From positions 109,586 to 164,882 of IMG/VR virus record IMGVR_UViG_3300037424_001778: 55,297 bases of DNA; one strand, given 5' to 3'. Made by a program: the position numbers and the translations under genes. This document shows, piece by piece, positions 1 through 55,297 of this stretch. The stretch comes from a virus. How positions within the stretch are numbered: position 1 is the first letter of the stretch; the number at the start of each line of letters is the position of its first letter. The notes beneath the pieces were generated by a model. That model did not search any database and was not told where the DNA came from. It saw only the letters and a program-made list of their open reading frames with translations.

Positions 1-1
1 G

Positions 2-1066
2 ACTCTGGCCCTAACTCATCTCGTCAAGCGCCTCGGTCTGAAGACAGTCGTCATGGCTCCTTCGAAATCTATCGCAGACCAAATCTATGATGATTTTGTT
101 AAGTTCTTCGGTAAGAAGCGTGTAGGCAAGTTCTATGACGGCAAGAAGGATGTCAAGAAGCAGATTTTGGTATGTACTGGCCAGTCCCTCACTCGAGTAG
201 AAGAAGGCGAAATCTGGTCGAAGCTGCAAGAGGTTCAAGTGTTTATAGCGGATGAGTCACATCAGACTCCGGCCGCCACCTTCAAGAAAGTCTGCCTTGG
301 TCCTCTAGCTGCAGCTCAATATCGGTTCTTCTTCAGTGCAACACAGATGAGAAACGACGGGGCCGATATCCTCCTTGAAGGCATTACAGGTCCCATTGTG
401 TACGACATGACCGTCAGGCAAGGTGTAGACCAAGGCTTCCTGGCAAAGCCAATCTTCCATATGTACTTCGCCCCGAGCAATGGCGACTACGACAAAGACG
501 ACCCGCAGCTTATGACTCGTAAGCACCTGTACTTCCACCCCAAGGTCACAGCCCATGCAGCCAAACTAGCCAATCAAGCAGCTACGGCCGGACTGCCTTG
601 TTTAATCCTTGTGGATGAGGTCGAGCAGTTCACTAAGTTGCTGCCACATTTGAGGTTTGCCCCAGGTTTCGCTCACGGTCCTCTGGCAGAAAATAAGGCT
701 AGAGTCCCTCAGGAGTTCTGGGAGTCTGACCCCAACGACCTCGTCCAGAAATTCAATGATGGAAAAATCCCCATCCTCGTAGGGACTAGTTGTATTTCGA
801 CTGGTACCGATATCAAAGCCGTCAAGTTCTTGATTTACCTCAAGGGCGGCAAGTCAGAAATCGAAGTCAAACAAGGCATTGGCAGAGGAACCCGCCTTGT
901 ACCCGGGAAGACAGTCTGTCATGTAATAGACTACTGGGTCAAAAGTCCCACTGCGGAGCTACTCAAGAACGACGGTAAATGGTGGACTGTCGGGGCCCAC
1001 GCCAAAGAGCGCAAGGCAATCTACAATGACCTCTATGGTCCCGTCATCGAAGAAGGTGACATTTGA
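2..1066 (+). CDS. SF2 (DExH, UvsW-like) helicase, 5'-truncated by the window edge
   Basis: The frame is open from position 2. Motifs: FIADESH (II), FSAT (III), STGTDI (V), QGIGRGTR (VI). Confidence 0.85.
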   Translation, partial: TLALTHLVKRLGLKTVVMAPSKSIADQIYDDFVKFFGKKRVGKFYDGKKDVKKQILVCTGQSLTRVEEGEIWSKLQEVQVFIADESHQTPAATFKKVCLGPLAAAQYRFFFSATQMRNDGADILLEGITGPIVYDMTVRQGVDQGFLAKPIFHMYFAPSNGDYDKDDPQLMTRKHLYFHPKVTAHAAKLANQAATAGLPCLILVDEVEQFTKLLPHLRFAPGFAHGPLAENKARVPQEFWESDPNDLVQKFNDGKIPILVGTSCISTGTDIKAVKFLIYLKGGKSEIEVKQGIGRGTRLVPGKTVCHVIDYWVKSPTAELLKNDGKWWTVGAHAKERKAIYNDLYGPVIEEGDI

Positions 1067-1078
1067 TGGTGTGGTACA

Positions 1079-3349
1079 ATGAGACCTCAAGAAAACGAGG
1101 GTCGAATGGATACAGGCTACCGTCAATTTTGCGTCAGACTAGAAGAGCTGCTGAATAAGCACGATAGCACCATAGACCCATCTGAAGACCTACTGGACCG
1201 CCAGCGTCGCCAGCTCATGCACTTGATGGAGCTGGAGGCCGAATACCGCGACTCTCTCCCCATCGAAGTCTTTGAAGACTTCATCACATACATAACCATC
1301 GAACGCCGCAACATCCTAGCCGCCCGCCCATTTTTCCGAGAACGCTCTGACATTTTCGTAGCTCATCTAAGCGATGCCTTCAAGACTCGTAATGCAAGCA
1401 CAATCCGACAATTTCGCCTCAACTGGTCATTTGTAGAATGGGTCACCCGTACCCACCCAATCCCCGGCCGCAAGAAGCTCGCACGTATCATTTCCAAACA
1501 ACGCACTGAAATCCTCGAGCAAAACCTACCCTTCGCTATTTCCCAAGCACGCCAGTTCTGGAACTCGACTCCACGCAGCCATTTGACATTCATGGATATT
1601 CTTCAAATTCAATGCCAAGGACTACTTTTAGCCATCGACAAATTCGTAGGTCCCGACGAATCAACCATGTCACGCAAAGATGCCATGCATGCCTGGAAGT
1701 CCTTCCGTGCCGTGGCTATAGGAATTATGAGACGAGACAGGTGCAACGCGTATTCGATTGACGAAGATGTAATCTTAATTACATGCGACCAACAACAGAA
1801 GAAAATCAAGGATTTCATACCTGGCGACTCTATCTTTGGGGTCGATTCTCAGGGGCAGACTATCGAGACTCAAGTAGTAGCATTACACGACCACGGTATG
1901 TTGGAAGGCTACGAGGTGGTTTTCGACGATGGGTACAAGATCGTTTGTTCCCAGGACCACAAGTTCTTGGCGCTCAATGGTATGGTAGCCCTCAAGGACC
2001 TAGGCCCGTTGGGGGTGCTTTGTGAGCCCGCCATCCAAGACAGGTGGATGGCGACGTCCTTGCGGACTGACGCTTCCGACACGAAAAGGTGCGATAGCTC
2101 ACAGCATGGCGTGTCCAGAGTGTCTGCGGTTAGCGACTCAAGCCCGGAGTCTGAGATCTCTGCTCTCTGTGCATCGCCGTCCAGAAGGTTGGAAGACGCA
2201 GTGCGGAGCAATATTTCCGTCTCGGGAGAAACAAGAAGTACATCACAAAGAATGCCCTGTGTGTATAGAACTCATTCGGAGCAATTACTGGTTTCTGGAA
2301 GGACTTCAACGCTGGCAGAAGGGGCATCAACAGGAAGTTTTGGAACACATCAAGTCGGTCAGAGAAAAGTATTGGCAGGAATTGGAGGCGGACCCGGAGA
2401 GACAACGCAAGGATATCGAAGCCCGAGTGGCTGGAACAGTCAAGTGGCGAAAGGACCACCCCCAACAATTCCAGGAGAATATGGAGAAGGCCAGGAGCAA
2501 AAAGAAAGTATCCAAAATGGAAACGGGAGTACGGAAGGTTCTGGGATGGCCATCGGCACAGATTCGCTGCGGTCAAGAGCGCAAGCAAGTAGACCTTGTG
2601 AGTCCAGACCACAAGATATGGATAGAAGTCGATGGGGGGTTCCATTTTGTCGAGTTTCCGACGAAGAGAGCCAAGAAGGCACCCCTGACGACGATTCAGT
2701 TTCGCGATGCCATCCTGAACATAGAAGCTCTCAGGCGTCAGGATGTGATGTTGATTCGTCTGGATGGGAGTTGCTTTTGCGGCAAGGAACGCAGGTTGAT
2801 ATCAAAGTGGCTAGCTTGGCTGACAGCTATGCTCCGCTCACCTCGACCGGGAGTTTGGTGTTGCGGAAAGTCGTACGAATCAGCCCCGTGGGCCTCAAGC
2901 ACATGTACGATCTTGAGGTCTCCCACCCCAAACATAACTTCATCCTGCCCAACGGAGTGATAACTAGCAATAGTGAAACTGTACTTCACCTGTTCCCATC
3001 CGACAAATTGAAAATATATAGAGCCAACAAACTATTACGCCGCAACAGTGGTGTAATCGACTACGACAAACTAGCTACCGACATCAACGCACATATCGAC
3101 AATCCCAAAATCACTACCGACCGAAACGAGATACAAGACCTACTGGCCGCCGCCTCTACTGTATCTGCTGATTTCTGTCCGGACCCCGAAGGCGACCCAA
3201 TCGTCGACACCCACCCAGACAGCGCGGATTCGCGTCCAGATGCTATGTGTGAGGGTTCGGAGTCTCTACGGGTGATGTATGAGGCGATTGCCACTTTGGG
3301 CTTGCGAGATAGGAAGCTGCTGAAGATGAAAGGGGTACACGCTGTATGA
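1079..3349 (+). CDS. Phage sigma70-like RNA polymerase sigma factor precursor with an intein (about 350 aa after splicing)
   Basis: Region-2-like ILEQNLPFAISQARQF...MDILQIQCQGLLLAIDKF...SFRAVA and region-4-like AIATLGLRDRKLL. The intein sits after RCNAY. Confidence 0.75.
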   Translation: MRPQENEGRMDTGYRQFCVRLEELLNKHDSTIDPSEDLLDRQRRQLMHLMELEAEYRDSLPIEVFEDFITYITIERRNILAARPFFRERSDIFVAHLSDAFKTRNASTIRQFRLNWSFVEWVTRTHPIPGRKKLARIISKQRTEILEQNLPFAISQARQFWNSTPRSHLTFMDILQIQCQGLLLAIDKFVGPDESTMSRKDAMHAWKSFRAVAIGIMRRDRCNAYSIDEDVILITCDQQQKKIKDFIPGDSIFGVDSQGQTIETQVVALHDHGMLEGYEVVFDDGYKIVCSQDHKFLALNGMVALKDLGPLGVLCEPAIQDRWMATSLRTDASDTKRCDSSQHGVSRVSAVSDSSPESEISALCASPSRRLEDAVRSNISVSGETRSTSQRMPCVYRTHSEQLLVSGRTSTLAEGASTGSFGTHQVGQRKVLAGIGGGPGETTQGYRSPSGWNSQVAKGPPPTIPGEYGEGQEQKESIQNGNGSTEGSGMAIGTDSLRSRAQASRPCESRPQDMDRSRWGVPFCRVSDEESQEGTPDDDSVSRCHPEHRSSQASGCDVDSSGWELLLRQGTQVDIKVASLADSYAPLTSTGSLVLRKVVRISPVGLKHMYDLEVSHPKHNFILPNGVITSNSETVLHLFPSDKLKIYRANKLLRRNSGVIDYDKLATDINAHIDNPKITTDRNEIQDLLAAASTVSADFCPDPEGDPIVDTHPDSADSRPDAMCEGSESLRVMYEAIATLGLRDRKLLKMKGVHAV
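1754..2971 (+). mobile_element. Intein in the sigma factor (406 aa; Ser1 ... Asn, Ser+1)
   Basis: N-terminal SIDEDVILIT..KKIKDFIPGD, block B CSQDHKFL, block F/G MYDLEVSHPKHNFILPNGVITSN|S. Confidence 0.85.
2022..2960 (+). CDS. Vsr/DUF559-like PD-(D/E)xK endonuclease nested in the +1 frame inside the intein
   Basis: GTG start preceded by GGGGGTG. Contains CPEC/CPVC motifs and METGVRKVL...QVDL...IWIEVDGGFHF...RDAILN...LIRL. Confidence 0.75.
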   Translation: MSPPSKTGGWRRPCGLTLPTRKGAIAHSMACPECLRLATQARSLRSLLSVHRRPEGWKTQCGAIFPSREKQEVHHKECPVCIELIRSNYWFLEGLQRWQKGHQQEVLEHIKSVREKYWQELEADPERQRKDIEARVAGTVKWRKDHPQQFQENMEKARSKKKVSKMETGVRKVLGWPSAQIRCGQERKQVDLVSPDHKIWIEVDGGFHFVEFPTKRAKKAPLTTIQFRDAILNIEALRRQDVMLIRLDGSCFCGKERRLISKWLAWLTAMLRSPRPGVWCCGKSYESAPWASSTCTILRSPTPNITSSCPTE

Positions 3350-3542
3350 CACCTACTCAAGTTAGAAATCTAGGCGCTGCCCTAGAGAATACAGGTAGAG
3401 CCATCCCAGACCTTGATAGGGATTGGGCTAAGCAAGGCCGTGATGTCCAAATCTACTGCGCCGAGGCCCTCTAAGACCTAGCTGGCACTATGGAGCGCTT
3501 GGCCAAACACTGGCTTGCCAATCTCAACCCGGAGGACAAATA

Positions 3543-3890
3543 ATGAAAACAACCAAGGGACGCGTGGCCTGTTCTCAATTTCCAGACCAATCAGTAAAGA
3601 CATCAGCCGTAGGTACGGGAGCGGTCAAAGTCGGGCTCATCGAGAATAGAGCCAGCCTTGCCAAGCTGACTGTTGTTCTTGAAACTGAAGATGGTAGATT
3701 CCGCGAGGGGGACTGTATCTTCGTGCCGTCAAAGCAATACACGGCTGGCTGGGCAAAGGAACTCTTGACGGTAGGCGAGAAGTCCTTTATCCTGTGCCCC
3801 GAAGACCAAATCATGGCCTTTGAACGGCCAGTACCGGCCTCAAGGCCCAGCCCTATTCCTGTAGGGCTCTATATTCTAGGAGATAAGTAA
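3543..3890 (+). CDS. GroES-like co-chaperonin candidate
   Basis: GGAGG RBS. The FREGDCIFV...GEKSFILCPEDQIMAF pattern and the size resemble Cpn10. Confidence 0.5.
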   Translation: MKTTKGRVACSQFPDQSVKTSAVGTGAVKVGLIENRASLAKLTVVLETEDGRFREGDCIFVPSKQYTAGWAKELLTVGEKSFILCPEDQIMAFERPVPASRPSPIPVGLYILGDK

Positions 3891-3991
3891 ATGTCAGAAT
3901 CAACCAAGCAAGTCCTAGCAGCTATCGGAATCGGCATCTTTGGCATCGCCGAGGTCCTATTGGTCATCACTCTAATCGCTCTGGTCTGCCG

Positions 3992-4255
3992 GTGAAAATC
4001 ACGGTAACCCACACCGCCAATGGCTGTGAGTGTGGTTGTTGTGGCCACGCAATAGAGGTCTATCCAGACGACACTGATGACCGGTGTTACCACTGCTTTG
4101 ACTTCGACCACGCCAATAACGGCCAAGACTTGCGAGAGTTCGCCCAACATCTCGTGGAAGACTTCTTGCGTTACAACCATCCAGAGCTACTCAAAGACGT
4201 GGACTGGTCTGCCATGGAAGTGGATGCCGTAGATTTCGATAGGTGTAGCCTATGA
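3992..4255 (+). CDS. Hypothetical protein (Cys-rich N-terminus)
   Basis: ORF overlaps the start of the next gene (ATGA coupling). Confidence 0.55.
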   Translation: MKITVTHTANGCECGCCGHAIEVYPDDTDDRCYHCFDFDHANNGQDLREFAQHLVEDFLRYNHPELLKDVDWSAMEVDAVDFDRCSL

Positions 4256-5232
4256 AGCTGCTTTTGGTCGGGGACCCGCACGTCACAGTCGAGGAAATAC
4301 CTGACTGCCAGGCCCTCCTGGACTTGGTCTTAGGCACGGCCAGACAGCATCACCCAGACTACGTGGTTTTTCTAGGCGACCTCCACCATGGCCACGCCGT
4401 AGTGAGGGTCGAGGTCATGGATTTCTGGAAACGGAACCTGGCTGTGTTGGGGCAAGATGGCCAGAAATCCATTCTACTTGTGGGAAATCACGATAGGCCC
4501 AATAATGTCAACCTCAAGATGGATGCCCTGGCGTACGAATCGCCTACCACCCATGTTGTCTCGGAGCCAGAAGCAATAGGTGACGTCCGGTTCGTCCCCT
4601 GGACGCCCAGCAACGAAGAGTTTGTCGCAGCTTGTGGCGACGCCAAGGTGATTTTCGCACACCAGGAATTTAAAGGCGGCCAGTTCGACAATGGCATGTT
4701 CATCCCCAACGGTGTCGACCCGGACTCTATTCCAGCCACAGCTATTGTCTCGGGACATATCCACAAACCTGCCATGTTCGGCACGGTATGGTACCCTGGG
4801 AGCCCGAGATGGCGAACGGCTTCGGACGCCAACGTAGACAGAGCTATTTGGCTAGTGGAAGTCCAAGACGGTCAAGTTTCTGACAGCGGTCCAGGCCTAG
4901 GACCCATCTCTACTCGTGGGGTTTGCCGGGCTCTGTACCACATCGAAGACATCGAAGGAAATCCCGCCCAGGAAACTTTTCCTGTCCAGGAACCAGCCCG
5001 CGTCACCGTGAACGTCCGGGGCGGCGCCGAGTACGTCAATACCCGCAAGGCCTTCTGGGCGGCCCAAGGAGCTTCCGTCGCGACGTTCCCCACCCAAGAG
5101 ACGGTGCGGGACGTACGAGAGTCTGACGGCCTTCCTAGGGCCCTCCAGAAGCATATCGCCCAGTACAAGCCAAAGTACGGCACGCCTGTAGAGGTTTTGA
5201 CAAAGATGGTCAACGAAAGGATTTCGATATGA
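4252..5232 (+). CDS. Metallophosphoesterase (Mre11/SbcD-like nuclease)
   Basis: GDPH, FLGDLHH, VGNHD, AHQE, SGHIH, YPGSP motifs. Confidence 0.85.
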   Translation: MKLLLVGDPHVTVEEIPDCQALLDLVLGTARQHHPDYVVFLGDLHHGHAVVRVEVMDFWKRNLAVLGQDGQKSILLVGNHDRPNNVNLKMDALAYESPTTHVVSEPEAIGDVRFVPWTPSNEEFVAACGDAKVIFAHQEFKGGQFDNGMFIPNGVDPDSIPATAIVSGHIHKPAMFGTVWYPGSPRWRTASDANVDRAIWLVEVQDGQVSDSGPGLGPISTRGVCRALYHIEDIEGNPAQETFPVQEPARVTVNVRGGAEYVNTRKAFWAAQGASVATFPTQETVRDVRESDGLPRALQKHIAQYKPKYGTPVEVLTKMVNERISI

Positions 5233-5290
5233 GCGTCGACTTCCAGAACCGCATACATAGCTGGTCGGCCTACTTTGAGGAGAAGATGTC

Positions 5291-5641
5291 ATGAATGATA
5301 TGAAGATTGAGAATCTAGATGCCAAGATGGAAGTAGTTACTTTCGAATTTGAGGACCAGCCAGAGGGGGACGGCAGTTCGCTTCACGAGCGCCGCATCGA
5401 AGTCAATGACGTCAACGAAAAGGGCATTTTCTTCATGTGCCACGACGACGACAACAATCCGTGCCATGTCGTCTTCAGTGCCGCAGACGCACGACACTTA
5501 GCAGCAGAGTTGCTTGAGGCCGCAGACGACCTAGACAACATCAACACTCAACCTCACTACATCAGCGAGGCAAGCACACTTGCCAGAGAATATCTAGCGA
5601 AAGTCCTCACCCAAGACGACTCGGAGTGCCGCGATGAGTGA
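5291..5641 (+). CDS. Hypothetical protein
   Basis: GAGGAG RBS; acidic ORF. Confidence 0.6.
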   Translation: MNDMKIENLDAKMEVVTFEFEDQPEGDGSSLHERRIEVNDVNEKGIFFMCHDDDNNPCHVVFSAADARHLAAELLEAADDLDNINTQPHYISEASTLAREYLAKVLTQDDSECRDE

Positions 5642-6080
5642 CACAGTTTCGTCCAAACCGATTCTTGACGCTCTGGCCGCCAGAGGCTTCGGCAAGCAGG
5701 CTCCGAATCCCCAACTGGCCGAGTTCGACGCAGCACGTCAGCTAAGCGCGGTGTCTAATTGCATATACGAGCCGCAAATCATCGCCCTCAAGCGCAACAC
5801 CATGCTCATTACCGATTCCAACAAAATCGGGATGTCGATAGACACCGACGCGAAGAAGCTGGTCTACACGCACGGCCCTCCAATCGAATACAAGCGAACG
5901 CCCGTCCAAATCCAAGAGATGATGGAGCAGATGGCGGCTCAGGTTCTGGGTAAGGGCTGGACTGTGGTCTCGGGTCAAAAGTCAAGTGTGGTAGAATCGA
6001 AGCATGGCTCTCGAAACAAAACTCGCAAACCTAGTCAAACCAAGAAGCCTCGACGAAAAGCTCGCCGCCCTAACAGATGA
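5634..6080 (+). CDS. Hypothetical protein with a basic tail
   Basis: ORF coupled to the upstream gene. Confidence 0.55.
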   Translation: MSDTVSSKPILDALAARGFGKQAPNPQLAEFDAARQLSAVSNCIYEPQIIALKRNTMLITDSNKIGMSIDTDAKKLVYTHGPPIEYKRTPVQIQEMMEQMAAQVLGKGWTVVSGQKSSVVESKHGSRNKTRKPSQTKKPRRKARRPNR

Positions 6081-6675
6081 GGAGCGCGACGCCTACAACA
6101 ACTCCCTCAAGAATCCGCCACTATCTCCTAATGCCGCAATGCAATATTGCCGGCTATTCATTCAGGGGTACACCACGGCAGAAATAGCGCGTCAGAACCC
6201 TAGTTTGGGTCTGATGGGTCCAGGGCTGATGGTCAGGGCTCGTGTTGAATTCGATTGGGACGCGCAGCGAGACGCATACATCAATTCTTTGATGTCCTCT
6301 GCCAGGCGAGGCTGTGAAAAAACCACACTAGAAGCCATCCAGCTTATGTCGGATGGGATGGCCGCATACCATTTGTTGGTCGGAGAGAAGTTCCGCACTT
6401 TCCTCCGAACTGGGAACCCTGACGACCTGGGCGAGTGGAAGGACACGTTTAGCTTTGAAAAATACAGAAAAATGTTGGACACTCTTCAGGCTTTGACTGG
6501 CCAAGTACAAGCCGCAGCCAAACAGTCTCCAACCTTCGCTGAAGCGACGCCAGCGCCAGGACCTACACAAACGATTGAAGGGCAAAGCCTTCCAAAACTC
6601 GTGGCAAACCAGCCAGTCTCCCCAAAAGACGCAGCTACAATGCTCGAGTTCCTTTTGAAGGATGAAAAGAAATGA
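6004..6675 (+). CDS. Putative terminase small subunit
   Basis: HTH-like segment (GYTTAEIARQ) followed by a helical region; ATGA-coupled to the large terminase. Confidence 0.5.
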   Translation: MALETKLANLVKPRSLDEKLAALTDEERDAYNNSLKNPPLSPNAAMQYCRLFIQGYTTAEIARQNPSLGLMGPGLMVRARVEFDWDAQRDAYINSLMSSARRGCEKTTLEAIQLMSDGMAAYHLLVGEKFRTFLRTGNPDDLGEWKDTFSFEKYRKMLDTLQALTGQVQAAAKQSPTFAEATPAPGPTQTIEGQSLPKLVANQPVSPKDAATMLEFLLKDEKK

Positions 6676-9600
6676 GCATCTCAGTAGCCGACAGACGAAA
6701 GCTGCTCTTCACTCCATGCACGACCAGACAGCATTTTCAAACCTGGATTCGTATGTTCATGGAAAACTCCATGGGCCAGGTCGACTTGCCGGACTGTACT
6801 GTGTCTGAAGAGTCCAATTCCAATCCTTTGGAGAACATCTGGTCCGTATACGATAGGGTCCTTCGGAACGACCTAGTAGGTTTCAGTCGTACAATTAACT
6901 ACGCCGGACGTGGGTCTTATAAGACCCTGGGGGCCGCTGTACTCGAGGTGATGGTTCTATTACACACACCCCGTAACGTAGCTCACATGGCTGCACAGTC
7001 TGCCCAATCGCAATACGCCGCAGCCTACGTGAAGGATTTCTTCCAGGGCGAAATATTGCGTGATTTCGTCGTCGAACAAAACACCACCGGATTGAAGATA
7101 ATACGGTTCATACATCACACCACGGGAGAGGTGCTTACACTTCAGGAGTTCACCGAACGTGGGGAATCTGAAGTAAATTATACAAGGTACGGCAACTTCT
7201 TGCGGCTAATTATCTGCACTATGGCCGGCGCCAATAGCACACACGTAGAGTTCATGTGTGTAGACGGAGACACGAAGATTTTGGCCAAATACACAGACAA
7301 CGGGACTGGGTCCAATAGAAAGAGGCGCGCCCGTACCGCCAGGGGCCTGTATCGAGAGCTAGCTGGAATGAGTCACGGAGGGCGTGGGGATGTGGCCGGC
7401 TCGGAGCCGTCAATCATAGAGATACCGTCCGGTTTAGTGGAAGTCGCATCTTACGATTGGCAGACAGGAGCTATGGAGTTCCAGCCCTTAGCCGGTGGAG
7501 TGCGCCGCACAGAGGAGTGCGTAGAGGTGAGCAGAGAGGGTGGGAGACTCGTCTGTAGTTCGTCCCACCTGGTGTGGACTAAGCGGGGATTCGTATCGGC
7601 GCAAGACCTCAAAGTAACTGATGTGTTACTTGTGATGAATAAAGCTAAGACAGAAAGCAAAAGAGCTGCCGGACGCCCTGTGCCAAGCCCTATCTCAACT
7701 ATTGCTCCATCTACCGGAGAGTGGGATTATTGGGAACAGATAGTTTTGGGCAGTTTGATGGGAGACTGTGGAATATACAAAAAAATAAGCAACAATCCTT
7801 ATCTAAGAGAGCAGCACTGCGTAGATCAGAAGGGGTATTTGGATTGGAAATGGAACGTCATATCCCAAAGGATAAGGACCCATCCGACCACAGCCACGAG
7901 TGGCTTTACTGGCGCAGAAATGCCAGCGTACCAATCTGGTTGCTCCCCTCTTCTTTTGCCGTACAAAGACATACGCACATCTCTGGATGGAATCGAGCGA
8001 CTTGAAGCTCCCGGTTTGGCGATTTGGTATCAGGACGACGGCTGTGCTGGTAATTCCTTTCGTATCTCCACCGAGGGTTTTACTCATGAGCAGAATTACA
8101 AGATATCAGAATTCTTAAGTAGAAAGTTCCACATCGAAACGACGGTGTCTAGTTACGAGAGAGACGGTAGTGTTTACTATTACATACACGGAGGAGTAGA
8201 GGCTAAACGCCGACTCGTCGAACTCTGTTCCGAATGGATACACCCATCTATGGCTTACAAGTTTGACTTGTCTGCGAATACTGGAATATGTATTCATTGT
8301 GGAGCCGAGTTCTGGTTCTACCAGCAAGGCACAGGAAGCAAGACGTGTGGCAGTCCATTGTGTCGGCACCTACAAATGGGGACTTTGAAATACGCCAATG
8401 TTCTCGGTGTCAAGAGCGTTGGTCCAAAAGTAGTGTACGACTTTGTCGTACAGAAAAACCACAATTTCTGGACGAACGGCATTTTGTCTAAAAATTGCGT
8501 AGACGAAGTTGACGTTATACCAACGCAATATATTCCGGCATACTACCAAGCCCAGAACATCCCAGACCCTCGTGAGGGAATGCTTCCGTTGACCATGCTG
8601 ACGTCTACGCGCAAGCTCCGCACCGGCCTTGTGCAGAAAGAGCTAGACGAAGCAGAGCGCACTAACCTACACGTTAGGCACTGGAACGTCATTGACGTAA
8701 CTCAGGCTTGTTCTGCCGACCGGCACCACCCAGAACTTCCAAAGCAGAAGTACTACGTAAACGACGACCTAGTCAAGCACATTACCTCAGAAGAATACGA
8801 AGTAATGAACCCTGGGCAACAAAAGGCTTGGTATTGCGTTGAAGGGTTCGAGGGTTGCCGTGGATGCAGGATTTTCCCGGCATGTAAGTCCAGGCTGGCG
8901 ACACATCAGACCTCGACTTCCAAGCTACTGAAGCCAATCACATGGGTATTGGAAAAATTCCAGAACGCCCCCACACCCGAATTCATATCGACAGAATACC
9001 TCTGCCGCAAGGCGATGGCCACCGGTCTGGTCTATTCACGTATCACCCGTGACAAGCATTGGAAGTCTGCGGCAGAGATGGCCTTGCTGATAACTGGAGA
9101 TGAATATCCAGCCGACATGGGGAAGGCAGCCCTAATCGCCCTACTGAAACAAAAGGGAGCCGTCTTTTGTACTGGCATGGACTTCGGTTTCAGCCACAAC
9201 TTCGCTACCGTCACTTTCGCCATTTTCGGGCAGTACGTGTTTGTGCTGGACTGCTTCGCTCAGGCAGGCCTGCAGTTGGACGAACAGACAGCTAGCTGCG
9301 AGTACCTCAAGACCGTTTACGACAACCCAGTCATCTACCCTGACCCAGCCTACCCAGCATCCATCAAGACCTTCCGTACGCGAGGGTTCAAGGCCCGCGA
9401 TTGGGAGAAGAAGCCCTTTTCTGTAAAGGCAGGCATCGAAATCGTTCGCTCTCTCTTGTGGTCTGGTTCTGGTCTGGTTCGCATGATGTTTTTAAAGGGC
9501 GACTCTGGGGTGGAATTTCTGCTGATTAGAGCCGAGAAATATAAATACAAGGTGGACGCTACCGGTACACCGACAGAAGAACCCGACGAAAAAGACGACG

Positions 9601-9875
9601 ACGAATTGGACGCTCTGCGCTACGGAATCATGAACGCGCTCGGGTCTGAAGGAGCACTCAAAGAAAAGAAGTCGGCCATCGTACGTGAATCGAACGCGGC
9701 GGCGCCACTTACGTCTCAGGCAGCGGCCCAACAGGCATCCGTGGCCCAACCAGGCATCCAGCAGCAATGGTTGGTCAATGAAATCCGCTCGCTGACGGGC
9801 CAACAGACACAGGTGAAGGATGGGGTCGTGAGTACTGGCTCCATAAAGAAGAATAGATTTATCTTTGATGTTTAG
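6672..9875 (+). CDS. terL: Terminase large subunit with an intein
   Basis: Walker A-like AGRGSYKT, Walker B FM/CVDEVD split by the intein, nuclease motifs GMDFGF and DDELDALRY. Confidence 0.9.
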   Translation: MSISVADRRKLLFTPCTTRQHFQTWIRMFMENSMGQVDLPDCTVSEESNSNPLENIWSVYDRVLRNDLVGFSRTINYAGRGSYKTLGAAVLEVMVLLHTPRNVAHMAAQSAQSQYAAAYVKDFFQGEILRDFVVEQNTTGLKIIRFIHHTTGEVLTLQEFTERGESEVNYTRYGNFLRLIICTMAGANSTHVEFMCVDGDTKILAKYTDNGTGSNRKRRARTARGLYRELAGMSHGGRGDVAGSEPSIIEIPSGLVEVASYDWQTGAMEFQPLAGGVRRTEECVEVSREGGRLVCSSSHLVWTKRGFVSAQDLKVTDVLLVMNKAKTESKRAAGRPVPSPISTIAPSTGEWDYWEQIVLGSLMGDCGIYKKISNNPYLREQHCVDQKGYLDWKWNVISQRIRTHPTTATSGFTGAEMPAYQSGCSPLLLPYKDIRTSLDGIERLEAPGLAIWYQDDGCAGNSFRISTEGFTHEQNYKISEFLSRKFHIETTVSSYERDGSVYYYIHGGVEAKRRLVELCSEWIHPSMAYKFDLSANTGICIHCGAEFWFYQQGTGSKTCGSPLCRHLQMGTLKYANVLGVKSVGPKVVYDFVVQKNHNFWTNGILSKNCVDEVDVIPTQYIPAYYQAQNIPDPREGMLPLTMLTSTRKLRTGLVQKELDEAERTNLHVRHWNVIDVTQACSADRHHPELPKQKYYVNDDLVKHITSEEYEVMNPGQQKAWYCVEGFEGCRGCRIFPACKSRLATHQTSTSKLLKPITWVLEKFQNAPTPEFISTEYLCRKAMATGLVYSRITRDKHWKSAAEMALLITGDEYPADMGKAALIALLKQKGAVFCTGMDFGFSHNFATVTFAIFGQYVFVLDCFAQAGLQLDEQTASCEYLKTVYDNPVIYPDPAYPASIKTFRTRGFKARDWEKKPFSVKAGIEIVRSLLWSGSGLVRMMFLKGDSGVEFLLIRAEKYKYKVDATGTPTEEPDEKDDDELDALRYGIMNALGSEGALKEKKSAIVRESNAAAPLTSQAAAQQASVAQPGIQQQWLVNEIRSLTGQQTQVKDGVVSTGSIKKNRFIFDV
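7257..8495 (+). mobile_element. Intein with a LAGLIDADG homing endonuclease (413 aa)
   Basis: CVDGDT start, CSSSHLVWT block B, IVLGSLMGDC and LAIWYQDDG motifs, VYDFVVQKNHNFWTNGILSKN|C end. Confidence 0.9.
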
Positions 9876-9946
9876 CCAAGTGGCAGCCATTCGTGGCTAA
9901 TTGGCCAGTGGTTTTCAATACTGTAATCTTTGGTCAGAGGTATTAA

Positions 9947-10933
9947 ATGGACGCTAGCTTCAATATTACTTACAAGCTGCTTGCTTTTGCTGACCCACAG
10001 CTCACGAGCGACCCGCGTCTTAAGCACGTTGACTGGACGCGTAACGTCAGCGGCATCCCCGTACGCAATCCCTCAGGGCCAGGGTATACTATTGCCCCCG
10101 GAGCAACCGTCAATATCTTCAGTGGCGTCAGCCCAACCACGCTAGACGGCACCACGACCTTTAGCTTTTCTCTTCTGCCCGTTGAAGGGGCCAGTCGGTA
10201 CCGCTTCACTTGGACCGGTGGCACCAACCCAACCCTACGTACGCCCCGCAACCTGACCCCTACCGGCATCGCTCTTACATTCACAGTCAACGCCAACGCT
10301 ACCGTCAGCGTCAGTTCTGCTTCGCCTGTCTTTGCTGGCGTCGTAGCTGGAGACGGAGTCTTCATTCCCCACACGACCACTGGTGATGCCCCGAACCTCA
10401 TTTCCGTCCTCAACGCTGGGTACTGGGTAGTCCTTGGCGTAACCGACACCCAAAACATCACGCTGGTCCGCCCGACAGGCCAAGAATTCGAAGCTGTGGG
10501 GGAAACTGTTACCCCCGCCTCCAACAGCCAATTCCGAGCCTACAGCGATGCTGGGGTGCAAGTAGACGACTCCGTAGACATCTCTCTCGGCTTCGCTCCT
10601 ACTGTCCAGACTACCTTCGACGTAGCTTCAGTCACTGATGCCTTCTTTGAAGTGGTCAGCACCGAACCCCTACCGAACCAAACGGGCATTCTCCCCACAG
10701 CAGCAGGTATGGTCTTCTACAACGCCCTCAAGCAATTCGTTTACATCGAGACCAGCCAAGAAATCGTCGTGCGCGTCAACGGAGATACAGGCAACTTCCA
10801 GCGCGTACAGCCAATCGACTCGTCAGACCAAATGAAGCCTGGCCCGTATATGCGCTGGGGCCCGACCTGGAGCCTTTCGCTCTACAACCGTTCGGCCGCT
10901 ACAGCTAACGTAACTATCATCTCTTTCGAGTAA
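9947..10933 (+). CDS. Putative virion structural protein (beta-rich)
   Basis: T/S/V/G-rich, lies between terminase and portal, TAATCT motif upstream. Confidence 0.55.
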   Translation: MDASFNITYKLLAFADPQLTSDPRLKHVDWTRNVSGIPVRNPSGPGYTIAPGATVNIFSGVSPTTLDGTTTFSFSLLPVEGASRYRFTWTGGTNPTLRTPRNLTPTGIALTFTVNANATVSVSSASPVFAGVVAGDGVFIPHTTTGDAPNLISVLNAGYWVVLGVTDTQNITLVRPTGQEFEAVGETVTPASNSQFRAYSDAGVQVDDSVDISLGFAPTVQTTFDVASVTDAFFEVVSTEPLPNQTGILPTAAGMVFYNALKQFVYIETSQEIVVRVNGDTGNFQRVQPIDSSDQMKPGPYMRWGPTWSLSLYNRSAATANVTIISFE

Positions 10934-10937
10934 GCCC

Positions 10938-13013
10938 ATGGCCCAAAAATCCGGCATCACCCTAGAGCTAACACCGTTCAAGCAAGACTTGCTGCAGAAC
11001 CTTGTTGGCGAGGGTTTGTCCAAAGCTCAAGTTTCCAAGAATGGCCGCAAGATGTCGCTGGAATTTGCCGACCCGGTCGGAGGGACTCTAACCAAAGAGC
11101 AAATTGCTCGGCACGACGAAGCCATGGCTGCCCATAGCCCGTTGGTCAAATCCGTACTCAACGTACTGAATGGTCCGGGCGATTCCATCGAGCGCCTAGC
11201 CTTCGAAGTACAGCCCTCGATGCAGAACCAGTTCCAGGGCTTGTGGAAGATGAAGATGCGTCTGTTGCCAGACGACATTCTCAAACGCATAGCCATCCAG
11301 GACTCACTAATCGCCGCAATCGCCAACACCCGGTCGAACCAAATAGCCGCCTTCGGCCGCCCGCAACCAGACCGATTCAGCACAGGCTTCCGAATCGAAC
11401 CTGAACCACACTACACAGAAAAGCTCGACGCCAAGAAGAAGGAAGAAATTCAAAAACGCGTGTCGGAAGTCGAAGCTCTTTTCATGACGTGTGGGGAAAC
11501 TACCGGCTGGGAAGACCAAGAGGCACTAAACCTTTCCCAATACCTTTTCCAATCTGCACGCAATGCCGTCATCGTTGGACGCATCGCGACTGAAATGATT
11601 TGGATTGACAAAGACGGCAAGCGAGTATTCCATGCGTTCCGGCCTATCGATGCCGGCACAATCTACAAGGCCGCACCCCAAAAGGAAACAGCCGAAGCTG
11701 TGCGCCGCAACGCACTGCACATGATTGAGTCCTTGAAGAACAAAGACCTGGAGCCTGAACGCTTCCAGAATGAATCCTATTCGTGGGTGCAAGTGGTAGA
11801 TGGTAGGCCCGTACAGGCTTTCGGGTCCGATGAATGTGTTTGTCACAACTTCTATCCGGTGCCTGATGTGGAGCTGGATGGGTACCCTGTTACGCCTATC
11901 GACACCATTATCGCCGACGTTACGATGCACATCAACATCGTAACCCACAACAAGCTCTATTTCGAGTCTGGCCGTGCTGCTCGAGGCATGATTGTCATTC
12001 AGTCAGAAGATGTCGATGAAAACGTAGTCGGGTTCGTTCGACAGCAATTCAACGCCAACATCAACTCCGTAGGCAAGTCTTGGCGAATGCCGATTTTCGG
12101 CATTGGGCCGAAGGACCAAATCAACTGGATGCCGATTGACAACTCGTCTCGTGACATGGAATTCCAGTATTTGTCTGACACGAACTCGCGGGTCATTTTG
12201 TCTGCGTTCCAGATGAGCCCAGAAGAGCTTCCTGGCTACGCCCACCTCAGCCGAGGCACAAACAGCCAGGCGTTGAGCGAGTCGAACAGCGAATACAAGC
12301 TAGAGGCACATCGCGATGTTGGCATCCGCCCTCTTCTAGCTCAATTCCAGAACTTCCTCAATGCGAAAATTCTCCCCCTTCTTGCTCCGGACCTGGCCGA
12401 TTTCTGTTCAATCAAATTTGTGGGTCTAGACGCAGATACTGCCGAAAAGGAGGCAACGCGCTTGATGCAGGACATGGGCGTACACATGTGTACCGACCAA
12501 GTCCTGGAGCAAGTCGAAAAGAAACCTATCGGCAAGCGCTTCGGCGGTCAATTTCTACTCAATCCTCAATGGCAAGCAGTTGTCGATAAGTATTTTCTTG
12601 TCGGCGACGTCATGGAGCACTTCTTCGGTATCGAGGGAGCATCAAAGGACCCCCGTTTCCAATTCGTCAATAACCCCAATTGGATGCAATGGCAGCAAAT
12701 GCAAATGGAAGTACAGCAAGCGCAAGCTCAGGCTCAACAACCCCAACAAGACCCGAACGCTCAACAAGACCCAAACGCACAGCAAGACCCGAACGCCCAA
12801 CAGCCGACCGACCTCACTAGGTCTATCGACCAACTATCTAGCCTTCTCACGAAGTCGGAAACGCACCTCCCTTGGTCCAAGCGCGCCCTCATCACCCACC
12901 AGCGCAAGCTAGTAGAAAAGGTGATAAATTCATTCGAGGAAGACGCCGAAGAGGCGTGCAAGGAAATAGTCAAAATCGCCCAAGAGCACTTGCCTTCGTC
13001 ATTGAAGAAGTGA
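10938..13013 (+). CDS. Portal protein
   Basis: RPIDAGTI, HNKLYFESGRAARG, SRDMEFQ, AFQMSPEEL, GIRPLL; position in the head module. Confidence 0.85.
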   Translation: MAQKSGITLELTPFKQDLLQNLVGEGLSKAQVSKNGRKMSLEFADPVGGTLTKEQIARHDEAMAAHSPLVKSVLNVLNGPGDSIERLAFEVQPSMQNQFQGLWKMKMRLLPDDILKRIAIQDSLIAAIANTRSNQIAAFGRPQPDRFSTGFRIEPEPHYTEKLDAKKKEEIQKRVSEVEALFMTCGETTGWEDQEALNLSQYLFQSARNAVIVGRIATEMIWIDKDGKRVFHAFRPIDAGTIYKAAPQKETAEAVRRNALHMIESLKNKDLEPERFQNESYSWVQVVDGRPVQAFGSDECVCHNFYPVPDVELDGYPVTPIDTIIADVTMHINIVTHNKLYFESGRAARGMIVIQSEDVDENVVGFVRQQFNANINSVGKSWRMPIFGIGPKDQINWMPIDNSSRDMEFQYLSDTNSRVILSAFQMSPEELPGYAHLSRGTNSQALSESNSEYKLEAHRDVGIRPLLAQFQNFLNAKILPLLAPDLADFCSIKFVGLDADTAEKEATRLMQDMGVHMCTDQVLEQVEKKPIGKRFGGQFLLNPQWQAVVDKYFLVGDVMEHFFGIEGASKDPRFQFVNNPNWMQWQQMQMEVQQAQAQAQQPQQDPNAQQDPNAQQDPNAQQPTDLTRSIDQLSSLLTKSETHLPWSKRALITHQRKLVEKVINSFEEDAEEACKEIVKIAQEHLPSSLKK
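12744..12803 (+). repeat. Three 18-bp tandem units encoding QQDPNA in the portal C-terminus
   Basis: caagacccgaacgctcaa-type units. Confidence 0.8.
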
Positions 13014-13025
13014 TAGAATAACAGC

Positions 13026-14456
13026 ATGGACAAACCTAAGAGGGGGTCCGTTCTTCTCCCTCCCAGCCTACAGCAAGAGTACCACCCCACAAAAAACACG
13101 ACCCCGGTCTCCAAGGTGTCTTTTGGAAGCGGAGTCAAGCGCTGGTGGCAGTGTGCGTTGGGCCACGAGTGGGAGGAAAGGCCAAACACAAGGACGACCA
13201 TGCTGACTAGTTGTCCTTATTGTTCCGGTAAGAGGGTATCGGAGAGCAACTCCGTTGCCTCCAAATTCCCGAACTTGGCCGCTGAATGGCACCCCCGCAA
13301 CCAACAGAAGGCCACCGAAGTGTCGTTCGGGTCACACACGCCGGTTTGGTGGGTCTGCGGAAAATGCGCTTACGAATGGGAAGTCGCCCCTAACAACCGC
13401 ACTAACCACGGAGGTCGCGGCTGCCCTGCCTGCGCTGGATTTGTGGTTACAAAAGATAACTCCCTAGCTACAGTCGCCCCACAGCTCCGAGCCGAATGGA
13501 GTCCCAAAAACACAAAGACGTTCAACGAAACTTGTTATGGTCATGACGACAAAGTGTGGTGGGTATGCGCTAGTGGCCACGAATGGGAGGCTGTTCCTCG
13601 TGGGAGGATTCGAGGCTCCCGCTGCCCCCTTTGCGCCTCTCACACCAAATTAGAGATAGGATTCGAAGTCCTGTTAGGCGCCGAGCGCTGGAACAAATAT
13701 GTCTTCCCAACACGGTCTGTATTGCCGTATAGGCCCGACGTCCGTCTGTCTGATACCGTGTTCGCCAATTGCGATGGCTTGTACTGGCACTCACAGCGAG
13801 AACGCCAATACCACTTGAAAATGCGCGAGGATTTTGTGGGTAGGGAGTTGAGACTGTTGCAGTTCTACGAGGATGAGGTCAAAGACAGACCTCAAATAGT
13901 TAAGTCTATGGTAGATGCCGTCTTGGGGCGTACGAAGAACCGTACTTATGCTCGTAAGTGTGTTGTGGTTGAGGTATCGGAGCCCGCCGGTGCTATCTTT
14001 TTGGATGCGAACCACATGATAGGTAGGTGCTGGCAATCCAGGTACCTAGGCCTAGAGCTACAGGGCTCATTGGTGCAAGTGATGGCTATTCGCATGACTG
14101 GAACCGCCATGGAAATTGTAAGGAGTGCTGGGCTATTGGGGAGTATTATTGTGGGCGGATTTCAGCGTCTGCTAGCAGGGGCCATAGATAGGTGGCGTCC
14201 GACAACAGTTACAACCTTGGCCGACTTGCGCTACGCTGACGGGCACAGTCTTGTGGAGTCTGGGTTTAGGCTTGACGGAATCAACCTCGGCTACCAATAC
14301 ACAGATGGGAACACTCGTAAAGACAAGCGATCTTTCAGGGTCCCGGCTGGAACCAATGAAGAAGCGGAAGCGAACCGTTTTGGGTGGTACCGTCTTTATG
14401 ATGCAGGTAAGGCGCGTTTCGTCCTTGACCTCCAGCAGCAAACCGAAGTAGAATAG
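13026..14456 (+). CDS. Zinc-ribbon repeat (DUF4379-like) Hef-like endonuclease
   Basis: Three WWxC..GHEW...CPxC repeats, PD...CDGLYWHS, and a YARKC..FLDANH C-terminal domain. Confidence 0.7.
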   Translation: MDKPKRGSVLLPPSLQQEYHPTKNTTPVSKVSFGSGVKRWWQCALGHEWEERPNTRTTMLTSCPYCSGKRVSESNSVASKFPNLAAEWHPRNQQKATEVSFGSHTPVWWVCGKCAYEWEVAPNNRTNHGGRGCPACAGFVVTKDNSLATVAPQLRAEWSPKNTKTFNETCYGHDDKVWWVCASGHEWEAVPRGRIRGSRCPLCASHTKLEIGFEVLLGAERWNKYVFPTRSVLPYRPDVRLSDTVFANCDGLYWHSQRERQYHLKMREDFVGRELRLLQFYEDEVKDRPQIVKSMVDAVLGRTKNRTYARKCVVVEVSEPAGAIFLDANHMIGRCWQSRYLGLELQGSLVQVMAIRMTGTAMEIVRSAGLLGSIIVGGFQRLLAGAIDRWRPTTVTTLADLRYADGHSLVESGFRLDGINLGYQYTDGNTRKDKRSFRVPAGTNEEAEANRFGWYRLYDAGKARFVLDLQQQTEVE

Positions 14457-14460
14457 CCGA

Positions 14461-14676
14461 ATGCAAGATGACTTCGGCAACGACATCGTAGAATTTCACC
14501 GTCGCTACAAGCCACTCCCTCCGGGATACAAAATCGTCCAACTTGACTCAGGACACTATTTGTGGGTCCTGGAGGGTGTCCACAAGGACACCGAAGGTTT
14601 CATGTCGTGGGACAAGTGGTGGGTGCGTCGGTGTGCATTTGCTCACCATGCAGCTAGCTTGACGCCAGAGATTTAG
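14461..14676 (+). CDS. Hypothetical protein
   Basis: Preceded by TTGACC-18-TAGAAT-6-ATG. Confidence 0.6.
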   Translation: MQDDFGNDIVEFHRRYKPLPPGYKIVQLDSGHYLWVLEGVHKDTEGFMSWDKWWVRRCAFAHHAASLTPEI

Positions 14677-14694
14677 GGTGATACCTTAGGGTCT

Positions 14695-15363
14695 ATGGAC
14701 ATCTTCTTGCCGTTCCAAAGCGACACTATTTCTGTAGTCGAAGACTCGTCGATACCAAAAATGCTCGCGTCATATGAATTCTCCGGAAAGCCGGGAATGT
14801 CTTTTGGTGTGCCGCGCTCCTTGACAGACATCGAAAACGTGGCCAAACTTAACCCCGGCAAGATTCTTCATCGCATCTCGATGCATCCAGACAATTTTGC
14901 CGTTTTGGCCCCGACCTTGCTCAACTACCAGTTTGGGTCAAAAGCAAATTACCCCGCAGCTTCGGTGCCCCTGCCCACCCCCAAGTTTCAAGTTGGCGAC
15001 GACGTCGTTTTCATTGGGACCAATAAGCATTGTCCAGTAGGGCAAATTGGGCGGGTGGGGTCTGTTGTGCCACTTAATAGCGCTAACATTTATTACTTTG
15101 ATGCTGGCCCCACCGCGCCAGGCATGTCACTTTGGTGTGCAGAGGCCGACCTGACGCCGACTCCAAGGTCCAATTCGGCTCCACTGCCGTTCCCAACTCT
15201 TGTTTCGTCAATGAAACCGCCGTACGTGATTGTGCCCAGCCGGTCCGTTATTATTGAAGACTTGGTCAACTCACCCAAGGTAGCCGCGAAGGGATGCCAG
15301 TGCGATATTCGGAATCTGATGTCGGTCGGCCATGACGCGGGGTGCCCAGACAAACGGCGTTGA
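14695..15363 (+). CDS. Hypothetical protein with an SH3-like FQVGDDV segment and a CxCDIRNL..GHDAGC tail
   Basis: Own sigma70-like promoter; tail shared with the next gene. Confidence 0.6.
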   Translation: MDIFLPFQSDTISVVEDSSIPKMLASYEFSGKPGMSFGVPRSLTDIENVAKLNPGKILHRISMHPDNFAVLAPTLLNYQFGSKANYPAASVPLPTPKFQVGDDVVFIGTNKHCPVGQIGRVGSVVPLNSANIYYFDAGPTAPGMSLWCAEADLTPTPRSNSAPLPFPTLVSSMKPPYVIVPSRSVIIEDLVNSPKVAAKGCQCDIRNLMSVGHDAGCPDKRR

Positions 15364-15383
15364 TGTGGTATAATCTACCCACC

Positions 15384-15638
15384 ATGGCCGACCACGTCTG
15401 GACTCCAACCCCCATCCCGAATCAAGAAAAATGCACCAAATGCGGTTGGTCGAGGTCTATATCTTCGACCATGTATGGTGCTTATCTTGCTGACGATGAC
15501 TGCCCTGGAGCCCAACTCACCACCCCCGACTGGAAGCAACTGGACTTCTACGATGAGCCCGTCTGCAAGTGCGACATCCGCAATCTTTTGTCGTCTGGCC
15601 ATGACGCCGGCTGCCACTACAAGCGGAGCCGCAAATGA
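15384..15638 (+). CDS. Small Cys-rich protein with a CxCDIRNL..GHDAGC tail
   Basis: ATG at 15384 after TGGTATAAT. Confidence 0.55.
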   Translation: MADHVWTPTPIPNQEKCTKCGWSRSISSTMYGAYLADDDCPGAQLTTPDWKQLDFYDEPVCKCDIRNLLSSGHDAGCHYKRSRK

Positions 15639-15795
15639 GCGTGTTTGCCGACAAGTGTCCTCAATGCGGCAGGGAGTATCGCAACTACAGCGATGTGAGG
15701 GCGTGGCGTAGGTTTTGCTCGGTAGGGTGTGAAGTTCGTTCGTGGCAAGACGAGCCAGACCAAGAGCCAGCAGCCCTTAAGAGGGGTAAAAAGTA

Positions 15796-16410
15796 ATGCC
15801 GCCCTCAAGAGAAAACAAAGAAAAAAACAAAGCCAGATTACAACAGATATGTGCGGAACGTGGCGGGGCCTGGCTATCAGCAGAATACATTCATACTAAT
15901 ATCAAGTGTATTTTTGAATGTAGGTTTGGCCATCGGTGGAGCACAAAGATCAAACAAATATTGAGAGGCCATTGGTGTCCTCTGTGCCAACATGAGGCGT
16001 CCAGACAGCAAAATACCATATATAAAACCCCAGAAGAACGACAAGCGGCTACGCGTTCTTCCTGGCGTAAAAATTCCAAAAAGGAGTCTTCGCGGCAAAA
16101 GAGAAAAAACCGATACGATGCGCTTTCCCCTGAAGAAAAAGAGGCTAGACAGCGTAAGTCAAAGTGCCGAAAATATGGTATAACATTACAGGAATACGAC
16201 GATCTTCTTCTGCGGCAAGGAGGGGTCTGTACTCTTTGTGGAGCTAAAAATCTTAGGGCGGGAGACAAGTATCTGTGCGTAGACCATGACCATATAACCG
16301 GTGATGTTAGGGGCCTGCTCTGTCATAGGTGCAATAGCGGCATTGGTTTTCTTAACGACGACCCAGAGCTATTAAGTAAGGCAGCCGCCTATATTAGGAG
16401 TCACAGATAA
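15796..16410 (+). CDS. Zinc-ribbon plus endonuclease VII-like HNH nuclease
   Basis: KYGITLQEY..QGGVCTLC..VDHDHITGDVRGLLCHRCNSGIG. Confidence 0.85.
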   Translation: MPPSRENKEKNKARLQQICAERGGAWLSAEYIHTNIKCIFECRFGHRWSTKIKQILRGHWCPLCQHEASRQQNTIYKTPEERQAATRSSWRKNSKKESSRQKRKNRYDALSPEEKEARQRKSKCRKYGITLQEYDDLLLRQGGVCTLCGAKNLRAGDKYLCVDHDHITGDVRGLLCHRCNSGIGFLNDDPELLSKAAAYIRSHR

Positions 16411-17180
16411 TGCGCCACACTCGCCTGTCGAAGGTCGCTATTAGGAATATAGAGTCTGCGGTTTCAGCGGTCTTCTCTAGAGCGGCGGCGCGCCTCCTGG
16501 GCCCCGCAGCCCAAGGCATCGATGGCAAGCGCTTAGCCTTCCGTTTCGACCCCCACACAAGTCTCACAGCCCTCTACAACATGGCCTCTAAGCATGAAGG
16601 AGTCGACCCCCGCGAGGAGATTCTGCGGTCCCTCCTGAAAATTGCTGGTGGTTATCTGAACGCGCACCGTGAAAGAGCCAAGGCACGGGTCGTGCAGGCA
16701 GTTCAGGCAGCTTTGGTTGATGCTCAGTCGGCCGGAGTCAAGACCAACCTCGAAACCGTGCTGGGTGGACAACTGGCAAATTTGATGCGGGACATCAAGT
16801 CCGACATCAAGACGATAGTCACGACCGAGGCCGTCAACACGACCAATACTAGCATTTACGATGCCATTGGCCGAGTCGGCGCAGTTACTGGTCGCAATGA
16901 CCCGACGGTGTACTTTGTTTGCATACACGATACTACATTATGCGACGAGTGTAAGCGTCTGCACCTCATGGACGACAAAGTCACCCCGAGGCTGTGGAAG
17001 ATGTCCGAACTTGGGTCTGGGTACCACACCAAGGGCGATTCTAATCCAAAGGTATCGGGACTGCACCCACATGAAAGATGTTTACTCACACATCTCATGC
17101 CCGGCTTTGGATTTGACGCATTCGGGCACGTTACTTACGTTGGGCAGGGGCACGACGAACTGGCCGCGCAGCGACCTTAA
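16410..17180 (+). CDS. MuF/gp7-like head morphogenesis protein
   Basis: IVTTE, LCDEC, GLHPHERC (HPxCRC-like); lies between portal and protease. Confidence 0.65.
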   Translation: MRHTRLSKVAIRNIESAVSAVFSRAAARLLGPAAQGIDGKRLAFRFDPHTSLTALYNMASKHEGVDPREEILRSLLKIAGGYLNAHRERAKARVVQAVQAALVDAQSAGVKTNLETVLGGQLANLMRDIKSDIKTIVTTEAVNTTNTSIYDAIGRVGAVTGRNDPTVYFVCIHDTTLCDECKRLHLMDDKVTPRLWKMSELGSGYHTKGDSNPKVSGLHPHERCLLTHLMPGFGFDAFGHVTYVGQGHDELAAQRP

Positions 17181-17231
17181 ATCGAAAGCCCCTTCGATGC
17201 CATAAAGGCCTCGACGGTGTCGGATTGGAGG

Positions 17232-17420
17232 TCAACTGGCTCGTCGATTTTCGAGAACCTTCTTGGCTTCTTTGAGCCACTTTACGAGTTGGTCAATTTC
17301 GTCGCGATAGAAGTTGTCTTCCATGTAGATAGCGAATTTCTCTCCGTCATCGCCGAGACGGGCCAAGCACGTCTTACCGCCAGGGGACATAAGGTCTGCG
17401 AGGGTCGTGGGCTTTTTCAT
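17232..17420 (-). CDS. Hypothetical protein
   Basis: Directly downstream of a repeated TTGACA promoter. Confidence 0.55.
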   Translation of the reverse strand: MKKPTTLADLMSPGGKTCLARLGDDGEKFAIYMEDNFYRDEIDQLVKWLKEAKKVLENRRAS

Positions 17421-17456
17421 GGATATCTATATGCCAGAGTCAGGATTGGATGTCAA

Positions 17457-17798
17457 CTACCGAAGCCGAAAAGAAACCAGCTCACCGCCAGTAGTACTGT
17501 AAACCACCTTCTTGACGCCATACCGACGCATGTACGCTTCGCACTCAGAACACGGCTTAGCCAGCGCCAAGCGCTTGTGGCCCATAGTGAATCGCAATGA
17601 GTAGACCGTCGTACCCTTACGCTCTGAAGGCCACAGCTTCTCGAGCGTACGGCACTCAGCGTGGTGGGAGCCCTGATTGCACTCCACAGCCAACAATACC
17701 CCGCCACGGGTAACTACCGCCACATGTAGGTACGAATTGTGGTCTGACTGGCTGGCGATTTCTCTCAGCAGCCTGATAGATATCGGGAGGGTAGGCAT
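17457..17798 (-). CDS. Zinc-dependent cytidine/nucleotide deaminase-like protein
   Basis: HHAE...AKPCSEC...GVKKVVYS. Confidence 0.8.
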   Translation of the reverse strand: MPTLPISIRLLREIASQSDHNSYLHVAVVTRGGVLLAVECNQGSHHAECRTLEKLWPSERKGTTVYSLRFTMGHKRLALAKPCSECEAYMRRYGVKKVVYSTTGGELVSFRLR

Positions 17799-17990
17799 TT
17801 ACTTGACCTTCTTGGTGGTCAACTTCTTGAATCCATCGCACTCGGGACCTTGGGTGAGGTCATAGTTGGCGTGGGGCGATTCGGCCTCGTGGGTCGCAAG
17901 AGTCGAACCGCACCTGGCGCAGACCTGGGTAAAATCAGTAGTCTCGTACCGGCCCGTGCTGCGCTCTCTGGGTTGGTGTCGGTGGCTCAT
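17799..17990 (-). CDS. Small Cys/His protein
   Basis: ATG at 17990 follows the repeated promoter; CARCG...H...C. Confidence 0.5.
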   Translation of the reverse strand: MSHRHQPRERSTGRYETTDFTQVCARCGSTLATHEAESPHANYDLTQGPECDGFKKLTTKKVK

Positions 17991-18030
17991 GGGTTTATAT
18001 ATGCCAGAGTTGAGGTTTAGTGTCAAGCGT

Positions 18031-18300
18031 TCAGAAGGGCATTTCTTCGTCTGGGTATTCGGCTCCATCCTCACACATTTGGTCCCATTCGGCCGGTGTC
18101 GTTCCGGTCATGAGAAATTCTCGGTCGTCATCGGACAGGTCAGGGAAGACTCGCTGGATAAACTCGCCCCCGGACCGCCATCTGTCATAGAGGGCCATCG
18201 GAACCGTGACGGAGTACTCTTGTCCGGTGACCTCGTAGGTCCCGCTCTTCTTAACGGTGTTGGTCGAGGGACTACGCGTAATTTGGATGTGTCTGCTCAT
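18031..18300 (-). CDS. Hypothetical phage protein
   Basis: GGAGG RBS; IQRVFPDLSDDDREFLMTG motif. Confidence 0.6.
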   Translation of the reverse strand: MSRHIQITRSPSTNTVKKSGTYEVTGQEYSVTVPMALYDRWRSGGEFIQRVFPDLSDDDREFLMTGTTPAEWDQMCEDGAEYPDEEMPF

Positions 18301-18312
18301 GGTTATACCCTC

Positions 18313-18543
18313 CTAATCGTAATGGACGATAAACAGCGACATGACAGCATCTTCAGCCCAACCCGGCAAATCGGCGTAATGCCCGTGCCAGCTTTCGTCG
18401 ATGCAGCCTACGACTCGACCCGGCGCGCAATACTGGACGGCCTTTTCGACCCAGTGGAGTTCGTTTGACTCCAAGCCGCTGGTGTCACCGTTGACGAGAG
18501 CTGATGCCAGAAACGCCGGGAGGACGACGGTATCGGTGGTCAT
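18313..18543 (-). CDS. Hypothetical protein
   Basis: LPAFLASALVNGDTSGL; ATG at 18543. Confidence 0.55.
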   Translation of the reverse strand: MTTDTVVLPAFLASALVNGDTSGLESNELHWVEKAVQYCAPGRVVGCIDESWHGHYADLPGWAEDAVMSLFIVHYD

Positions 18544-18714
18544 GGAGCCTTCTTGGTGAGCATAACGTATCCGCGAGCGGCCGCGCAACTGAACGGCACT
18601 TGGTGCAGTATTCCTGTATGATGGCAGCTACACCTAAGAGCGCACGATTTAGCGAAGGGGCATTCGGTGCGCGGGGGAATCTTGCCGTTGACGAGAAGGT
18701 TTTTGGTATCCATT

Positions 18715-18954
18715 TCAAGCCCTTTCGATTTCTTCCATCCAGAATGAATCTTCGCCCAGCTTCTTGTTCCAGAGTCGGACCATCGGGTCCTTGGGGGTGG
18801 CCCCGTTGTCGTCGTTGATGAATCCCACGACTTCGCCCTTCTTGCCAATCCACTTCGGGTTAATGGTGTCGTCTGTGGCCTTAACCACCTTGACTATGTC
18901 TCCGAGCTTCAGCGTTTCTGAGGTCGGCTTGACACCAAACCCTAACTCTGGCAT
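18715..18954 (-). CDS. Small SH3/KOW-like protein (start uncertain)
   Basis: LKLGDIVKVV...IGKKGEVVG. Confidence 0.45.
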   Translation of the reverse strand: MPELGFGVKPTSETLKLGDIVKVVKATDDTINPKWIGKKGEVVGFINDDNGATPKDPMVRLWNKKLGEDSFWMEEIERA

Positions 18955-18997
18955 ATAGAATGGAGGAATCAGTGTAATCTCTTACATCTAGAGCCCC

Positions 18998-19573
18998 ATG
19001 TCAAGCAAATTCATTATCTATGGCTTATTTGACCCACGCGATGGGCAACTGAGGTATGTGGGGAAAAGCGTCATAGGACTAAAGAGAGCCAGGGAGCACG
19101 CCTTTCCCGCCCATCTTAAGAACGATAAGTCTCATTGCGGTAACTGGATACGTTTACTGATAAGGCTGGGAATTAAATGCGGAGTGGTTCTTTTACATGA
19201 CGTCGGCGACCCCGAACTCTTGTCTGATGCCGAGATCTTCTGGATAGCGTATTTTCGTAAGATGGGTTACCCCCTTACCAACTTCCAGGATGGTGGCTTG
19301 GGGCGAGCCATTGGCACAAAAATGCCGCCCGAGGCTAGGCGGAATTCCTCCCTAGGAGCTTATCGTAGGTGGGGGACGCAACCGCCTCACAAAGATGAAG
19401 TAGTGTCTATGTATCTGAGTGGAGCGACTACAAGACAAGTCGCCGAGCGGTTCGGTTTGTCTACTGGCGGAACCTATACGCTGATAAAATCTTGCGGGGT
19501 CAAAATGCGTAATAAATCAGAAGCTCGGATCCTTTGGGCCACAAAAAAGTCGCACGGTGACGTTCCATGTTAA
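18998..19573 (+). CDS. GIY-YIG homing endonuclease with a C-terminal HTH
   Basis: IIYGLFDPRDGQLRYVGKS...AEIFWI...LTN..GG. Confidence 0.85.
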   Translation: MSSKFIIYGLFDPRDGQLRYVGKSVIGLKRAREHAFPAHLKNDKSHCGNWIRLLIRLGIKCGVVLLHDVGDPELLSDAEIFWIAYFRKMGYPLTNFQDGGLGRAIGTKMPPEARRNSSLGAYRRWGTQPPHKDEVVSMYLSGATTRQVAERFGLSTGGTYTLIKSCGVKMRNKSEARILWATKKSHGDVPC

Positions 19574-22500
19574 TCTCTGGGATTTTCGCCTCTGAGGCGT
19601 TGGACAGCTCTGGCGAGACATTGCGCGTAAAAGGCGCCGATATCTCTAGCCTGAACGATGGTACTGGGTATTGTAACTACGAGCACAATAGTTCTGACAA
19701 AAACGGCACCGAACTCGTCGGTCGAGTCTTGAGCGCCAAGAAGATTTACTCCTCGGACGACTGTTCCAATGCAGTTGAAAAGCATTTTTGGGAAGATGTC
19801 CGCCTGCCCTTCATCTTCGGGACCGTTCGGTTGTTCACGGAAGGCGACCACGACGGGGCGCTAGCCCTAGCTGCAATCATTCGGGATTGCGTACTCCACG
19901 GAGAGACAATGTTCCTTGGGTTCTCCATTGAAGGGAGCACCCTGAAAAAAGATGGCAACGAATTACTTCGTACGGTATGTCGTGGCGTCGCCTTGACACA
20001 AAAAAGTTGTAATAAAACAGCGAAATTACTGATGATTTCTGACCCAACAGGCAAAGCCAAGAGCGAATTCGGTGGGCCAGACATCGCTTCTTTGGTTGAC
20101 AACAAGAAGTCTGAAGGCTCCATCGACCCCATGCACCGGCGCCTTGGTGGTCACGAGGCATCGTACGGCGCCGAAATTCTCAAAGCCATGACGGCCGGCA
20201 ATATGAACGCGGCTCCAAGCACGCTGACGGGCGGCGCGGCTCTTCAGCGCACAGACCTCCACCAAAAAGCAATGGGTGCCTACAAGGACTGGAACGCCTC
20301 CAAGCCCAAGAAGACCAAGCCAGAAGAAATCGAAGTAGTCAAGTCAGAATTCAAATCCTTCCTCAAGAATCAGCTCCCAGAGGTCAGCGACGAATTCCTA
20401 GACCATTTTTCAGACCTAGTGTCTCGCCACAGCTTCCGAGTAGCCAAGGCAGAGCAAGTCATCGCCACGCTAGCCAAGGCTGGGAAGAAGCCAGCGAAGC
20501 CCAAGGCTGCCCCCGCCGAAGCCGCTCCAGACTTGACGATTCAGGGCAAGCCAGTACCCCGCCCCCCAGAAGGCACCAGGTCTGTCTCGTTTGACCCACA
20601 AAAGGGAACCCTCACGACACGTCAGGGAGTGTTCCAAGCATCGACGCCCAGCGCTCCGCACCCGCACCTTCTAGAGCACACAGGCAAAGCACCCCAAGAA
20701 ATCGCCCAGCACTTCGGCGCCGAAATGGCCGCGCAGCGCGTACACCACCAACGCGCCATGAAAAACTGGTTCAACGTCAATGACCAATTCACCAAAGGCA
20801 CCTTGAGTCCTGGCGTAGTAGCGCATGCGGTAGCGTTTGGGCTTATGTCCCCCGGAACGCCCGTGCCGCAGCAGGAGCATCTTTTCGGCCACTTCGTAGA
20901 CGCACTCCATAGCCAAGGAGTTCAGGTGCCTGGCTTGGATACCTGGAATGCCACTTACAAAGACTTGATGGCTCGCAATAGAACTGGTCTGCCCCAGCAT
21001 AGCCAAGAACACTTCAAGAACCTAGAGTCGGAACTAAAAAACAAAGCTGGCCAGTTCATCGGCTTCAACAAGCCAGACAAATTCTCAGAGTACTTTGGAG
21101 GCTACCTCGCAGACCACCACAACCAAGTCATACAGGCCATCAAAGACGCCAAAGGCGACGCTAGTGTCGTAGCCAGACGTCTGACTGAAGTCAGAGGTAT
21201 GGGTCCGAAGCTGGCGCGCTATATCACATCTATGATGGGTGGCGGGTCATTGACAGTACCAGACACCCACTTTATCCGACACTACTTTGGTGGACGCCCA
21301 GATGCACCTGGACAGCGCCCGGGAACAAGTCCAGACTCAGCAGCCATCGAGCACCTCAAAAATTCTATTCTGTCCAGCGCTGGCAGCCACGATGTTTTGG
21401 AAGGCGTCGACAAGCACTACTTCGAAAACCACGATGCGGTTAAGTCCGTCCTCAACGACCCAACCATCGGTCCCTACTTCAAGGGACGCGAGCGTCAGGC
21501 TATCTTCCCAGCGTTTTGGCATCACTGGATTTCAATCCCAGGTCACGAAGCCCGCATCGGCACGCCAAACAAGTACGCGTCTAACGAGGGCATGGACCAC
21601 GCCCCGTTCTGGGACGCAGTCAGACCTCTTCTGAACAAATCCGAAGACGCAGAGTACGACCCAGACATGCCATTCCGCACGGCCATGCAGCATCATCGCT
21701 GGGTGGAGAACTACGGCCCAGTCCACGCTCTCGGATTGTACTACCGCTACCTCGTGCCCCAACTCCAAGAGAACGACGCCAAGCGAGACACGTTCGTCAT
21801 GCGCAAGTTCGACGAACTCCAGGTCGAGATGTTTGCGGCGCTGCGAAAAGCGAAAGAGACGCAGACGGAAGCTCCCGAATATGTATATCACATCACTCAC
21901 CACAATAGGCTCACTGGTATAGCTTCCCGAGGACTCGTCCCCAACTCGCCCAGAAGCATCGGGGCCCCCGGCTACGACTTCCACGCCAAAGGACGCACTT
22001 TTCTTACCTCTCCCGAGGGGGTAAATTTTTGGCACGAGCGCAGCGAGGCTTTTGCCGAACACAACCATGACCACCCGGCTGACGACGGAGCCGTTCCTGT
22101 CGTCCTGCGAACACCCAAGCCGGCAGACCTCAAGGCCGACGAGTTAGGCACAAAAGACGCTTACGCTCCTGCGTATGTTACCTCTACCTCAATCCATCCT
22201 AAAAACCTAGAGGTGTTCAACGGCAAGACATGGACCCCAATAGCGCACCATCGCACTATCGAACCGAGAGATGCTTTTGATTTTGAGCAGGATCCAGAAG
22301 GAGGGTCGGAACTCCAGTACTTTAAGCCCACGAGCCCCTTCCTTCCCAGCCTAGAAAAGGCCGAACTCCGCAAGGCACAAGACAAAATTACGTCCACAGG
22401 CAAGAAGCTCAAGCCTCCACCTATCCAAGATACAGACGTAGTGGATTGGCAAGGAGGTAAGGTCCGTGCAGGCAAGGGTATATTGAACGACCACCAACAT

Positions 22501-23454
22501 ATGTATCTATTGGGTGGAGACGCCAAGTATTTCATGGGAGTTCCCAAAGAAAAATTCCCCCACTTCACGCCAGAAGATGTAGTCAAAATGCCTCGTGGCA
22601 ATACAAACTTGATGGTTCACGTCGCTCCGGAACGACTGGACGCACCTTCCACCATCACAGCCAAGGAGCACGGGGTGGGTGAATACCTCCAACATCCAGA
22701 AAGCCAAGCCCTGGCTGAGGGTTTCGATTTCGAAGCCAACACCTCGAGCGCCACCAAGGGTTCACGCAAAGGGTTCTCCTTTTGGGGCCAGCACCCCAAT
22801 GGCCAGAAGGTCTACGTAAAGGGTGAGCCAGGTTGGGTACGACATCCTTGGAATTTACCCGAAGCCAGACAAGAGGGTGTGTATTCCAATCTGGCTCGCA
22901 GCTTCTTTGGCATGGGCCAATATGTACCTCCAGTAGCTGTAGTCAGGCACCCCAAAACAGGCATCGAACACGCAATCGTCGCTCACGCTCCAGGGGAGGA
23001 ACGCAGCTACGCCAATCCAGAGCACCAAAAAGTCATGAAATCGTTGGGCGACTCGGGAGAGCTGGACAAGGCTGCGTTTATGAACCTGGTGATGGGGAAT
23101 ACAGACCGCAACCCAGAAAACTACCTGGTAGACACTAAAGCCAATACAATGCATCTCATAGACCACAACCTGATTTTGAGGGAAGACCCCCAACTCGGAC
23201 CTGCATATATGGGATACGGGGCCGTAGACAAGAAAGCCCCAGTCCACCCAGAAGCCATCAAGTGGGCCCAGCAACTCAACCCAGACGAGCTAGAAGCCCA
23301 ACTGCGACGCCACGAAATTCCCGAACCCTCGATTCACGGTGCTACCGAAAGGCTTCGCTCCTTGCAAAAATTGTTGACCAAGAATCCTACCGTCGCTCGG
23401 TCCCTAGCCCTCACCTTACCTCAGCAGTCCGAAAACGAACGCCATCGTTGGTAA
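19567..23454 (+). CDS. Prohead protease fused to HhH-GPD glycosylase-like, ART/Tpt1-like and PI3/4K-HipA-like kinase domains
   Basis: Protease: SEALDSSGE..NYEH..GFSIEG. HhH: LTEVRGMGPKLA..PDTHFIRH. ART-like: YHITH..IASRGLVP. Kinase: VYVK..E..NTDRNPENYL..LIDH. Confidence 0.75.
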   Translation: MLISGIFASEALDSSGETLRVKGADISSLNDGTGYCNYEHNSSDKNGTELVGRVLSAKKIYSSDDCSNAVEKHFWEDVRLPFIFGTVRLFTEGDHDGALALAAIIRDCVLHGETMFLGFSIEGSTLKKDGNELLRTVCRGVALTQKSCNKTAKLLMISDPTGKAKSEFGGPDIASLVDNKKSEGSIDPMHRRLGGHEASYGAEILKAMTAGNMNAAPSTLTGGAALQRTDLHQKAMGAYKDWNASKPKKTKPEEIEVVKSEFKSFLKNQLPEVSDEFLDHFSDLVSRHSFRVAKAEQVIATLAKAGKKPAKPKAAPAEAAPDLTIQGKPVPRPPEGTRSVSFDPQKGTLTTRQGVFQASTPSAPHPHLLEHTGKAPQEIAQHFGAEMAAQRVHHQRAMKNWFNVNDQFTKGTLSPGVVAHAVAFGLMSPGTPVPQQEHLFGHFVDALHSQGVQVPGLDTWNATYKDLMARNRTGLPQHSQEHFKNLESELKNKAGQFIGFNKPDKFSEYFGGYLADHHNQVIQAIKDAKGDASVVARRLTEVRGMGPKLARYITSMMGGGSLTVPDTHFIRHYFGGRPDAPGQRPGTSPDSAAIEHLKNSILSSAGSHDVLEGVDKHYFENHDAVKSVLNDPTIGPYFKGRERQAIFPAFWHHWISIPGHEARIGTPNKYASNEGMDHAPFWDAVRPLLNKSEDAEYDPDMPFRTAMQHHRWVENYGPVHALGLYYRYLVPQLQENDAKRDTFVMRKFDELQVEMFAALRKAKETQTEAPEYVYHITHHNRLTGIASRGLVPNSPRSIGAPGYDFHAKGRTFLTSPEGVNFWHERSEAFAEHNHDHPADDGAVPVVLRTPKPADLKADELGTKDAYAPAYVTSTSIHPKNLEVFNGKTWTPIAHHRTIEPRDAFDFEQDPEGGSELQYFKPTSPFLPSLEKAELRKAQDKITSTGKKLKPPPIQDTDVVDWQGGKVRAGKGILNDHQHMYLLGGDAKYFMGVPKEKFPHFTPEDVVKMPRGNTNLMVHVAPERLDAPSTITAKEHGVGEYLQHPESQALAEGFDFEANTSSATKGSRKGFSFWGQHPNGQKVYVKGEPGWVRHPWNLPEARQEGVYSNLARSFFGMGQYVPPVAVVRHPKTGIEHAIVAHAPGEERSYANPEHQKVMKSLGDSGELDKAAFMNLVMGNTDRNPENYLVDTKANTMHLIDHNLILREDPQLGPAYMGYGAVDKKAPVHPEAIKWAQQLNPDELEAQLRRHEIPEPSIHGATERLRSLQKLLTKNPTVARSLALTLPQQSENERHRW

Positions 23455-23515
23455 TAAAGTGGACTTTACTAAGGGCTTGTGGTAATAAAGAACTAGGCAT
23501 CATACTTTACTAAGG
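23449..23515. promoter_or_regulatory. Interleaved direct/inverted repeats upstream of the GGDEF gene
   Basis: TGGTAATAAAG at 23449 and 23480; ACTTTACTAAGG at 23463 and 23504. Confidence 0.5.
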
Positions 23516-23522
23516 CGTACTT

Positions 23523-24683
23523 ATGGATTACAACGACAAACTACATTACGTCTTCGGTGTCCATCCTCGAGACGGCCAACCGGACCCCCAGCACTCATTG
23601 CTGGGCAAATTCTGGCTCGATGGCAGCAATTTCAAGGTACTAGAAGACCACGGTCTTGTCCCTGGGCAGGACCTTGAAGACCTCCCTCCCGAGCAAGCAG
23701 CCAGAGCCATTCGACGCATGGCATCCTCTCAGCGACGCAAGGTCGTGTCGGCCAAGCAACTAGTCGAAGGCGAGCATCCAGAACTCCTCCCTTCTTCCAA
23801 TCGGAACAGGGAGCTACCGGGCAATCTGGCCGAAGCGATGCAAGACCAAATCGCCGCCCAACCCAAAGGCCCTAGGGTGTCGACCTTCGAATACCACCGA
23901 GAAGGAATGCCACAGCCCCAAATCCTGAAGCTAGCCGGCCAAAAGGCCTTTTTGGACGACCAACCCCTGAAGCCCGAAGAAGTCGCAAAGGTGATGGAAC
24001 ACTTGGGCAGCGGCAAAGCTAAGCTGCGGCATTCTTTGGCGAAGAGTGAATTCGAACCTGACTTCGAGCCATTGGCCAAGAAAATCGAAGAAGGGCTGTC
24101 TGGGGCCCTCGGGCACATGCGGGACGCTGTCAAGGCGGGCCATGTCCATCCCGACGCTTTGAAGACCCTAACGAGGCATCTGTTCAGTGACAGTATGATT
24201 CCTGTAATGGGTAACAAAGCGGCCTATAAGGATTTCCTTAGTAGGCCTAGGGAAGGCGTACACGTACATCTGGACGGGAACGACTTCGGCTCGATAAATA
24301 AAATGCACGACCACGAGACTGGCGACAAGGCAATAATTGCCATGGGCAAAGGTATCAGGTCTGCTATGGATGAATCTGTCGGTCGTGCTCACGGAAAGCT
24401 CTTCCGTGTAGGTGGAGATGAGTTCGTGGCTCACGTTCCCTCACACGAACACGCCGCCAGGTTCGCTCGCGCTGTGCGGGCGAAGCTCGATGCTATTCCA
24501 GCCGTAAAAGGGACCCACCGCTTGAGTATGTCTATGGGCTGGGGCCCCACCTCCGAGCACGCTGAAGCGGGCCTGCAAGACGCCAAAGCAGCAAAGAAAG
24601 CCGCTCAGTACCCACTAGGCCAAGCTAAGACCCACGCAGCTTCTAGGATGCCTGGTCAAGAGGGTGTTATTCCGGTGGAGTGA
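23523..24683 (+). CDS. GGDEF (diguanylate cyclase-like) domain protein
   Basis: HLDGNDFGSINKMHDHETGDKAI...LFRVGGDEF..LSMSMG. Confidence 0.8.
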   Translation: MDYNDKLHYVFGVHPRDGQPDPQHSLLGKFWLDGSNFKVLEDHGLVPGQDLEDLPPEQAARAIRRMASSQRRKVVSAKQLVEGEHPELLPSSNRNRELPGNLAEAMQDQIAAQPKGPRVSTFEYHREGMPQPQILKLAGQKAFLDDQPLKPEEVAKVMEHLGSGKAKLRHSLAKSEFEPDFEPLAKKIEEGLSGALGHMRDAVKAGHVHPDALKTLTRHLFSDSMIPVMGNKAAYKDFLSRPREGVHVHLDGNDFGSINKMHDHETGDKAIIAMGKGIRSAMDESVGRAHGKLFRVGGDEFVAHVPSHEHAARFARAVRAKLDAIPAVKGTHRLSMSMGWGPTSEHAEAGLQDAKAAKKAAQYPLGQAKTHAASRMPGQEGVIPVE

Positions 24684-24882
24684 CCTTGCGGCAGCTCTTG
24701 CACCGGCTCTGGTGTGAGTCGAACTCCAAATCCTTGAGTAGAACCTGATGGCACCCTGGGCACTGTTTGTAACCCTCGGTGCCATTGCATTTACGACACT
24801 TGTTGTTGGAATCTAGGACGCCCCGGCGCGAGCACTGCGGGCATGTCTTCTTGTGTCTGCGCATACGCCTATAATAGCACAC
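24667..24882 (-). CDS. Small zinc-finger protein (start uncertain)
   Basis: Four CxxC pairs. Confidence 0.5.
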   Translation of the reverse strand: MCYYRRMRRHKKTCPQCSRRGVLDSNNKCRKCNGTEGYKQCPGCHQVLLKDLEFDSHQSRCKSCRKVTPPE

Positions 24883-25123
24883 GTCCGAAAACAGTCATCC
24901 GGAGGCCGATCTCCCCAACGCCCCGAATTGCCAGTTTCGCCAATGACATCAAATGGTTGAGGCGATCTCCTGCGCGAGCACTGCGGGCATGTCTTCTTGT
25001 GTCTGCGCATACGCCTATAATAGCACACGTCCGAAAACAGTCATCCGGAGGCCGATCTCCCCAACGCCCCGAATTGCCAGTTTCGCCAATGACATCAAAT
25101 GGTTGAGGCGATCTCCTGCGCGA
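24826..25123. repeat. Perfect 146-bp tandem duplication bounded by GCGCGA microhomology
   Basis: Copies start at 24826 and 24972; GCGCGA recurs at 25118. Confidence 0.95.
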
Positions 25124-25205
25124 TGCCCTCCCAGCTCTGTGTATGCACATAATCTCATTTTTGTCACCAACTTCTGTCGTATCCACCGCAACAAGGAGAT
25201 AACAC

Positions 25206-25652
25206 ATGTCAGCCAAAGCTATCGCACAGTGCAATGAGATCCGAACCGACCTAGCTCGTCGATTCACCACCGTTGGCCCCACCCAATTCGACGTCAATGG
25301 CCAGCCATACTTCGTAATCGGTGCCGCCACCGCAGGCAGCCAGTCAGCCATCGTCAAGGTGCAGGACTTCAGCATCCCCGGCGCCACCAACGCAATCAAC
25401 CTCGCCCAGGCAGTTTACGGCAATCCCGCCATCGCCCAGGTTCTTCTCGAGACTTCAACCCTCGCTGGCGTCCCCCTTCTCACCGCAGTCAACCAGCTCG
25501 CTCTTCTCAACACGGTAGCTTTCCGTGGTCTTCGAGTCGAACTGTACATGACGGCGAACACCGTTCCCGTGACCATCGGCGCCATCGTTGCCGGCAACCT
25601 CGTTGCCACTTGGGACCCCGACCAGAAGTACAAGATGCTTCAGTCCATGTAA
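25206..25652 (+). CDS. Putative virion structural/decoration protein
   Basis: AAGGAGA RBS, TAATCT upstream, strongly C-ending codons, directly before scaffold and MCP. Confidence 0.6.
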   Translation: MSAKAIAQCNEIRTDLARRFTTVGPTQFDVNGQPYFVIGAATAGSQSAIVKVQDFSIPGATNAINLAQAVYGNPAIAQVLLETSTLAGVPLLTAVNQLALLNTVAFRGLRVELYMTANTVPVTIGAIVAGNLVATWDPDQKYKMLQSM

Positions 25653-25681
25653 GCCACAGAATATCCAAAGGAGATTCTATC

Positions 25682-26554
25682 ATGGCAAAAATCACCGACA
25701 AAGCAGTATTGGCAACCATCGCCGCGCTCGAAGCAGAGCTAAACGATGCAGCCATGCTTGCTAAGGCTGAGCCCGAAGGGCCCCCGGCCGAATCATCTGA
25801 CGACAGCGCTTCACCTTCGGCTGACGACGCTTCTCCGTCAAGCGCCCCAGCTCCTGCTGAAGACGCCAGTGCCCCAGCACCGGAAGCACCTAGTGCTCCT
25901 CCGGAAGCAGCCCCAGCCAGCCCCGAAGCGCCAGCAGGCGTCCAGGACCCGGCAGCTCAGGCTCAAGGTCCGCTAGACCCAGCAGCTCTTCAGGCAGAGT
26001 ATTCACAGCTCCCCCCTGACCAGCTAGACATGCACATCCAGGCAGCAATGGCAGCCAAAGAAGCCCTTGCAGGTGCAGCCAACGCAGGCGCAGCAAGCCC
26101 TGCAGCAGCCCCCCCGATGGCTCCTCCCGCCGCTTCTCCTGCACCTATGGCACCTCCGGTACCTCCGGTAGCCAAAGGCGAAATCAAGACAGGCAAAGAG
26201 CAAGGTGGAATGGTTAAGTCTGAAGCGGCTGCACTCCGTGAAGAACTAGCCGCACTCAAGAAGTCACTCACCGAGAAGGACGAAGACGTCCAACTGCTTA
26301 CCAAGGCAGTCAAGATGGTCATCGAGAAGCCCGAGCGCAAAGCAGTCACCAGCATGGCTCAGCTTCAATACCTAGGCAAGTCTGAAGTTCAAGCAGCCCC
26401 CAAGGCCGTTTTCACCAAGGCCGAAGCCGAAGCAAAACTCAGCGCAGTTCTTCCCAGTCTTACGAAGTCTGAACGAGACCTCGTAGTGCAGTACTCACTC
26501 GGGCGCGTCAAAATCGACGCTCTCTCGTCCATCCTCGAAAAAGCATCAAAGTAA
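25682..26554 (+). CDS. Capsid scaffolding protein
   Basis: A/P/E-rich with a coiled coil, precedes the MCP, many xxK|S/A motifs, AAGGAG RBS. Confidence 0.7.
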   Translation: MAKITDKAVLATIAALEAELNDAAMLAKAEPEGPPAESSDDSASPSADDASPSSAPAPAEDASAPAPEAPSAPPEAAPASPEAPAGVQDPAAQAQGPLDPAALQAEYSQLPPDQLDMHIQAAMAAKEALAGAANAGAASPAAAPPMAPPAASPAPMAPPVPPVAKGEIKTGKEQGGMVKSEAAALREELAALKKSLTEKDEDVQLLTKAVKMVIEKPERKAVTSMAQLQYLGKSEVQAAPKAVFTKAEAEAKLSAVLPSLTKSERDLVVQYSLGRVKIDALSSILEKASK

Positions 26555-26580
26555 TACAAACCTCTTAAGGAGATAATATC

Positions 26581-27972
26581 ATGGCATCAGAACAAGTTCT
26601 TGGACTCATGAAAGCGATGGAGGCCGGCAATCAGAATGCGGCTCCCTCAACCCTAGTACAGGGTGCAGCTCTACAAATCGAAAACCTCTCGAAGGTGATG
26701 GAAGTTGTCACCATCGACGAGAAGTCAATCAAGCTCCAGAAGGGAATGGAAGTCGAAAGCTGCAAGTCGACTCTCGCTCAATTCGACCGCTACCTCAGCT
26801 ATGGCATCCTTGGCGCTTCGGCGACCATCGAAGGCGCAGTTGGGCAAGAGGAAGACTCACTCGTTGCACGTATCGTTGTGCCGATGGCTTATTACAGCCA
26901 CATGCGCAAGGTTACCGACGCAGCGAACATGGTTACCACTGTTGACGGCGTAAAGGCCGAAGACCGTGCCGCTCGCGATGCAGCCATCAAGCTCGCTTGT
27001 GACATCGAATTCGACCTCTTCCGTGGTAAGTCTGACTTCAGCAACGTCGGCGTATTCGACGGCAACATGGCAGTCATCCCCTCGTTGCCCAACATCCTTG
27101 GCCTCGACAGCCAAATCCGTATGTCTGATGTTGAGCCCAATGCTCAGGACCAGATGTTCGCAGAGTACGGGACGAACGAGAGCGTAGTCGTCAACGTCGG
27201 TGGAACTCTTACCCAAGACTCCATCGAAGACGCCCACGTCAAGTCAGTCATTCACCACGGTGAGGCTGAAGAGCTTTACATCGACCCCCGCGTTGCCAGC
27301 GCCTACAACAAGATTGCTTTCGGTAAGGAGCGTATCATCGTTGCAGGTTCAGCTCAAGACGCAACCGGCGCCGACCTCAAGCGTCAGTGGGTTTCGGGTG
27401 GTACGGTTTCACTCCAGACCTCAATCTTCCTCTCCGGCAAGACTGGCCCAGCAAAGGCTCGCCCCAACGGCCCAGCAGCTCCTACCGGCGTAGCCGCAAA
27501 CGCAGGTGGAACGACTTCACTCGCTGCAGGTGTTTACACGTACTTCGTGACCAGCGTAAACGAGCTTGGTGAGTCGCCTATCTCGGCAGCCATCGTCAGC
27601 GCGGCCATCGCCCTCGGCGACCAAATCACGGTGACCATCACTCCTCCTGGCGCTGGCGTAGTTCGCTACTTCAACGTCTATCGAACCAACGCCAACGCCC
27701 CCGCGGGAAGCGCCAAGTTCGTGGGTCGTGTTGCCAATTCGGGCGGCGCTACCACGGTCTTCACAGACCTCGGTAACCGTCGACCTGGTTTCGTGACGGG
27801 ATTCCTCCTCCAGAAGGACTCGATGAAAATCTTCGAGCTTTCGGCATACAGCCGCAAGAAGATGGGTGTTGTAGACCTTACAACCACCGAGGCGCACTTC
27901 CGATTCCTCACCCTTGGTTGTACAAAGCCCAGGTTCAATACATTACTTGATAACCTAGTGGGTAGTTTCTAA
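26581..27972 (+). CDS. Major capsid protein (Herelleviridae-like, with an FN3-like insertion)
   Basis: MK|AMEAG..GAALQIENL N-terminus resembles A511/Twort Cps; IEFDLFRG; YTYFVTSVNELGES..YFNVYR..FTD insertion. Confidence 0.9.
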   Translation: MASEQVLGLMKAMEAGNQNAAPSTLVQGAALQIENLSKVMEVVTIDEKSIKLQKGMEVESCKSTLAQFDRYLSYGILGASATIEGAVGQEEDSLVARIVVPMAYYSHMRKVTDAANMVTTVDGVKAEDRAARDAAIKLACDIEFDLFRGKSDFSNVGVFDGNMAVIPSLPNILGLDSQIRMSDVEPNAQDQMFAEYGTNESVVVNVGGTLTQDSIEDAHVKSVIHHGEAEELYIDPRVASAYNKIAFGKERIIVAGSAQDATGADLKRQWVSGGTVSLQTSIFLSGKTGPAKARPNGPAAPTGVAANAGGTTSLAAGVYTYFVTSVNELGESPISAAIVSAAIALGDQITVTITPPGAGVVRYFNVYRTNANAPAGSAKFVGRVANSGGATTVFTDLGNRRPGFVTGFLLQKDSMKIFELSAYSRKKMGVVDLTTTEAHFRFLTLGCTKPRFNTLLDNLVGSF

Positions 27973-27992
27973 CCCACTCCGTAGTTTGATGT

Positions 27993-28029
27993 AGTAACAA
28001 GCCCCGGTACCCCCGGGGCTTGTTACTTT
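27993..28029 (+). terminator. Intrinsic terminator after the MCP gene
   Basis: agtaacaagccccgg-loop-ccggggcttgttact hairpin followed by Ts. Confidence 0.75.
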
Positions 28030-28101
28030 CAAAGAGTCGTGCTACTCTCTCGTTCTATCTAAGCTGCGGCTTCGGCTGAGAAATACGAGAACTGATATGT
28101 C

Positions 28102-29190
28102 ATGAGAACTGGCCGCCCCCCTACATATACGCCAGAAGACAAGCAAAAGGTCGCCGATTTACGCAGCCAAGGCCTTTCGGTTGTCGACGTAGCTGCCACG
28201 ATTGGTATTACAACCAAGATGGTTATCTACTTGACCCCTAAGTCCTTCTTGGAAAAGGAGCGTCAAGTCATTGAAGTCCGTAAAGAAAAGGTTTTCGCGC
28301 TGGCTCGTGAAGGCAAGTCCCAAACCGAAATTGGCCGTCTGACGGGCGAAAGGGTACCGACTATTTTACGCTGGCTCAAGAAGGTCGATATCGCGCCCTT
28401 TAAGGAAATGCGTATATTGTCGGACGGAGAAGCACACTCTATTTGTGTTGACTTTGAAGGCGGGCTCAGCTATACGCAACTGGCGCAAAAATACGACATT
28501 GGTACGACCTGCGTTAAGGAAGCTCTGTCGCGCCAAAAATGTAGGTTGCCTGATGGCGAAGTGGCTCAACGTTTGAGCAAAGGGGGAAAGAAGAGCTTCG
28601 CTGTAAGAACAGAGCGTGGCACGGCCAAGTTCGAGGTGAACACTCCAGACAGCATACAGAGAAGAGCCGCCACGCGCTCTACCCATCAAGCTGAAGCTCT
28701 TGGATTCGCTTCCTTGGAAAAGCGGTGCATCGCGCATGCGAATAAAAAAGGGGGTTCGGCCAAAGATATCCGTGGTTGGGACAACGATGGCGGTTGGTTG
28801 TGCGAGAAGGGGCATGAATGGTTCGCTACTCCCCATAACGTCCTGGTCAACGATACCTGGTGTCCCTACTGCGTCCATCACCATTCAAAAGCCGAACTCG
28901 CCATTTTGGCTGCAGTCAAAGAAAAGTATCCAGACGCTGACCATGGCGATGGACTTTTGCCTAGTAGCGGCTTAAAGCTTGACATCTACGTCCCCTCCCT
29001 TAGAAAAGCCATAGAATACGATGGAACGTGGTTTCATACCTCGGAAGAAGCGAAAGAGCGCGATGCTCGCAAAGATGCCGAATGCATCCAAGTAGGAATC
29101 AAGCTTCTTCGAATCCCCGAAGCCGAATATGAGTCCGACCCGCCAGCCACCATCCATAAAGCCCTTGACTTCCTTTCCGCCTCGAAGTAA
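28102..29190 (+). CDS. HTH plus zinc-ribbon plus Vsr/DUF559-like endonuclease
   Basis: HTH repeats, CEKGHEW..WCPYC, LDIYVPSLRKAIEYDGTWFH..RDARKD. Confidence 0.75.
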   Translation: MRTGRPPTYTPEDKQKVADLRSQGLSVVDVAATIGITTKMVIYLTPKSFLEKERQVIEVRKEKVFALAREGKSQTEIGRLTGERVPTILRWLKKVDIAPFKEMRILSDGEAHSICVDFEGGLSYTQLAQKYDIGTTCVKEALSRQKCRLPDGEVAQRLSKGGKKSFAVRTERGTAKFEVNTPDSIQRRAATRSTHQAEALGFASLEKRCIAHANKKGGSAKDIRGWDNDGGWLCEKGHEWFATPHNVLVNDTWCPYCVHHHSKAELAILAAVKEKYPDADHGDGLLPSSGLKLDIYVPSLRKAIEYDGTWFHTSEEAKERDARKDAECIQVGIKLLRIPEAEYESDPPATIHKALDFLSASK

Positions 29191-29199
29191 GGTTGAGTC

Positions 29200-30153
29200 A
29201 TGAATAACGACATCGAAAATCTCAACTATATCCGTAACTTCCTTACATCGAACCAAATCGCCTACACTGAAAGCGCCCCAGGCATCTTCGACATGGTCAG
29301 TGGGTCAGGCAAGCCCGTCCAGGTCCGATACGCCTCGGAAGACTTGAAAATCGTCTCCAAGCGCTTCAACATCCCCGGCGTTCCCATGGATTATTGCTAT
29401 AAGTATACCATCGAGCAAGAGAAGCTCGGTGTTCGGGTTATTTGGTGGAAGTCCTTCGAGCTTGAGGACCGTTTTGGCCCATCTTCAACCCGCAAGCGCA
29501 ACGTGATTCAGTCCTACATCCTTGCTGCGGTGGGGAAGGTCGGGACCCGGTTCTACGCTCGAGAGTGCGAAGTCAAGGAAATCACCAATGCGGTAGCCAA
29601 GCCCTTCCTTGCCGCCAACAGTTTTTACGGTCACCGCCCGGCCTCTTTGACGTATGGACTCTTCAGCAAGAGGGAGAATCGAGGGATTCCTGCCGGCACT
29701 CTTTTGATGGTGCTGAGCCTCGGAGGGGCCTATTACGGGAAGGGTCTCTACGACATCGAGGTGCTTCGTTCTTCAACCTTGCTGGACGTCCAGGTAGTCG
29801 GTGGGGCTTCCAAATTGATGAAGCACTGCTTCGCTTCGGACACCGTTGTGATTTCTGGGAAGGCAGTCAAGTGGGATAGTGTGGTTTTCTATGTGGATTT
29901 CTGTCATAATGACGGAGGATCGTTACCTGGCCTAGGCTTCAAGTTCTGGAAGGATTCCGGAGGGGGGCTAATGAACATCGACCTCGTCAAAGGCGAGACT
30001 TTCAATCGTCGACCAGCCCAACACAAGCAAATTATGCAGATGATGGCCGAAGGTCGTGTGGTTGCAGCTCCGCTTTGTGGGGTTCGAAACTACATCTACT
30101 GCAAAAGCGGCGATTACTCCAAGTACGGGATACCGGTTGAGCCTAAGCCATGA
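29200..30153 (+). CDS. Hef-like endonuclease-associated protein
   Basis: FYARECEVKEI..FLAANS..VVGGASKL, related to the C-terminal half of 13026..14456. Confidence 0.55.
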   Translation: MNNDIENLNYIRNFLTSNQIAYTESAPGIFDMVSGSGKPVQVRYASEDLKIVSKRFNIPGVPMDYCYKYTIEQEKLGVRVIWWKSFELEDRFGPSSTRKRNVIQSYILAAVGKVGTRFYARECEVKEITNAVAKPFLAANSFYGHRPASLTYGLFSKRENRGIPAGTLLMVLSLGGAYYGKGLYDIEVLRSSTLLDVQVVGGASKLMKHCFASDTVVISGKAVKWDSVVFYVDFCHNDGGSLPGLGFKFWKDSGGGLMNIDLVKGETFNRRPAQHKQIMQMMAEGRVVAAPLCGVRNYIYCKSGDYSKYGIPVEPKP

Positions 30154-30671
30154 AGCCCAACTCCATTAAGCTCAAGGCCCCACATCTCGAAGCCGGATGG
30201 CATCCGACCAAGAATGGAGATGTCAAGTTTGAGGATGTTTCTTTTGCCAATCCCAAAAATTATTGGTGGATTTGCCCTAAAGGGCATGAGTGGCCAGCTC
30301 ACCCCAATAGTCGGACGGCCATGAAAAGCGGTTGTCCTCATTGTAGCTCTTCCCGCTCCAAAGCAGAGCTGGCCATCTATGCGATAGTCAAGGAGAAATA
30401 CCCAGATGCTAAAAGCGGCAAGAAAGGGTTGCTACAGAACAAGAACTTTGAACTTGATGTCTATATTCCATTACTACGCAAAGCAATAGAATACGATGGA
30501 ACATATTGGCATTCTGACCCAGATAGAGTCAAACTTGACAGGAAAAAAGACGAACAATGCTTAGCCACGGGGATACAGCTCCTTCGAATTCCTGAAGCTG
30601 AATATGAGGCAGACCGTCCATCTACCGTCCAAAAGATTCTTGACTTTCTCGCCGCACCCCGAGTAAGGTAA
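30150..30671 (+). CDS. Zinc-ribbon plus Vsr/DUF559-like endonuclease
   Basis: WWICPKGHEW..CPHC, ELDVYIP..KAIEYDGTYWH. Confidence 0.75.
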   Translation: MKPNSIKLKAPHLEAGWHPTKNGDVKFEDVSFANPKNYWWICPKGHEWPAHPNSRTAMKSGCPHCSSSRSKAELAIYAIVKEKYPDAKSGKKGLLQNKNFELDVYIPLLRKAIEYDGTYWHSDPDRVKLDRKKDEQCLATGIQLLRIPEAEYEADRPSTVQKILDFLAAPRVR

Positions 30672-30675
30672 CCCC

Positions 30676-30960
30676 ATGACCCCCGCAGAAAAAGCGCTGG
30701 CCGCTGACATGCCATCCGTCATACACCCACATCTGACTCTGGACGATGCCGCAGATTTTACGTGGGATTGGCATGACAGATATTTGCTTGACACCAATTT
30801 CGGCTATTATGTATGGTACGCCGCCGCCGACGACAATACCATACGGCCCTACTACGGCAATCCGCTGGATTTCTGTGAGCGTGGGTACGCTGGGAAGTGG
30901 AAGGGCAACTACATCATTCGGGACTTTTGTGGCCCCGACGTGCGAATGGTGGTGGAATAA
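30676..30960 (+). CDS. Hypothetical protein
   Basis: TTGACT-18-TAAGGT-6-ATG. Confidence 0.55.
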   Translation: MTPAEKALAADMPSVIHPHLTLDDAADFTWDWHDRYLLDTNFGYYVWYAAADDNTIRPYYGNPLDFCERGYAGKWKGNYIIRDFCGPDVRMVVE

Positions 30961-31195
30961 ATGAGATTCTTCAAGTATCCAGATGAGTTGCGATGGGCTC
31001 TGACGGGTCGTTGGCCTATTCGCATGGAGTTCGCAGTGTATCCGGCTTATTGGCGCTTGGCATGGTCGCGAGGAAGTTCTTGGCACAGCACCTTTTTCCT
31101 GCTTGACCTGGGCCTCTTCCAGTTCTACATCACCACCCTTTCGCCAACGACCCGTGACCCTTGACACACGACCCAAGCTCAAGTATAACTACACC

Positions 31196-31363
31196 ATGAA
31201 CCTCTTCCTTCGAGCAGCAAAGAGCCTTTTCCCCTACGTTTTGTCCGTCCTAGTCGGCATGGCAGCTCTCGGCTTCTTCGGAGTCGGACTTCAGGGCGCA
31301 GTGTGGGCCGTCTTCGTGCTGGGTTTCTTTTGCCTGGCCGCTGAGGCCTACGCCCACCAGTGA
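31196..31363 (+). CDS. Small membrane protein
   Basis: Two hydrophobic segments; TTGACA-17-TATAAC-6-ATG. Confidence 0.55.
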   Translation: MNLFLRAAKSLFPYVLSVLVGMAALGFFGVGLQGAVWAVFVLGFFCLAAEAYAHQ

Positions 31364-31872
31364 ACGATATGAAAACATGGCGCTATTCAATCCCTAACGT
31401 CGACCACGAAGGTTGGGCTATACTGTTTCTGGACGAGACGGGGTGCTTTACCGCCTTGAGCGATTGGGGCAATGTCGGGTATAGGTGGAACCAGCGAGGG
31501 CTACCTGAAGGAGTTGACTTCCGACAGTTTTTGTTGGAGTGTGACGACGCCTACATCACACGCAAGCTAGGCCAGAACCGCACGGAGTACGACCCAGACG
31601 CCACCAAAAAGTCAATCCGCCAATACATTTTGCTGCGCCGTCGCGATTCGTACGACATCCGAGCTAAAGTCCGAGCCCGAGACGAATGGGACTACGTCGA
31701 CGGTATGGGCGACAGCCCTGGCGACTTCGAGCGTTGGATGGAAAATACCGGCATAGGCGACCCGTCCGAGCTGTACTGCACTCGCTATGTCAACGAAGTG
31801 ACTTCATTCATGAAACACGCGTGGCCTCGGTTACGTGAAGTAATTGGCCAAGACTTGAAGGAGAATCCATGA
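31360..31872 (+). CDS. Hypothetical phage protein
   Basis: Coupled ORF; SDWGN.GY.W motif. Confidence 0.6.
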   Translation: MNDMKTWRYSIPNVDHEGWAILFLDETGCFTALSDWGNVGYRWNQRGLPEGVDFRQFLLECDDAYITRKLGQNRTEYDPDATKKSIRQYILLRRRDSYDIRAKVRARDEWDYVDGMGDSPGDFERWMENTGIGDPSELYCTRYVNEVTSFMKHAWPRLREVIGQDLKENP

Positions 31873-32243
31873 CGTTTTATATTGGAGACATCGTCAGGGT
31901 GGGTAGCGCCAAGAGCAACTGCAGCTTGTATTGGAATCCAGACCCCAACGCCCGCTATATCATCGTGGGAATGGTGTCCTACCTCAATGGCCCCATGATG
32001 TACAACCTCGCCCTAGCAGACGACGACAGCAAGGAGTGCGGATACGTCACCAACGAAGATATGTTGTGCAAAGAGCCTCCATGTTATTCGTGTCTGTGGC
32101 GCGGTGTGGACGGTTATGGCTGCACCATCGGTACTTGTGATGATTTTGTTGCTTGGTGGAGTACGATTAACGGCAAACGGTGGCTCGATAGAGCGTACGG
32201 ACATTCCGCCCCATTCCAATCGCCCCATTATTTTGTGGATTAA
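31869..32243 (+). CDS. Hypothetical protein
   Basis: ATGA-coupled to the upstream gene. Confidence 0.5.
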   Translation: MTFYIGDIVRVGSAKSNCSLYWNPDPNARYIIVGMVSYLNGPMMYNLALADDDSKECGYVTNEDMLCKEPPCYSCLWRGVDGYGCTIGTCDDFVAWWSTINGKRWLDRAYGHSAPFQSPHYFVD

Positions 32244-32357
32244 TATGAACCGATATTGGGTCAACACGTATATAGGTTTCGCTTTTGGCGTGGTGTTTTT
32301 GGCAAGTTCGGCCGTCCTTGTAGGAGCCTTCATTCTTCAGTTGTTTGGAGTTTTGCC

Positions 32358-32612
32358 ATGAAAATCACCAACTTGGGCCCCGTCAGGCCTTTCGAGATTT
32401 CCGTCAAGCGTTTGTATCTTCCGTTTCGAGTTGAGGACGATTGCCCTGAATGCGGAAAGCGATGCGTCCACGACCTCAACAGCGACTCCCTGTCCTATCC
32501 CGTGCTCGGGGAGCCCATACACCTCTCTTTCTATTGCGAGGACGGACACGAAGTCGAGGAGTGGACCCAGACGGTTGTTCTGAATGTAACCCTGGAGCCC
32601 GCGCCCGAGTAA
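32358..32612 (+). CDS. Small zinc-binding protein
   Basis: CPECG...YCEDGH; ATG at 32358. Confidence 0.5.
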   Translation: MKITNLGPVRPFEISVKRLYLPFRVEDDCPECGKRCVHDLNSDSLSYPVLGEPIHLSFYCEDGHEVEEWTQTVVLNVTLEPAPE

Positions 32613-32664
32613 TCTAATTCACGGATATCCACGGCTCGCAAGGCCCAAAACTTCGGAGTTTCAA

Positions 32665-33015
32665 ATGTCACTTTCTACCCAGCTAGTCAAGAACCTTCTC
32701 ACCAGCGTTTGCAGCCAAGACCTCGGCAACGAGCTTGTCACTGCAACCAACCTCGGCCTTGGTCTCTCGGACCTTTCCAGCCATGCAATCGTTGGCGTCA
32801 TCGTAGCCACCAACGTTTCGCAGACGGTTGACTTCGGCGTCCTGGCCGTGGGCGACATCGTAGTCTATGTCCCAGCCGCAGCCGGCACCACCCACTTCGT
32901 GACGGTCGCCACCGCAGGGACCCTCGGAGAGGCCGCAGTTGTTGGAGACCTCTACATCGCCCTCCGCTCGCTCACCGCGATGAAGGCAGCAGCCGTGAGC
33001 AGCCAGGTTTTCTAA
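32665..33015 (+). CDS. Putative head decoration/cement protein
   Basis: A/V/G-rich, C-ending codons, TAATCT upstream and a terminator downstream. Confidence 0.5.
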   Translation: MSLSTQLVKNLLTSVCSQDLGNELVTATNLGLGLSDLSSHAIVGVIVATNVSQTVDFGVLAVGDIVVYVPAAAGTTHFVTVATAGTLGEAAVVGDLYIALRSLTAMKAAAVSSQVF

Positions 33016-33033
33016 TAGTCGTGATGTAACATC

Positions 33034-33105
33034 AACGCTGGGCTCCTTTAAACCTCGGATTTGTCTTCTCTCCGAGACCTCCCAAGGAGCCCAGCGTTTT
33101 CTTTT
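33034..33105 (+). terminator. Long hairpin / terminator
   Basis: aacgctgggctcctt...aaggagcccagcgtt followed by ttctttt. Confidence 0.6.
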
Positions 33106-33145
33106 GCCCTTGACATAGACACCTAGGTCGGTGTACCGTGTCGGT

Positions 33146-33358
33146 ATGACAAACACACAACGCGAGTTGTTCATGAAGGCCCGTGACGCCGCTAGCGGTT
33201 ACGCCAACGCGCTGCGTAGCGTGGCTTGCAAGTTCCCGGCCGACCCAACAACCCTCAAGACCCTCGATGCCGCCCTCGCATTGCTCGAGAGGTCAAAATT
33301 CTGGCTCCATGAGGCCCATGTGACCGTCCTCCTCAATGAAATCAACCCCAAGGGTTGA
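33146..33358 (+). CDS. Hypothetical protein
   Basis: TTGACA-18-TACCGT-6-ATG. Confidence 0.55.
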   Translation: MTNTQRELFMKARDAASGYANALRSVACKFPADPTTLKTLDAALALLERSKFWLHEAHVTVLLNEINPKG

Positions 33359-33390
33359 CACAACCCCCAAACGCCTGGTACCTTACCGAC

Positions 33391-33615
33391 ATGTCCAACA
33401 AACTCAGTCCCGAACAGGCCGTCGAAATCACCAGTCTTTGGTTGCTGGGGCGCCACACCATCTCTGAACTCGCAACGTACTACGGCGTGTCCATTCCTGA
33501 GACCAACACTATCATCAATACAATGAGCCCGTATTCCGTGGTGTGGTGGGCAGCAGACATTTGGCCGCTTCGCACCTGCGAGAAATACGACAACTACATT
33601 CGGAGCCATCGATGA
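33391..33615 (+). CDS. Small HTH-like protein
   Basis: TISELATYYGVS; TTGACA-18-TACCTT-6-ATG. Confidence 0.5.
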   Translation: MSNKLSPEQAVEITSLWLLGRHTISELATYYGVSIPETNTIINTMSPYSVVWWAADIWPLRTCEKYDNYIRSHR

Positions 33616-34256
33616 AATCACTCACGATTATTCTTGACCTGGATTCGACCGTGTGCGATTCTTTGCCCACTTGGCTTGACGCCATCGGCAAGAAAACCGG
33701 TGTGTACGCCAAGGTCAGTGACATCATCCAATGGCACATGCACCAGTGCCCACCATTGGACAAAGTAGACCCCAAGATTGTCTACGGGTTCCTGGACGAA
33801 CCGGGCTTCAATCTGGGTCTCCCCGTCATGCCCGGCGCACAAGATGCTGTTGCAAAGCTAATGGCAGATGGGCACAAGCTCTATTTTGTGACAGCCCGCT
33901 TTGGCGCAACCGGGATGGCCGAAACGGTTGAGTGGATGAAGCGTCATTTCCCGGCCATCAATCCCAAGACCCAACTCGGGTTTTTCGCCGACAAGCACCT
34001 CATCGAAGCTGACGTCATCGTAGACGACCGAGCCGAAACCCTGGAAGCTTATTGGCTGAGTCACCCATATTCCACTACCATAGGCATTGCCTACCCATAC
34101 AATGTGCGTCTAGCTGACAAGCCATGGCATCGCCTGGTGCCCTACGGCCCAGACGCCTGGGGCAAAATTGTCAAAATCGTCACGAAGGTGGCGCGCACCG
34201 AAGACGACCTGAAGGCAGGTTACACTGACATCGAGCTTTTGGACTTGGGCCACTGA
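33612..34256 (+). CDS. 5'(3')-deoxyribonucleotidase (HAD family)
   Basis: LDLDSTVCD, FVTAR, DK..ADVIVDD, YPYN. Confidence 0.85.
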   Translation: MKSLTIILDLDSTVCDSLPTWLDAIGKKTGVYAKVSDIIQWHMHQCPPLDKVDPKIVYGFLDEPGFNLGLPVMPGAQDAVAKLMADGHKLYFVTARFGATGMAETVEWMKRHFPAINPKTQLGFFADKHLIEADVIVDDRAETLEAYWLSHPYSTTIGIAYPYNVRLADKPWHRLVPYGPDAWGKIVKIVTKVARTEDDLKAGYTDIELLDLGH

Positions 34257-34369
34257 CCGATTTGTGAGCAGCATTCATAGCTTTAATACATGCTATGTGG
34301 GTTTCAATAACGTAATCTAGGGTGTTGACATCGGGGTTGGGAGCTGGCATAGTACGAAACATCAAAGCA

Positions 34370-34453
34370 GAGCTAGAAACCTTAAGAGGAATCATAGGGG
34401 GCACCTCAACCGGTTCGCCGGTCTGGATGCAGGTTCGAATCCTGCCTAGCTCG
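34370..34453 (+). ncRNA. tRNA-like RNA with a branched central arm
   Basis: Acceptor GAGCTAG/CTAGCTC and T arm GCAGG-TTCGAAT-CCTGC; no 7-nt anticodon loop. Confidence 0.6.
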
Positions 34454-34474
34454 TAGAAAATCCTCTACGGTTTT

Positions 34475-34555
34475 GGTGGGACCCAAGCGGGGGAGAGCCT
34501 TCCGGGCGAAAGCCATCGGCTCTCCTATCGGTGCAATACCGACTCCCATCTACCA
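34475..34555 (+). ncRNA. tRNA-like RNA with a GNRA-capped central arm and 3' CCA
   Basis: GGTGGGA/TCCCATC, GGAGAGCC/GGCTCTCC, GGC-GAAA-GCC, TCGG-TGCAATA-CCGA; ends ACCA. Confidence 0.55.
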
Positions 34556-34652
34556 CAACGCAAGCGCTCGCAGCCTAAATAGCGCCATCACATAAATAAT
34601 AGGCAACCTCCGAGGTCCCCGTAGAGCGAGGAGACCTCGGAGGACAAGTTTT

Positions 34653-34739
34653 GGGCCATTAGCTCAATTGGAAGAGCAAACGGAAGGTGGGTCGCACCCA
34701 CGTACCGTTATGGTGGAGGTTCGAATCCTTCATAGTCCA
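34653..34739 (+). ncRNA. tRNA-like RNA with an extended anticodon arm
   Basis: Canonical D arm TAGCTCAATTGGAAGAGC and T arm GGAGG-TTCGAAT-CCTTC. The AACGG/CCGTT stem is extended by a GTGGGT/ACCCAC helix. Confidence 0.7.
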
Positions 34740-34791
34740 CTGCAGTACCCGATTGCAACCGGATTGTTGCAAACTATAAAGGATAGATATT

Positions 34792-35385
34792 ATGAATACG
34801 CCCCCAAACGGCAAGCCAGTAACAGACAAAGATTTGTGTGACTTCATGGACACGCTGAAGACCCAACCCAAGCCCCAAAAGGGTTACAGCAAGGCTTTGT
34901 CCGTGCTCGAGAAGGCGATGGATAGCAGCATCGAGGCCGTGCGGGTCGACGCAGCCAAGACCTTCCTGGAATACAGAGGGGTCCCGGTCAAAGCGGAGGC
35001 GCTCGCAAAATCTCAGGTGACGTCGCCAGACAAAAGCCCTCTGGCGGTCTTCCAGTGGGTCGCTTCAGGTACGGTGCGTCTAGAGAAGGCGAACTGGGTG
35101 CCAGAAGGCAGCGCCCTGTACGTCACCGACAGCACCAACGGCATGGACGCAAGATTTGGTTCGGCCGTAGATACGCAAGAAGGGGTGGAAGGCGTCCACT
35201 TTGCTTACGCCCTGGACTCCGTAGACCTTAAGGTCATTATCATGAATCCTAAAGACCTGGCCGTCTACAACAAAGCCGCTTTAGTTAAGGCGAAGCTCGA
35301 TGTGGGCGTTCGTCCGGCGAAGTGTGTTGGTTGCGCTGCGCACGGTACACCGGCTTGCGCTGGCTCGGAGTGTTCGGAGCGCTAA
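34792..35385 (+). CDS. Hypothetical protein with LEK|A and LAK|S motifs
   Basis: Clear ORF followed by a terminator. Confidence 0.6.
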   Translation: MNTPPNGKPVTDKDLCDFMDTLKTQPKPQKGYSKALSVLEKAMDSSIEAVRVDAAKTFLEYRGVPVKAEALAKSQVTSPDKSPLAVFQWVASGTVRLEKANWVPEGSALYVTDSTNGMDARFGSAVDTQEGVEGVHFAYALDSVDLKVIIMNPKDLAVYNKAALVKAKLDVGVRPAKCVGCAAHGTPACAGSECSER

Positions 35386-35401
35386 ATAAACAGGAGCCCA
35401 A

Positions 35402-35439
35402 CCCCCGGGAGCCCACAAAGCTTCCGGGGGTTTTCTTTT
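35402..35439 (+). terminator. Intrinsic terminator
   Basis: cccccgggagc..gcttccggggg followed by ttttctttt. Confidence 0.7.
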
Positions 35440-35834
35440 GGCGGGGTTATGGTAGAATGCTTCCATGATGACCAAAACTGAGTGGTGGATTGAGTTTGAT
35501 GCTTACGGCGAAGGCACCTTGAAGATTGGCCCCTTTGCTTCACAAAAGGCATCTTCGGACTGGGCCGATACCCAAAAGTGGGCCAACGGCTGCAACTTGC
35601 GTACGGTTCGCGTCATCGTGGAGGAGCAACCATGAAGGTAGAGTTTTGGCTAGAATACGTCACGATGGACGGACGCGTTATCCCGCGTCTGCGTCAAGGG
35701 CCATTCAAGACAGAAGCTGAAGCCCTGAAAGCCCCGCCCCCAGCGGTTCGATACTCCACCACTTCTCGACCGGTGCGGGTAGTGCGGGTAGAGGAAGAAT
35801 CCGGCTCTGTAGCCTTGCTCAACAAGGTAATTCC

Positions 35835-36449
35835 ATGAAAATCATCGAATCGTCCGTCTCTCTAGAGTGGGCTACCCCGAATCCTGCCAAGATGATTGAA
35901 ATGGCAGCAAGAACCTGTTACAAATCGGAGCCCTCCTCCGAGGCGTCGGACGATTTCGTCAAGCGCATCGTGATTCAAAAGGGCCACAAGTCTGTCATGG
36001 AGCATGTATCGGCTTCGTTGCGAATCATCACCGACCGAGGCATCAGCCACGAGGTAGTCAGACATCGGTTGGCATCCTACAGCCAGGAAAGCACCAGGTA
36101 CGTTAATTACACCAAAGACAATCATGGTGCTGGCGACATCCAATTCCTATTGCCACTGGACCTGACACCCGAGCAAACCGAGTTCGCCCTGAAGGCGTAC
36201 CAGACCGAGCAAGACCTCTACAACGAAGCCATTCGCCTAGGGATGACTCCCCAGCAGGCCCGCGACTTCCTACCCAATGGCGTCAAAACTGAATTAGTTA
36301 TGACGTGCAACGCAAGAGAATGGCTTGAGTCCTTCCTTCATCTTCGAACTTCTAAGGTAGCGCACCCCAAGATGCGCGTGGTGGCCAGGCAAGCTGGGTA
36401 TATCCTAGCCGATTGGTGTCCGTGTCTATTCGAGCAGTATCGGAGGTAA
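35835..36449 (+). CDS. thyX: FAD-dependent thymidylate synthase
   Basis: GHKSVMEH, RGISHEVVRHRLASYSQESTRY, ARDFLP, AHPKMR. Confidence 0.95.
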   Translation: MKIIESSVSLEWATPNPAKMIEMAARTCYKSEPSSEASDDFVKRIVIQKGHKSVMEHVSASLRIITDRGISHEVVRHRLASYSQESTRYVNYTKDNHGAGDIQFLLPLDLTPEQTEFALKAYQTEQDLYNEAIRLGMTPQQARDFLPNGVKTELVMTCNAREWLESFLHLRTSKVAHPKMRVVARQAGYILADWCPCLFEQYRR

Positions 36450-36631
36450 CATGAAAGCCCCAACCTACCCCAAGCTCACCGAAATCGCCCACGCCCTAGA
36501 AGGGGTCGAGTACGGCTCCAAGAAGTGGCGAAAGCTGATGACGCAACTCGACATCGTCACTGGCCGCAATGACTTCGCCCACCCTGAAAGCGCAGACCCC
36601 GACCTCGAAAAAGACTGGGAAGAGGTCAACC

Positions 36632-36946
36632 ATGGCGACTGACCAGCTCCTCGAAGTTGAAAGCATGCTGGAGAACATGTCCAGGACTGGGGCTCTTGAG
36701 CCAGATTCGTACTACAAGTGCCTGGCCTCTCTAGCATCAGACCATGCAGTCAAGTATCTGGACGTCGAAAAGGCTTTGGTGCTCTTGAATAAGCTGCCAC
36801 CAGAGTATCTGTCCCAGGTCCTAGTTCAACAGATGGCGGCTGACTGTTGGTTCGCGGAAGCGATGACGCAGTTGACGTACCGAATGCAACAGCTTGGTGT
36901 AATCGGCAACGTGCAAAAATGCAATATGCTGCCAGCGGAGGCGTGA
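36632..36946 (+). CDS. Hypothetical protein
   Basis: ATG at 36632 after GAGG. Confidence 0.5.
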   Translation: MATDQLLEVESMLENMSRTGALEPDSYYKCLASLASDHAVKYLDVEKALVLLNKLPPEYLSQVLVQQMAADCWFAEAMTQLTYRMQQLGVIGNVQKCNMLPAEA

Positions 36947-37120
36947 AATGCAACGGTACTTCGAGATTTACGAAGTAATGATTAAATATGACGGCGTAGA
37001 GGTCCTCTTCCGTGAATTCGACCAAGATGGAAGGGTCGCGTTCACAGGCAGGCGCAATCTATTCCTATGCATGGTCCACGTTTGCCCTGACCCGATTTGC
37101 AATTCTGACACTCCATCACC

Positions 37121-37804
37121 ATGTCACATTTCTCCGACGTAAGACCGCATTTCCCAGGGGTCCCGAAAAACAACACGCTTCAGGTCGGGGGTCAAGGCGA
37201 CTACACAATCGCAATAAGTTCGCTTCAGACTCTGTGTGACTGTCTTGATGGCGGTGATAGCATCGCCTGTAATATATGGGATTGTGCTTTCGCTCTAACA
37301 AGCACCCGCTTCCTAAACACCTCAGCGATGGATGGGCAGATAATATGGATTCTAAGCACAAATACGACAAGTGGCTGGGCGAAGCGTGTCGAACGGGCCT
37401 CGCCCGCACCGCTATCCTCAAATCACGGATTTGACATCCCAGACCGAATCATTGAAGACGCCCATTTGTGGTACTTCACGGCGATGGTGCTGCCTGACAT
37501 CGACCCAAACGTCTCATGGCAATGGCAGAACCCAATCTCCGTGTATGCTTCCGGCAAAATTGTCGGGTGTGGTGTGTTGTTTGTCGAGGACCGCCAGCTC
37601 TATGCTGAGTGCGCCGTCGACTATGCCATCCCAGAGCGGCTCGACGTAGAGTCCGGCACCAAGATTTGGTGCCTTCCAAAGGTGAGCGTATTCCCAGCCA
37701 CCCTGGCCACCAGACACCAACACACTGTCGTTGATTTCGAGCGACTGGAGCTACGGAATGCCTGTACAAATTCGGACCACGAGCCGATTCGGAGTAACGA
37801 ATGA
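37121..37804 (+). CDS. Hypothetical protein (start uncertain)
   Basis: Long ORF in a gene-dense region. Confidence 0.4.
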   Translation: MSHFSDVRPHFPGVPKNNTLQVGGQGDYTIAISSLQTLCDCLDGGDSIACNIWDCAFALTSTRFLNTSAMDGQIIWILSTNTTSGWAKRVERASPAPLSSNHGFDIPDRIIEDAHLWYFTAMVLPDIDPNVSWQWQNPISVYASGKIVGCGVLFVEDRQLYAECAVDYAIPERLDVESGTKIWCLPKVSVFPATLATRHQHTVVDFERLELRNACTNSDHEPIRSNE

Positions 37805-38278
37805 TTCCCCCACGAACGCACCCCGGTCAACGGTACCATATCCCCCTTTTCACCAAGCTGATGCTTGATGCTGGGGTGGACGAGAATTTGGTCCGCAGGG
37901 CCGCAGAAATGGCCTACAACTACCGCGAGGTATACGATTTGATGGAGCGGTGGTGGTATATGTCTTGGCGCAGTCAGGAATACCTCCTCATCCTTCGCTA
38001 CGCCGTAGATGAATACTCATCCGCACCTTGGTATCGGCGTGCATGGATTCGCATTCAATGGTTTCTTGAAGGGATTCAAGATGAAAGCAAATGACGTCAG
38101 TTTCTGGGCTTGCTTTGTTGGTGCTTGGTTCGACATGATGTGCTCCTTCGCTGTCATGGGCGTATTACATATCAGGAATCTGGCTATGCTCTTCTTGGGT
38201 GCGGCGTTGGCTTTCGCTATCGGAGCACTTTGTTTTTGGTTGAATGAGAAGGAGTAGTTTCGGTGTAATCTAAACACC

Positions 38279-38611
38279 ATGCCAGCCTTCATCACACGCG
38301 AGCTTCTGAAGACAGACCAGCTCAGCCCAAACCCCCTAGTCGAGACCACCACTGAAGTATTCTATCTTGGCGGCCTCGAAGTAGTGTATCCCACCAACAA
38401 CTACCCAGGTGGATGGAATGGGTGGGCTGGTGCGTACTACGGCAATTCGTACCCCTACCCAAACAATATGTATCCATATGGATGCGGCGGCAATCCCTAC
38501 GGTAGCCCATACGGCAACCCTCCTTACTTTTTGCGCCAGCACCGCCTAACTCGCGCTGAACTCATCGACCTACAAACCAAAATCACAGATGCGCTGGCCA
38601 TCGCACCGTAA
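38279..38611 (+). CDS. Tyr/Gly/Pro/Asn-rich protein, probably late/virion
   Basis: TAATCT just upstream; YPGG/YGNP low-complexity core. Confidence 0.55.
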   Translation: MPAFITRELLKTDQLSPNPLVETTTEVFYLGGLEVVYPTNNYPGGWNGWAGAYYGNSYPYPNNMYPYGCGGNPYGSPYGNPPYFLRQHRLTRAELIDLQTKITDALAIAP

Positions 38612-38620
38612 GGACCGACC

Positions 38621-39538
38621 ATGGCTAGGTTTTTCTCCATAAAGGCAAAGGCGCCGGAGTTAGAAGGGGAATGGAGCCCTAGGAATGATGTACGTTTTTG
38701 CGACGTAAGTTATGGCTCTCACATCAAGCGCTGGTGGGTTTGTCCGAAGGGACATACCTACAGCGCAACACCAAATAGTCGTACCAACATAAAGAGCGGT
38801 TGCCCGTTTTGTCGCGGGTTGCTCGTTTCTGAAGAGAATTCGCTACTCACTATGGCTCCCGAACTAGCCGTGCAGTGGCACCACAAAAATATGAAGAAGT
38901 TCGCAGAAGTATCATACGGCTCTCGAAAACAATATTGGTGGGTGTGTGACCAAGGACACGAATGGCTAGCTACTCCAAATGACCGAGTTGGGGCCAAGAG
39001 CGAATGCCCGTGGTGTTCGGGTAAGCTGCTGAGCGATATGAACTCCCTTAAGAGTCTCGCACCGGTCCTAGAATTAGAGTGGGACCGCGAGACCAATATC
39101 GTTAAGTTCGAAGATGTATTTTGTGGCTCCAACACAAAGTACGGATGGGTCTGCCTTAATCGTGGACACAAATGGAAGGCTTCGGCGGGTAGTCGGTTCT
39201 ATATGAAATCAGGGTGTCCGCATTGTGCCAACAAACACTCTCGAGCTGAACTTGAGATCTATGCAATCGTACAGAAACACTTTCCCGAGGCGCAGAACGG
39301 CGTAACCGGCCTTCTCTCCTCGCGAAGGCTAGAGCTGGATATCTGGCTGCCATCATTACGAAAAGCCATAGAATACGACGGATGGCATCATCGTAGAGAG
39401 AAAGCTCAGACACGAGATGCCCGCAAGGACCGAGAGTGCCAGGCCGCTGGGATCGAGCTGTTAAGAATCAAAGAGACGGATTACGAGTCGGCACCTAAGG
39501 CTGTTGTTGATTCGGTATTATCTTGGCTGCACCCTTAA
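38621..39538 (+). CDS. Three zinc-ribbon repeats plus a Vsr/DUF559-like endonuclease
   Basis: WWVC..GH..CPxC three times; ELDIWLPSLRKAIEYDGWHH..RDARKD. Confidence 0.75.
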   Translation: MARFFSIKAKAPELEGEWSPRNDVRFCDVSYGSHIKRWWVCPKGHTYSATPNSRTNIKSGCPFCRGLLVSEENSLLTMAPELAVQWHHKNMKKFAEVSYGSRKQYWWVCDQGHEWLATPNDRVGAKSECPWCSGKLLSDMNSLKSLAPVLELEWDRETNIVKFEDVFCGSNTKYGWVCLNRGHKWKASAGSRFYMKSGCPHCANKHSRAELEIYAIVQKHFPEAQNGVTGLLSSRRLELDIWLPSLRKAIEYDGWHHRREKAQTRDARKDRECQAAGIELLRIKETDYESAPKAVVDSVLSWLHP

Positions 39539-39548
39539 GGAGTTATCG

Positions 39549-39959
39549 ATGTTACTCTCTGCAAGACCTTTGGTAGATCTAGCTGGTCCTAATTCATTTG
39601 AGCCCGCCACTCAATGGCTCATGACTGAAGGGGATAGCACGACCCTAGCCATGCAACTCCTAGATGGTAGCCTGGACCGTCCCGACCAGGGCTTTATGCC
39701 GTCTGGCCGAAGGTACATCCCCGATCCGTACGCGACATTAGTTGTGATGATTGAAAATATAGATGACAATCGCAAAGTTCAACGTCTAGCAACCCAGCCA
39801 TACCCCCAAGACGGCTCAATTTGGACTGTGACCATTCTGTCGACCGACCCCATCCGTGGCAGCCCACAGGTCAGACTCACACTCACTGAAGGCACAAAGG
39901 TCACTCGCGGTCTGCTAAGATGCGTCCTGAAGGTCGGCCCGTCAGGGAGTTGCTGCTAA
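39549..39959 (+). CDS. Putative virion structural protein
   Basis: AAGGAG RBS; beta-rich; coupled to the neck gene. Confidence 0.5.
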   Translation: MLLSARPLVDLAGPNSFEPATQWLMTEGDSTTLAMQLLDGSLDRPDQGFMPSGRRYIPDPYATLVVMIENIDDNRKVQRLATQPYPQDGSIWTVTILSTDPIRGSPQVRLTLTEGTKVTRGLLRCVLKVGPSGSCC

Positions 39960-40804
39960 TGGCTATTTATACAGGCTCCAAGGGCGGTATCGGTGGCGTC
40001 TATCCAGAAAATGCGATAGATGCTGAGCTGTCTCGCATTGAGCCGATACTCACCCCCCAGCAACTCAAGACGCGGCATTTGTTTGGCATCCCCCTCGTAT
40101 CGAGGATGAAGGACCCCATCTCCGGCAAGCACCAAGTGATGACGGAAGAAATGCTGAACGACATCATCATCGGTGCCGTCAACCAGGCCGAACGGGAAGT
40201 CAAGATTGACATCAGCCCTGTACAAAGGCGCTTGAAGCTGCCGTTTGACCGCGTATCCTATGAATCGTATGGCTACATGATGCTGCCTAATAGGCCCGTG
40301 ACGAGCCTAGAGAAGGTCAGCATCACCCCATCGAACGGTTTAGATGTCTTCGTCATGCCGCTGGAATGGGTCGAAACCGCGTATCTTGTCCGGGGTCAAC
40401 TGAACATAATTCCTATGACGGCGGCATTTATTCAAGGAGGATACGTCAGTGGAGGACCTACATCTTCCGCATTGTTCTTCATGACCTTCCTTGGCGGTCG
40501 CAGTTGGATTCCTGCATGGTGGCAGCTCGAGTTTACAAGCGGCTACAAAGATGGTATGGTCCCTCGGATTGTCAATGAGTTGGTTGGAACTATTGCAGCT
40601 ATGGAAGTATTGTCAATGCTTGCGACCACATACGCCCAGCACCAGTCCCATAGCCTGGGTATCGATGGGTTGTCGCAAAGCATCAGTACGCCTGGACCCA
40701 TGTTATTCAAGACCCGGACGGACGAACTCCTAGAGAAGCGGGACCGCCTAATAGGCCGAATTCGCTCACTGTATGGGACTGGATTTTTCTCGAGCCACGT
40801 ATAA
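39959..40804 (+). CDS. Putative neck / head-tail adaptor protein
   Basis: HLFGIPL..AVNQAE..LPNRPV..FTSG..SLGIDGLSQS, a pattern seen in large-phage neck proteins. Confidence 0.6.
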   Translation: MAIYTGSKGGIGGVYPENAIDAELSRIEPILTPQQLKTRHLFGIPLVSRMKDPISGKHQVMTEEMLNDIIIGAVNQAEREVKIDISPVQRRLKLPFDRVSYESYGYMMLPNRPVTSLEKVSITPSNGLDVFVMPLEWVETAYLVRGQLNIIPMTAAFIQGGYVSGGPTSSALFFMTFLGGRSWIPAWWQLEFTSGYKDGMVPRIVNELVGTIAAMEVLSMLATTYAQHQSHSLGIDGLSQSISTPGPMLFKTRTDELLEKRDRLIGRIRSLYGTGFFSSHV

Positions 40805-40843
40805 TAGCTTGTGCGTCTGACGGACTTGTGGTAGAGTTGCGGG

Positions 40844-41734
40844 ATGCGTAAGCTCAAATTTGAGGACGTTCAGCGCAGAATCTCCGCAAAGGGGTTCGTA
40901 CTGATATCTACAGAGTATACCGACTCCAAGGCCAAGCTTCAGGTTGTCTGTTCTAAGGGACACACGTCATGGAAGCGATTTAACGACATCGACCAAGGTA
41001 TGGGTTGCCTGGAGTGTTCGGGGCTCAAGCCCCTCACTCTAGAAGAGGCGCGAGAGTGGGCCGCCAAACGCGGAGGAGAATGTCTAGCTACCGAATATAT
41101 AAACGCCCAAACAAAAATGCCATGGAAGTGCAAAGAAGGGCATCTTTTTGAGATGCACCTAGATCATGTGAAGCAAGGGCATTGGTGTTGGAGGTGTAAT
41201 CCGGGCAGAGAGAGGGTGCCGTGGACTCGCTACGAGGAGCTATGCGGCAAAAAGGGCGGCAAGTTGCTGGCCGATACATCCACCATCCCGGACTCCCGTA
41301 TCCCAGTGCTGGTGGAATGCAAGGAGGGGCACCGATTTGCCCGCACCTTACCCTATTTCCACAGCGGCCATTGGTGCCCAGAATGCGCCCGTGTCCAACA
41401 ACACGACAATAAGCAGGCTGAAACCGAGTGCTACGAGTATTGCCGCTCGCTTTTGGATAGTACGGTAGCGGTTGAACGCAACAAGACGGAGCTATTGCCT
41501 AGTTCAAAGCTTGAACTCGACATCTGGATTCCTTCGTCGCGTAAGGCTATTGAATTGGATGGGGAGAATTGGCACGACAATCCAGAATGCGCAGAGCGCG
41601 ACGCTAGAAAATCTGCAGAATGCGCGGAGGTTGGGATAGAGCTACTTAGGTTGGGGTACCGTAAGCATTGGTATCGTGGCAAAAAGAAGAAATTCGGGAT
41701 GCCGATGGTTCGGGCCTTCTTGCTTGGAAGATGA
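40844..41734 (+). CDS. Zinc-ribbon repeat plus Vsr/DUF559-like endonuclease
   Basis: C..GH repeats; ELDIWIP..AIELDGENWH..RDARK. Confidence 0.75.
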   Translation: MRKLKFEDVQRRISAKGFVLISTEYTDSKAKLQVVCSKGHTSWKRFNDIDQGMGCLECSGLKPLTLEEAREWAAKRGGECLATEYINAQTKMPWKCKEGHLFEMHLDHVKQGHWCWRCNPGRERVPWTRYEELCGKKGGKLLADTSTIPDSRIPVLVECKEGHRFARTLPYFHSGHWCPECARVQQHDNKQAETECYEYCRSLLDSTVAVERNKTELLPSSKLELDIWIPSSRKAIELDGENWHDNPECAERDARKSAECAEVGIELLRLGYRKHWYRGKKKKFGMPMVRAFLLGR

Positions 41735-41755
41735 ACCGCCCCGCCACCATCCAAA

Positions 41756-42085
41756 GAGCCCTTGACTTCCTAGCTGTGACCTAGTAGATATTAAGTCATG
41801 AACGCACAAGAGTCGAAGCTTGGCAGGGCAGAGCAAATCCGAGCCACGCTCAATGGGTACGGCTTCGGTGGGCCAGCGTTGACCGCCAGGGTGTGGGTGG
41901 GCGGTAATCGAGTGCGAGTCTACCTTAGGTGCGACGGCCGCGACATGGGGAAAGTTGTCTTCGTGGGAGGCATCGCTCGGATTGAAGACTCCTTGCTGGG
42001 AGCTAGGCATCAGGCCGTTATGGATGCCATCGCCCCTTACCTGAGCCCTTGACTTCCTAGCTTCGACCTAGTAGATATTAAGTCA
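41756..42085 (+). repeat. About 43-bp direct repeat (promoter) flanking ORF 41798..42052
   Basis: gagcccttgacttcctagct(gt/tc)gacctagtagatattaagtca at about 41756 and 42043. Confidence 0.85.
41798..42052 (+). CDS. Hypothetical protein
   Basis: ARVWVGGNRVRVYL; has its own promoter. Confidence 0.6.
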   Translation: MNAQESKLGRAEQIRATLNGYGFGGPALTARVWVGGNRVRVYLRCDGRDMGKVVFVGGIARIEDSLLGARHQAVMDAIAPYLSP

Positions 42086-42101
42086 GAAAGCGAGAACGCA
42101 A

Positions 42102-42392
42102 ATGTACGCCACCAGGATGGTCAATTTGTCCCTAGGACTCACCGAGTACCGAATCTCTAGTGGGAGCGGCGAGCTGGTTCTTTCGGAGCAGGACGCGAAG
42201 CGCTTGGCGGCTCTTCTTCGCGACGAATTCAAGGACATCACTTTCGGGGTCACGCCGAAAGAATACGACCTTGCCTGGAATGATGGCAAGATTGCAGCCA
42301 TCAAGGCCTATCGTGAGCGTACCGGCACGGGCCTAGCTGAAGCAAAGCTAGCGGTCGAAGCGGCTCCCGGCATCTACTTCAAGAGGTCTTGA
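42102..42392 (+). CDS. Ribosomal protein bL12 C-terminal-like domain protein
   Basis: GKIAAIKAYRERTGTGLAEAKLAVE. Confidence 0.7.
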   Translation: MYATRMVNLSLGLTEYRISSGSGELVLSEQDAKRLAALLRDEFKDITFGVTPKEYDLAWNDGKIAAIKAYRERTGTGLAEAKLAVEAAPGIYFKRS

Positions 42393-42423
42393 CATCTCCC
42401 CCGAAACCGAGTAGGTTCTAGGT

Positions 42424-42648
42424 ATGAACGCAATCGACAAAGCGTATTACCTCACCGCTGTCCGCATCCTGAAGGAGCTTGACCCCACCCCTACAGATAT
42501 TGTGGAAGCCATTATCAGCCTCGCCCAAGCCAAGCGCGGAGCCGAGTTGACCGTGGCCGTATTGCGCGGAGTCGACTTTAAGACGGCTCTTAGCGACTGG
42601 AACAAGGCCAACCCAGGAGCCGAAGATGTCCTGGGCCCGGCGTGGTGA
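42424..42648 (+). CDS. Hypothetical protein
   Basis: TTGACA-17-TAGGTT-6-ATG. Confidence 0.55.
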   Translation: MNAIDKAYYLTAVRILKELDPTPTDIVEAIISLAQAKRGAELTVAVLRGVDFKTALSDWNKANPGAEDVLGPAW

Positions 42649-42904
42649 CGGGTCCTTGACGTCTCCCCCGAAACCGTGTAATCTGCTTCTCGTCCGGTAG
42701 CTGAAGTAGATAGCAGGACTAGTATCGTGTGTGGCAGCATTCGTGTAGTAGTGTGTGGCTGTTTTGTGCAGTAGCGTGGCAGAACCCAAAATCAACCCGG
42801 CGAGCCCTTGTACGTGGCCCTTCGTCCGGTGTACCATAGGGGAATAGAATCCCCAGTCTGGTTATTCAGGCCAGATCGATAGGTGGCAAACCCTATCAGT
42901 TTTT

Positions 42905-42978
42905 AGCGGGGTGGAGCAGCCAGGTAGTTCGTCGGCCTCATAAGCCGAAGGTCGTAGGTTCAAATCCTACCCCCGCTA
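42905..42978 (+). tRNA. tRNA-Met(CAT), initiator-like body
   Basis: AGCGGGG/CCCCGCT, TCGGC-CTCATAA-GCCGA, GTAGG-TTCAAAT-CCTAC. Confidence 0.9.
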
Positions 42979-43082
42979 CACAAACACTAGAGGACTATTC
43001 ACCCTCGGTAGTCTAGATGGGCCCCAAGCTGACGTGACGGTCCCAGGCTAGGTCGAGCAGCGGCAAACCTGCTCACATTTTT

Positions 43083-43156
43083 GCAAGGGTGGGCTAAGTT
43101 AAGTCCCCGGGCGTCCAGTTCGGTGATGTTGGTGTCGAATCCAACCCCATGCTCCA
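43083..43156 (+). tRNA. Non-canonical tRNA-Gly(TCC)-like gene with encoded CCA
   Basis: GCAAGGG/CCCATGC with one mismatch, U73, anticodon loop CGTCCAG, 8-nt T loop. Confidence 0.55.
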
Positions 43157-43473
43157 TTTTGTCGATAATCTCGGTGCGTTTATCGGGGAAACGGCGATTA
43201 TCGGACTAAATGGTGCAAGTTCAGTCTTGGGAGTAATATGGACCTGCCGCTTCCCGCCGATTTCTCCTGCTGTCGGGCCGCCACATGCCCCAAGCGGAGT
43301 ACTTGTCTCCGGTACCAAGATGCCGTAGCCAGTAGTACCCAATCTTTCATTTCTCCAGACCTCAAAGATGGGGCTTGTGGGTATTACATCGCAGACGTCA
43401 GGCCCGAAGATGCAGTATTTGCGCGACTCAACGTCCGCCACGTCAAGGACAAATCTCGCATAATCTAATACGC

Positions 43474-46400
43474 ATGCCTACTGGTACCCCAATGGAAGTG
43501 GCCTCAATCGCAGTGACAAAACGAGGCAAACTCCTCTGGTTGAGGCGCCGCTGGAGCCAAAAATTGACCCTCCCAGCCGGAAAAACCGAACCGGGCGAAG
43601 AGCCTCTCTTGGGGGCCATTAGAGAGCTTAAAGAGGAATCCGGGCTCAGCGTTGACGTGCGCGATTTAGAGTACCTCGGCGATGGCAATTCGTCGCGTGG
43701 CGTACATGTCTTTGCTTTCACCACAGAAGCTCCAGACGACTTCACGCCTTCAGCCGGGGGCGACCCAGACCACGAAGCCCTAGAATTCCTGTGGCTGGAC
43801 GAACTCCCTTCGGACGAAGAGTCACACGTCCCCACTGCCGACAACATCACCTTGCGCCTCCTGGGCCTCGTGGATGGTTCTCCTCTAGAGAAGGCTGAAG
43901 ACCGCAAGGCCCCGAAGACCCCCCAAAAGGAGTGGCGTTCTAAGGACGGCCTCAAAATCCCCCACCGCACTAGCCCCTCTCGTCGAGAGTGGGACAAAGC
44001 GTTCCATTCCAAATTGGCCGAAGTCTTCACGGGCGGGGACCCAGAGCGACTGCGCCCGTTCAAGCTTCCGGTGACCGACTTGCTCGGCTCCAACACGGCA
44101 GTCAACAAGCCGCGCCTGGCTCTATACACTCGCATGCTCAAAAGCAAGGACCGCCTACCCCCAGTAGTGGTCCGCCAGTCAGGCCAAGGGTTCCATTTGG
44201 TCGACGGCAATCATCGCTTGGAAGCTGCCCGTGCTGTGGGGGCGAGATTTGTAGATGCCGTAGAAGCACTACCCGAAGGTCAGTCATACAAGCCACAGCG
44301 ATTCGTAGAACCTCCTCTGGTCGAGCCGCAACACGACGACTCCAACTACTCCGACGAAGACGGTTGGACTGAAGCCAAGTACCGTCGAGGAGGCCACAAA
44401 GAATTCGAAGGCTTCCTAAAAGAGGTAGAATCGGGACTACATAAGGCCGAGGAATTCGCTTCACTCAACCAGGCTATTGGGCCAGCGTTGTTGTATCGAG
44501 CATACAAAAACTCGCCGCACCACCCGGTGTCGCTTCTACTCAAATACATTGTCCACCGCCTCGAGAACCAGCACTTCTACCAAACCACGCCCGAGGCGGA
44601 AGTAAATAAGCACGACCAAGAGTGGCTGGCTCATCACCAGCAAGGTGGAGCTGCAGAAAAAAACGCCCACATTACAGTAGGTGACTTACGCGGGGCGCTT
44701 GTGGCCAACCCCAATCTCGCCCAGGGCGTCCTGAAGCACCAAAAAGACTTGCACGCCTACCTGAAACGACACAACCCTTCCGCCATCCAAACCATCAATG
44801 GTGAGCCCAGCGTGGCGCTTGCGCGCGGGTATAAAATCCCCAACCCGATGGCAGACCACGACATCGCTTCGTATACGGACCACCCTCCCACAGCCCGTGC
44901 GTTTGGCTCGCAAGTCAAGAGCTGGCATGTGCCTCTGAAGAATTTGTGGTACTCGTTCAACCTCGGCCCCAAAACTTCAGCAGGCAATATGGGCCCCGAA
45001 GACGAATTTCTGGCTTCGAATCACCCACGAGTCGACGCGCCCATAGAATCGGTCAAGAGGATTGTTCCTCTAGAGCATTACGGATACAAAGAGCCCGCCG
45101 ATAGTTGGGCACTGGGTCACACCTCAGACCCCAATGCCTTGCGCGCAGCCGTAGACCGTATAGACACGCTCGATAGTGAGACAGCCAAGGCTCTAGCCAA
45201 GAATCCGCACTTACCTGCGGATGCCATTACGGCTATGTTGAACAAGCCAGATAAACCGTACGGGTCGGGCGGGCCGGGAATCGAACTCGCCGTCAAAGAA
45301 GCTTTGCTGACGCACCAACCCAACACAAACGAAGCCCATCTACGTATCGCCATTGCCCAAGGGGGCCAGCTCGAGAATTGGGCTTACATGGCCATCAACG
45401 CCACGCCAGAGATGTTGGCCGAAGGGTTCAAGTCCGCCGACCCCAACATTAGACGGACGGTCATTAGCAATTCAAGAACCAGCCCGTCCACCGTGCTTGA
45501 GGCGATGGATGACACCAACAAGAACGTTCGTGCTCAAGCCGTTTGGCACCCCCATGCAACGTCCGAAGTCCTAGATAAGGGTGTGGCCGACCCCCATCCG
45601 TTAGTCCAAGGCGCCGTAGTCGAGAGCCCGCACCTTCAGCCCCATCACATTTCAGCGCTGTTGCATAGTAAGACGATAGCTCCCAACAATATCATAACCG
45701 CCATGTCGCATCCCAATGCCTCTTCGGCCAACCTGCATGAAGGTTTGAGCCATCACGACCCGATGGTCAAATTGGCAGCCCTAAAGCACGCCTCAGCTCA
45801 ACCCGAGCACCTCAAAAGGGGTCTAGAAGGATTAGATTTTTTTGAGGACCCAGACATCGGCGACGCTATTCTAGGGCATCCGAACGCAACGCCAGAGATA
45901 CTCGAAACCGGCCTGGCTTATGCTCAGTCTCACGCAGACCCGGCAATCAGAAACGCACTATTCAGAAGGATAGCTTCCCATCCCAACCTGTCCAGCAAAC
46001 AACTACACCGGCTCATTGTCGACCCAGACAATCGAACCCGCCGCACGGCTACCGTTAACCCCAGCCTGGCCCCTGAACACATCGTGGCCGGTCTAGAGTA
46101 CGCCCGGAAAAACCCGGCCTCTATTTCTCCCATTCCAGGCGAGCACCCGCCGCTCGGCCTCATCAATCACCCCAACGCCAATGCGGACGTTCTGGACCAC
46201 GTCCTAAATACCTTCGACCCTTCGACAAACTATACCCTATTCCGTGTATTAGCTCGCCACCCCAAGGCTACCCCCGCCCAACTCGGGAGTCTCTTGGACA
46301 AGTCTAAGGCCGCATTCGACGACCTCGCCTCAAGAAGCGACCCTGCCCTCGAGGTCAACGCCGAGTCCTTCCGTAGCCTCGCCCAGGAAGTGTTCAAAAA

Positions 46401-48198
46401 CCCCAACGCCAGCGCCGACAACATCACCCAAGGACTGAATCATCCGTCTGTGTACGTCCAAGACAGTGCGATACGACACCCCAACCATACCGCCGAGCAT
46501 GTCACACAGGCGATGAAGTCCGATTCTCCAGAAATACGCAAGTTAGCCCTCAAGAGCCCACATGTAACCCAAGCCCATATCGCGCAGGGAGTGGCAGACT
46601 CAGACAGTATAGTGCGAGATGCAGCGGACGTTGCCGCCACGCGACCCCAACAAGCCCCATCCGACGCATACGGCAAGCACCTCAAAGAGAAGCTGGGGTG
46701 GCGTGAGACAGAAAAGGGTCTGCACAAATCCGAAGAAGCCCTGGAGAAGATGGCGTTGGTGCATGATGATTTCGCCAACCCCAAAACAGTCTATCGCGTC
46801 CAGAACAAAAAAGGCGAGGGACCTTACACATCCGGGTCGAGCGCCACATATGCCCAGATTCGGCCAATCCTGAATAGGCCGGTTTCTGCTACCCCAGAGC
46901 CCGACGTTGACTTTGATGAAACTTTGACAGGTAATATGAAATTCGGTTTCTTGGCCCCAGAGCACGCCAAGGAGTGGTTCGGTCCTCACGGCCTCAAGCT
47001 CTTAGCTAACAACGGCTACACGCTTCAGCCTGTCGCAGCCAAGAAGGTTTGGGTGTCGAAGTCAGGCAAGCAAGTCACCTTCGAGCCACACGATTCAGAA
47101 CTCCAGAAAATGTCGCTTGCTGATATACATGCAGGCGCCAAGACACGCAATAAACCGGTGTGGGACTACAGCCACCTTCTGAGCCCAGAGCACCGAGCGG
47201 CCGGGTACGGGCTGAAAGTATTGCAGCATTCGCCGACTTCGACATTTGCGGCGCTGACACATCCTACAGGAGACGAAGCTGCATTGGGTGGACTCCTAGG
47301 CCGCAAGCACCCTGTAGTCGGCTTGGTAACCGGACATACCGAAGATTGGCGCAACCCAAAAGAACTCATCATCGGAGCCGCTTCGGTGGAGCCCACCCAT
47401 CGTGGAGACAAGGGCGTGCCGATGTACGAGGCTTTGATGGCCCATGCGAAGAACCACAGAGGCCTGACTTCTGTTAGGGGTGACGAGCACTCCACGATGG
47501 CACACAAGGTACACGCCAAATTGGCCGCAAAGCACGGTATGCAATATAGTGCGCCAGAGCGGGCTGGCACAAAGGAGGTTGGTCCTTACGACGAAAAGTT
47601 CGGCCCATATAGTTACGTGCTCAAGAACGAACGCGACCTGGCAGACGAAACCACCGAGGCCCTTTCGAAGGGACTAGCCACAGCAGCCGCTTTGGTTGGC
47701 GCCCTCGCCATGGGTGGAGGCGGCGGCACACACATCAAGCAATCCCAACCGGACATTCAAGCGGTCAAGTGGTCACCGGCCGGCCTGCACCCACACCTCA
47801 TTCCAATCGCACACCTCGAGTCTAGCTTCGGGCAAAATGTCAAGCATTTGCCCTCACCTAAGGGCGAGTATGACACCGCTCATGGCCCGCTGGGCCTGAA
47901 GCCTAATACGGCCCATGAAGAATACCTAAAGTCACCTATTCTACAAAAACAGTTCGGAGACCTCAAGGACCCAGCCGACTTTATGGCCAGGTTCAAAGCT
48001 GACCCCAAGCTCTACAACCTAGTGGCCACGTCACACTTCTTGCGCCTGCTGAAAAAACATGGTAGTGCAGCTAAAGCGGCCTACGCCTGGAGATTGGGAA
48101 CTAATGCAGCGGCAGCAGCCACAGATGAGCAAGTGCAGTCATTACCGTACGTTCAGAGATATAAAGACCTCTCGCTTACAGCAGGACTCAAGAAATGA
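43474..48198 (+). CDS. Multidomain polyprotein: Nudix, ParB-like, ART-like, HEAT/LRV repeats, unknown domain, GNAT, TM segment, lytic transglycosylase
   Basis: GKTEPGEE..AIRELKEESGL; LVDGNHRLEAA; LARG..SYTD..EDEF; HPNA repeats; VEPTHRG..MYEAL; IAHLESSFG..HGPLGL..AAYAW. Confidence 0.75.
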   Translation: MPTGTPMEVASIAVTKRGKLLWLRRRWSQKLTLPAGKTEPGEEPLLGAIRELKEESGLSVDVRDLEYLGDGNSSRGVHVFAFTTEAPDDFTPSAGGDPDHEALEFLWLDELPSDEESHVPTADNITLRLLGLVDGSPLEKAEDRKAPKTPQKEWRSKDGLKIPHRTSPSRREWDKAFHSKLAEVFTGGDPERLRPFKLPVTDLLGSNTAVNKPRLALYTRMLKSKDRLPPVVVRQSGQGFHLVDGNHRLEAARAVGARFVDAVEALPEGQSYKPQRFVEPPLVEPQHDDSNYSDEDGWTEAKYRRGGHKEFEGFLKEVESGLHKAEEFASLNQAIGPALLYRAYKNSPHHPVSLLLKYIVHRLENQHFYQTTPEAEVNKHDQEWLAHHQQGGAAEKNAHITVGDLRGALVANPNLAQGVLKHQKDLHAYLKRHNPSAIQTINGEPSVALARGYKIPNPMADHDIASYTDHPPTARAFGSQVKSWHVPLKNLWYSFNLGPKTSAGNMGPEDEFLASNHPRVDAPIESVKRIVPLEHYGYKEPADSWALGHTSDPNALRAAVDRIDTLDSETAKALAKNPHLPADAITAMLNKPDKPYGSGGPGIELAVKEALLTHQPNTNEAHLRIAIAQGGQLENWAYMAINATPEMLAEGFKSADPNIRRTVISNSRTSPSTVLEAMDDTNKNVRAQAVWHPHATSEVLDKGVADPHPLVQGAVVESPHLQPHHISALLHSKTIAPNNIITAMSHPNASSANLHEGLSHHDPMVKLAALKHASAQPEHLKRGLEGLDFFEDPDIGDAILGHPNATPEILETGLAYAQSHADPAIRNALFRRIASHPNLSSKQLHRLIVDPDNRTRRTATVNPSLAPEHIVAGLEYARKNPASISPIPGEHPPLGLINHPNANADVLDHVLNTFDPSTNYTLFRVLARHPKATPAQLGSLLDKSKAAFDDLASRSDPALEVNAESFRSLAQEVFKNPNASADNITQGLNHPSVYVQDSAIRHPNHTAEHVTQAMKSDSPEIRKLALKSPHVTQAHIAQGVADSDSIVRDAADVAATRPQQAPSDAYGKHLKEKLGWRETEKGLHKSEEALEKMALVHDDFANPKTVYRVQNKKGEGPYTSGSSATYAQIRPILNRPVSATPEPDVDFDETLTGNMKFGFLAPEHAKEWFGPHGLKLLANNGYTLQPVAAKKVWVSKSGKQVTFEPHDSELQKMSLADIHAGAKTRNKPVWDYSHLLSPEHRAAGYGLKVLQHSPTSTFAALTHPTGDEAALGGLLGRKHPVVGLVTGHTEDWRNPKELIIGAASVEPTHRGDKGVPMYEALMAHAKNHRGLTSVRGDEHSTMAHKVHAKLAAKHGMQYSAPERAGTKEVGPYDEKFGPYSYVLKNERDLADETTEALSKGLATAAALVGALAMGGGGGTHIKQSQPDIQAVKWSPAGLHPHLIPIAHLESSFGQNVKHLPSPKGEYDTAHGPLGLKPNTAHEEYLKSPILQKQFGDLKDPADFMARFKADPKLYNLVATSHFLRLLKKHGSAAKAAYAWRLGTNAAAAATDEQVQSLPYVQRYKDLSLTAGLKK

Positions 48199-48698
48199 GC
48201 ATTGCCGATTTGCAGCCTGGCCCCGAGCTTCCTTCCAATCTAGGTGGAATGCTTACCCGGGACTACGGCCACTTGTTGCCTCCCAAGTGTTCGGATTCAT
48301 ACAAACTGTACGCCGAACATTGGCCCCAAGAGCCTCATTCCCTATACGTTAGGCTCGTGTCCAAGCGTACGGGCGACAAGGTTGGTCGCATAGATGCTGG
48401 GGTGAGCCGAACCGGCACGGGCGATAGGGCCATTGTAATCAGCACCAGCGAGATGTATCACGCGCGCCAAAGAGGCAAGGGTCTAGGTAAGGCAATGTAC
48501 GAGGCCCTATTCGCCCACGGCTACCACTGTATGGGCCTCAAGTACGTCCAAGGGTTCAACCACAGCTCCATGGCCCGTAACGTGCATGAGTCGCTCTGTC
48601 GCAAGCACGGATTCACAGGCTACGACCCAGACCAGGTCGGGAAAGTCAAGGGCCCGCTCGACAATGCTTTTGATGAATATTGCTACCGATTGCGATGA
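48195..48698 (+). CDS. GNAT acetyltransferase-like protein, paralog of the upstream GNAT domain
   Basis: RQRGKGLGKAMYEAL. Confidence 0.75.
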   Translation: MSIADLQPGPELPSNLGGMLTRDYGHLLPPKCSDSYKLYAEHWPQEPHSLYVRLVSKRTGDKVGRIDAGVSRTGTGDRAIVISTSEMYHARQRGKGLGKAMYEALFAHGYHCMGLKYVQGFNHSSMARNVHESLCRKHGFTGYDPDQVGKVKGPLDNAFDEYCYRLR

Positions 48699-48938
48699 TA
48701 CATTCTTGTTGCTTCTGGGGCTGCCCGGTCGTATAATCTCTATCTCGAGGTGCAACATGGGTTGGAACTTTATCCTGCAGCAGCGTCAGTATAATTGCGA
48801 ACTTTGGACCTGCATTTCGGTAGACTACAACCAGAAGCTAGTCAAGGCGTTGGACGGTCAAGGCCATGAGCACTTTTTTAGTTGGGACACCTGGCAGAAA
48901 TTTCCCTTGCTATCGGTCTAATCTGTAATCTACCGTAG

Positions 48939-51254
48939 GTGGATACAGGCCTTGAACCAGACGGAGTCGAGCGACTATTGGGTGTTGATGACCCCATAGA
49001 GCGTAAACTCGCCCTCAAATCCAAAGCTGTGGGGCCCTACCACTTGCGAGCGGCGCTTGCTGATGAGGACCCTGACGTCAGAGAAGCCGCCGCGCTCCAT
49101 CCAGCCCTCACTCCTGAGCTTCAGACAGAAATCCTCCGTGGCGATGACCGCTGGCTGGCTCATACGCTGCTGACCCGTCCCGACCTAGCACCTAGCGTTC
49201 TAGATGCAGCCATGGAGCACCCAGACCTCCACGATGCCATCGCCGACCATCCCTCCCTCACCGTAGAGCAGCGCGCCAAGCTGCAAAACCACCCAGAAAT
49301 CTCGCAAGGCCTCCAGAACGTACTGGCAAAAACAGAGCTAGCCAAAAACATCGGCTTCGTGACCTTCCCCAAGCTCGACAGCGACGCCCTCCGAAATCAA
49401 GGCACGTATTTTCCGAAGAGTTATTCTAAATACGTGAAGGGCGTAACTGGCCTCGCTCCCCACACTGGAGATATGGGCACCACCAGTTCTACCCAGCTCA
49501 GGGGTAGCGGCGAGCTCCCAGCCCGTCGCCAAAGGATGATTCTCCTTGCTCGCCGCCCCAAGCCCGTCGACCGCATGACGGGCGACACCCAGGGCGCCGA
49601 TTCTATCCGCCAGCATCTTTTCGGGGACCAGCCGTCCGACCGCAAAGAACAGCTCAAGGTTCTCCCAGCCCAGATGAAAACGGCTCGAGACCTACTGCCG
49701 GGTAAGCTGGCCAATGCTACCGAAGCCCACGAGGTCCAACACGGCATCTTTGGGCGTCTCGGACAAAAGTACGGTGGCGCAAATCGCCGCAAAATAGCCG
49801 CCGCCCTTCTCGCCAAATTGCCAGACGAAGTGCGCGACCCACTATTCAACACCTTCAATACTTTTTCTGGCGGATATCATCCATTGGAGTGGGGCGAAGA
49901 GCAAATTGCCTTCGCTCACAACTATTTGATGGACCCCAACCATCGAGCCAAAGTTCACATCCGTCTGGGTATTCACAACGACGTCAAAGCCCAGCACGCA
50001 CTGCAAAACTCAGCGCGCAAGGCATGGCAACACATGCAGCGTGCCGCGTTGCACCTGACCCCAGAAGAGCTAGGGCTACCTCCCCAGAAGAGCGAAGGCG
50101 AAGCTCTGGCCGAATACGCCAAGCGCCTAGCTAAGGCACGCCAAAGCAGCACCGATGGCATTGCAGACCACCTCGGCTTCAACCATCGCCAATCGTGTCT
50201 AGTTGAAGCCGCAACTTTTCTTTCAGGCCGCCCTGTCGACCCCCACATCTTTCGTGCTCGTCTAGCTGAAACTGGCGACGACATCGAAGCCGTGCTTCAA
50301 GCTGCCGGCCTGACCTCACAAGACAAAGATGCACTGGTCGGGGTGCTGGCTCTTACTGACTTGAGCAAGAGCGACGCTGCGTCGTTGCCGAAATCCATCA
50401 AGCCTATGGTGCCATCAGCCAAAGAGCTAGCAGAGGACCTACAGTGGTCCGTCGACAGCGCTCGTATCGAAGAGGTCCACCTAAGCGGCAAACACTCTAA
50501 GGGCACTTTGCTGGCTCACGACAAAGACGACAACATGTATTTGCTCAAGCCTGGCTCTAGCAAGAACTCGCCAGCCTTGGGTGTAGACGAAGAACCAGCA
50601 TCCCAATCTCGCCGTGAAGCCGCCTTTTCTGCTGTAGCTAAGAGTTGGGGTGTAGTCGATGTGCCGTACGCAGACTTGGTGTCTGTTGACGGCAAAGAAG
50701 TAGCTGCCATTCGTATGCTGGGGCTAGACTATACGGGCCTCGCCCGAGCTGCCCAAAAGGACCCCGCGTTGCCTCGTCGCGTCATTAGGCCATACTTTGA
50801 CGACGGCAAGATTTTTCGCTGGAGTGTGTTAGATGGCGTGCTGGCCAGCGTAGATAGACATGGCAACAACATAATGGTAAACGACGAGGGCCAACTGGCT
50901 CTTATTGACCACGGTTCTACCTTTGCCGGGTTTTCTTTCAATCCAGGCAACGATGACAACTCTTTCGTCCCATACTACCTACGTATCTGGGGCCCCGACA
51001 AAGGTTGGAACAAGCTGTCCAAAGAGCAACAGCTAGCCTCGCTCCCACGACTCCCCGAAGCGATGGATGAAGCACTGAAGGAATGGGTCCTACAGCTCGA
51101 CGGGCACGCCCTGTCTGAAGTACTTCTTCGCTATGGAATCAATCCGGCCCCATCGGTAGCACGCCTGGGGAAGGTTCAAGCTTTGGCCAAACAGGCTGCC
51201 AACCTGAGCGTCGACCTGAACAGGATGTGGACTGGATTGGATTCGTGGAGCTGA
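48939..51254 (+). CDS. Polyprotein: HEAT repeats, HExxH zincin-like domain, PI3/4K-HipA-like kinase
   Basis: ALADEDPDVREAAA; EAHEVQHG..E; YLLKP..SRREAA..VDRHGNNIM..LIDHG. Confidence 0.75.
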   Translation: MDTGLEPDGVERLLGVDDPIERKLALKSKAVGPYHLRAALADEDPDVREAAALHPALTPELQTEILRGDDRWLAHTLLTRPDLAPSVLDAAMEHPDLHDAIADHPSLTVEQRAKLQNHPEISQGLQNVLAKTELAKNIGFVTFPKLDSDALRNQGTYFPKSYSKYVKGVTGLAPHTGDMGTTSSTQLRGSGELPARRQRMILLARRPKPVDRMTGDTQGADSIRQHLFGDQPSDRKEQLKVLPAQMKTARDLLPGKLANATEAHEVQHGIFGRLGQKYGGANRRKIAAALLAKLPDEVRDPLFNTFNTFSGGYHPLEWGEEQIAFAHNYLMDPNHRAKVHIRLGIHNDVKAQHALQNSARKAWQHMQRAALHLTPEELGLPPQKSEGEALAEYAKRLAKARQSSTDGIADHLGFNHRQSCLVEAATFLSGRPVDPHIFRARLAETGDDIEAVLQAAGLTSQDKDALVGVLALTDLSKSDAASLPKSIKPMVPSAKELAEDLQWSVDSARIEEVHLSGKHSKGTLLAHDKDDNMYLLKPGSSKNSPALGVDEEPASQSRREAAFSAVAKSWGVVDVPYADLVSVDGKEVAAIRMLGLDYTGLARAAQKDPALPRRVIRPYFDDGKIFRWSVLDGVLASVDRHGNNIMVNDEGQLALIDHGSTFAGFSFNPGNDDNSFVPYYLRIWGPDKGWNKLSKEQQLASLPRLPEAMDEALKEWVLQLDGHALSEVLLRYGINPAPSVARLGKVQALAKQAANLSVDLNRMWTGLDSWS

Positions 51255-51409
51255 CTCAGCGCTCATCGCAAACGAACTCTTCGTCGGGGGAGCAGTGCAT
51301 ACAGCCCTGGTCTCCCCAGCACGTCGTAATGCTCGTCTTGACGGTTTGCACGAAGGAGAGTCTACTCTTTTCACGCTTCAACGTCAAGCTCATATAATCT
51401 ATCGGGAGA

Positions 51410-52438
51410 ATGAACCGCCCACTAGACTTTCTGACCAACGTGCTGGGAGCCGAAGGGGCCCAAGCCCTGGCCCGTGCCGCGCAACGTGAGCCCATCCTAG
51501 AGAATCTGTTGGTGCCGCGCGCCGCGTATTCATGGGTACAAAATACCGCCAGCTTCAGTGGGCACCTTCCCGGCACTGAGACCGTCCTTGAATTCCAGAA
51601 GTCGGAAAAGGGTGTAACAGGCAACATCGACCTAGATGGCACCAAATTTGAATTCGCCGACCAAACCCTCGAGCACCTAGCTGCAGTTATTTCAGCTGCG
51701 GTCGGAGTGAACACAGTCCCTAATTCACCTCGAGACGGAACGCTAGTCAAGCTCGGCAAGTCAATTGACACCCTGGTCAAAGTCCAACTAGCCAAGAAGA
51801 TTCTGGACCCCAACCTCGGCTACCAAATCACCCATGAGCACCACGACCTCGGCGACGGCGAAAGGCTCACCCAAATAAACGCCATGCATGGAGGCAAGCG
51901 GGTCGGTTGGGCACTTATGACCCATCAAGGTGCGACCTTGCACCCAGACGATGTCAACGTGGACCTAGTCCACCGCCGCAACGGTCTAGCCAGCGCCATG
52001 TACGCTCACGCCGAAAAGGTAACAGGCAAGACCATCAAACCCTCCCAAGCCCAACAGGCCCCAGGCCAAGCACTATGGGCAGGCAACGCTGCCAATCCAC
52101 AGTTCGGCAAGACAGAGCTACCTGGGCAAACAGCCAAGCCTCAAATGCAGCAGGGCCCACTAGAAGCCGAAGCCCCCAAAAAACAGCCAAAGATGCAACG
52201 ACCTCCCAAGCTCCCCAAGATGCCCTCCCTCAAGGTCGAGAAGTCAGAAATGACCCGTACGTGCCCTGATTGCGAAGGCAAGTATTTCGATGGCAACCGA
52301 TTCAAGGGCTGTACGTGCTACCGAGACCTAGCTAAGTCTGTCACCACAACCGTCTTCAACGATGGAGTGGTACTTGAATTCGGCCCAGAGTTTGACCGAA
52401 CCGAATTCATGGGACTGCGCAAGGCCTTGAAGGATTAA
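51410..52438 (+). CDS. Protein with an internal GNAT domain and a C-terminal Zn ribbon
   Basis: VNVDLVHRRNGLASAMY; CPDC..CTC; TAATCT upstream. Confidence 0.7.
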   Translation: MNRPLDFLTNVLGAEGAQALARAAQREPILENLLVPRAAYSWVQNTASFSGHLPGTETVLEFQKSEKGVTGNIDLDGTKFEFADQTLEHLAAVISAAVGVNTVPNSPRDGTLVKLGKSIDTLVKVQLAKKILDPNLGYQITHEHHDLGDGERLTQINAMHGGKRVGWALMTHQGATLHPDDVNVDLVHRRNGLASAMYAHAEKVTGKTIKPSQAQQAPGQALWAGNAANPQFGKTELPGQTAKPQMQQGPLEAEAPKKQPKMQRPPKLPKMPSLKVEKSEMTRTCPDCEGKYFDGNRFKGCTCYRDLAKSVTTTVFNDGVVLEFGPEFDRTEFMGLRKALKD

Positions 52439-52953
52439 CCTGCGTTTCCCAGGGCTTTTGCAATGTCAGTCCACAAAATCATCGAACGGATGGCGGCGCA
52501 AACTTGACGGTCGTACTCGGCCCACAGCTGGTCGACCTGACGGTCGTACTCGGCCCGCAGCGGCTTGACCTGACGGTCGTACTCGGCCCACAGCTGGGCG
52601 ACCTGACGGTCGTACTCGGCCCACAGCTGGGCGACCTGACGGTCGTACTCGGCCCACAGCTGGTCGACCTGACGGTTGCACTCGGCCCACAGCTGGTCGA
52701 CCTGACGGTCGTACTCGGCCCGCAGCTGGTCGACTTGACGGTCGTACTTGGGCCGCAGCTGGTCGACCTGACGGTTGCACTTGGCCCAGTCGAAAGAGAC
52801 ATTCGACTCGCGAATCAGAAACTCCAGCCAATCCTTACGGTTGCATTTATTCCACAGCTCTTCGGGAGTACCTGGGGTAGTTCGGACCCAATCAAGAGCT
52901 TCGTTGCAAGCGTCGATTTGAATCAGCGTCTGGATGAATTGTTCGTTGGTCAT
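52435..52953 (-). CDS. Repeat protein with 11-aa AEYDRQVDQLW units
   Basis: TTGACA-17-TACATA-6-ATG start; N-terminal DACNEALDW..LWNKC..DWLEFL. Confidence 0.75.
   Translation of the reverse strand: MTNEQFIQTLIQIDACNEALDWVRTTPGTPEELWNKCNRKDWLEFLIRESNVSFDWAKCNRQVDQLRPKYDRQVDQLRAEYDRQVDQLWAECNRQVDQLWAEYDRQVAQLWAEYDRQVAQLWAEYDRQVKPLRAEYDRQVDQLWAEYDRQVCAAIRSMILWTDIAKALGNAG
52504..52790 (-). repeat. 33-bp coding tandem repeat (about 9 units)
   Basis: ctgacggtcgtactcggcccacagctggtcgac units without spacers. Confidence 0.9.
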
Positions 52954-52984
52954 GGTGGATATGTACCGTATTCGGGGTGAGATG

Positions 52985-53189
52985 TCAACTCCAAAAATCA
53001 ATTCCAGGAAAATCTTGCCGAGCCTCCAAGAGAGCGTTTTCAGCCTTCTTGTATTCTCGCGTCAGCTTTTTGATTTCGGCCGGCGTTGAAGAAAACCGGA
53101 GTTTTGCGTGGCACAGGGCGGTGAAGGTTTCTTTCTTGGCTTGGTACAGACCGCGAAGCAAAAGGAGAGCCGCTTGTTCGTCCATGTCC
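52985..53189 (-). CDS. Hypothetical protein (start approximate)
   Basis: MDMDEQAALLLL...; helical ORF. Confidence 0.4.
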
Positions 53190-53326
53190 ATCCTTATGTC
53201 ACACCCCAACCAAGGTGTCAACCGCAATAATCTGACCAGTATTATTAACGCCAATGTCGAAGGTAAAATTACAGCGGCCCTAAAAAGCCTGAACCCGAAC
53301 GCAACGGCCAAAGAGAGTTAACCCAA

Positions 53327-54205
53327 GTGTCCAAAGACCAATTCGTAGAGTGGGCCGAAATCGAAATGCCTTCTACCCAGGTATCATTCGACATCGATGC
53401 CTTCGATGAAGCCATCCGTGGACATGGAGTCAAGTTCGTACACTACGCGGCTCTACCTTGCCCAGTAGGTATGACCGACCTTGATGACAACCGACGCCCA
53501 CACCCAGACCACCAGGGTTGCACGAACGGATTTATCTATTCCAAGGTCGGATGTATAACTGGACTCTTCACCGGAAACTCTAAGCACAAGACCCCAGACG
53601 AAATGGGTTTTTGGGATGCGTCCACCGTCAGTGTCAGCTTCCCTAGGTTCTATGATGGTTGCGACAAGCCCCTATACGTGGCTCCTTACGACCGCTTCTA
53701 CCTCGATGAGTGTGAACTAAATGTCGTCACTTGGCAACGGTTCATCCATTCTGAGAATACCATAGACCGTCTCAAGTATCCAGTGGTAGAGGTCATTCGA
53801 CTCATCGACAACACTGGGCTCATCTACAATCAGGGCGACGACTTCGTAATCGAACAAGGGGCTATCAAGTGGGTTGGTAGCCAACCCGTTCCTAGCATGG
53901 ACATCGGACCAGGTCTAGATGGCTCTGTCGTCGACCGTGGTGCGGTATGTGCGTGTAGGTACACTTACCGACCTTACTTCTATGTGGGCCAAATGATGCA
54001 CGAACTCAGAGTGGCACGTATGGTGGAATCGCCTAAGGGCGCACACATGGAACGCATGCCGCAACAAGTTCTCCTACACAGGGAGTATGTCGTTAATACC
54101 AAAGACCAACAACCTCCTGGAAGTGTTGGTCCAGGTATTGACGCTGATGCCATGCGTACTGTCACCGCAGCTATGAACGGTGGAGGTAGCTTTGGTGCTA
54201 GGTAA
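53327..54205 (+). CDS. Putative head-closure / neck protein
   Basis: FDEAIRGHG..AALPCP..CTNGFIY..PYDRF, similar to Herelleviridae head completion proteins. Confidence 0.6.
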   Translation: MSKDQFVEWAEIEMPSTQVSFDIDAFDEAIRGHGVKFVHYAALPCPVGMTDLDDNRRPHPDHQGCTNGFIYSKVGCITGLFTGNSKHKTPDEMGFWDASTVSVSFPRFYDGCDKPLYVAPYDRFYLDECELNVVTWQRFIHSENTIDRLKYPVVEVIRLIDNTGLIYNQGDDFVIEQGAIKWVGSQPVPSMDIGPGLDGSVVDRGAVCACRYTYRPYFYVGQMMHELRVARMVESPKGAHMERMPQQVLLHREYVVNTKDQQPPGSVGPGIDADAMRTVTAAMNGGGSFGAR

Positions 54206-54221
54206 GTGGTAAGATGTTTGG

Positions 54222-54332
54222 ATGTCATCTAGAGTCAGAGCACTGCTCGTTTATGGTTTGGTCGACCCTCGCACCCAAGACGTGAGGTACATCGGCAAAA
54301 GTACTACAGGCCTGAGCAGAGTCCGAAGGTGA
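54222..54332 (+). pseudogene. Truncated GIY-YIG endonuclease
   Basis: LVYGLVDPRTQDVRYIGKSTTGL followed by a stop after 36 aa; paralog of 18998. Confidence 0.75.
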
Positions 54333-54474
54333 CGTCAAGCGCCCTCCAGGGATTCCCCTAGGCCCAAAACGACCCTGTTTCGGGCTTCTGCAAAAGCTAA
54401 GTGCTTAGAATCCTTAAGCAGGACCCCAGGCACTATGGAAAGCCCCAGTCCGAAACCTTCAACCGCGCTCTCGC

Positions 54475-54654
54475 TTACTGCTCGTCATCCCTCTTTGAGA
54501 TTCGCTCGAGAATTTCGCGGGCAAATGCCCGGCTCTCGTTGGCAAACTCACTCTTCATGCGCATGTGGGCGATAGGGGAGTCGAAAGCACTCAACATCTG
54601 GCGGACGGCGTCCTTGAGTTCTTCTTTATCTGCCTTCAACTGGTCGGCGTTCAC
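54475..54654 (-). CDS. Hypothetical protein
   Basis: Repeated promoter plus AAGGAGA RBS and a GTG start. Confidence 0.55.
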   Translation of the reverse strand: MNADQLKADKEELKDAVRQMLSAFDSPIAHMRMKSEFANESRAFAREILERISKRDDEQ

Positions 54655-54714
54655 GGTGTTTCTCCTTGGTATGGATATCTATATGCCAGAGTCAGGACTA
54701 GATGTCAAGAGCCT

Positions 54715-54915
54715 TCAGCAAGTACAATCTTTGAGGGGATACTCGCAACTACCGATATGTCCGTCCTCTCGAGAGGGAGCGCGGAGCGCAGAGCGCAGCA
54801 AAATGGCGTCCTCAGGACTGCATGACGTCTCACCATGGTCCGTTTGCAGTGAGTACGCAATCGTTTCTTTGCCGTTGCTTAGATTCAACACTACCGTTGT
54901 AATTAGATTCACCAT
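54715..54915 (-). CDS. Hypothetical protein
   Basis: GAGGTGG RBS. Confidence 0.45.
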   Translation of the reverse strand: MVNLITTVVLNLSNGKETIAYSLQTDHGETSCSPEDAILLRSALRAPSREDGHIGSCEYPLKDCTC

Positions 54916-55297
54916 GATTCGTCCACCTCAGTCAAAAAAGTCGCTACCGTGTTTGGTACAGATGTGTTCCCGGATGCCCTCGAGCAGGTCGTCGATATCC
55001 CTCACCTTAACTGTCTCAGCAGCCTGGCACCTGACGATGAGGACGCAGCGGATTCGATGATGGCTGGGTACTTGTCGTTGTAGTTCATGGCCTATGCTCC
55101 CGACTTGTAGATGATTTCGCACTTGGTTAGAAATTGAGCCAGTGACGTTACCCCACGGGGCCGCTCTCAGCTAGGGGAAAATCTCAATCGTGGTGGGTCC
55201 AGCAACGCCGATTAATTTCGGCGAACACCGCAGCGAGGGCTCCAGCCTTGGGCTCCAGCCTCTCGGCGTAGTGAGAGTCGTTCACTTCGTTGGCGAG

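Follow-up and report, generated by a model that had tools for sequence, protein, structure and literature searches.

A conserved lysine motif at module joints of multi-enzyme late proteins in an Mx1-like phage, a probable prohead protease site

Gene content of the head region

The window analysed here, a stretch of 55,297 nucleotides, comes from the genome of a 165-kb relative of Myxococcus phage Mx1, which was described in a genome announcement (PMC10720576). The host of this Mx1-like myophage probably belongs to the Myxococcota. The best explanation of the gene content is that the window holds the head and neck region, with a head module of the SPO1/Herelleviridae type. The genes run from the portal (10938) through the protease (19567) and the scaffold (25679) to the major capsid protein (MCP, 26581), with endonuclease-like genes inserted, and Mx1 and Bacillus phage SP-10 share the portal-protease-scaffold-MCP order. 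Multi-enzyme ORFs sit between the portal/MCP genes and the tail genes, and do so likewise in Mx1. The relevant features and their predicted cuts are as follows.

10938..13013, + strand: portal protein (PHROG portal families); cuts at K71 (bond after nt 11150) and K639 (after nt 12854), on either side of the portal core
19567..23454, + strand: prohead protease fused to cargo, 1295 aa (homology to Herelleviridae proteases); protease 1 to ~170, disordered linker with K181|S and K206|A, copy of the MCP N-arm plus helices 207-304, Ogg/HhH-GPD-like domain ~320-690, helical module 692-761, window-specific 173-aa module 762-934 with a weak DarT/PARP-like lead, PI3/PI4-kinase-like domain ~955-1295; cuts after nt 20109, 20184, 20448, 20478, 21639, 21849, 22359 and 22374
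23523..24683, + strand: two-module GGDEF protein (Pfam GGDEF, E=2.8e-9); N-terminal domain of no assigned function 1-174, then a GGDEF cyclase domain; cut LAK|SE after K174 (after nt 24044)
25679..26554, + strand: scaffold protein (by position between protease and MCP; ATG start probably near 25679, longest ORF from 25610); five hydrophobic-x-K|S/A/G-E sites, bonds after nt 25765, 26176, 26218, 26380 and 26467
26581..27972, + strand: MCP (phrog_752, E=1.8e-39); maturation cut LMK|AM after K11 (after nt 26613)
43375..48198, + strand: Nudix polyprotein (Pfam and PHROG matches), longest ORF 1607 aa, start likely at 43474-43492, residues counted from 43375; Nudix 34-173, ParB-like 174-357, 358-560 with no family assigned, LRV/HEAT solenoid ~561-1118, phrog_1106-like 1126-1245, GNAT-like 1246-1417, hydrophobic segment plus conserved 'ESSFG' domain 1433-1607; cuts after nt 43893, 44445, 46728, 46749, 47109, 47625 and 47670
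48195..48698, + strand: free-standing GNAT-like paralogue of polyprotein module 1246-1417, 167 aa
48939..51254, + strand: second kinase polyprotein, 771 aa (Pfam); LRV solenoid 1-136, conserved-HExxH domain 137-384, small helical module, PI3/PI4-kinase-like domain 487-771; cuts after nt 49331, 49346, 50090, 50135 and 50369
51410..52438, + strand: 342-aa protein whose C-terminal part is rich in Cys and which has a GNAT-like insert (~130-215) specific to the window; cuts after nt 51601, 51760, 52111, 52243 and 52336, giving small pieces

An earlier sequence-only reading of this DNA had placed a candidate cargo system at 19567 to 52438. Within that range, 28102-43375 is taken up by genes that do not belong to it (among them tRNAs and homing-endonuclease-like genes).

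The protease gene lies between the portal and the scaffold/MCP genes, as expected of a prohead protease, and the catalytic His and Ser are conserved (H40 and S120; 112 homologues). A Pfam search gave no match for the prohead protease domain; it matched phrog_1028, 'head maturation protease' (E=3e-5), and its NY[ED]H and GFSIEG motifs align with those of the SP-10 protease. The homologue in Listeria phage LP-125 is annotated as Peptidase_U35. The domain was modelled by AlphaFold with pLDDT above 90. Fold matches in the ORF were Ogg-like, kinase-like and assemblin-like, and the sole protease match of the whole chain in Foldseek was pseudorabies pUL26N (E=0.057, probability 0.89). The family comprises at least 112 fused forms from phage contigs of ~160-200 kb, and H40, D65, S120 and K206 are invariant in the 112 proteins. 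The window phage and the Herelleviridae (SP-10, LP-125 and Staphylococcus phage 812) have a homologous MCP (~26% identity), a protease with the same two motifs, a hydrophobic-x-K|[AS] site ahead of the conserved MCP N-arm, a copy of that arm after the protease domain, and scaffolds rich in xK|S. However, the Herelleviridae proteases are ~250 aa long and carry no enzyme modules, whereas the ORF in the window encodes 1295 aa.

The proposed number of about 15 enzymes was generous; we counted ~13 putative catalytic modules. Six have support at the level of family or fold (the protease, the Ogg-like glycosylase fold, two PI3/PI4-kinase-like domains, GGDEF and Nudix), while the ParB-like and three GNAT-like modules have weak HMM support, the match of the ORF 51410 insert among them. 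The remaining three had been labelled zincin-like (HExxH), transglycosylase-like ('ESSFG') and ART-like (DarT/PARP-like); these labels, to which motifs or a language-model lead point, were not confirmed. Conservation of the HExxH residues (H264, E265, H268) reaches at least 90% among 51 homologues. In the same polyprotein, the kinase domain matched the PI4KII-alpha/PI3K fold (E=8e-6).

The motif is enriched, lysine-specific and conserved

Expected motif counts were derived from each protein's own composition. The strict motif, [LIVFM]-x-K|[SA]-[ED], was found 11 times in the five cargo ORFs, where 1.4 were expected (P=2e-7), and 6 times in portal, scaffold and MCP (0.5 expected), vs 10 observed and 9.8 expected elsewhere in the 165-kb genome; this comparison of cargo with other ORFs had been proposed as a check by the sequence-only reading, and its outcome agrees with that reading. 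Five of these 10 fall in two other late polyprotein-like ORFs. The 4-residue form [LIVFM]xK[SA] gave 27 observed and 11.2 expected in the cargo ORFs (P=5e-5), 14 and 4.4 in portal, scaffold and MCP, and 95 and 89.6 in the remaining genome. When the P1 position was scanned over all 20 residues, K alone was enriched, both in the window genome (41/15.6, P=6e-8) and in Mx1 (34/13.7, P=3e-6); the enrichment of the motif is likewise repeated in Mx1. The motif was also abundant in 111 homologues of the protease fusion (197 observed, 42.5 expected) and in 33 homologues of the Nudix polyprotein (96 observed, 14.3 expected). The site coordinates given earlier each correspond to the first base of the P3 codon at a real site (for example, L689 begins at 21631, L172 in the GGDEF protein at 24036, and L1243 in the Nudix polyprotein at 47101).

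Some of the counts are less striking. The loose form [LIVFMP]xK[SAMGT] showed a mere 1.5-fold enrichment in the cargo ORFs. Against the reading that we prefer below, loose-motif lysines were kept between the window and Mx1 in 54% of cases vs 34% for other lysines (P=0.01), which is a moderate excess, and the 4-residue motif was not significantly enriched in the Nudix ORF alone (6/4.1), where the strict 5-residue form stands out (3/0.48). ORF 51410 has five sites (0.83 expected), all of them kept in the Mx1 homologue.

The canonical head proteins carry the motif, as had been noted for all three, and do so at conserved places. In the portal, PL[VT]K|S and L[LI][TS]K|SE, at K71 and K639, are kept in the window, Mx1 and L003. 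The scaffold is dense in the motif (8 observed, 1.5 expected; strict form 5/0.2), and all five sites are kept in the window, Mx1 and three IMG/VR relatives, although the sequence is of low complexity. The MCP site, L-x-K|A-[ML]-EAG, is kept in all relatives and in SP-10, and the homologous site is K23|S24 in LP-125 and 812; a Lys|Ala/Ser site opens the mature-type capsid N-arm in these Herelleviridae. The capsid protein of LP-125 (genus Pecentumvirus) is annotated 'major capsid protein precursor', Cps. The statement in the sequence-only reading that Listeria phage A511 matures its capsid protein at a Lys|Ser bond fits this Lys|Ser at position 23|24, the phage compared being LP-125, not A511.

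In the protease-fusion family, K206 is as conserved as the catalytic H40 and S120 (112 proteins), and K181, K294 and K691 are 88-93% conserved, motif context included. The K181|SE site (89%) had been missed in the sequence-only reading, and the VVK|SE listed there at 20335 does not qualify, being an unconserved match in a stretch specific to the window. For the kinase polyprotein, all 51 homologues keep K136 and K477, and 98% keep K399.

The motif is probably the signal recognised by the phage's own SPO1/HK97-type prohead protease. The canonical substrates have it in common, at the MCP N-terminus, at the five scaffold sites and at the invariant K206 of the protease itself.

The motif coincides exactly with the borders of exchangeable modules

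The computation supports the view that the motif delimits exchangeable modules in the multi-enzyme ORFs. The claim that it falls at module borders was borne out in four ways. First, the free-standing GNAT-like paralogue begins with a Met that aligns with the P1' Met of LQK|M in the Nudix polyprotein, and it ends at a residue aligned with the P1 Lys of VLK|NE. Second, Mx1 has two separate genes in place of the GGDEF ORF, and their boundary aligns with the K174 site. Third, the ends of BLAST homology blocks of the Nudix polyprotein cluster at the sites; in its family, a block end is found no more than 12 aa away for 79% of strict sites vs 42% of other lysines (OR 5.1, P=5e-13). Fourth, overlay on two AlphaFold models placed the conserved sites of the protease ORF in linkers or confidence dips between domains, and the sites of the kinase polyprotein at its three deepest pLDDT dips. 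K294, K691 and K761 of the protease ORF are predicted at helix ends, not in open loops, which counts against our preferred reading. K1158 and K1168, loose matches in the kinase domain, lie inside confident helices and are probably uncut.

Comparison with relatives for domain swapping showed modules that are permuted, split and inserted, bounded by the motif. In Mx1, four Nudix-polyprotein modules stand in a different order from that in the window, with the flanking site kept on each. A relative of 95% identity lacks the 173-aa module of the protease ORF; in the window, both of its junctions read LRK|A, with different codons. By precomputed Pfam, 33 of 112 relatives have a GGDEF joined to the protease and one has a GNAT. 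Of 23 relatives whose protease ORF includes a fused GG[DE]EF, 13 have a strict site 107-122 aa upstream of that sequence; in the window the distance is 123 aa. Module types fused to the protease in relatives are also present in Nudix polyproteins.

Processing and delivery

We think it fairly probable that the multi-enzyme ORFs encode polyvalent effector proteins that are processed by the SPO1-type prohead protease, carried in the head and delivered at infection. From the sequence-only interpretation, the motif as a probable protease signal and the exchangeable modules are retained; cleavage, packaging and injection, or ejection, as well as the roles of the enzymes, we infer. The protease (putatively of assemblin/HK97 type, catalytic His40 and Ser120) would cut after Lys in hydrophobic-x-K|[S/A/G/M/N]-[E/D]. 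Its predicted substrates are the capsid N-terminus, the five scaffold sites and both portal ends; its own C-terminal extension; and the module joints in four further late proteins. The chains would be built into the procapsid core, one of them dragged in as part of the protease itself, and upon firing of the protease they would be cut into separate modules of 10-60 kDa. The scaffold peptides would then exit, while the modules would remain with the DNA and be delivered upon infection. Since each module has its own joint, it could be moved, duplicated, split off as a gene or inserted without harm, which would explain the shuffling among relatives.

A location in the head is argued for by the kinase and Ogg-like modules, which share one chain with the protease, and the protease must act inside the prohead. 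The GGDEF and GNAT fusions of relatives, and the presence of these module types in Nudix polyproteins, count towards it as well. The Nudix domain matches a PHROG portal family, which we counted towards a head location. As expected of internal or ejected head proteins, the cargo ORFs share the motif with capsid and scaffold. However, the N-terminal capsid-targeting propeptide also expected of such proteins was not found in them: no N-terminal peptide common to the cargo ORFs was seen, and the Nudix ORF opens directly with the Nudix domain (first site K173). In the polyproteins not fused to the protease we found no capsid-targeting signal; targeting may instead proceed via the protease fusion or other modules.

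Two known systems resemble this arrangement. Polyvalent proteins, described in phages and conjugative elements (Iyer, Burroughs, Anand, de Souza, Aravind 2017; PMC5512222), combine 2-15 unrelated conflict-type domains per chain (kinase, GNAT, ParB-like, Nudix neighbours), as do the protease and Nudix ORFs. They also lie among late/virion genes, show extensive domain shuffling and are predicted to be delivered with the DNA; the window ORFs are likewise late and mosaic, with modules permuted or inserted among relatives. A few contain an assemblin-like peptidase proposed to process them, always C-terminal according to that paper, whereas the peptidase in the window is N-terminal and is the phage's own prohead protease. 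In addition, the joints in the window carry a conserved Lys motif common to capsid, scaffold and portal, of which the searched passages of PMC5512222 make no mention. Searches of Pfam and NCBIfam found no MuF, zincin-like peptidase or polyvalent-protein ART in the window, the HExxH having no family match; some relatives carry PF18760 (precomputed annotation). In T4 (gp21; IPI-III and the ADP-ribosyltransferase Alt), phiKZ and SPN3US (gp245), one head protease with one short motif cuts capsid, scaffold, portal, the protease itself and ejected head cargo (PMC10052503, PMC5694885). The motif of SPN3US gp245 and phiKZ is A-x-E|, with Glu at P1, whereas Lys occupies P1 in the window (PMC10052503, PMC5694885). 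Self-cleavage aside, all identified cuts in SPN3US remove N-terminal propeptides (PMC10052503), whereas the cuts predicted in the window mostly separate enzyme modules. Unlike in these phages, cargo is encoded on the protease gene itself in the window phage.

Against delivery, folded enzymes of 20-40 kDa would need unfolding or passage through a tail channel for injection. It is possible, though unlikely, that the polyproteins are cut and present in the prohead and that their pieces never reach a host, serving as core or ballast, being degraded, or acting in the capsid or the late producing cell. The pieces of ORF 51410 (~30-115 aa) would suit this, being more scaffold- or core-like than enzyme-like, and the large LRV/HEAT solenoids appear structural. 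However, several modules retain intact catalytic motifs (RVGGDEF, the Nudix box, the kinase DRHxxN/IDH and the ParB-like DGNHR), the same domain types are catalogued in injected polyvalent proteins (PMC5512222), and in one module a hydrophobic segment is paired with a conserved Glu-Ser domain, which is what an envelope-crossing ejection protein would be expected to have.

We regard as improbable a scenario in which the motif stays uncut in the cargo, as a favoured linker, helix cap or docking peptide, and the polyproteins persist as intact giants. Arg does not substitute for Lys at P1, free-standing genes have their first and last residues exactly at the predicted P1' and P1, known substrates of a prohead protease carry the identical motif, and other large multi-domain proteins of the same genome lack the enrichment; these points stand against the position of several sites at predicted helix ends and the precedent of the N4 virion RNA polymerase, a polyvalent protein packaged uncut (PMC5512222). 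Cutting by another protease, such as the HExxH domain of ORF 48939 (zincin-type) or a host enzyme, is more improbable still: the HExxH is well conserved and PMC5512222 assigns polyvalent-protein processing mainly to a zincin-like metallopeptidase domain, but that module matches no peptidase family in Pfam or NCBIfam, and the Lys site also occurs at the MCP N-terminus, in scaffolds and just past the protease domain, with corresponding places in SP-10, LP-125 and 812 (protease-scaffold-MCP regions compared).

Within the reading of protease-processed, head-carried effectors, we tentatively suggest, as a possibility held with rather less assurance, that the Lys motif serves as the universal joint of a plug-and-play effector delivery platform, in which any enzyme module flanked by hydrophobic-x-K|S/A could be inserted into any head-targeted chain, the prohead protease gene among them, and then be loaded into the capsid, released by the protease and injected. 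If so, a clade of Mx1-like phages of ~160-200 kb (at least 112 protease-fusion clusters) would swap anti-host cassettes at protein joints; the 173-aa module, gained or lost at LRK|A between 95%-identical phages, would be an example.

Motif enrichment in putative cargo and head proteins

The window forms the final 55 kb of a phage contig of 164,882 bp, and all of the window's real genes are carried on the + strand. Among named phages, Myxococcus phage Mx1 (OR576727) is most closely related; in it, the gene order is the same, the MCP is 56% identical and the protease ORF is ~30% identical. The window MCP also matches Herelleviridae capsid proteins at ~26% identity.

Head and cargo genes of the window
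6672-9875, + strand: large terminase
10938-13013, + strand: portal
19567-23454, + strand: 1295-aa ORF with a prohead protease at its start (protease fusion)
23523-24683, + strand: GGDEF protein
between the GGDEF protein and the scaffold, + strand: small conserved ORF
about 25679-26554, + strand: scaffold
26581-27972, + strand: MCP
43375/43474-48198, + strand: Nudix polyprotein
48195-48698, + strand: 167-aa ORF
48939-51254, + strand: 771-aa kinase protein (ORF 48939)
51410-52438, + strand: 342-aa ORF (ORF 51410)

The sequence-only reading had proposed that enzyme polyproteins are punctuated by a hydrophobic-x-K↓S/A motif (the arrow marks the predicted cut after the P1 Lys) and cut by the prohead protease. 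Expected motif counts were derived from each protein's own composition. For [LIVFM]xK[SA], the five cargo ORFs (protease fusion, GGDEF, Nudix polyprotein, 48939 and 51410) contain 27 matches where 11.2 were expected, the portal, scaffold and MCP contain 14 where 4.4 were expected, and the genome's remaining 191 ORFs contain 95 where 89.6 were expected. For the strict form, with E/D at P2', the corresponding values were 11 against 1.4, 6 against 0.5 and 10 against 9.8. The occurrence of the motif in cargo and head proteins exceeds chance, and the proposed difference between cargo and other ORFs was borne out. The loose form listed in the sequence-only reading was, by itself, only 1.5-fold enriched, and the Nudix ORF was unremarkable for the 4-residue motif. 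Enrichment was also found in the Mx1 homologues, in 111 homologues of the protease fusion drawn from databases (strict motif, 197 observed and 42.5 expected) and in 33 homologues of the Nudix polyprotein (96 observed and 14.3 expected). We also observed that 5 of the 10 strict matches in the rest of the genome fall in two late polyprotein-like ORFs (genome positions 20146-21897 and 28104-30374, outside the window), which are probably further cargo polyproteins of the same system.

As a guard against post hoc choice of the motif, all twenty residues were scanned at P1. Lys alone was enriched, both in the window genome (41 observed, 15.6 expected, P=6e-8) and, independently, in Mx1 (34 observed, 13.7 expected, P=3e-6), and neither Arg nor Glu showed enrichment in either genome. 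Because P1 Glu was not enriched, T4-type (LxE) and phiKZ-type (AxE) specificities were ruled out.

The motif also occupies conserved positions in canonical head proteins. The MCP N-terminus L-x-K↓A-[ML]-E-A-G-N-x-N-A-A-P-S-T-L is common to the window, Mx1 and three IMG/VR relatives, and NLNK↓ALEAG stands at the homologous position in Bacillus phage SP-10. Listeria phage LP-125 (Cps) has ALK23↓S24 there, and Staphylococcus phage 812 has VVK23↓S24; the SP-10 and LP-125 proteins are both recorded as 'major capsid protein precursor'. The capsid protein of Listeria phage A511 is reportedly matured at a Lys↓Ser bond; this agrees with K23↓S24 of LP-125, the phage on which the comparison was made. In the scaffold, five hydrophobic-x-K↓S-E sites are all kept in five phages, the remaining sequence being of low complexity and poorly conserved, and the portal core is flanked by one conserved site before it and one after it. 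In all of these phages, Herelleviridae included, the protease domain is followed by a duplicate of the MCP N-arm together with its K↓ site; the duplicate is therefore an old lineage feature that is not peculiar to the window phage. This copy (K↓xMEAG...GGALQ/R) lies at 20179-20259 and the MCP arm itself at 26605-26690; the proteases of SP-10, LP-125 and 812 carry it as FMK↓S[WF].TGHGT.PDTQ..AGALR. SPO1-type heads may use it generally, for docking or as a self-substrate.

L002 and L004, two IMG/VR relatives at a greater distance (MCP ~54% identical), retain the MCP site and the five scaffold sites. No long + strand ORF was found in them at the expected place of the protease fusion beside the scaffold gene; long ORFs lie instead on the opposite strand, and the arrangement of the head module differs. 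Their ORF at the cargo position is less motif-rich, so the cargo part of the system may be limited to the nearer Mx1-like phages.

Module borders and module identities

Database searches revealed 112 clusters of the protease fusion, 712-2267 aa in length and encoded on contigs no longer than about 200 kb, which have the N-terminal protease in common and variable C-terminal parts. According to precomputed Pfam matches, these parts include PI3/PI4-kinase-like domains, GGDEF (33 clusters) and GNAT (one cluster). In the 112-protein alignment, H40, G52, D65, S120, G123, T144 and K206 are invariant; thus, the first self-site, K206, is conserved as strongly as the catalytic residues. Lys is found at position 181 in 89% (P2' acidic in 91%), at 294 in 93% with conserved motif context, and at 691 in 88%, with P3, P1' and P2' each conserved in 92-94%. 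K304 and K936 are also conserved with their motif context, less strongly. An AlphaFold model (63 homologues, mean pLDDT 77) divided the protein as follows.

AlphaFold segments of the protease ORF (residues)
1-~165: confident protease domain
170-230: disordered stretch holding K181 and K206
up to 304: helices, the last of which has K294 and K304 close to its end
307-315: disordered Lys/Pro/Ala linker
320-690: confident 370-aa domain
691-700: confidence dip including K691
up to 767: helices, the last of which has K761 close to its end
after these helices: unmodelled window-specific stretch
from 955: confident kinase-like domain, behind K931 and K936

K1158 and K1168, loose matches in modelled confident helices of the kinase domain, are probably not sites. 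ORF 48939 served as an independent test of the border association. K136 and K477 are kept in all of its 51 collinear homologues, with K399 conserved in 98%, and K131/136, K384/399 and K477 fall exactly in the three deepest confidence dips of its model (131-140, 381-410 and 471-480; pLDDT 86.5). Together with the protease-ORF model, this upheld the earlier claim that the motif marks domain boundaries.

Comparison of relatives revealed exchange at the same positions, as the sequence-only reading had anticipated. Four modules of the Nudix polyprotein (residues counted from 43375) recur in Mx1 in changed order, and each retains its flanking site despite different neighbours.

Permuted modules and retained sites, window = Mx1
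37-152 = 921-1038
169-301 = 1249-1381
1243-1419 = 135-311
1465-1599 = 1099-1234
Site before the ParB-like module: PLEK↓AE = PLEK↓SE
Site after the Nudix domain: LEK↓A = LSK↓S
Last module, site ahead of its hydrophobic segment: ALSK↓G = ELSK↓S

Across relatives, these modules occupy very different positions and are at times duplicated. Of the strict sites in the 34-member Nudix-polyprotein family, 79% have a BLAST block end no more than 12 residues away, vs 42% of the other lysines (odds ratio 5.1, P=5e-13; not every site counts as an independent event), and in the window the block ends cluster at K173, K1118/1125, K1245 and K1417/1432. Single modules also begin and end at the sites. The 167-aa ORF is a paralogue of Nudix-polyprotein residues 1246-1417; in the alignment, its start Met pairs with the P1' Met of LQK↓M (Mx1: VKK↓M) and its last residue with the P1 Lys of VLK↓NE (Mx1: ALK↓SE). 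The GGDEF ORF corresponds to two genes in Mx1, whose stop/start lies at most 1-2 residues from LAK↓SE; a strict site is found 107-122 aa upstream of GG[DE]EF in 13 of 23 relatives with a protease-ORF fusion, and 123 aa upstream in the window. Residues 762-934 of the protease ORF have no counterpart in P0002, a 95%-identical relative, whose joint ...LRK↓AHDKITS stands in place of ...LRK↓AKETQ...[module]...LEK↓AELRK↓AQDKITS. The two LRKA joints of the window use different codons, so the repeat is maintained as protein sequence and is no scar of recombination. These patterns suggest an effector-cassette rule in which every module moves with its own protease joint.

Several module identities are well supported, namely the protease, the Nudix module (Pfam E=9e-13, Nudix box intact), the GGDEF module (E=3e-9, RVGGDEF intact), two PI3/PI4-kinase-like domains (Pfam at threshold plus fold, with DRHxxN and IDH motifs) and an Ogg-like fold. 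The kinase domain dominates the Foldseek matches of the ORF 48939 model, and this C-terminal domain has structural matches to PI4KII-alpha and PI3K (E=8e-6). For the whole chain of the protease ORF, Foldseek gave weak but consistent matches to protein kinases, herpesvirus protease and 8-oxoguanine glycosylases (TM-score 0.5-0.58 over the target); a language-model atlas likewise indicates Ogg/HhH-GPD for 320-690. A ParB-like identity (Pfam E=0.014, PHROG 4e-5, DGNHR present) and three GNAT-like modules (E about 0.02) are weakly indicated, and the LRV/HEAT solenoids are non-enzymatic modules. Three earlier labels were not confirmed. 'Transglycosylase' found no match in Pfam, PHROG or NCBIfam and has an invariant Glu in 'ESS[FW]G' as its sole support, and PDB searches of this 'ESSFG' module with a single sequence and a 25-sequence profile returned nothing; 'zincin' has a conserved HExxH as its sole basis, and 'ART-like' a rank-21 language-model lead to a DarT/PARP cluster (NCBIfam DarT, E=0.12).

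Proposed processing, head location and delivery

On the most economical reading, the SPO1-type prohead protease would cut after Lys at the module joints within the procapsid, and the freed modules would remain in the head. The protease must be inside the prohead and bears kinase- and Ogg-like modules, which argues for a head location of the modules; so does the presence of GGDEF or GNAT on the protease of relatives, module types circulating between protease-anchored and free polyproteins. No targeting signal was identified in the free polyproteins. Computational support for the system is strong, and the biology is what we infer from it.

Polyvalent proteins are thought to be a major phage route for delivering ready-made counter-defence enzymes, and to our knowledge there is little direct evidence on the processing and loading of chains that carry no zincin peptidase. 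Delivery to the host would follow by likeness to polyvalent proteins (PMC5512222) and to the ejection proteins of T4, phiKZ and SPN3US (PMC10052503). A rival reading accepts this processing and holds that the polyproteins are cut, yet not injected. Another assigns the cutting to a different protease, for example the HExxH domain; the Lys sites are shared by the MCP, the scaffold and the protease fusion itself. A third reading holds that the polyproteins are not cut.

The proposed system is built from components of known kinds: polyvalent proteins on the one hand and, on the other, head cargo that a prohead protease processes at a short motif. In the literature searched, we found no description of a Lys-specific SPO1-type protease fused N-terminally to cargo, of multi-enzyme chains cut between modules instead of propeptide trimming, of a rule of one joint per module, or of the size of the clade. 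The reading makes falsifiable predictions at residue level (about 35 scissile bonds, a module list and the invariant self-site K206), and the clade contains the cultivable phage Mx1, whose host, Myxococcus xanthus, is genetically tractable, so that the claim is directly testable in Mx1. Because the predicted cuts follow Lys, standard tryptic proteomics cannot tell them from trypsin cuts. For the discovery of head cargo in metagenomic phages, a motif can be learned from scaffold and capsid proteins and then used to scan for punctuated proteins.

Inserted genes in the head region

In Mx1, homologues of the Nudix polyprotein and the 167-aa, 771-aa and 342-aa ORFs lie close behind the MCP gene, ahead of the tail sheath gene; in the window, ~15 kb of inserted genes separate them from the MCP. 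The inserted genes comprise treble-clef zinc-finger and Vsr-like endonuclease genes, two tRNAs and others. At least five genes, scattered through the head region, pair treble-clef zinc fingers (DUF4379) with Vsr/REase_MTES_1575/DUF559-like endonuclease domains.

Zinc-finger/endonuclease genes
13026-14456, + strand
28102-29190, + strand
30150-30671, + strand
38621-39538, + strand
40844-41734, + strand

These genes, probably homing endonucleases, make up much of the 15-kb gap between MCP and cargo relative to Mx1. The tRNA genes, tRNA-Met (CAT) and tRNA-Gly (TCC), lie at 42905-43156, directly upstream of the Nudix polyprotein gene. The large terminase (6672-9875) is 1067 aa long vs 667 aa in Mx1, with homology picking up again at residue ~610; its extra part matches a LAGLIDADG homing-endonuclease PHROG (E about 1e-3) and is probably an intein or inserted endonuclease. 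Just 3' of ORF 51410, a 33-bp tandem repeat (52505-52788, 8.6 copies, 90% matches) gives rise to spurious repetitive ORFs on both strands.

Follow-up and report, generated by a model that had tools for sequence, protein, structure and literature searches.

Phage T4 packages Alt and the internal proteins (IPI-III) via its prohead core, trims them with the protease gp21 and ejects them (PMC9026906). Loading of this cargo involves a propeptide of about 10 residues that is cut after Glu in L/I-x-E, short cleavage motifs border the proteins retained in the head, and Alt is an enzyme that is injected with the DNA and modifies the host. GGDEF domains have been predicted computationally in polyvalent proteins, capsid-packaged multi-enzyme polypeptides, as in an Acetonema prophage that encodes a giant multi-enzyme protein (Iyer, Burroughs, Anand, de Souza and Aravind, 2017, PMC5512222). 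In that study we found no mention of a link to a prohead protease or of a cleavage motif. The GGDEF fold also occurs in proteins of Bacillus phage G (gp350), Bordetella phage CN1 and Bacillus phage SP-15, which share the catalytic domain only with the protein described here (Foldseek against BFVD, E=7e-8 to 5e-6) and for which we found no functional study in the literature. Canonical diguanylate cyclases (PleD, WspR, SiaD, DgcB, SadC; PF00990) have a GG[D/E]EF signature, a metal Asp, a guanine-binding Asn/Asp pair and a phosphate-binding Lys, and their N-terminal partners are REC, PAS, GAF or membrane sensor domains.

Myxococcus phage Mx1 (OR576727.2) has a head module that is orthologous to the one analysed here and shows the same gene order. 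It encodes a "nucleotide cyclase" (WNM70324.1), an upstream hypothetical protein (WNM70323.1) and a "putative prohead protease" (WNM70322.1); these are database names, and the genome announcement does not discuss the genes (PMC10720576). Our literature search found neither virion proteomics for Mx1 or any relative nor an account of a prohead protease-GGDEF link or of a packaged diguanylate cyclase. Here, we describe a gene in a stretch of 55,297 nucleotides (the window), the final 55 kb of a 165-kb Mx1-like phage. Judged from sequence and model, its product is most likely a phage-encoded nucleotide cyclase of the GGDEF fold, with a diguanylate cyclase favoured, and it probably becomes cargo of the phage head.

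Results

Genomic context and family

The gene (Table 1) is flanked by a prohead-protease polyprotein on one side and by a scaffold-like gene and the major capsid protein gene on the other. The first-pass annotation of this DNA had placed a phage-encoded GGDEF protein in the head operon, and the Pfam and fold matches together with the identity of the neighbours confirm this. The gene is a separate open reading frame that has a ribosome-binding site and a start codon of its own; its frame differs from that of the polyprotein, and only three open codons precede its start. The encoded protein is not linked covalently to the protease and shows no evident short targeting propeptide, two points that count against head loading.

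Table 1. Features of the head module and of the GGDEF protein in the window
Feature	Position	Strand	Description and basis
Portal protein	10938..13013	+	52% identical to annotated Mx1 portal (tblastn on L001)
Prohead-protease polyprotein	19567..23454	+	1295 aa; phrog_1028 E=3.7e-7; AF2 pLDDT 84.7
GGDEF-module gene	23523..24683	+	386 aa plus stop; N1-N2 module, then linker, then GGDEF domain; ORF and Pfam
N1 subdomain	23523..23795	+	residues 1-91; three strands-helix-strand; AF2 pLDDT 84-94
N2 subdomain	23868..24032	+	residues 116-170; AF2 pLDDT 91-96
Candidate maturation-protease site 1, L172-A-K-S-E176	24036..24050	+	translation; disordered stretch
Candidate site 2, L184-A-K-K187-I-E189	24072..24089	+	alignment A1
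Lead-in helices (two) and GGDEF catalytic domain	24090..24680	+	residues 190-386; structure comparison
Substrate/metal segment D251-G-N-D-F-G256-S-I-N259-K260...G-D268	24273..24326	+	HMMER alignment to 5euh
Degenerate I-site R288-A-H-G291 instead of RxxD	24384..24395	+	HMMER alignment onto RPAD of 5euh
Signature R295-V-G-G-D-E-F301	24405..24425	+	translation
Scaffold-like protein, Ala/Pro-rich	25610..26554 (true start uncertain)	+	five K[SA]E sites; directly before capsid protein gene
Major capsid protein	26581..27972	+	phrog_752 E=1.8e-39; 56% identical to Mx1 major capsid protein

The polyprotein consists of a gp21-like protease (residues 1-160), a peptide resembling the N-arm of the capsid protein, middle domains and a C-terminal PI3/PI4-kinase-like domain (Pfam PI3_PI4_kinase, E=3.4e-6). 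The protease assignment is based on a fold search and a weak PHROG match, and the sequence of the domain gave nothing meaningful against the PDB. In the fold search, T4 gp21 (Z 9.9, rmsd 2.4, 118 residues), VZV protease (9.4) and HCMV protease (7.1) stand apart from the next unrelated matches at 5.0 or below, and His40 and Ser120 are invariant. According to the model, the domain is thus of the T4 gp21/herpesvirus-assemblin fold.

At least 179 full-length homologues of the GGDEF protein were found, and matches at E<=1e-30 comprise 169 representatives, far beyond chance. A search with a single capsid protein sequence recovered three loci only, so that an alignment-based search (A3) was needed for relatives. 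All 34 related contigs examined, and Mx1 too, show the order portal..protease-(kinase)-GGDEF-p148-scaffold-capsid protein. Among 251 family representatives, 36 carry the GGDEF module fused behind the same T4-gp21-like protease; in one of them, P0134, residues 1-302 are 39% identical to the protease of the window (E=1e-56). Changes between fused and free forms number at least 12 on the tree, compared to a mean of 33.5 for shuffled labels. A GGDEF domain fused in frame to a protease active within the prohead would end up inside the shell. Because related phages weld the module onto their capsid-maturation protease, head loading of the cyclase is probable, with comparative support from synteny, fusions and the linker motif described below. 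Loci with the same protease family have a GGDEF module in 29 of 56 cases, and the other 27 have different C-terminal extensions; since a sister subclade lacks GGDEF, we regard the module as accessory cargo and not as a core part of the head. Among the relatives, some polypeptides combine at least two unrelated effector domains, as polyvalent proteins do (protease-mid-GGDEF, and P0204 with an additional kinase), while the window copy is a separate gene.

The Mx1 protein is 33% identical to that of the window over 85% of its length. It has the signature RNGGDEF, the same relocated lysine (DMNDFGQINK; see below) and the linker motif L-x-K-x-D-P. In Mx1 the module is divided into two open reading frames of 150 aa (N1-N2) and 243 aa (linker and GGDEF), with the break inside the linker, whereas the window encodes one 386-aa protein.

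Fold and active site of the GGDEF domain

The Pfam profile GGDEF (PF00990) matches residues 245-361 (E=2.8e-9, 37.4 bits, cut-off 23.8). An AlphaFold (AF2) model with a pLDDT of 86.4 was made from the cluster representative P0001, one residue apart from the window protein (A47 versus V47). Diguanylate cyclases fill all top Foldseek matches of this model, and VIA-align gives Z 18.5-16 to SiaD, WspR, Dcsbis, DgcB, SadC and PleD, the best being SiaD (Z 18.5, rmsd 2.7 over 156 residues) and about 30 more cyclases exceeding Z 15. Class III cyclases (Z 12-13) and mCpol (12.2) score clearly below. The first-pass annotation had made its reading depend on a GGDEF fold, and this fold is present in the model, with Z 18.5 to solved diguanylate cyclases. 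Unlike the cellular enzymes, to whose GGDEF domains it is about 20% identical, the window gene is viral and part of a head operon.

For the active site we used the PleD residue list as quoted in PMC6629876. The signature RVGGDEF is intact, and the substrate/metal segment translates as DGNDFGSINKMHDHETGD. In the alignments D251 is equivalent to the first metal-binding Asp (PleD Asp327), N259 and D268 to the guanine-binding Asn335 and Asp344, and the three residues align to D/N/D of GcbC (5euh). Hence, both the intact signature and the retention of the metal Asp and the guanine-binding pair, claimed from the sequence at first pass, hold. The window protein also has His264. In the family census, exact GGDEF is found in 188/251 members, G298 and D299 in 249 each, E300 in 227, D251 in 236 and N259 in 248, while 167 have D and 77 have N at position 268. 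D251, N259, D268, GGDEF and K355 are all found in the window protein and are conserved in 67-99% of the 251 relatives. About 10% of the relatives are without the second acidic signature residue (E300) and 25% differ from exact GGDEF, indicating that catalysis may be dispensable in some lineages.

A difference from canonical diguanylate cyclases concerns PleD Lys332 (in DxFK), whose position is Gly256 in the window protein, with K260 four residues, or one helical turn, further on; this change was absent from the first-pass annotation. The pair (G256,K260) occurs in 121 of the 251 members and (K256,D260) in 82, both positions are basic in one, and Lys or Arg stands at exactly one of the two in 232, the tree showing at least 15 switches. 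A catalytic lysine therefore appears to be maintained, and K260 is a plausible stand-in for Lys332. In a hand alignment of motifs (A-E-x-x-L-Q-x-A-K355-x-x-K358-K359 against A-D-x-A-L-Y-x-A-K-x-x-G-R), K355 falls on the phosphate-binding Lys442 (K in 240/251) and K359 on Arg446, so that Lys would replace Arg446. Taken together, sequence and model make a functional c-di-GMP enzyme likely.

A further difference is the lack of an RxxD inhibitory site, which in product-inhibited enzymes lies five residues before the signature. The tetrapeptide RAHG, pointed out at first pass, falls exactly on RPAD of the GcbC GGDEF domain (5euh), and the position of the I-site Asp is G in 139 and A in 54 of the 251 members and never D. 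Loss of RxxD removes product inhibition alone. The absent site leads us to propose a cyclase without product feedback; the term "unregulated" that had been applied to it goes too far, since product inhibition only is abolished and a conserved N-terminal module accompanies the domain.

The N-terminal module

In place of a canonical sensor domain, the window protein has a two-part module, N1-N2. This conserved 170-residue module occurs with GGDEF in 217/251 members, namely 181 free forms, 31 protease-fused forms with N1 and N2, one form with a second GGDEF match and 4 protease-fused forms with N2 only. The N1 HMM finds the 181 free and 31 protease-fused members, and N2 accompanies GGDEF in 226/251. 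N1-N2 gave no PHROGs match, no usable ESM Atlas match and no PDB match with a 13-sequence profile (best E=0.61); match lists of whole-model structure searches were filled by GGDEF and are not informative on its fold. An origin of N1 and N2 by internal duplication found no support (hhalign probability 3%). Ruled out was the idea that N1 is confined to free-standing forms, where it would replace the covalent protease tie, as the fused architectures are PROT-N1-N2-GGDEF (31), PROT-N2-GGDEF (4) and PROT-GGDEF (1). Most fused forms retain N1-N2, which argues against the module being simply a loading tag.

A candidate protease motif in the linker

Residues 173-188, with LAKSE, have pLDDT below 50 in the AlphaFold model and lie between two well-folded parts, consistent with the first-pass observation that LAKSE separates the N-terminal part from the GGDEF domain. 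In alignment A1, K187 of the second candidate site never varies, and L-x-K-x-E-P is the consensus of the family. The pattern [LIVMAF]-x-K-x-[E/D] is found in the N2-GGDEF linker of 211/226 members (93%), usually twice in tandem, at a density of 3.25 per 100 aa compared to 0.08 inside the GGDEF domain, a difference of about 40-fold. No pattern in the scaffold proteins exceeds expectation as strongly as L-x-K-S-E, which is related to the linker motif: when tripeptides in the scaffolds of relatives are counted without bias, KSE ranks first (37 observed, 3.9 expected), and the top gapped pattern is L.K (108 against 30). The scaffold-like protein of the window has 15.9 K[SA]E sites per 1000 aa compared to 0.9 genome-wide, and its homologues in relatives have 11.2. 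In the cargo polyproteins of relatives K[SA]E is weakly enriched, with 1.6 per 1000 aa compared to 1.1-1.3 in portal and capsid proteins; the scaffolds and the N2-GGDEF linker hold the signal. Elsewhere in the phage genome there is a 756-aa K[SA]E-rich protein with no Pfam or PHROG match. On these statistics, the linker motif is a candidate recognition motif of the protease at a domain border. A cut at K|SE is plausible; alternatively, the protease may cut behind Glu, like those of T4 and phiKZ.

Discussion

The T4 system offers a close comparison, as both phages have a gp21-fold protease and late head-module genes. Differences are that in the Mx1-like phages the cargo would be loaded by being fused to or associated with the protease itself, that the putative motif is L-x-K-[S/A]-E, with candidate copies at a domain border, and that the payload would be a second-messenger synthase. 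We propose that the cyclase would be produced late, at the same time as the head proteins, and would join the protease polyprotein and the scaffold in the prohead core. The protease would then cut sites of the type [L/V/A/M]-x-K-[S/A]-E, including one or both of LAKSE and LAKKIE, and a catalytic fragment of about 22 kDa would be released from N1-N2. Speculatively, the fragment may remain in the filled head and exit with the DNA like T4 Alt and the internal proteins, and in the next host it may dimerise and condense two GTP into c-di-GMP without product feedback. Diguanylate cyclase activity requires dimerisation. Proteolysis may itself act as a switch, and cleavage from N1-N2 could be an activating one. 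We consider the chances of this whole course, in which the cyclase is a payload of the head-assembly system from loading to c-di-GMP in the host, to be evenly balanced, and any effect on the host, be it on motility, receptors or signalling, is speculative. A profile search of the phage genome found no PilZ, EAL or HD-GYP (HD_5) match, and the GGDEF domain is the only one; absence of such a partner fits an action on the host and gives no positive pointer to a target.

A different view is that the enzyme works at a late stage in the cell that produces it, changing c-di-GMP there with an effect on, for example, surface structures, superinfection block or lysis timing, and is not carried onward, with the protease fusions serving co-expression or later destruction. 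Its place in a late head operon, its free-standing form with own translation signals and the fact that cleavage of the linker could equally switch the enzyme off are all in agreement with such a role. However, repeated in-frame fusion to a prohead-internal protease would place the domain inside the shell, and it is not evident why a cytoplasmic late enzyme should need protease-type sites that are conserved in 93% of the linkers. We think this role unlikely.

It is still less probable, in our opinion, that the protein, packaged or not, makes another cyclic or linear di- or oligonucleotide or consumes GTP, and is directed against the cyclic-nucleotide immunity of the host (CBASS, type III CRISPR) and not at c-di-GMP physiology. 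In 77/251 relatives Asn takes the place of the guanine-specifying Asp, with at least 22 switches on the tree, and the canonical Lys is relocated. Palm-domain relatives such as mCpol, to which the model has Z 12.2, produce decoy nucleotides (PMC12657218). A CBASS and type III-B island of M. xanthus blocks Mx4 and not Mx1, and the authors suggest countermeasures of Mx1 (PMC11506125), yet nothing connects the window gene to this resistance. Moreover, the window protein retains the guanine pair Asn259 and Asp268, plus His264, and its fold resembles diguanylate cyclases much more than mCpol or class III cyclases.

Degenerate GGDEF domains are well known as binding modules. A non-catalytic head-core protein, in which the fold is structural, DNA-binding or nucleotide-binding and the catalytic motifs are inherited but not used, would agree with the constant position in the head module, the loss of Glu300 or of the exact signature in part of the family and the presence of FimX and LapD among the structural matches, but is improbable given that metal- and base-binding residues are retained in 94-99% of members and the Lys is maintained by relocation, a sign of selection on the active site, and that the gene, being absent from half of the loci with this type of capsid and protease, is not a needed head part.

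Returning to the cyclase as a head-borne payload, we know of no second-messenger synthase among the proteins found inside phage heads. The broadest form of the idea is that Mx1-like phages use the capsid-maturation protease as a general enzyme-loading vehicle, with payloads including a feedback-free diguanylate cyclase that is cut free in the head and injected with the DNA, such that the c-di-GMP network or cyclic-nucleotide immunity is hit at time zero, before phage gene expression. We put this forward tentatively and regard it as doubtful in its full extent. Mx1 is cultivable and carries an orthologue of the cyclase module, and hence the proposed steps are open to direct test there. If correct, protease fusion with interchangeable payloads (cyclase, kinase-like domain, other domains) would also interest phage engineers as a packaging system found in nature. 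Carrying a diguanylate cyclase in the virion would allow a phage to rewrite motility, polysaccharide and developmental signalling of the host at DNA entry, and in a social gliding host such as Myxococcus, swarm spread, superinfection or defence could be affected.

Gene, fold and active site

The window is the final 55 kb of a 164,882-bp IMG/VR virus record with the completeness rating complete. We consider the GGDEF-module ORF a separate gene because its frame differs from that of the upstream 1295-aa protease polyprotein ORF and only three open codons precede its start; AAGG lies 8-11 bases 5' of the ATG. Translation of the window recovered all sequence features listed in the first-pass annotation at their expected positions.

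Coordinates of the features in the window
Feature	Position	Strand	Basis or remark
GGDEF-module gene	23523-24683	+	ORF, 386 residues
LAKSE	24036-24050	+	translation
DGNDFGSINK...GD substrate/metal segment	24273-24326	+	translation
RAHG	24384-24395	+	translation
RVGGDEF signature	24405-24425	+	translation
Capsid-like peptide in protease polyprotein	20164-20259		about 28 residues
PI3_PI4_kinase in protease polyprotein	22954-23244		Pfam, residues 1130-1226, E=3.4e-6
Capsid protein N-terminus	26581-26680
Cys-rich ORF	24667-24882	-	71 aa, several CxxC
Tandem duplication	24823-24968 and 24969-25114		146 nt, copies 99-100% identical

The Pfam GGDEF match (E=2.8e-9) exceeds the curated cut-off. An AlphaFold model, built from a 34-sequence alignment whose first row, the family representative P0001, differs from the window protein in one residue, reached a pLDDT of 86.4 with disorder only at residues 92-102, 111-115 and 173-188. 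Superposition of residues 190-386 on the solved diguanylate cyclases SiaD, WspR, Dcsbis, DgcB, SadC and PleD gave Z 16-18.5, compared with 12-13 for class III adenylyl/guanylyl cyclases and 12.2 for a minimal CRISPR polymerase. Two small strand-helix units, N1 and N2, make up residues 1-170; searches of PHROGs and ESM Atlas and a PDB profile search did not identify them.

In a HMMER alignment with the GGDEF domain of GcbC, D251, N259 and D268 fall on its Asp, Asn and Asp, in agreement with the proposed retention of the metal and guanine-binding residues, and RAHG falls on its RxxD. The I-site Asp occurs in none of the 251 family members. The earlier description as an unregulated cyclase goes too far: the one control it lacks is product feedback, and regulation may still be exerted by dimerisation, by proteolysis or through the conserved N1-N2 module.

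Compared with the PleD active-site residues quoted in PMC6629876, Asp327 corresponds to D251 (Asp in 236 of 251 members), Asn335 to N259 (Asn in 248), Asp344 to D268 (Asp in 167, Asn in 77), Glu370 to D299 (Asp in 249), Lys442 to K355 (Lys in 240) and Arg446 to K358/K359 (mostly Lys). The exception is Lys332, which corresponds to G256. Positions 256 and 260 sharply covary across the 251 members (G/K n=121, K/D n=82, both basic n=1), exactly one of them is basic in 232, and their state switched at least 15 times on the tree. Because the two positions covary and share a predicted helix (255-262), one turn apart in the model, we read the Lys332 counterpart as a putatively relocated lysine, still under selection. 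Glu300 is missing in about 10% of relatives and 25% depart from exact GGDEF; catalysis may therefore have been lost in part of the family. At the guanine-specifying D268 column, Asn mostly coincides with Phe in place of His264 (55 cases) and the Asp/Asn state switched at least 22 times on the tree; nucleotide specificity may be altered in this part of the family.

Directly downstream of the gene lies a tandem duplication, possibly recent or possibly an assembly artefact, which copies a promoter-like site and the start of a minus-strand Cys-rich ORF that has no Pfam or PHROG match.

Head module and distribution

The order portal, protease polyprotein, (kinase-like domain), (N1-N2), GGDEF, 148-aa protein, scaffold and capsid protein is found in 34/34 related viral contigs, and many homologues form the C-terminus of proteins 650-1700 residues long. 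By HMM census, 181 of the 251 family members are free N1-N2-GGDEF proteins, while 31 are protease-N1-N2-GGDEF, four protease-N2-GGDEF and one protease-GGDEF; the other 34 comprise one protein with a second GGDEF match plus 24 GGDEF-only and nine N2-GGDEF entries, the majority of them from fragments or split genes. The fused protein P0134 shares 39% identity with the window protease over residues 1-302 (E=1e-56), and P0204 combines GGDEF and the kinase-like domain in one polypeptide. Fused and free states require at least 12 changes on the catalytic-domain tree versus 33.5 with shuffled labels; the protease-GGDEF link is therefore old and repeatedly remade.

The N-terminal 160 residues of the window polyprotein are a capsid-maturation protease, with a phrog_1028 match (E=3.7e-7), His40 and Ser120 invariant in 27 sequences, and a model (pLDDT 84.7) that matches T4 gp21 (Z 9.9) and the varicella-zoster (9.4), HCMV (7.1) and KSHV (5.6) proteases, versus at most 5.0 for unrelated folds. 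The C-terminal PI3_PI4_kinase match of the polyprotein would be a candidate second payload enzyme. The polyprotein also contains a peptide, ILKAMTAGNMNAAPSTLTGGAALQ, closely resembling the capsid protein N-terminus, LMKAMEAGNQNAAPSTLVQGAALQ; by tblastn this segment cross-matches capsid protein genes of several relatives at 62-68% identity, and it is possibly a docking or decoy peptide. In P0211, a protease-GGDEF fusion of 1672 aa, a weak Pfam Intein_splicing match (E=0.0013, residues 500-907) lies between protease and cargo domains.

The closest cultured relative is Myxococcus phage Mx1 (capsid protein 56%, GGDEF protein 33% identical). Its head module order matches the window, but its GGDEF module is two ORFs split inside the linker; the second is named 'nucleotide cyclase' in GenBank, on which the genome announcement is silent (PMC10720576). 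Metagenomes hold at least 179 full-length homologues on contigs of up to 181 kb, and an exhaustive search gave 169 representatives at E<=1e-30. A capsid-protein-anchored search (alignment A3) gave 56 loci where the window's protease family occurs and the available space is 6 kb or more; GGDEF was present in 29 and absent from 27. Those lacking it share a sister arrangement, in which the protease lies mostly on the opposite strand; their proteases are shorter (299-874 aa, one 1220) and carry other C-terminal pieces such as DUF6321 and DUF5661. GGDEF is thus accessory, not core. Within the sister subclade (L054, L074-L130; capsid protein about 54% identical), the opposite-strand protease lies upstream of scaffold and capsid protein, with DUF6321, DUF5661 or unknown C-terminal pieces in place of GGDEF; only L104 departs from this in having GGDEF. 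One capsid protein homologue (L021:11407-12804) has an in-frame stop codon, which could be a sequencing error, intron or recoding.

Cleavage motif

The motif was derived with none presupposed, from excess over composition in the scaffolds of related phages (16 proteins). KSE was the most over-represented tripeptide (37 observed, 3.9 expected) and L.K the leading gapped pair (108 versus 30). K[SA]E reaches 15.9 per 1000 residues in the window scaffold-like protein versus 0.9 genome-wide, and in relatives 11.2 in scaffolds versus 1.1-1.3 in portal and capsid proteins. In 211 of 226 members the N2-GGDEF linker contains [LIVMAF]-x-K-x-[E/D], mostly as a tandem pair, at 3.25 per 100 residues versus 0.08 within the catalytic domain; the window linker has LAKSE (172-176) and LAKKIE (184-189), both in a stretch modelled as disordered. 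Most relatives have a K-x-E element after the protease domain, and L9-x-K11-A12 is invariant at the capsid protein N-terminus. T4- and phiKZ-type proteases cleave after Glu of a three-residue motif (PMC9026906), which would favour a cut after the Glu of KSE; three features favour the cut after Lys, as first drawn: the spacing hydrophobic-x-K, the site in the capsid protein and, at the second linker site, a Pro behind the Glu. K[SA]E also occurs seven times in a 756-aa protein of no known family that is encoded outside the window (G000:C1:28104-30374; L132:605-2875). Its density there, 9.3 per 1000 aa against 0.9 for the genome, is second only to that in the scaffold, and the protein may be a further head-protease substrate.

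Interpretation

GGDEF domains were predicted in capsid-delivered polyvalent proteins in 2017 (PMC5512222) and annotated GGDEF genes exist in a few phages; in the published literature we found no paper that covers the protease-GGDEF link or the linker motif, and none that reports an assay. The phage genome encodes one GGDEF domain and has no PilZ, EAL or HD-GYP match. One alternative is a synthase of another product, directed against cyclic-nucleotide immunity: a CBASS/type III-B island blocks Mx4, not Mx1 (PMC11506125), and Asn replaces the guanine-specifying Asp in a third of the family. The protein might also be a cytoplasmic enzyme acting late. A core protein without catalysis would have to be reconciled with the active-site residues kept across most of the family.

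On the best reading, the window protein is an enzyme that the head-assembly system takes up as payload. A number of independent comparative results support its packaging, while its ejection, its product and any host effect are inferred. It would be loaded alongside the protease, severed at the linker, retained in the head and probably ejected from it, the route known for Alt and the internal proteins of T4 (PMC9026906).
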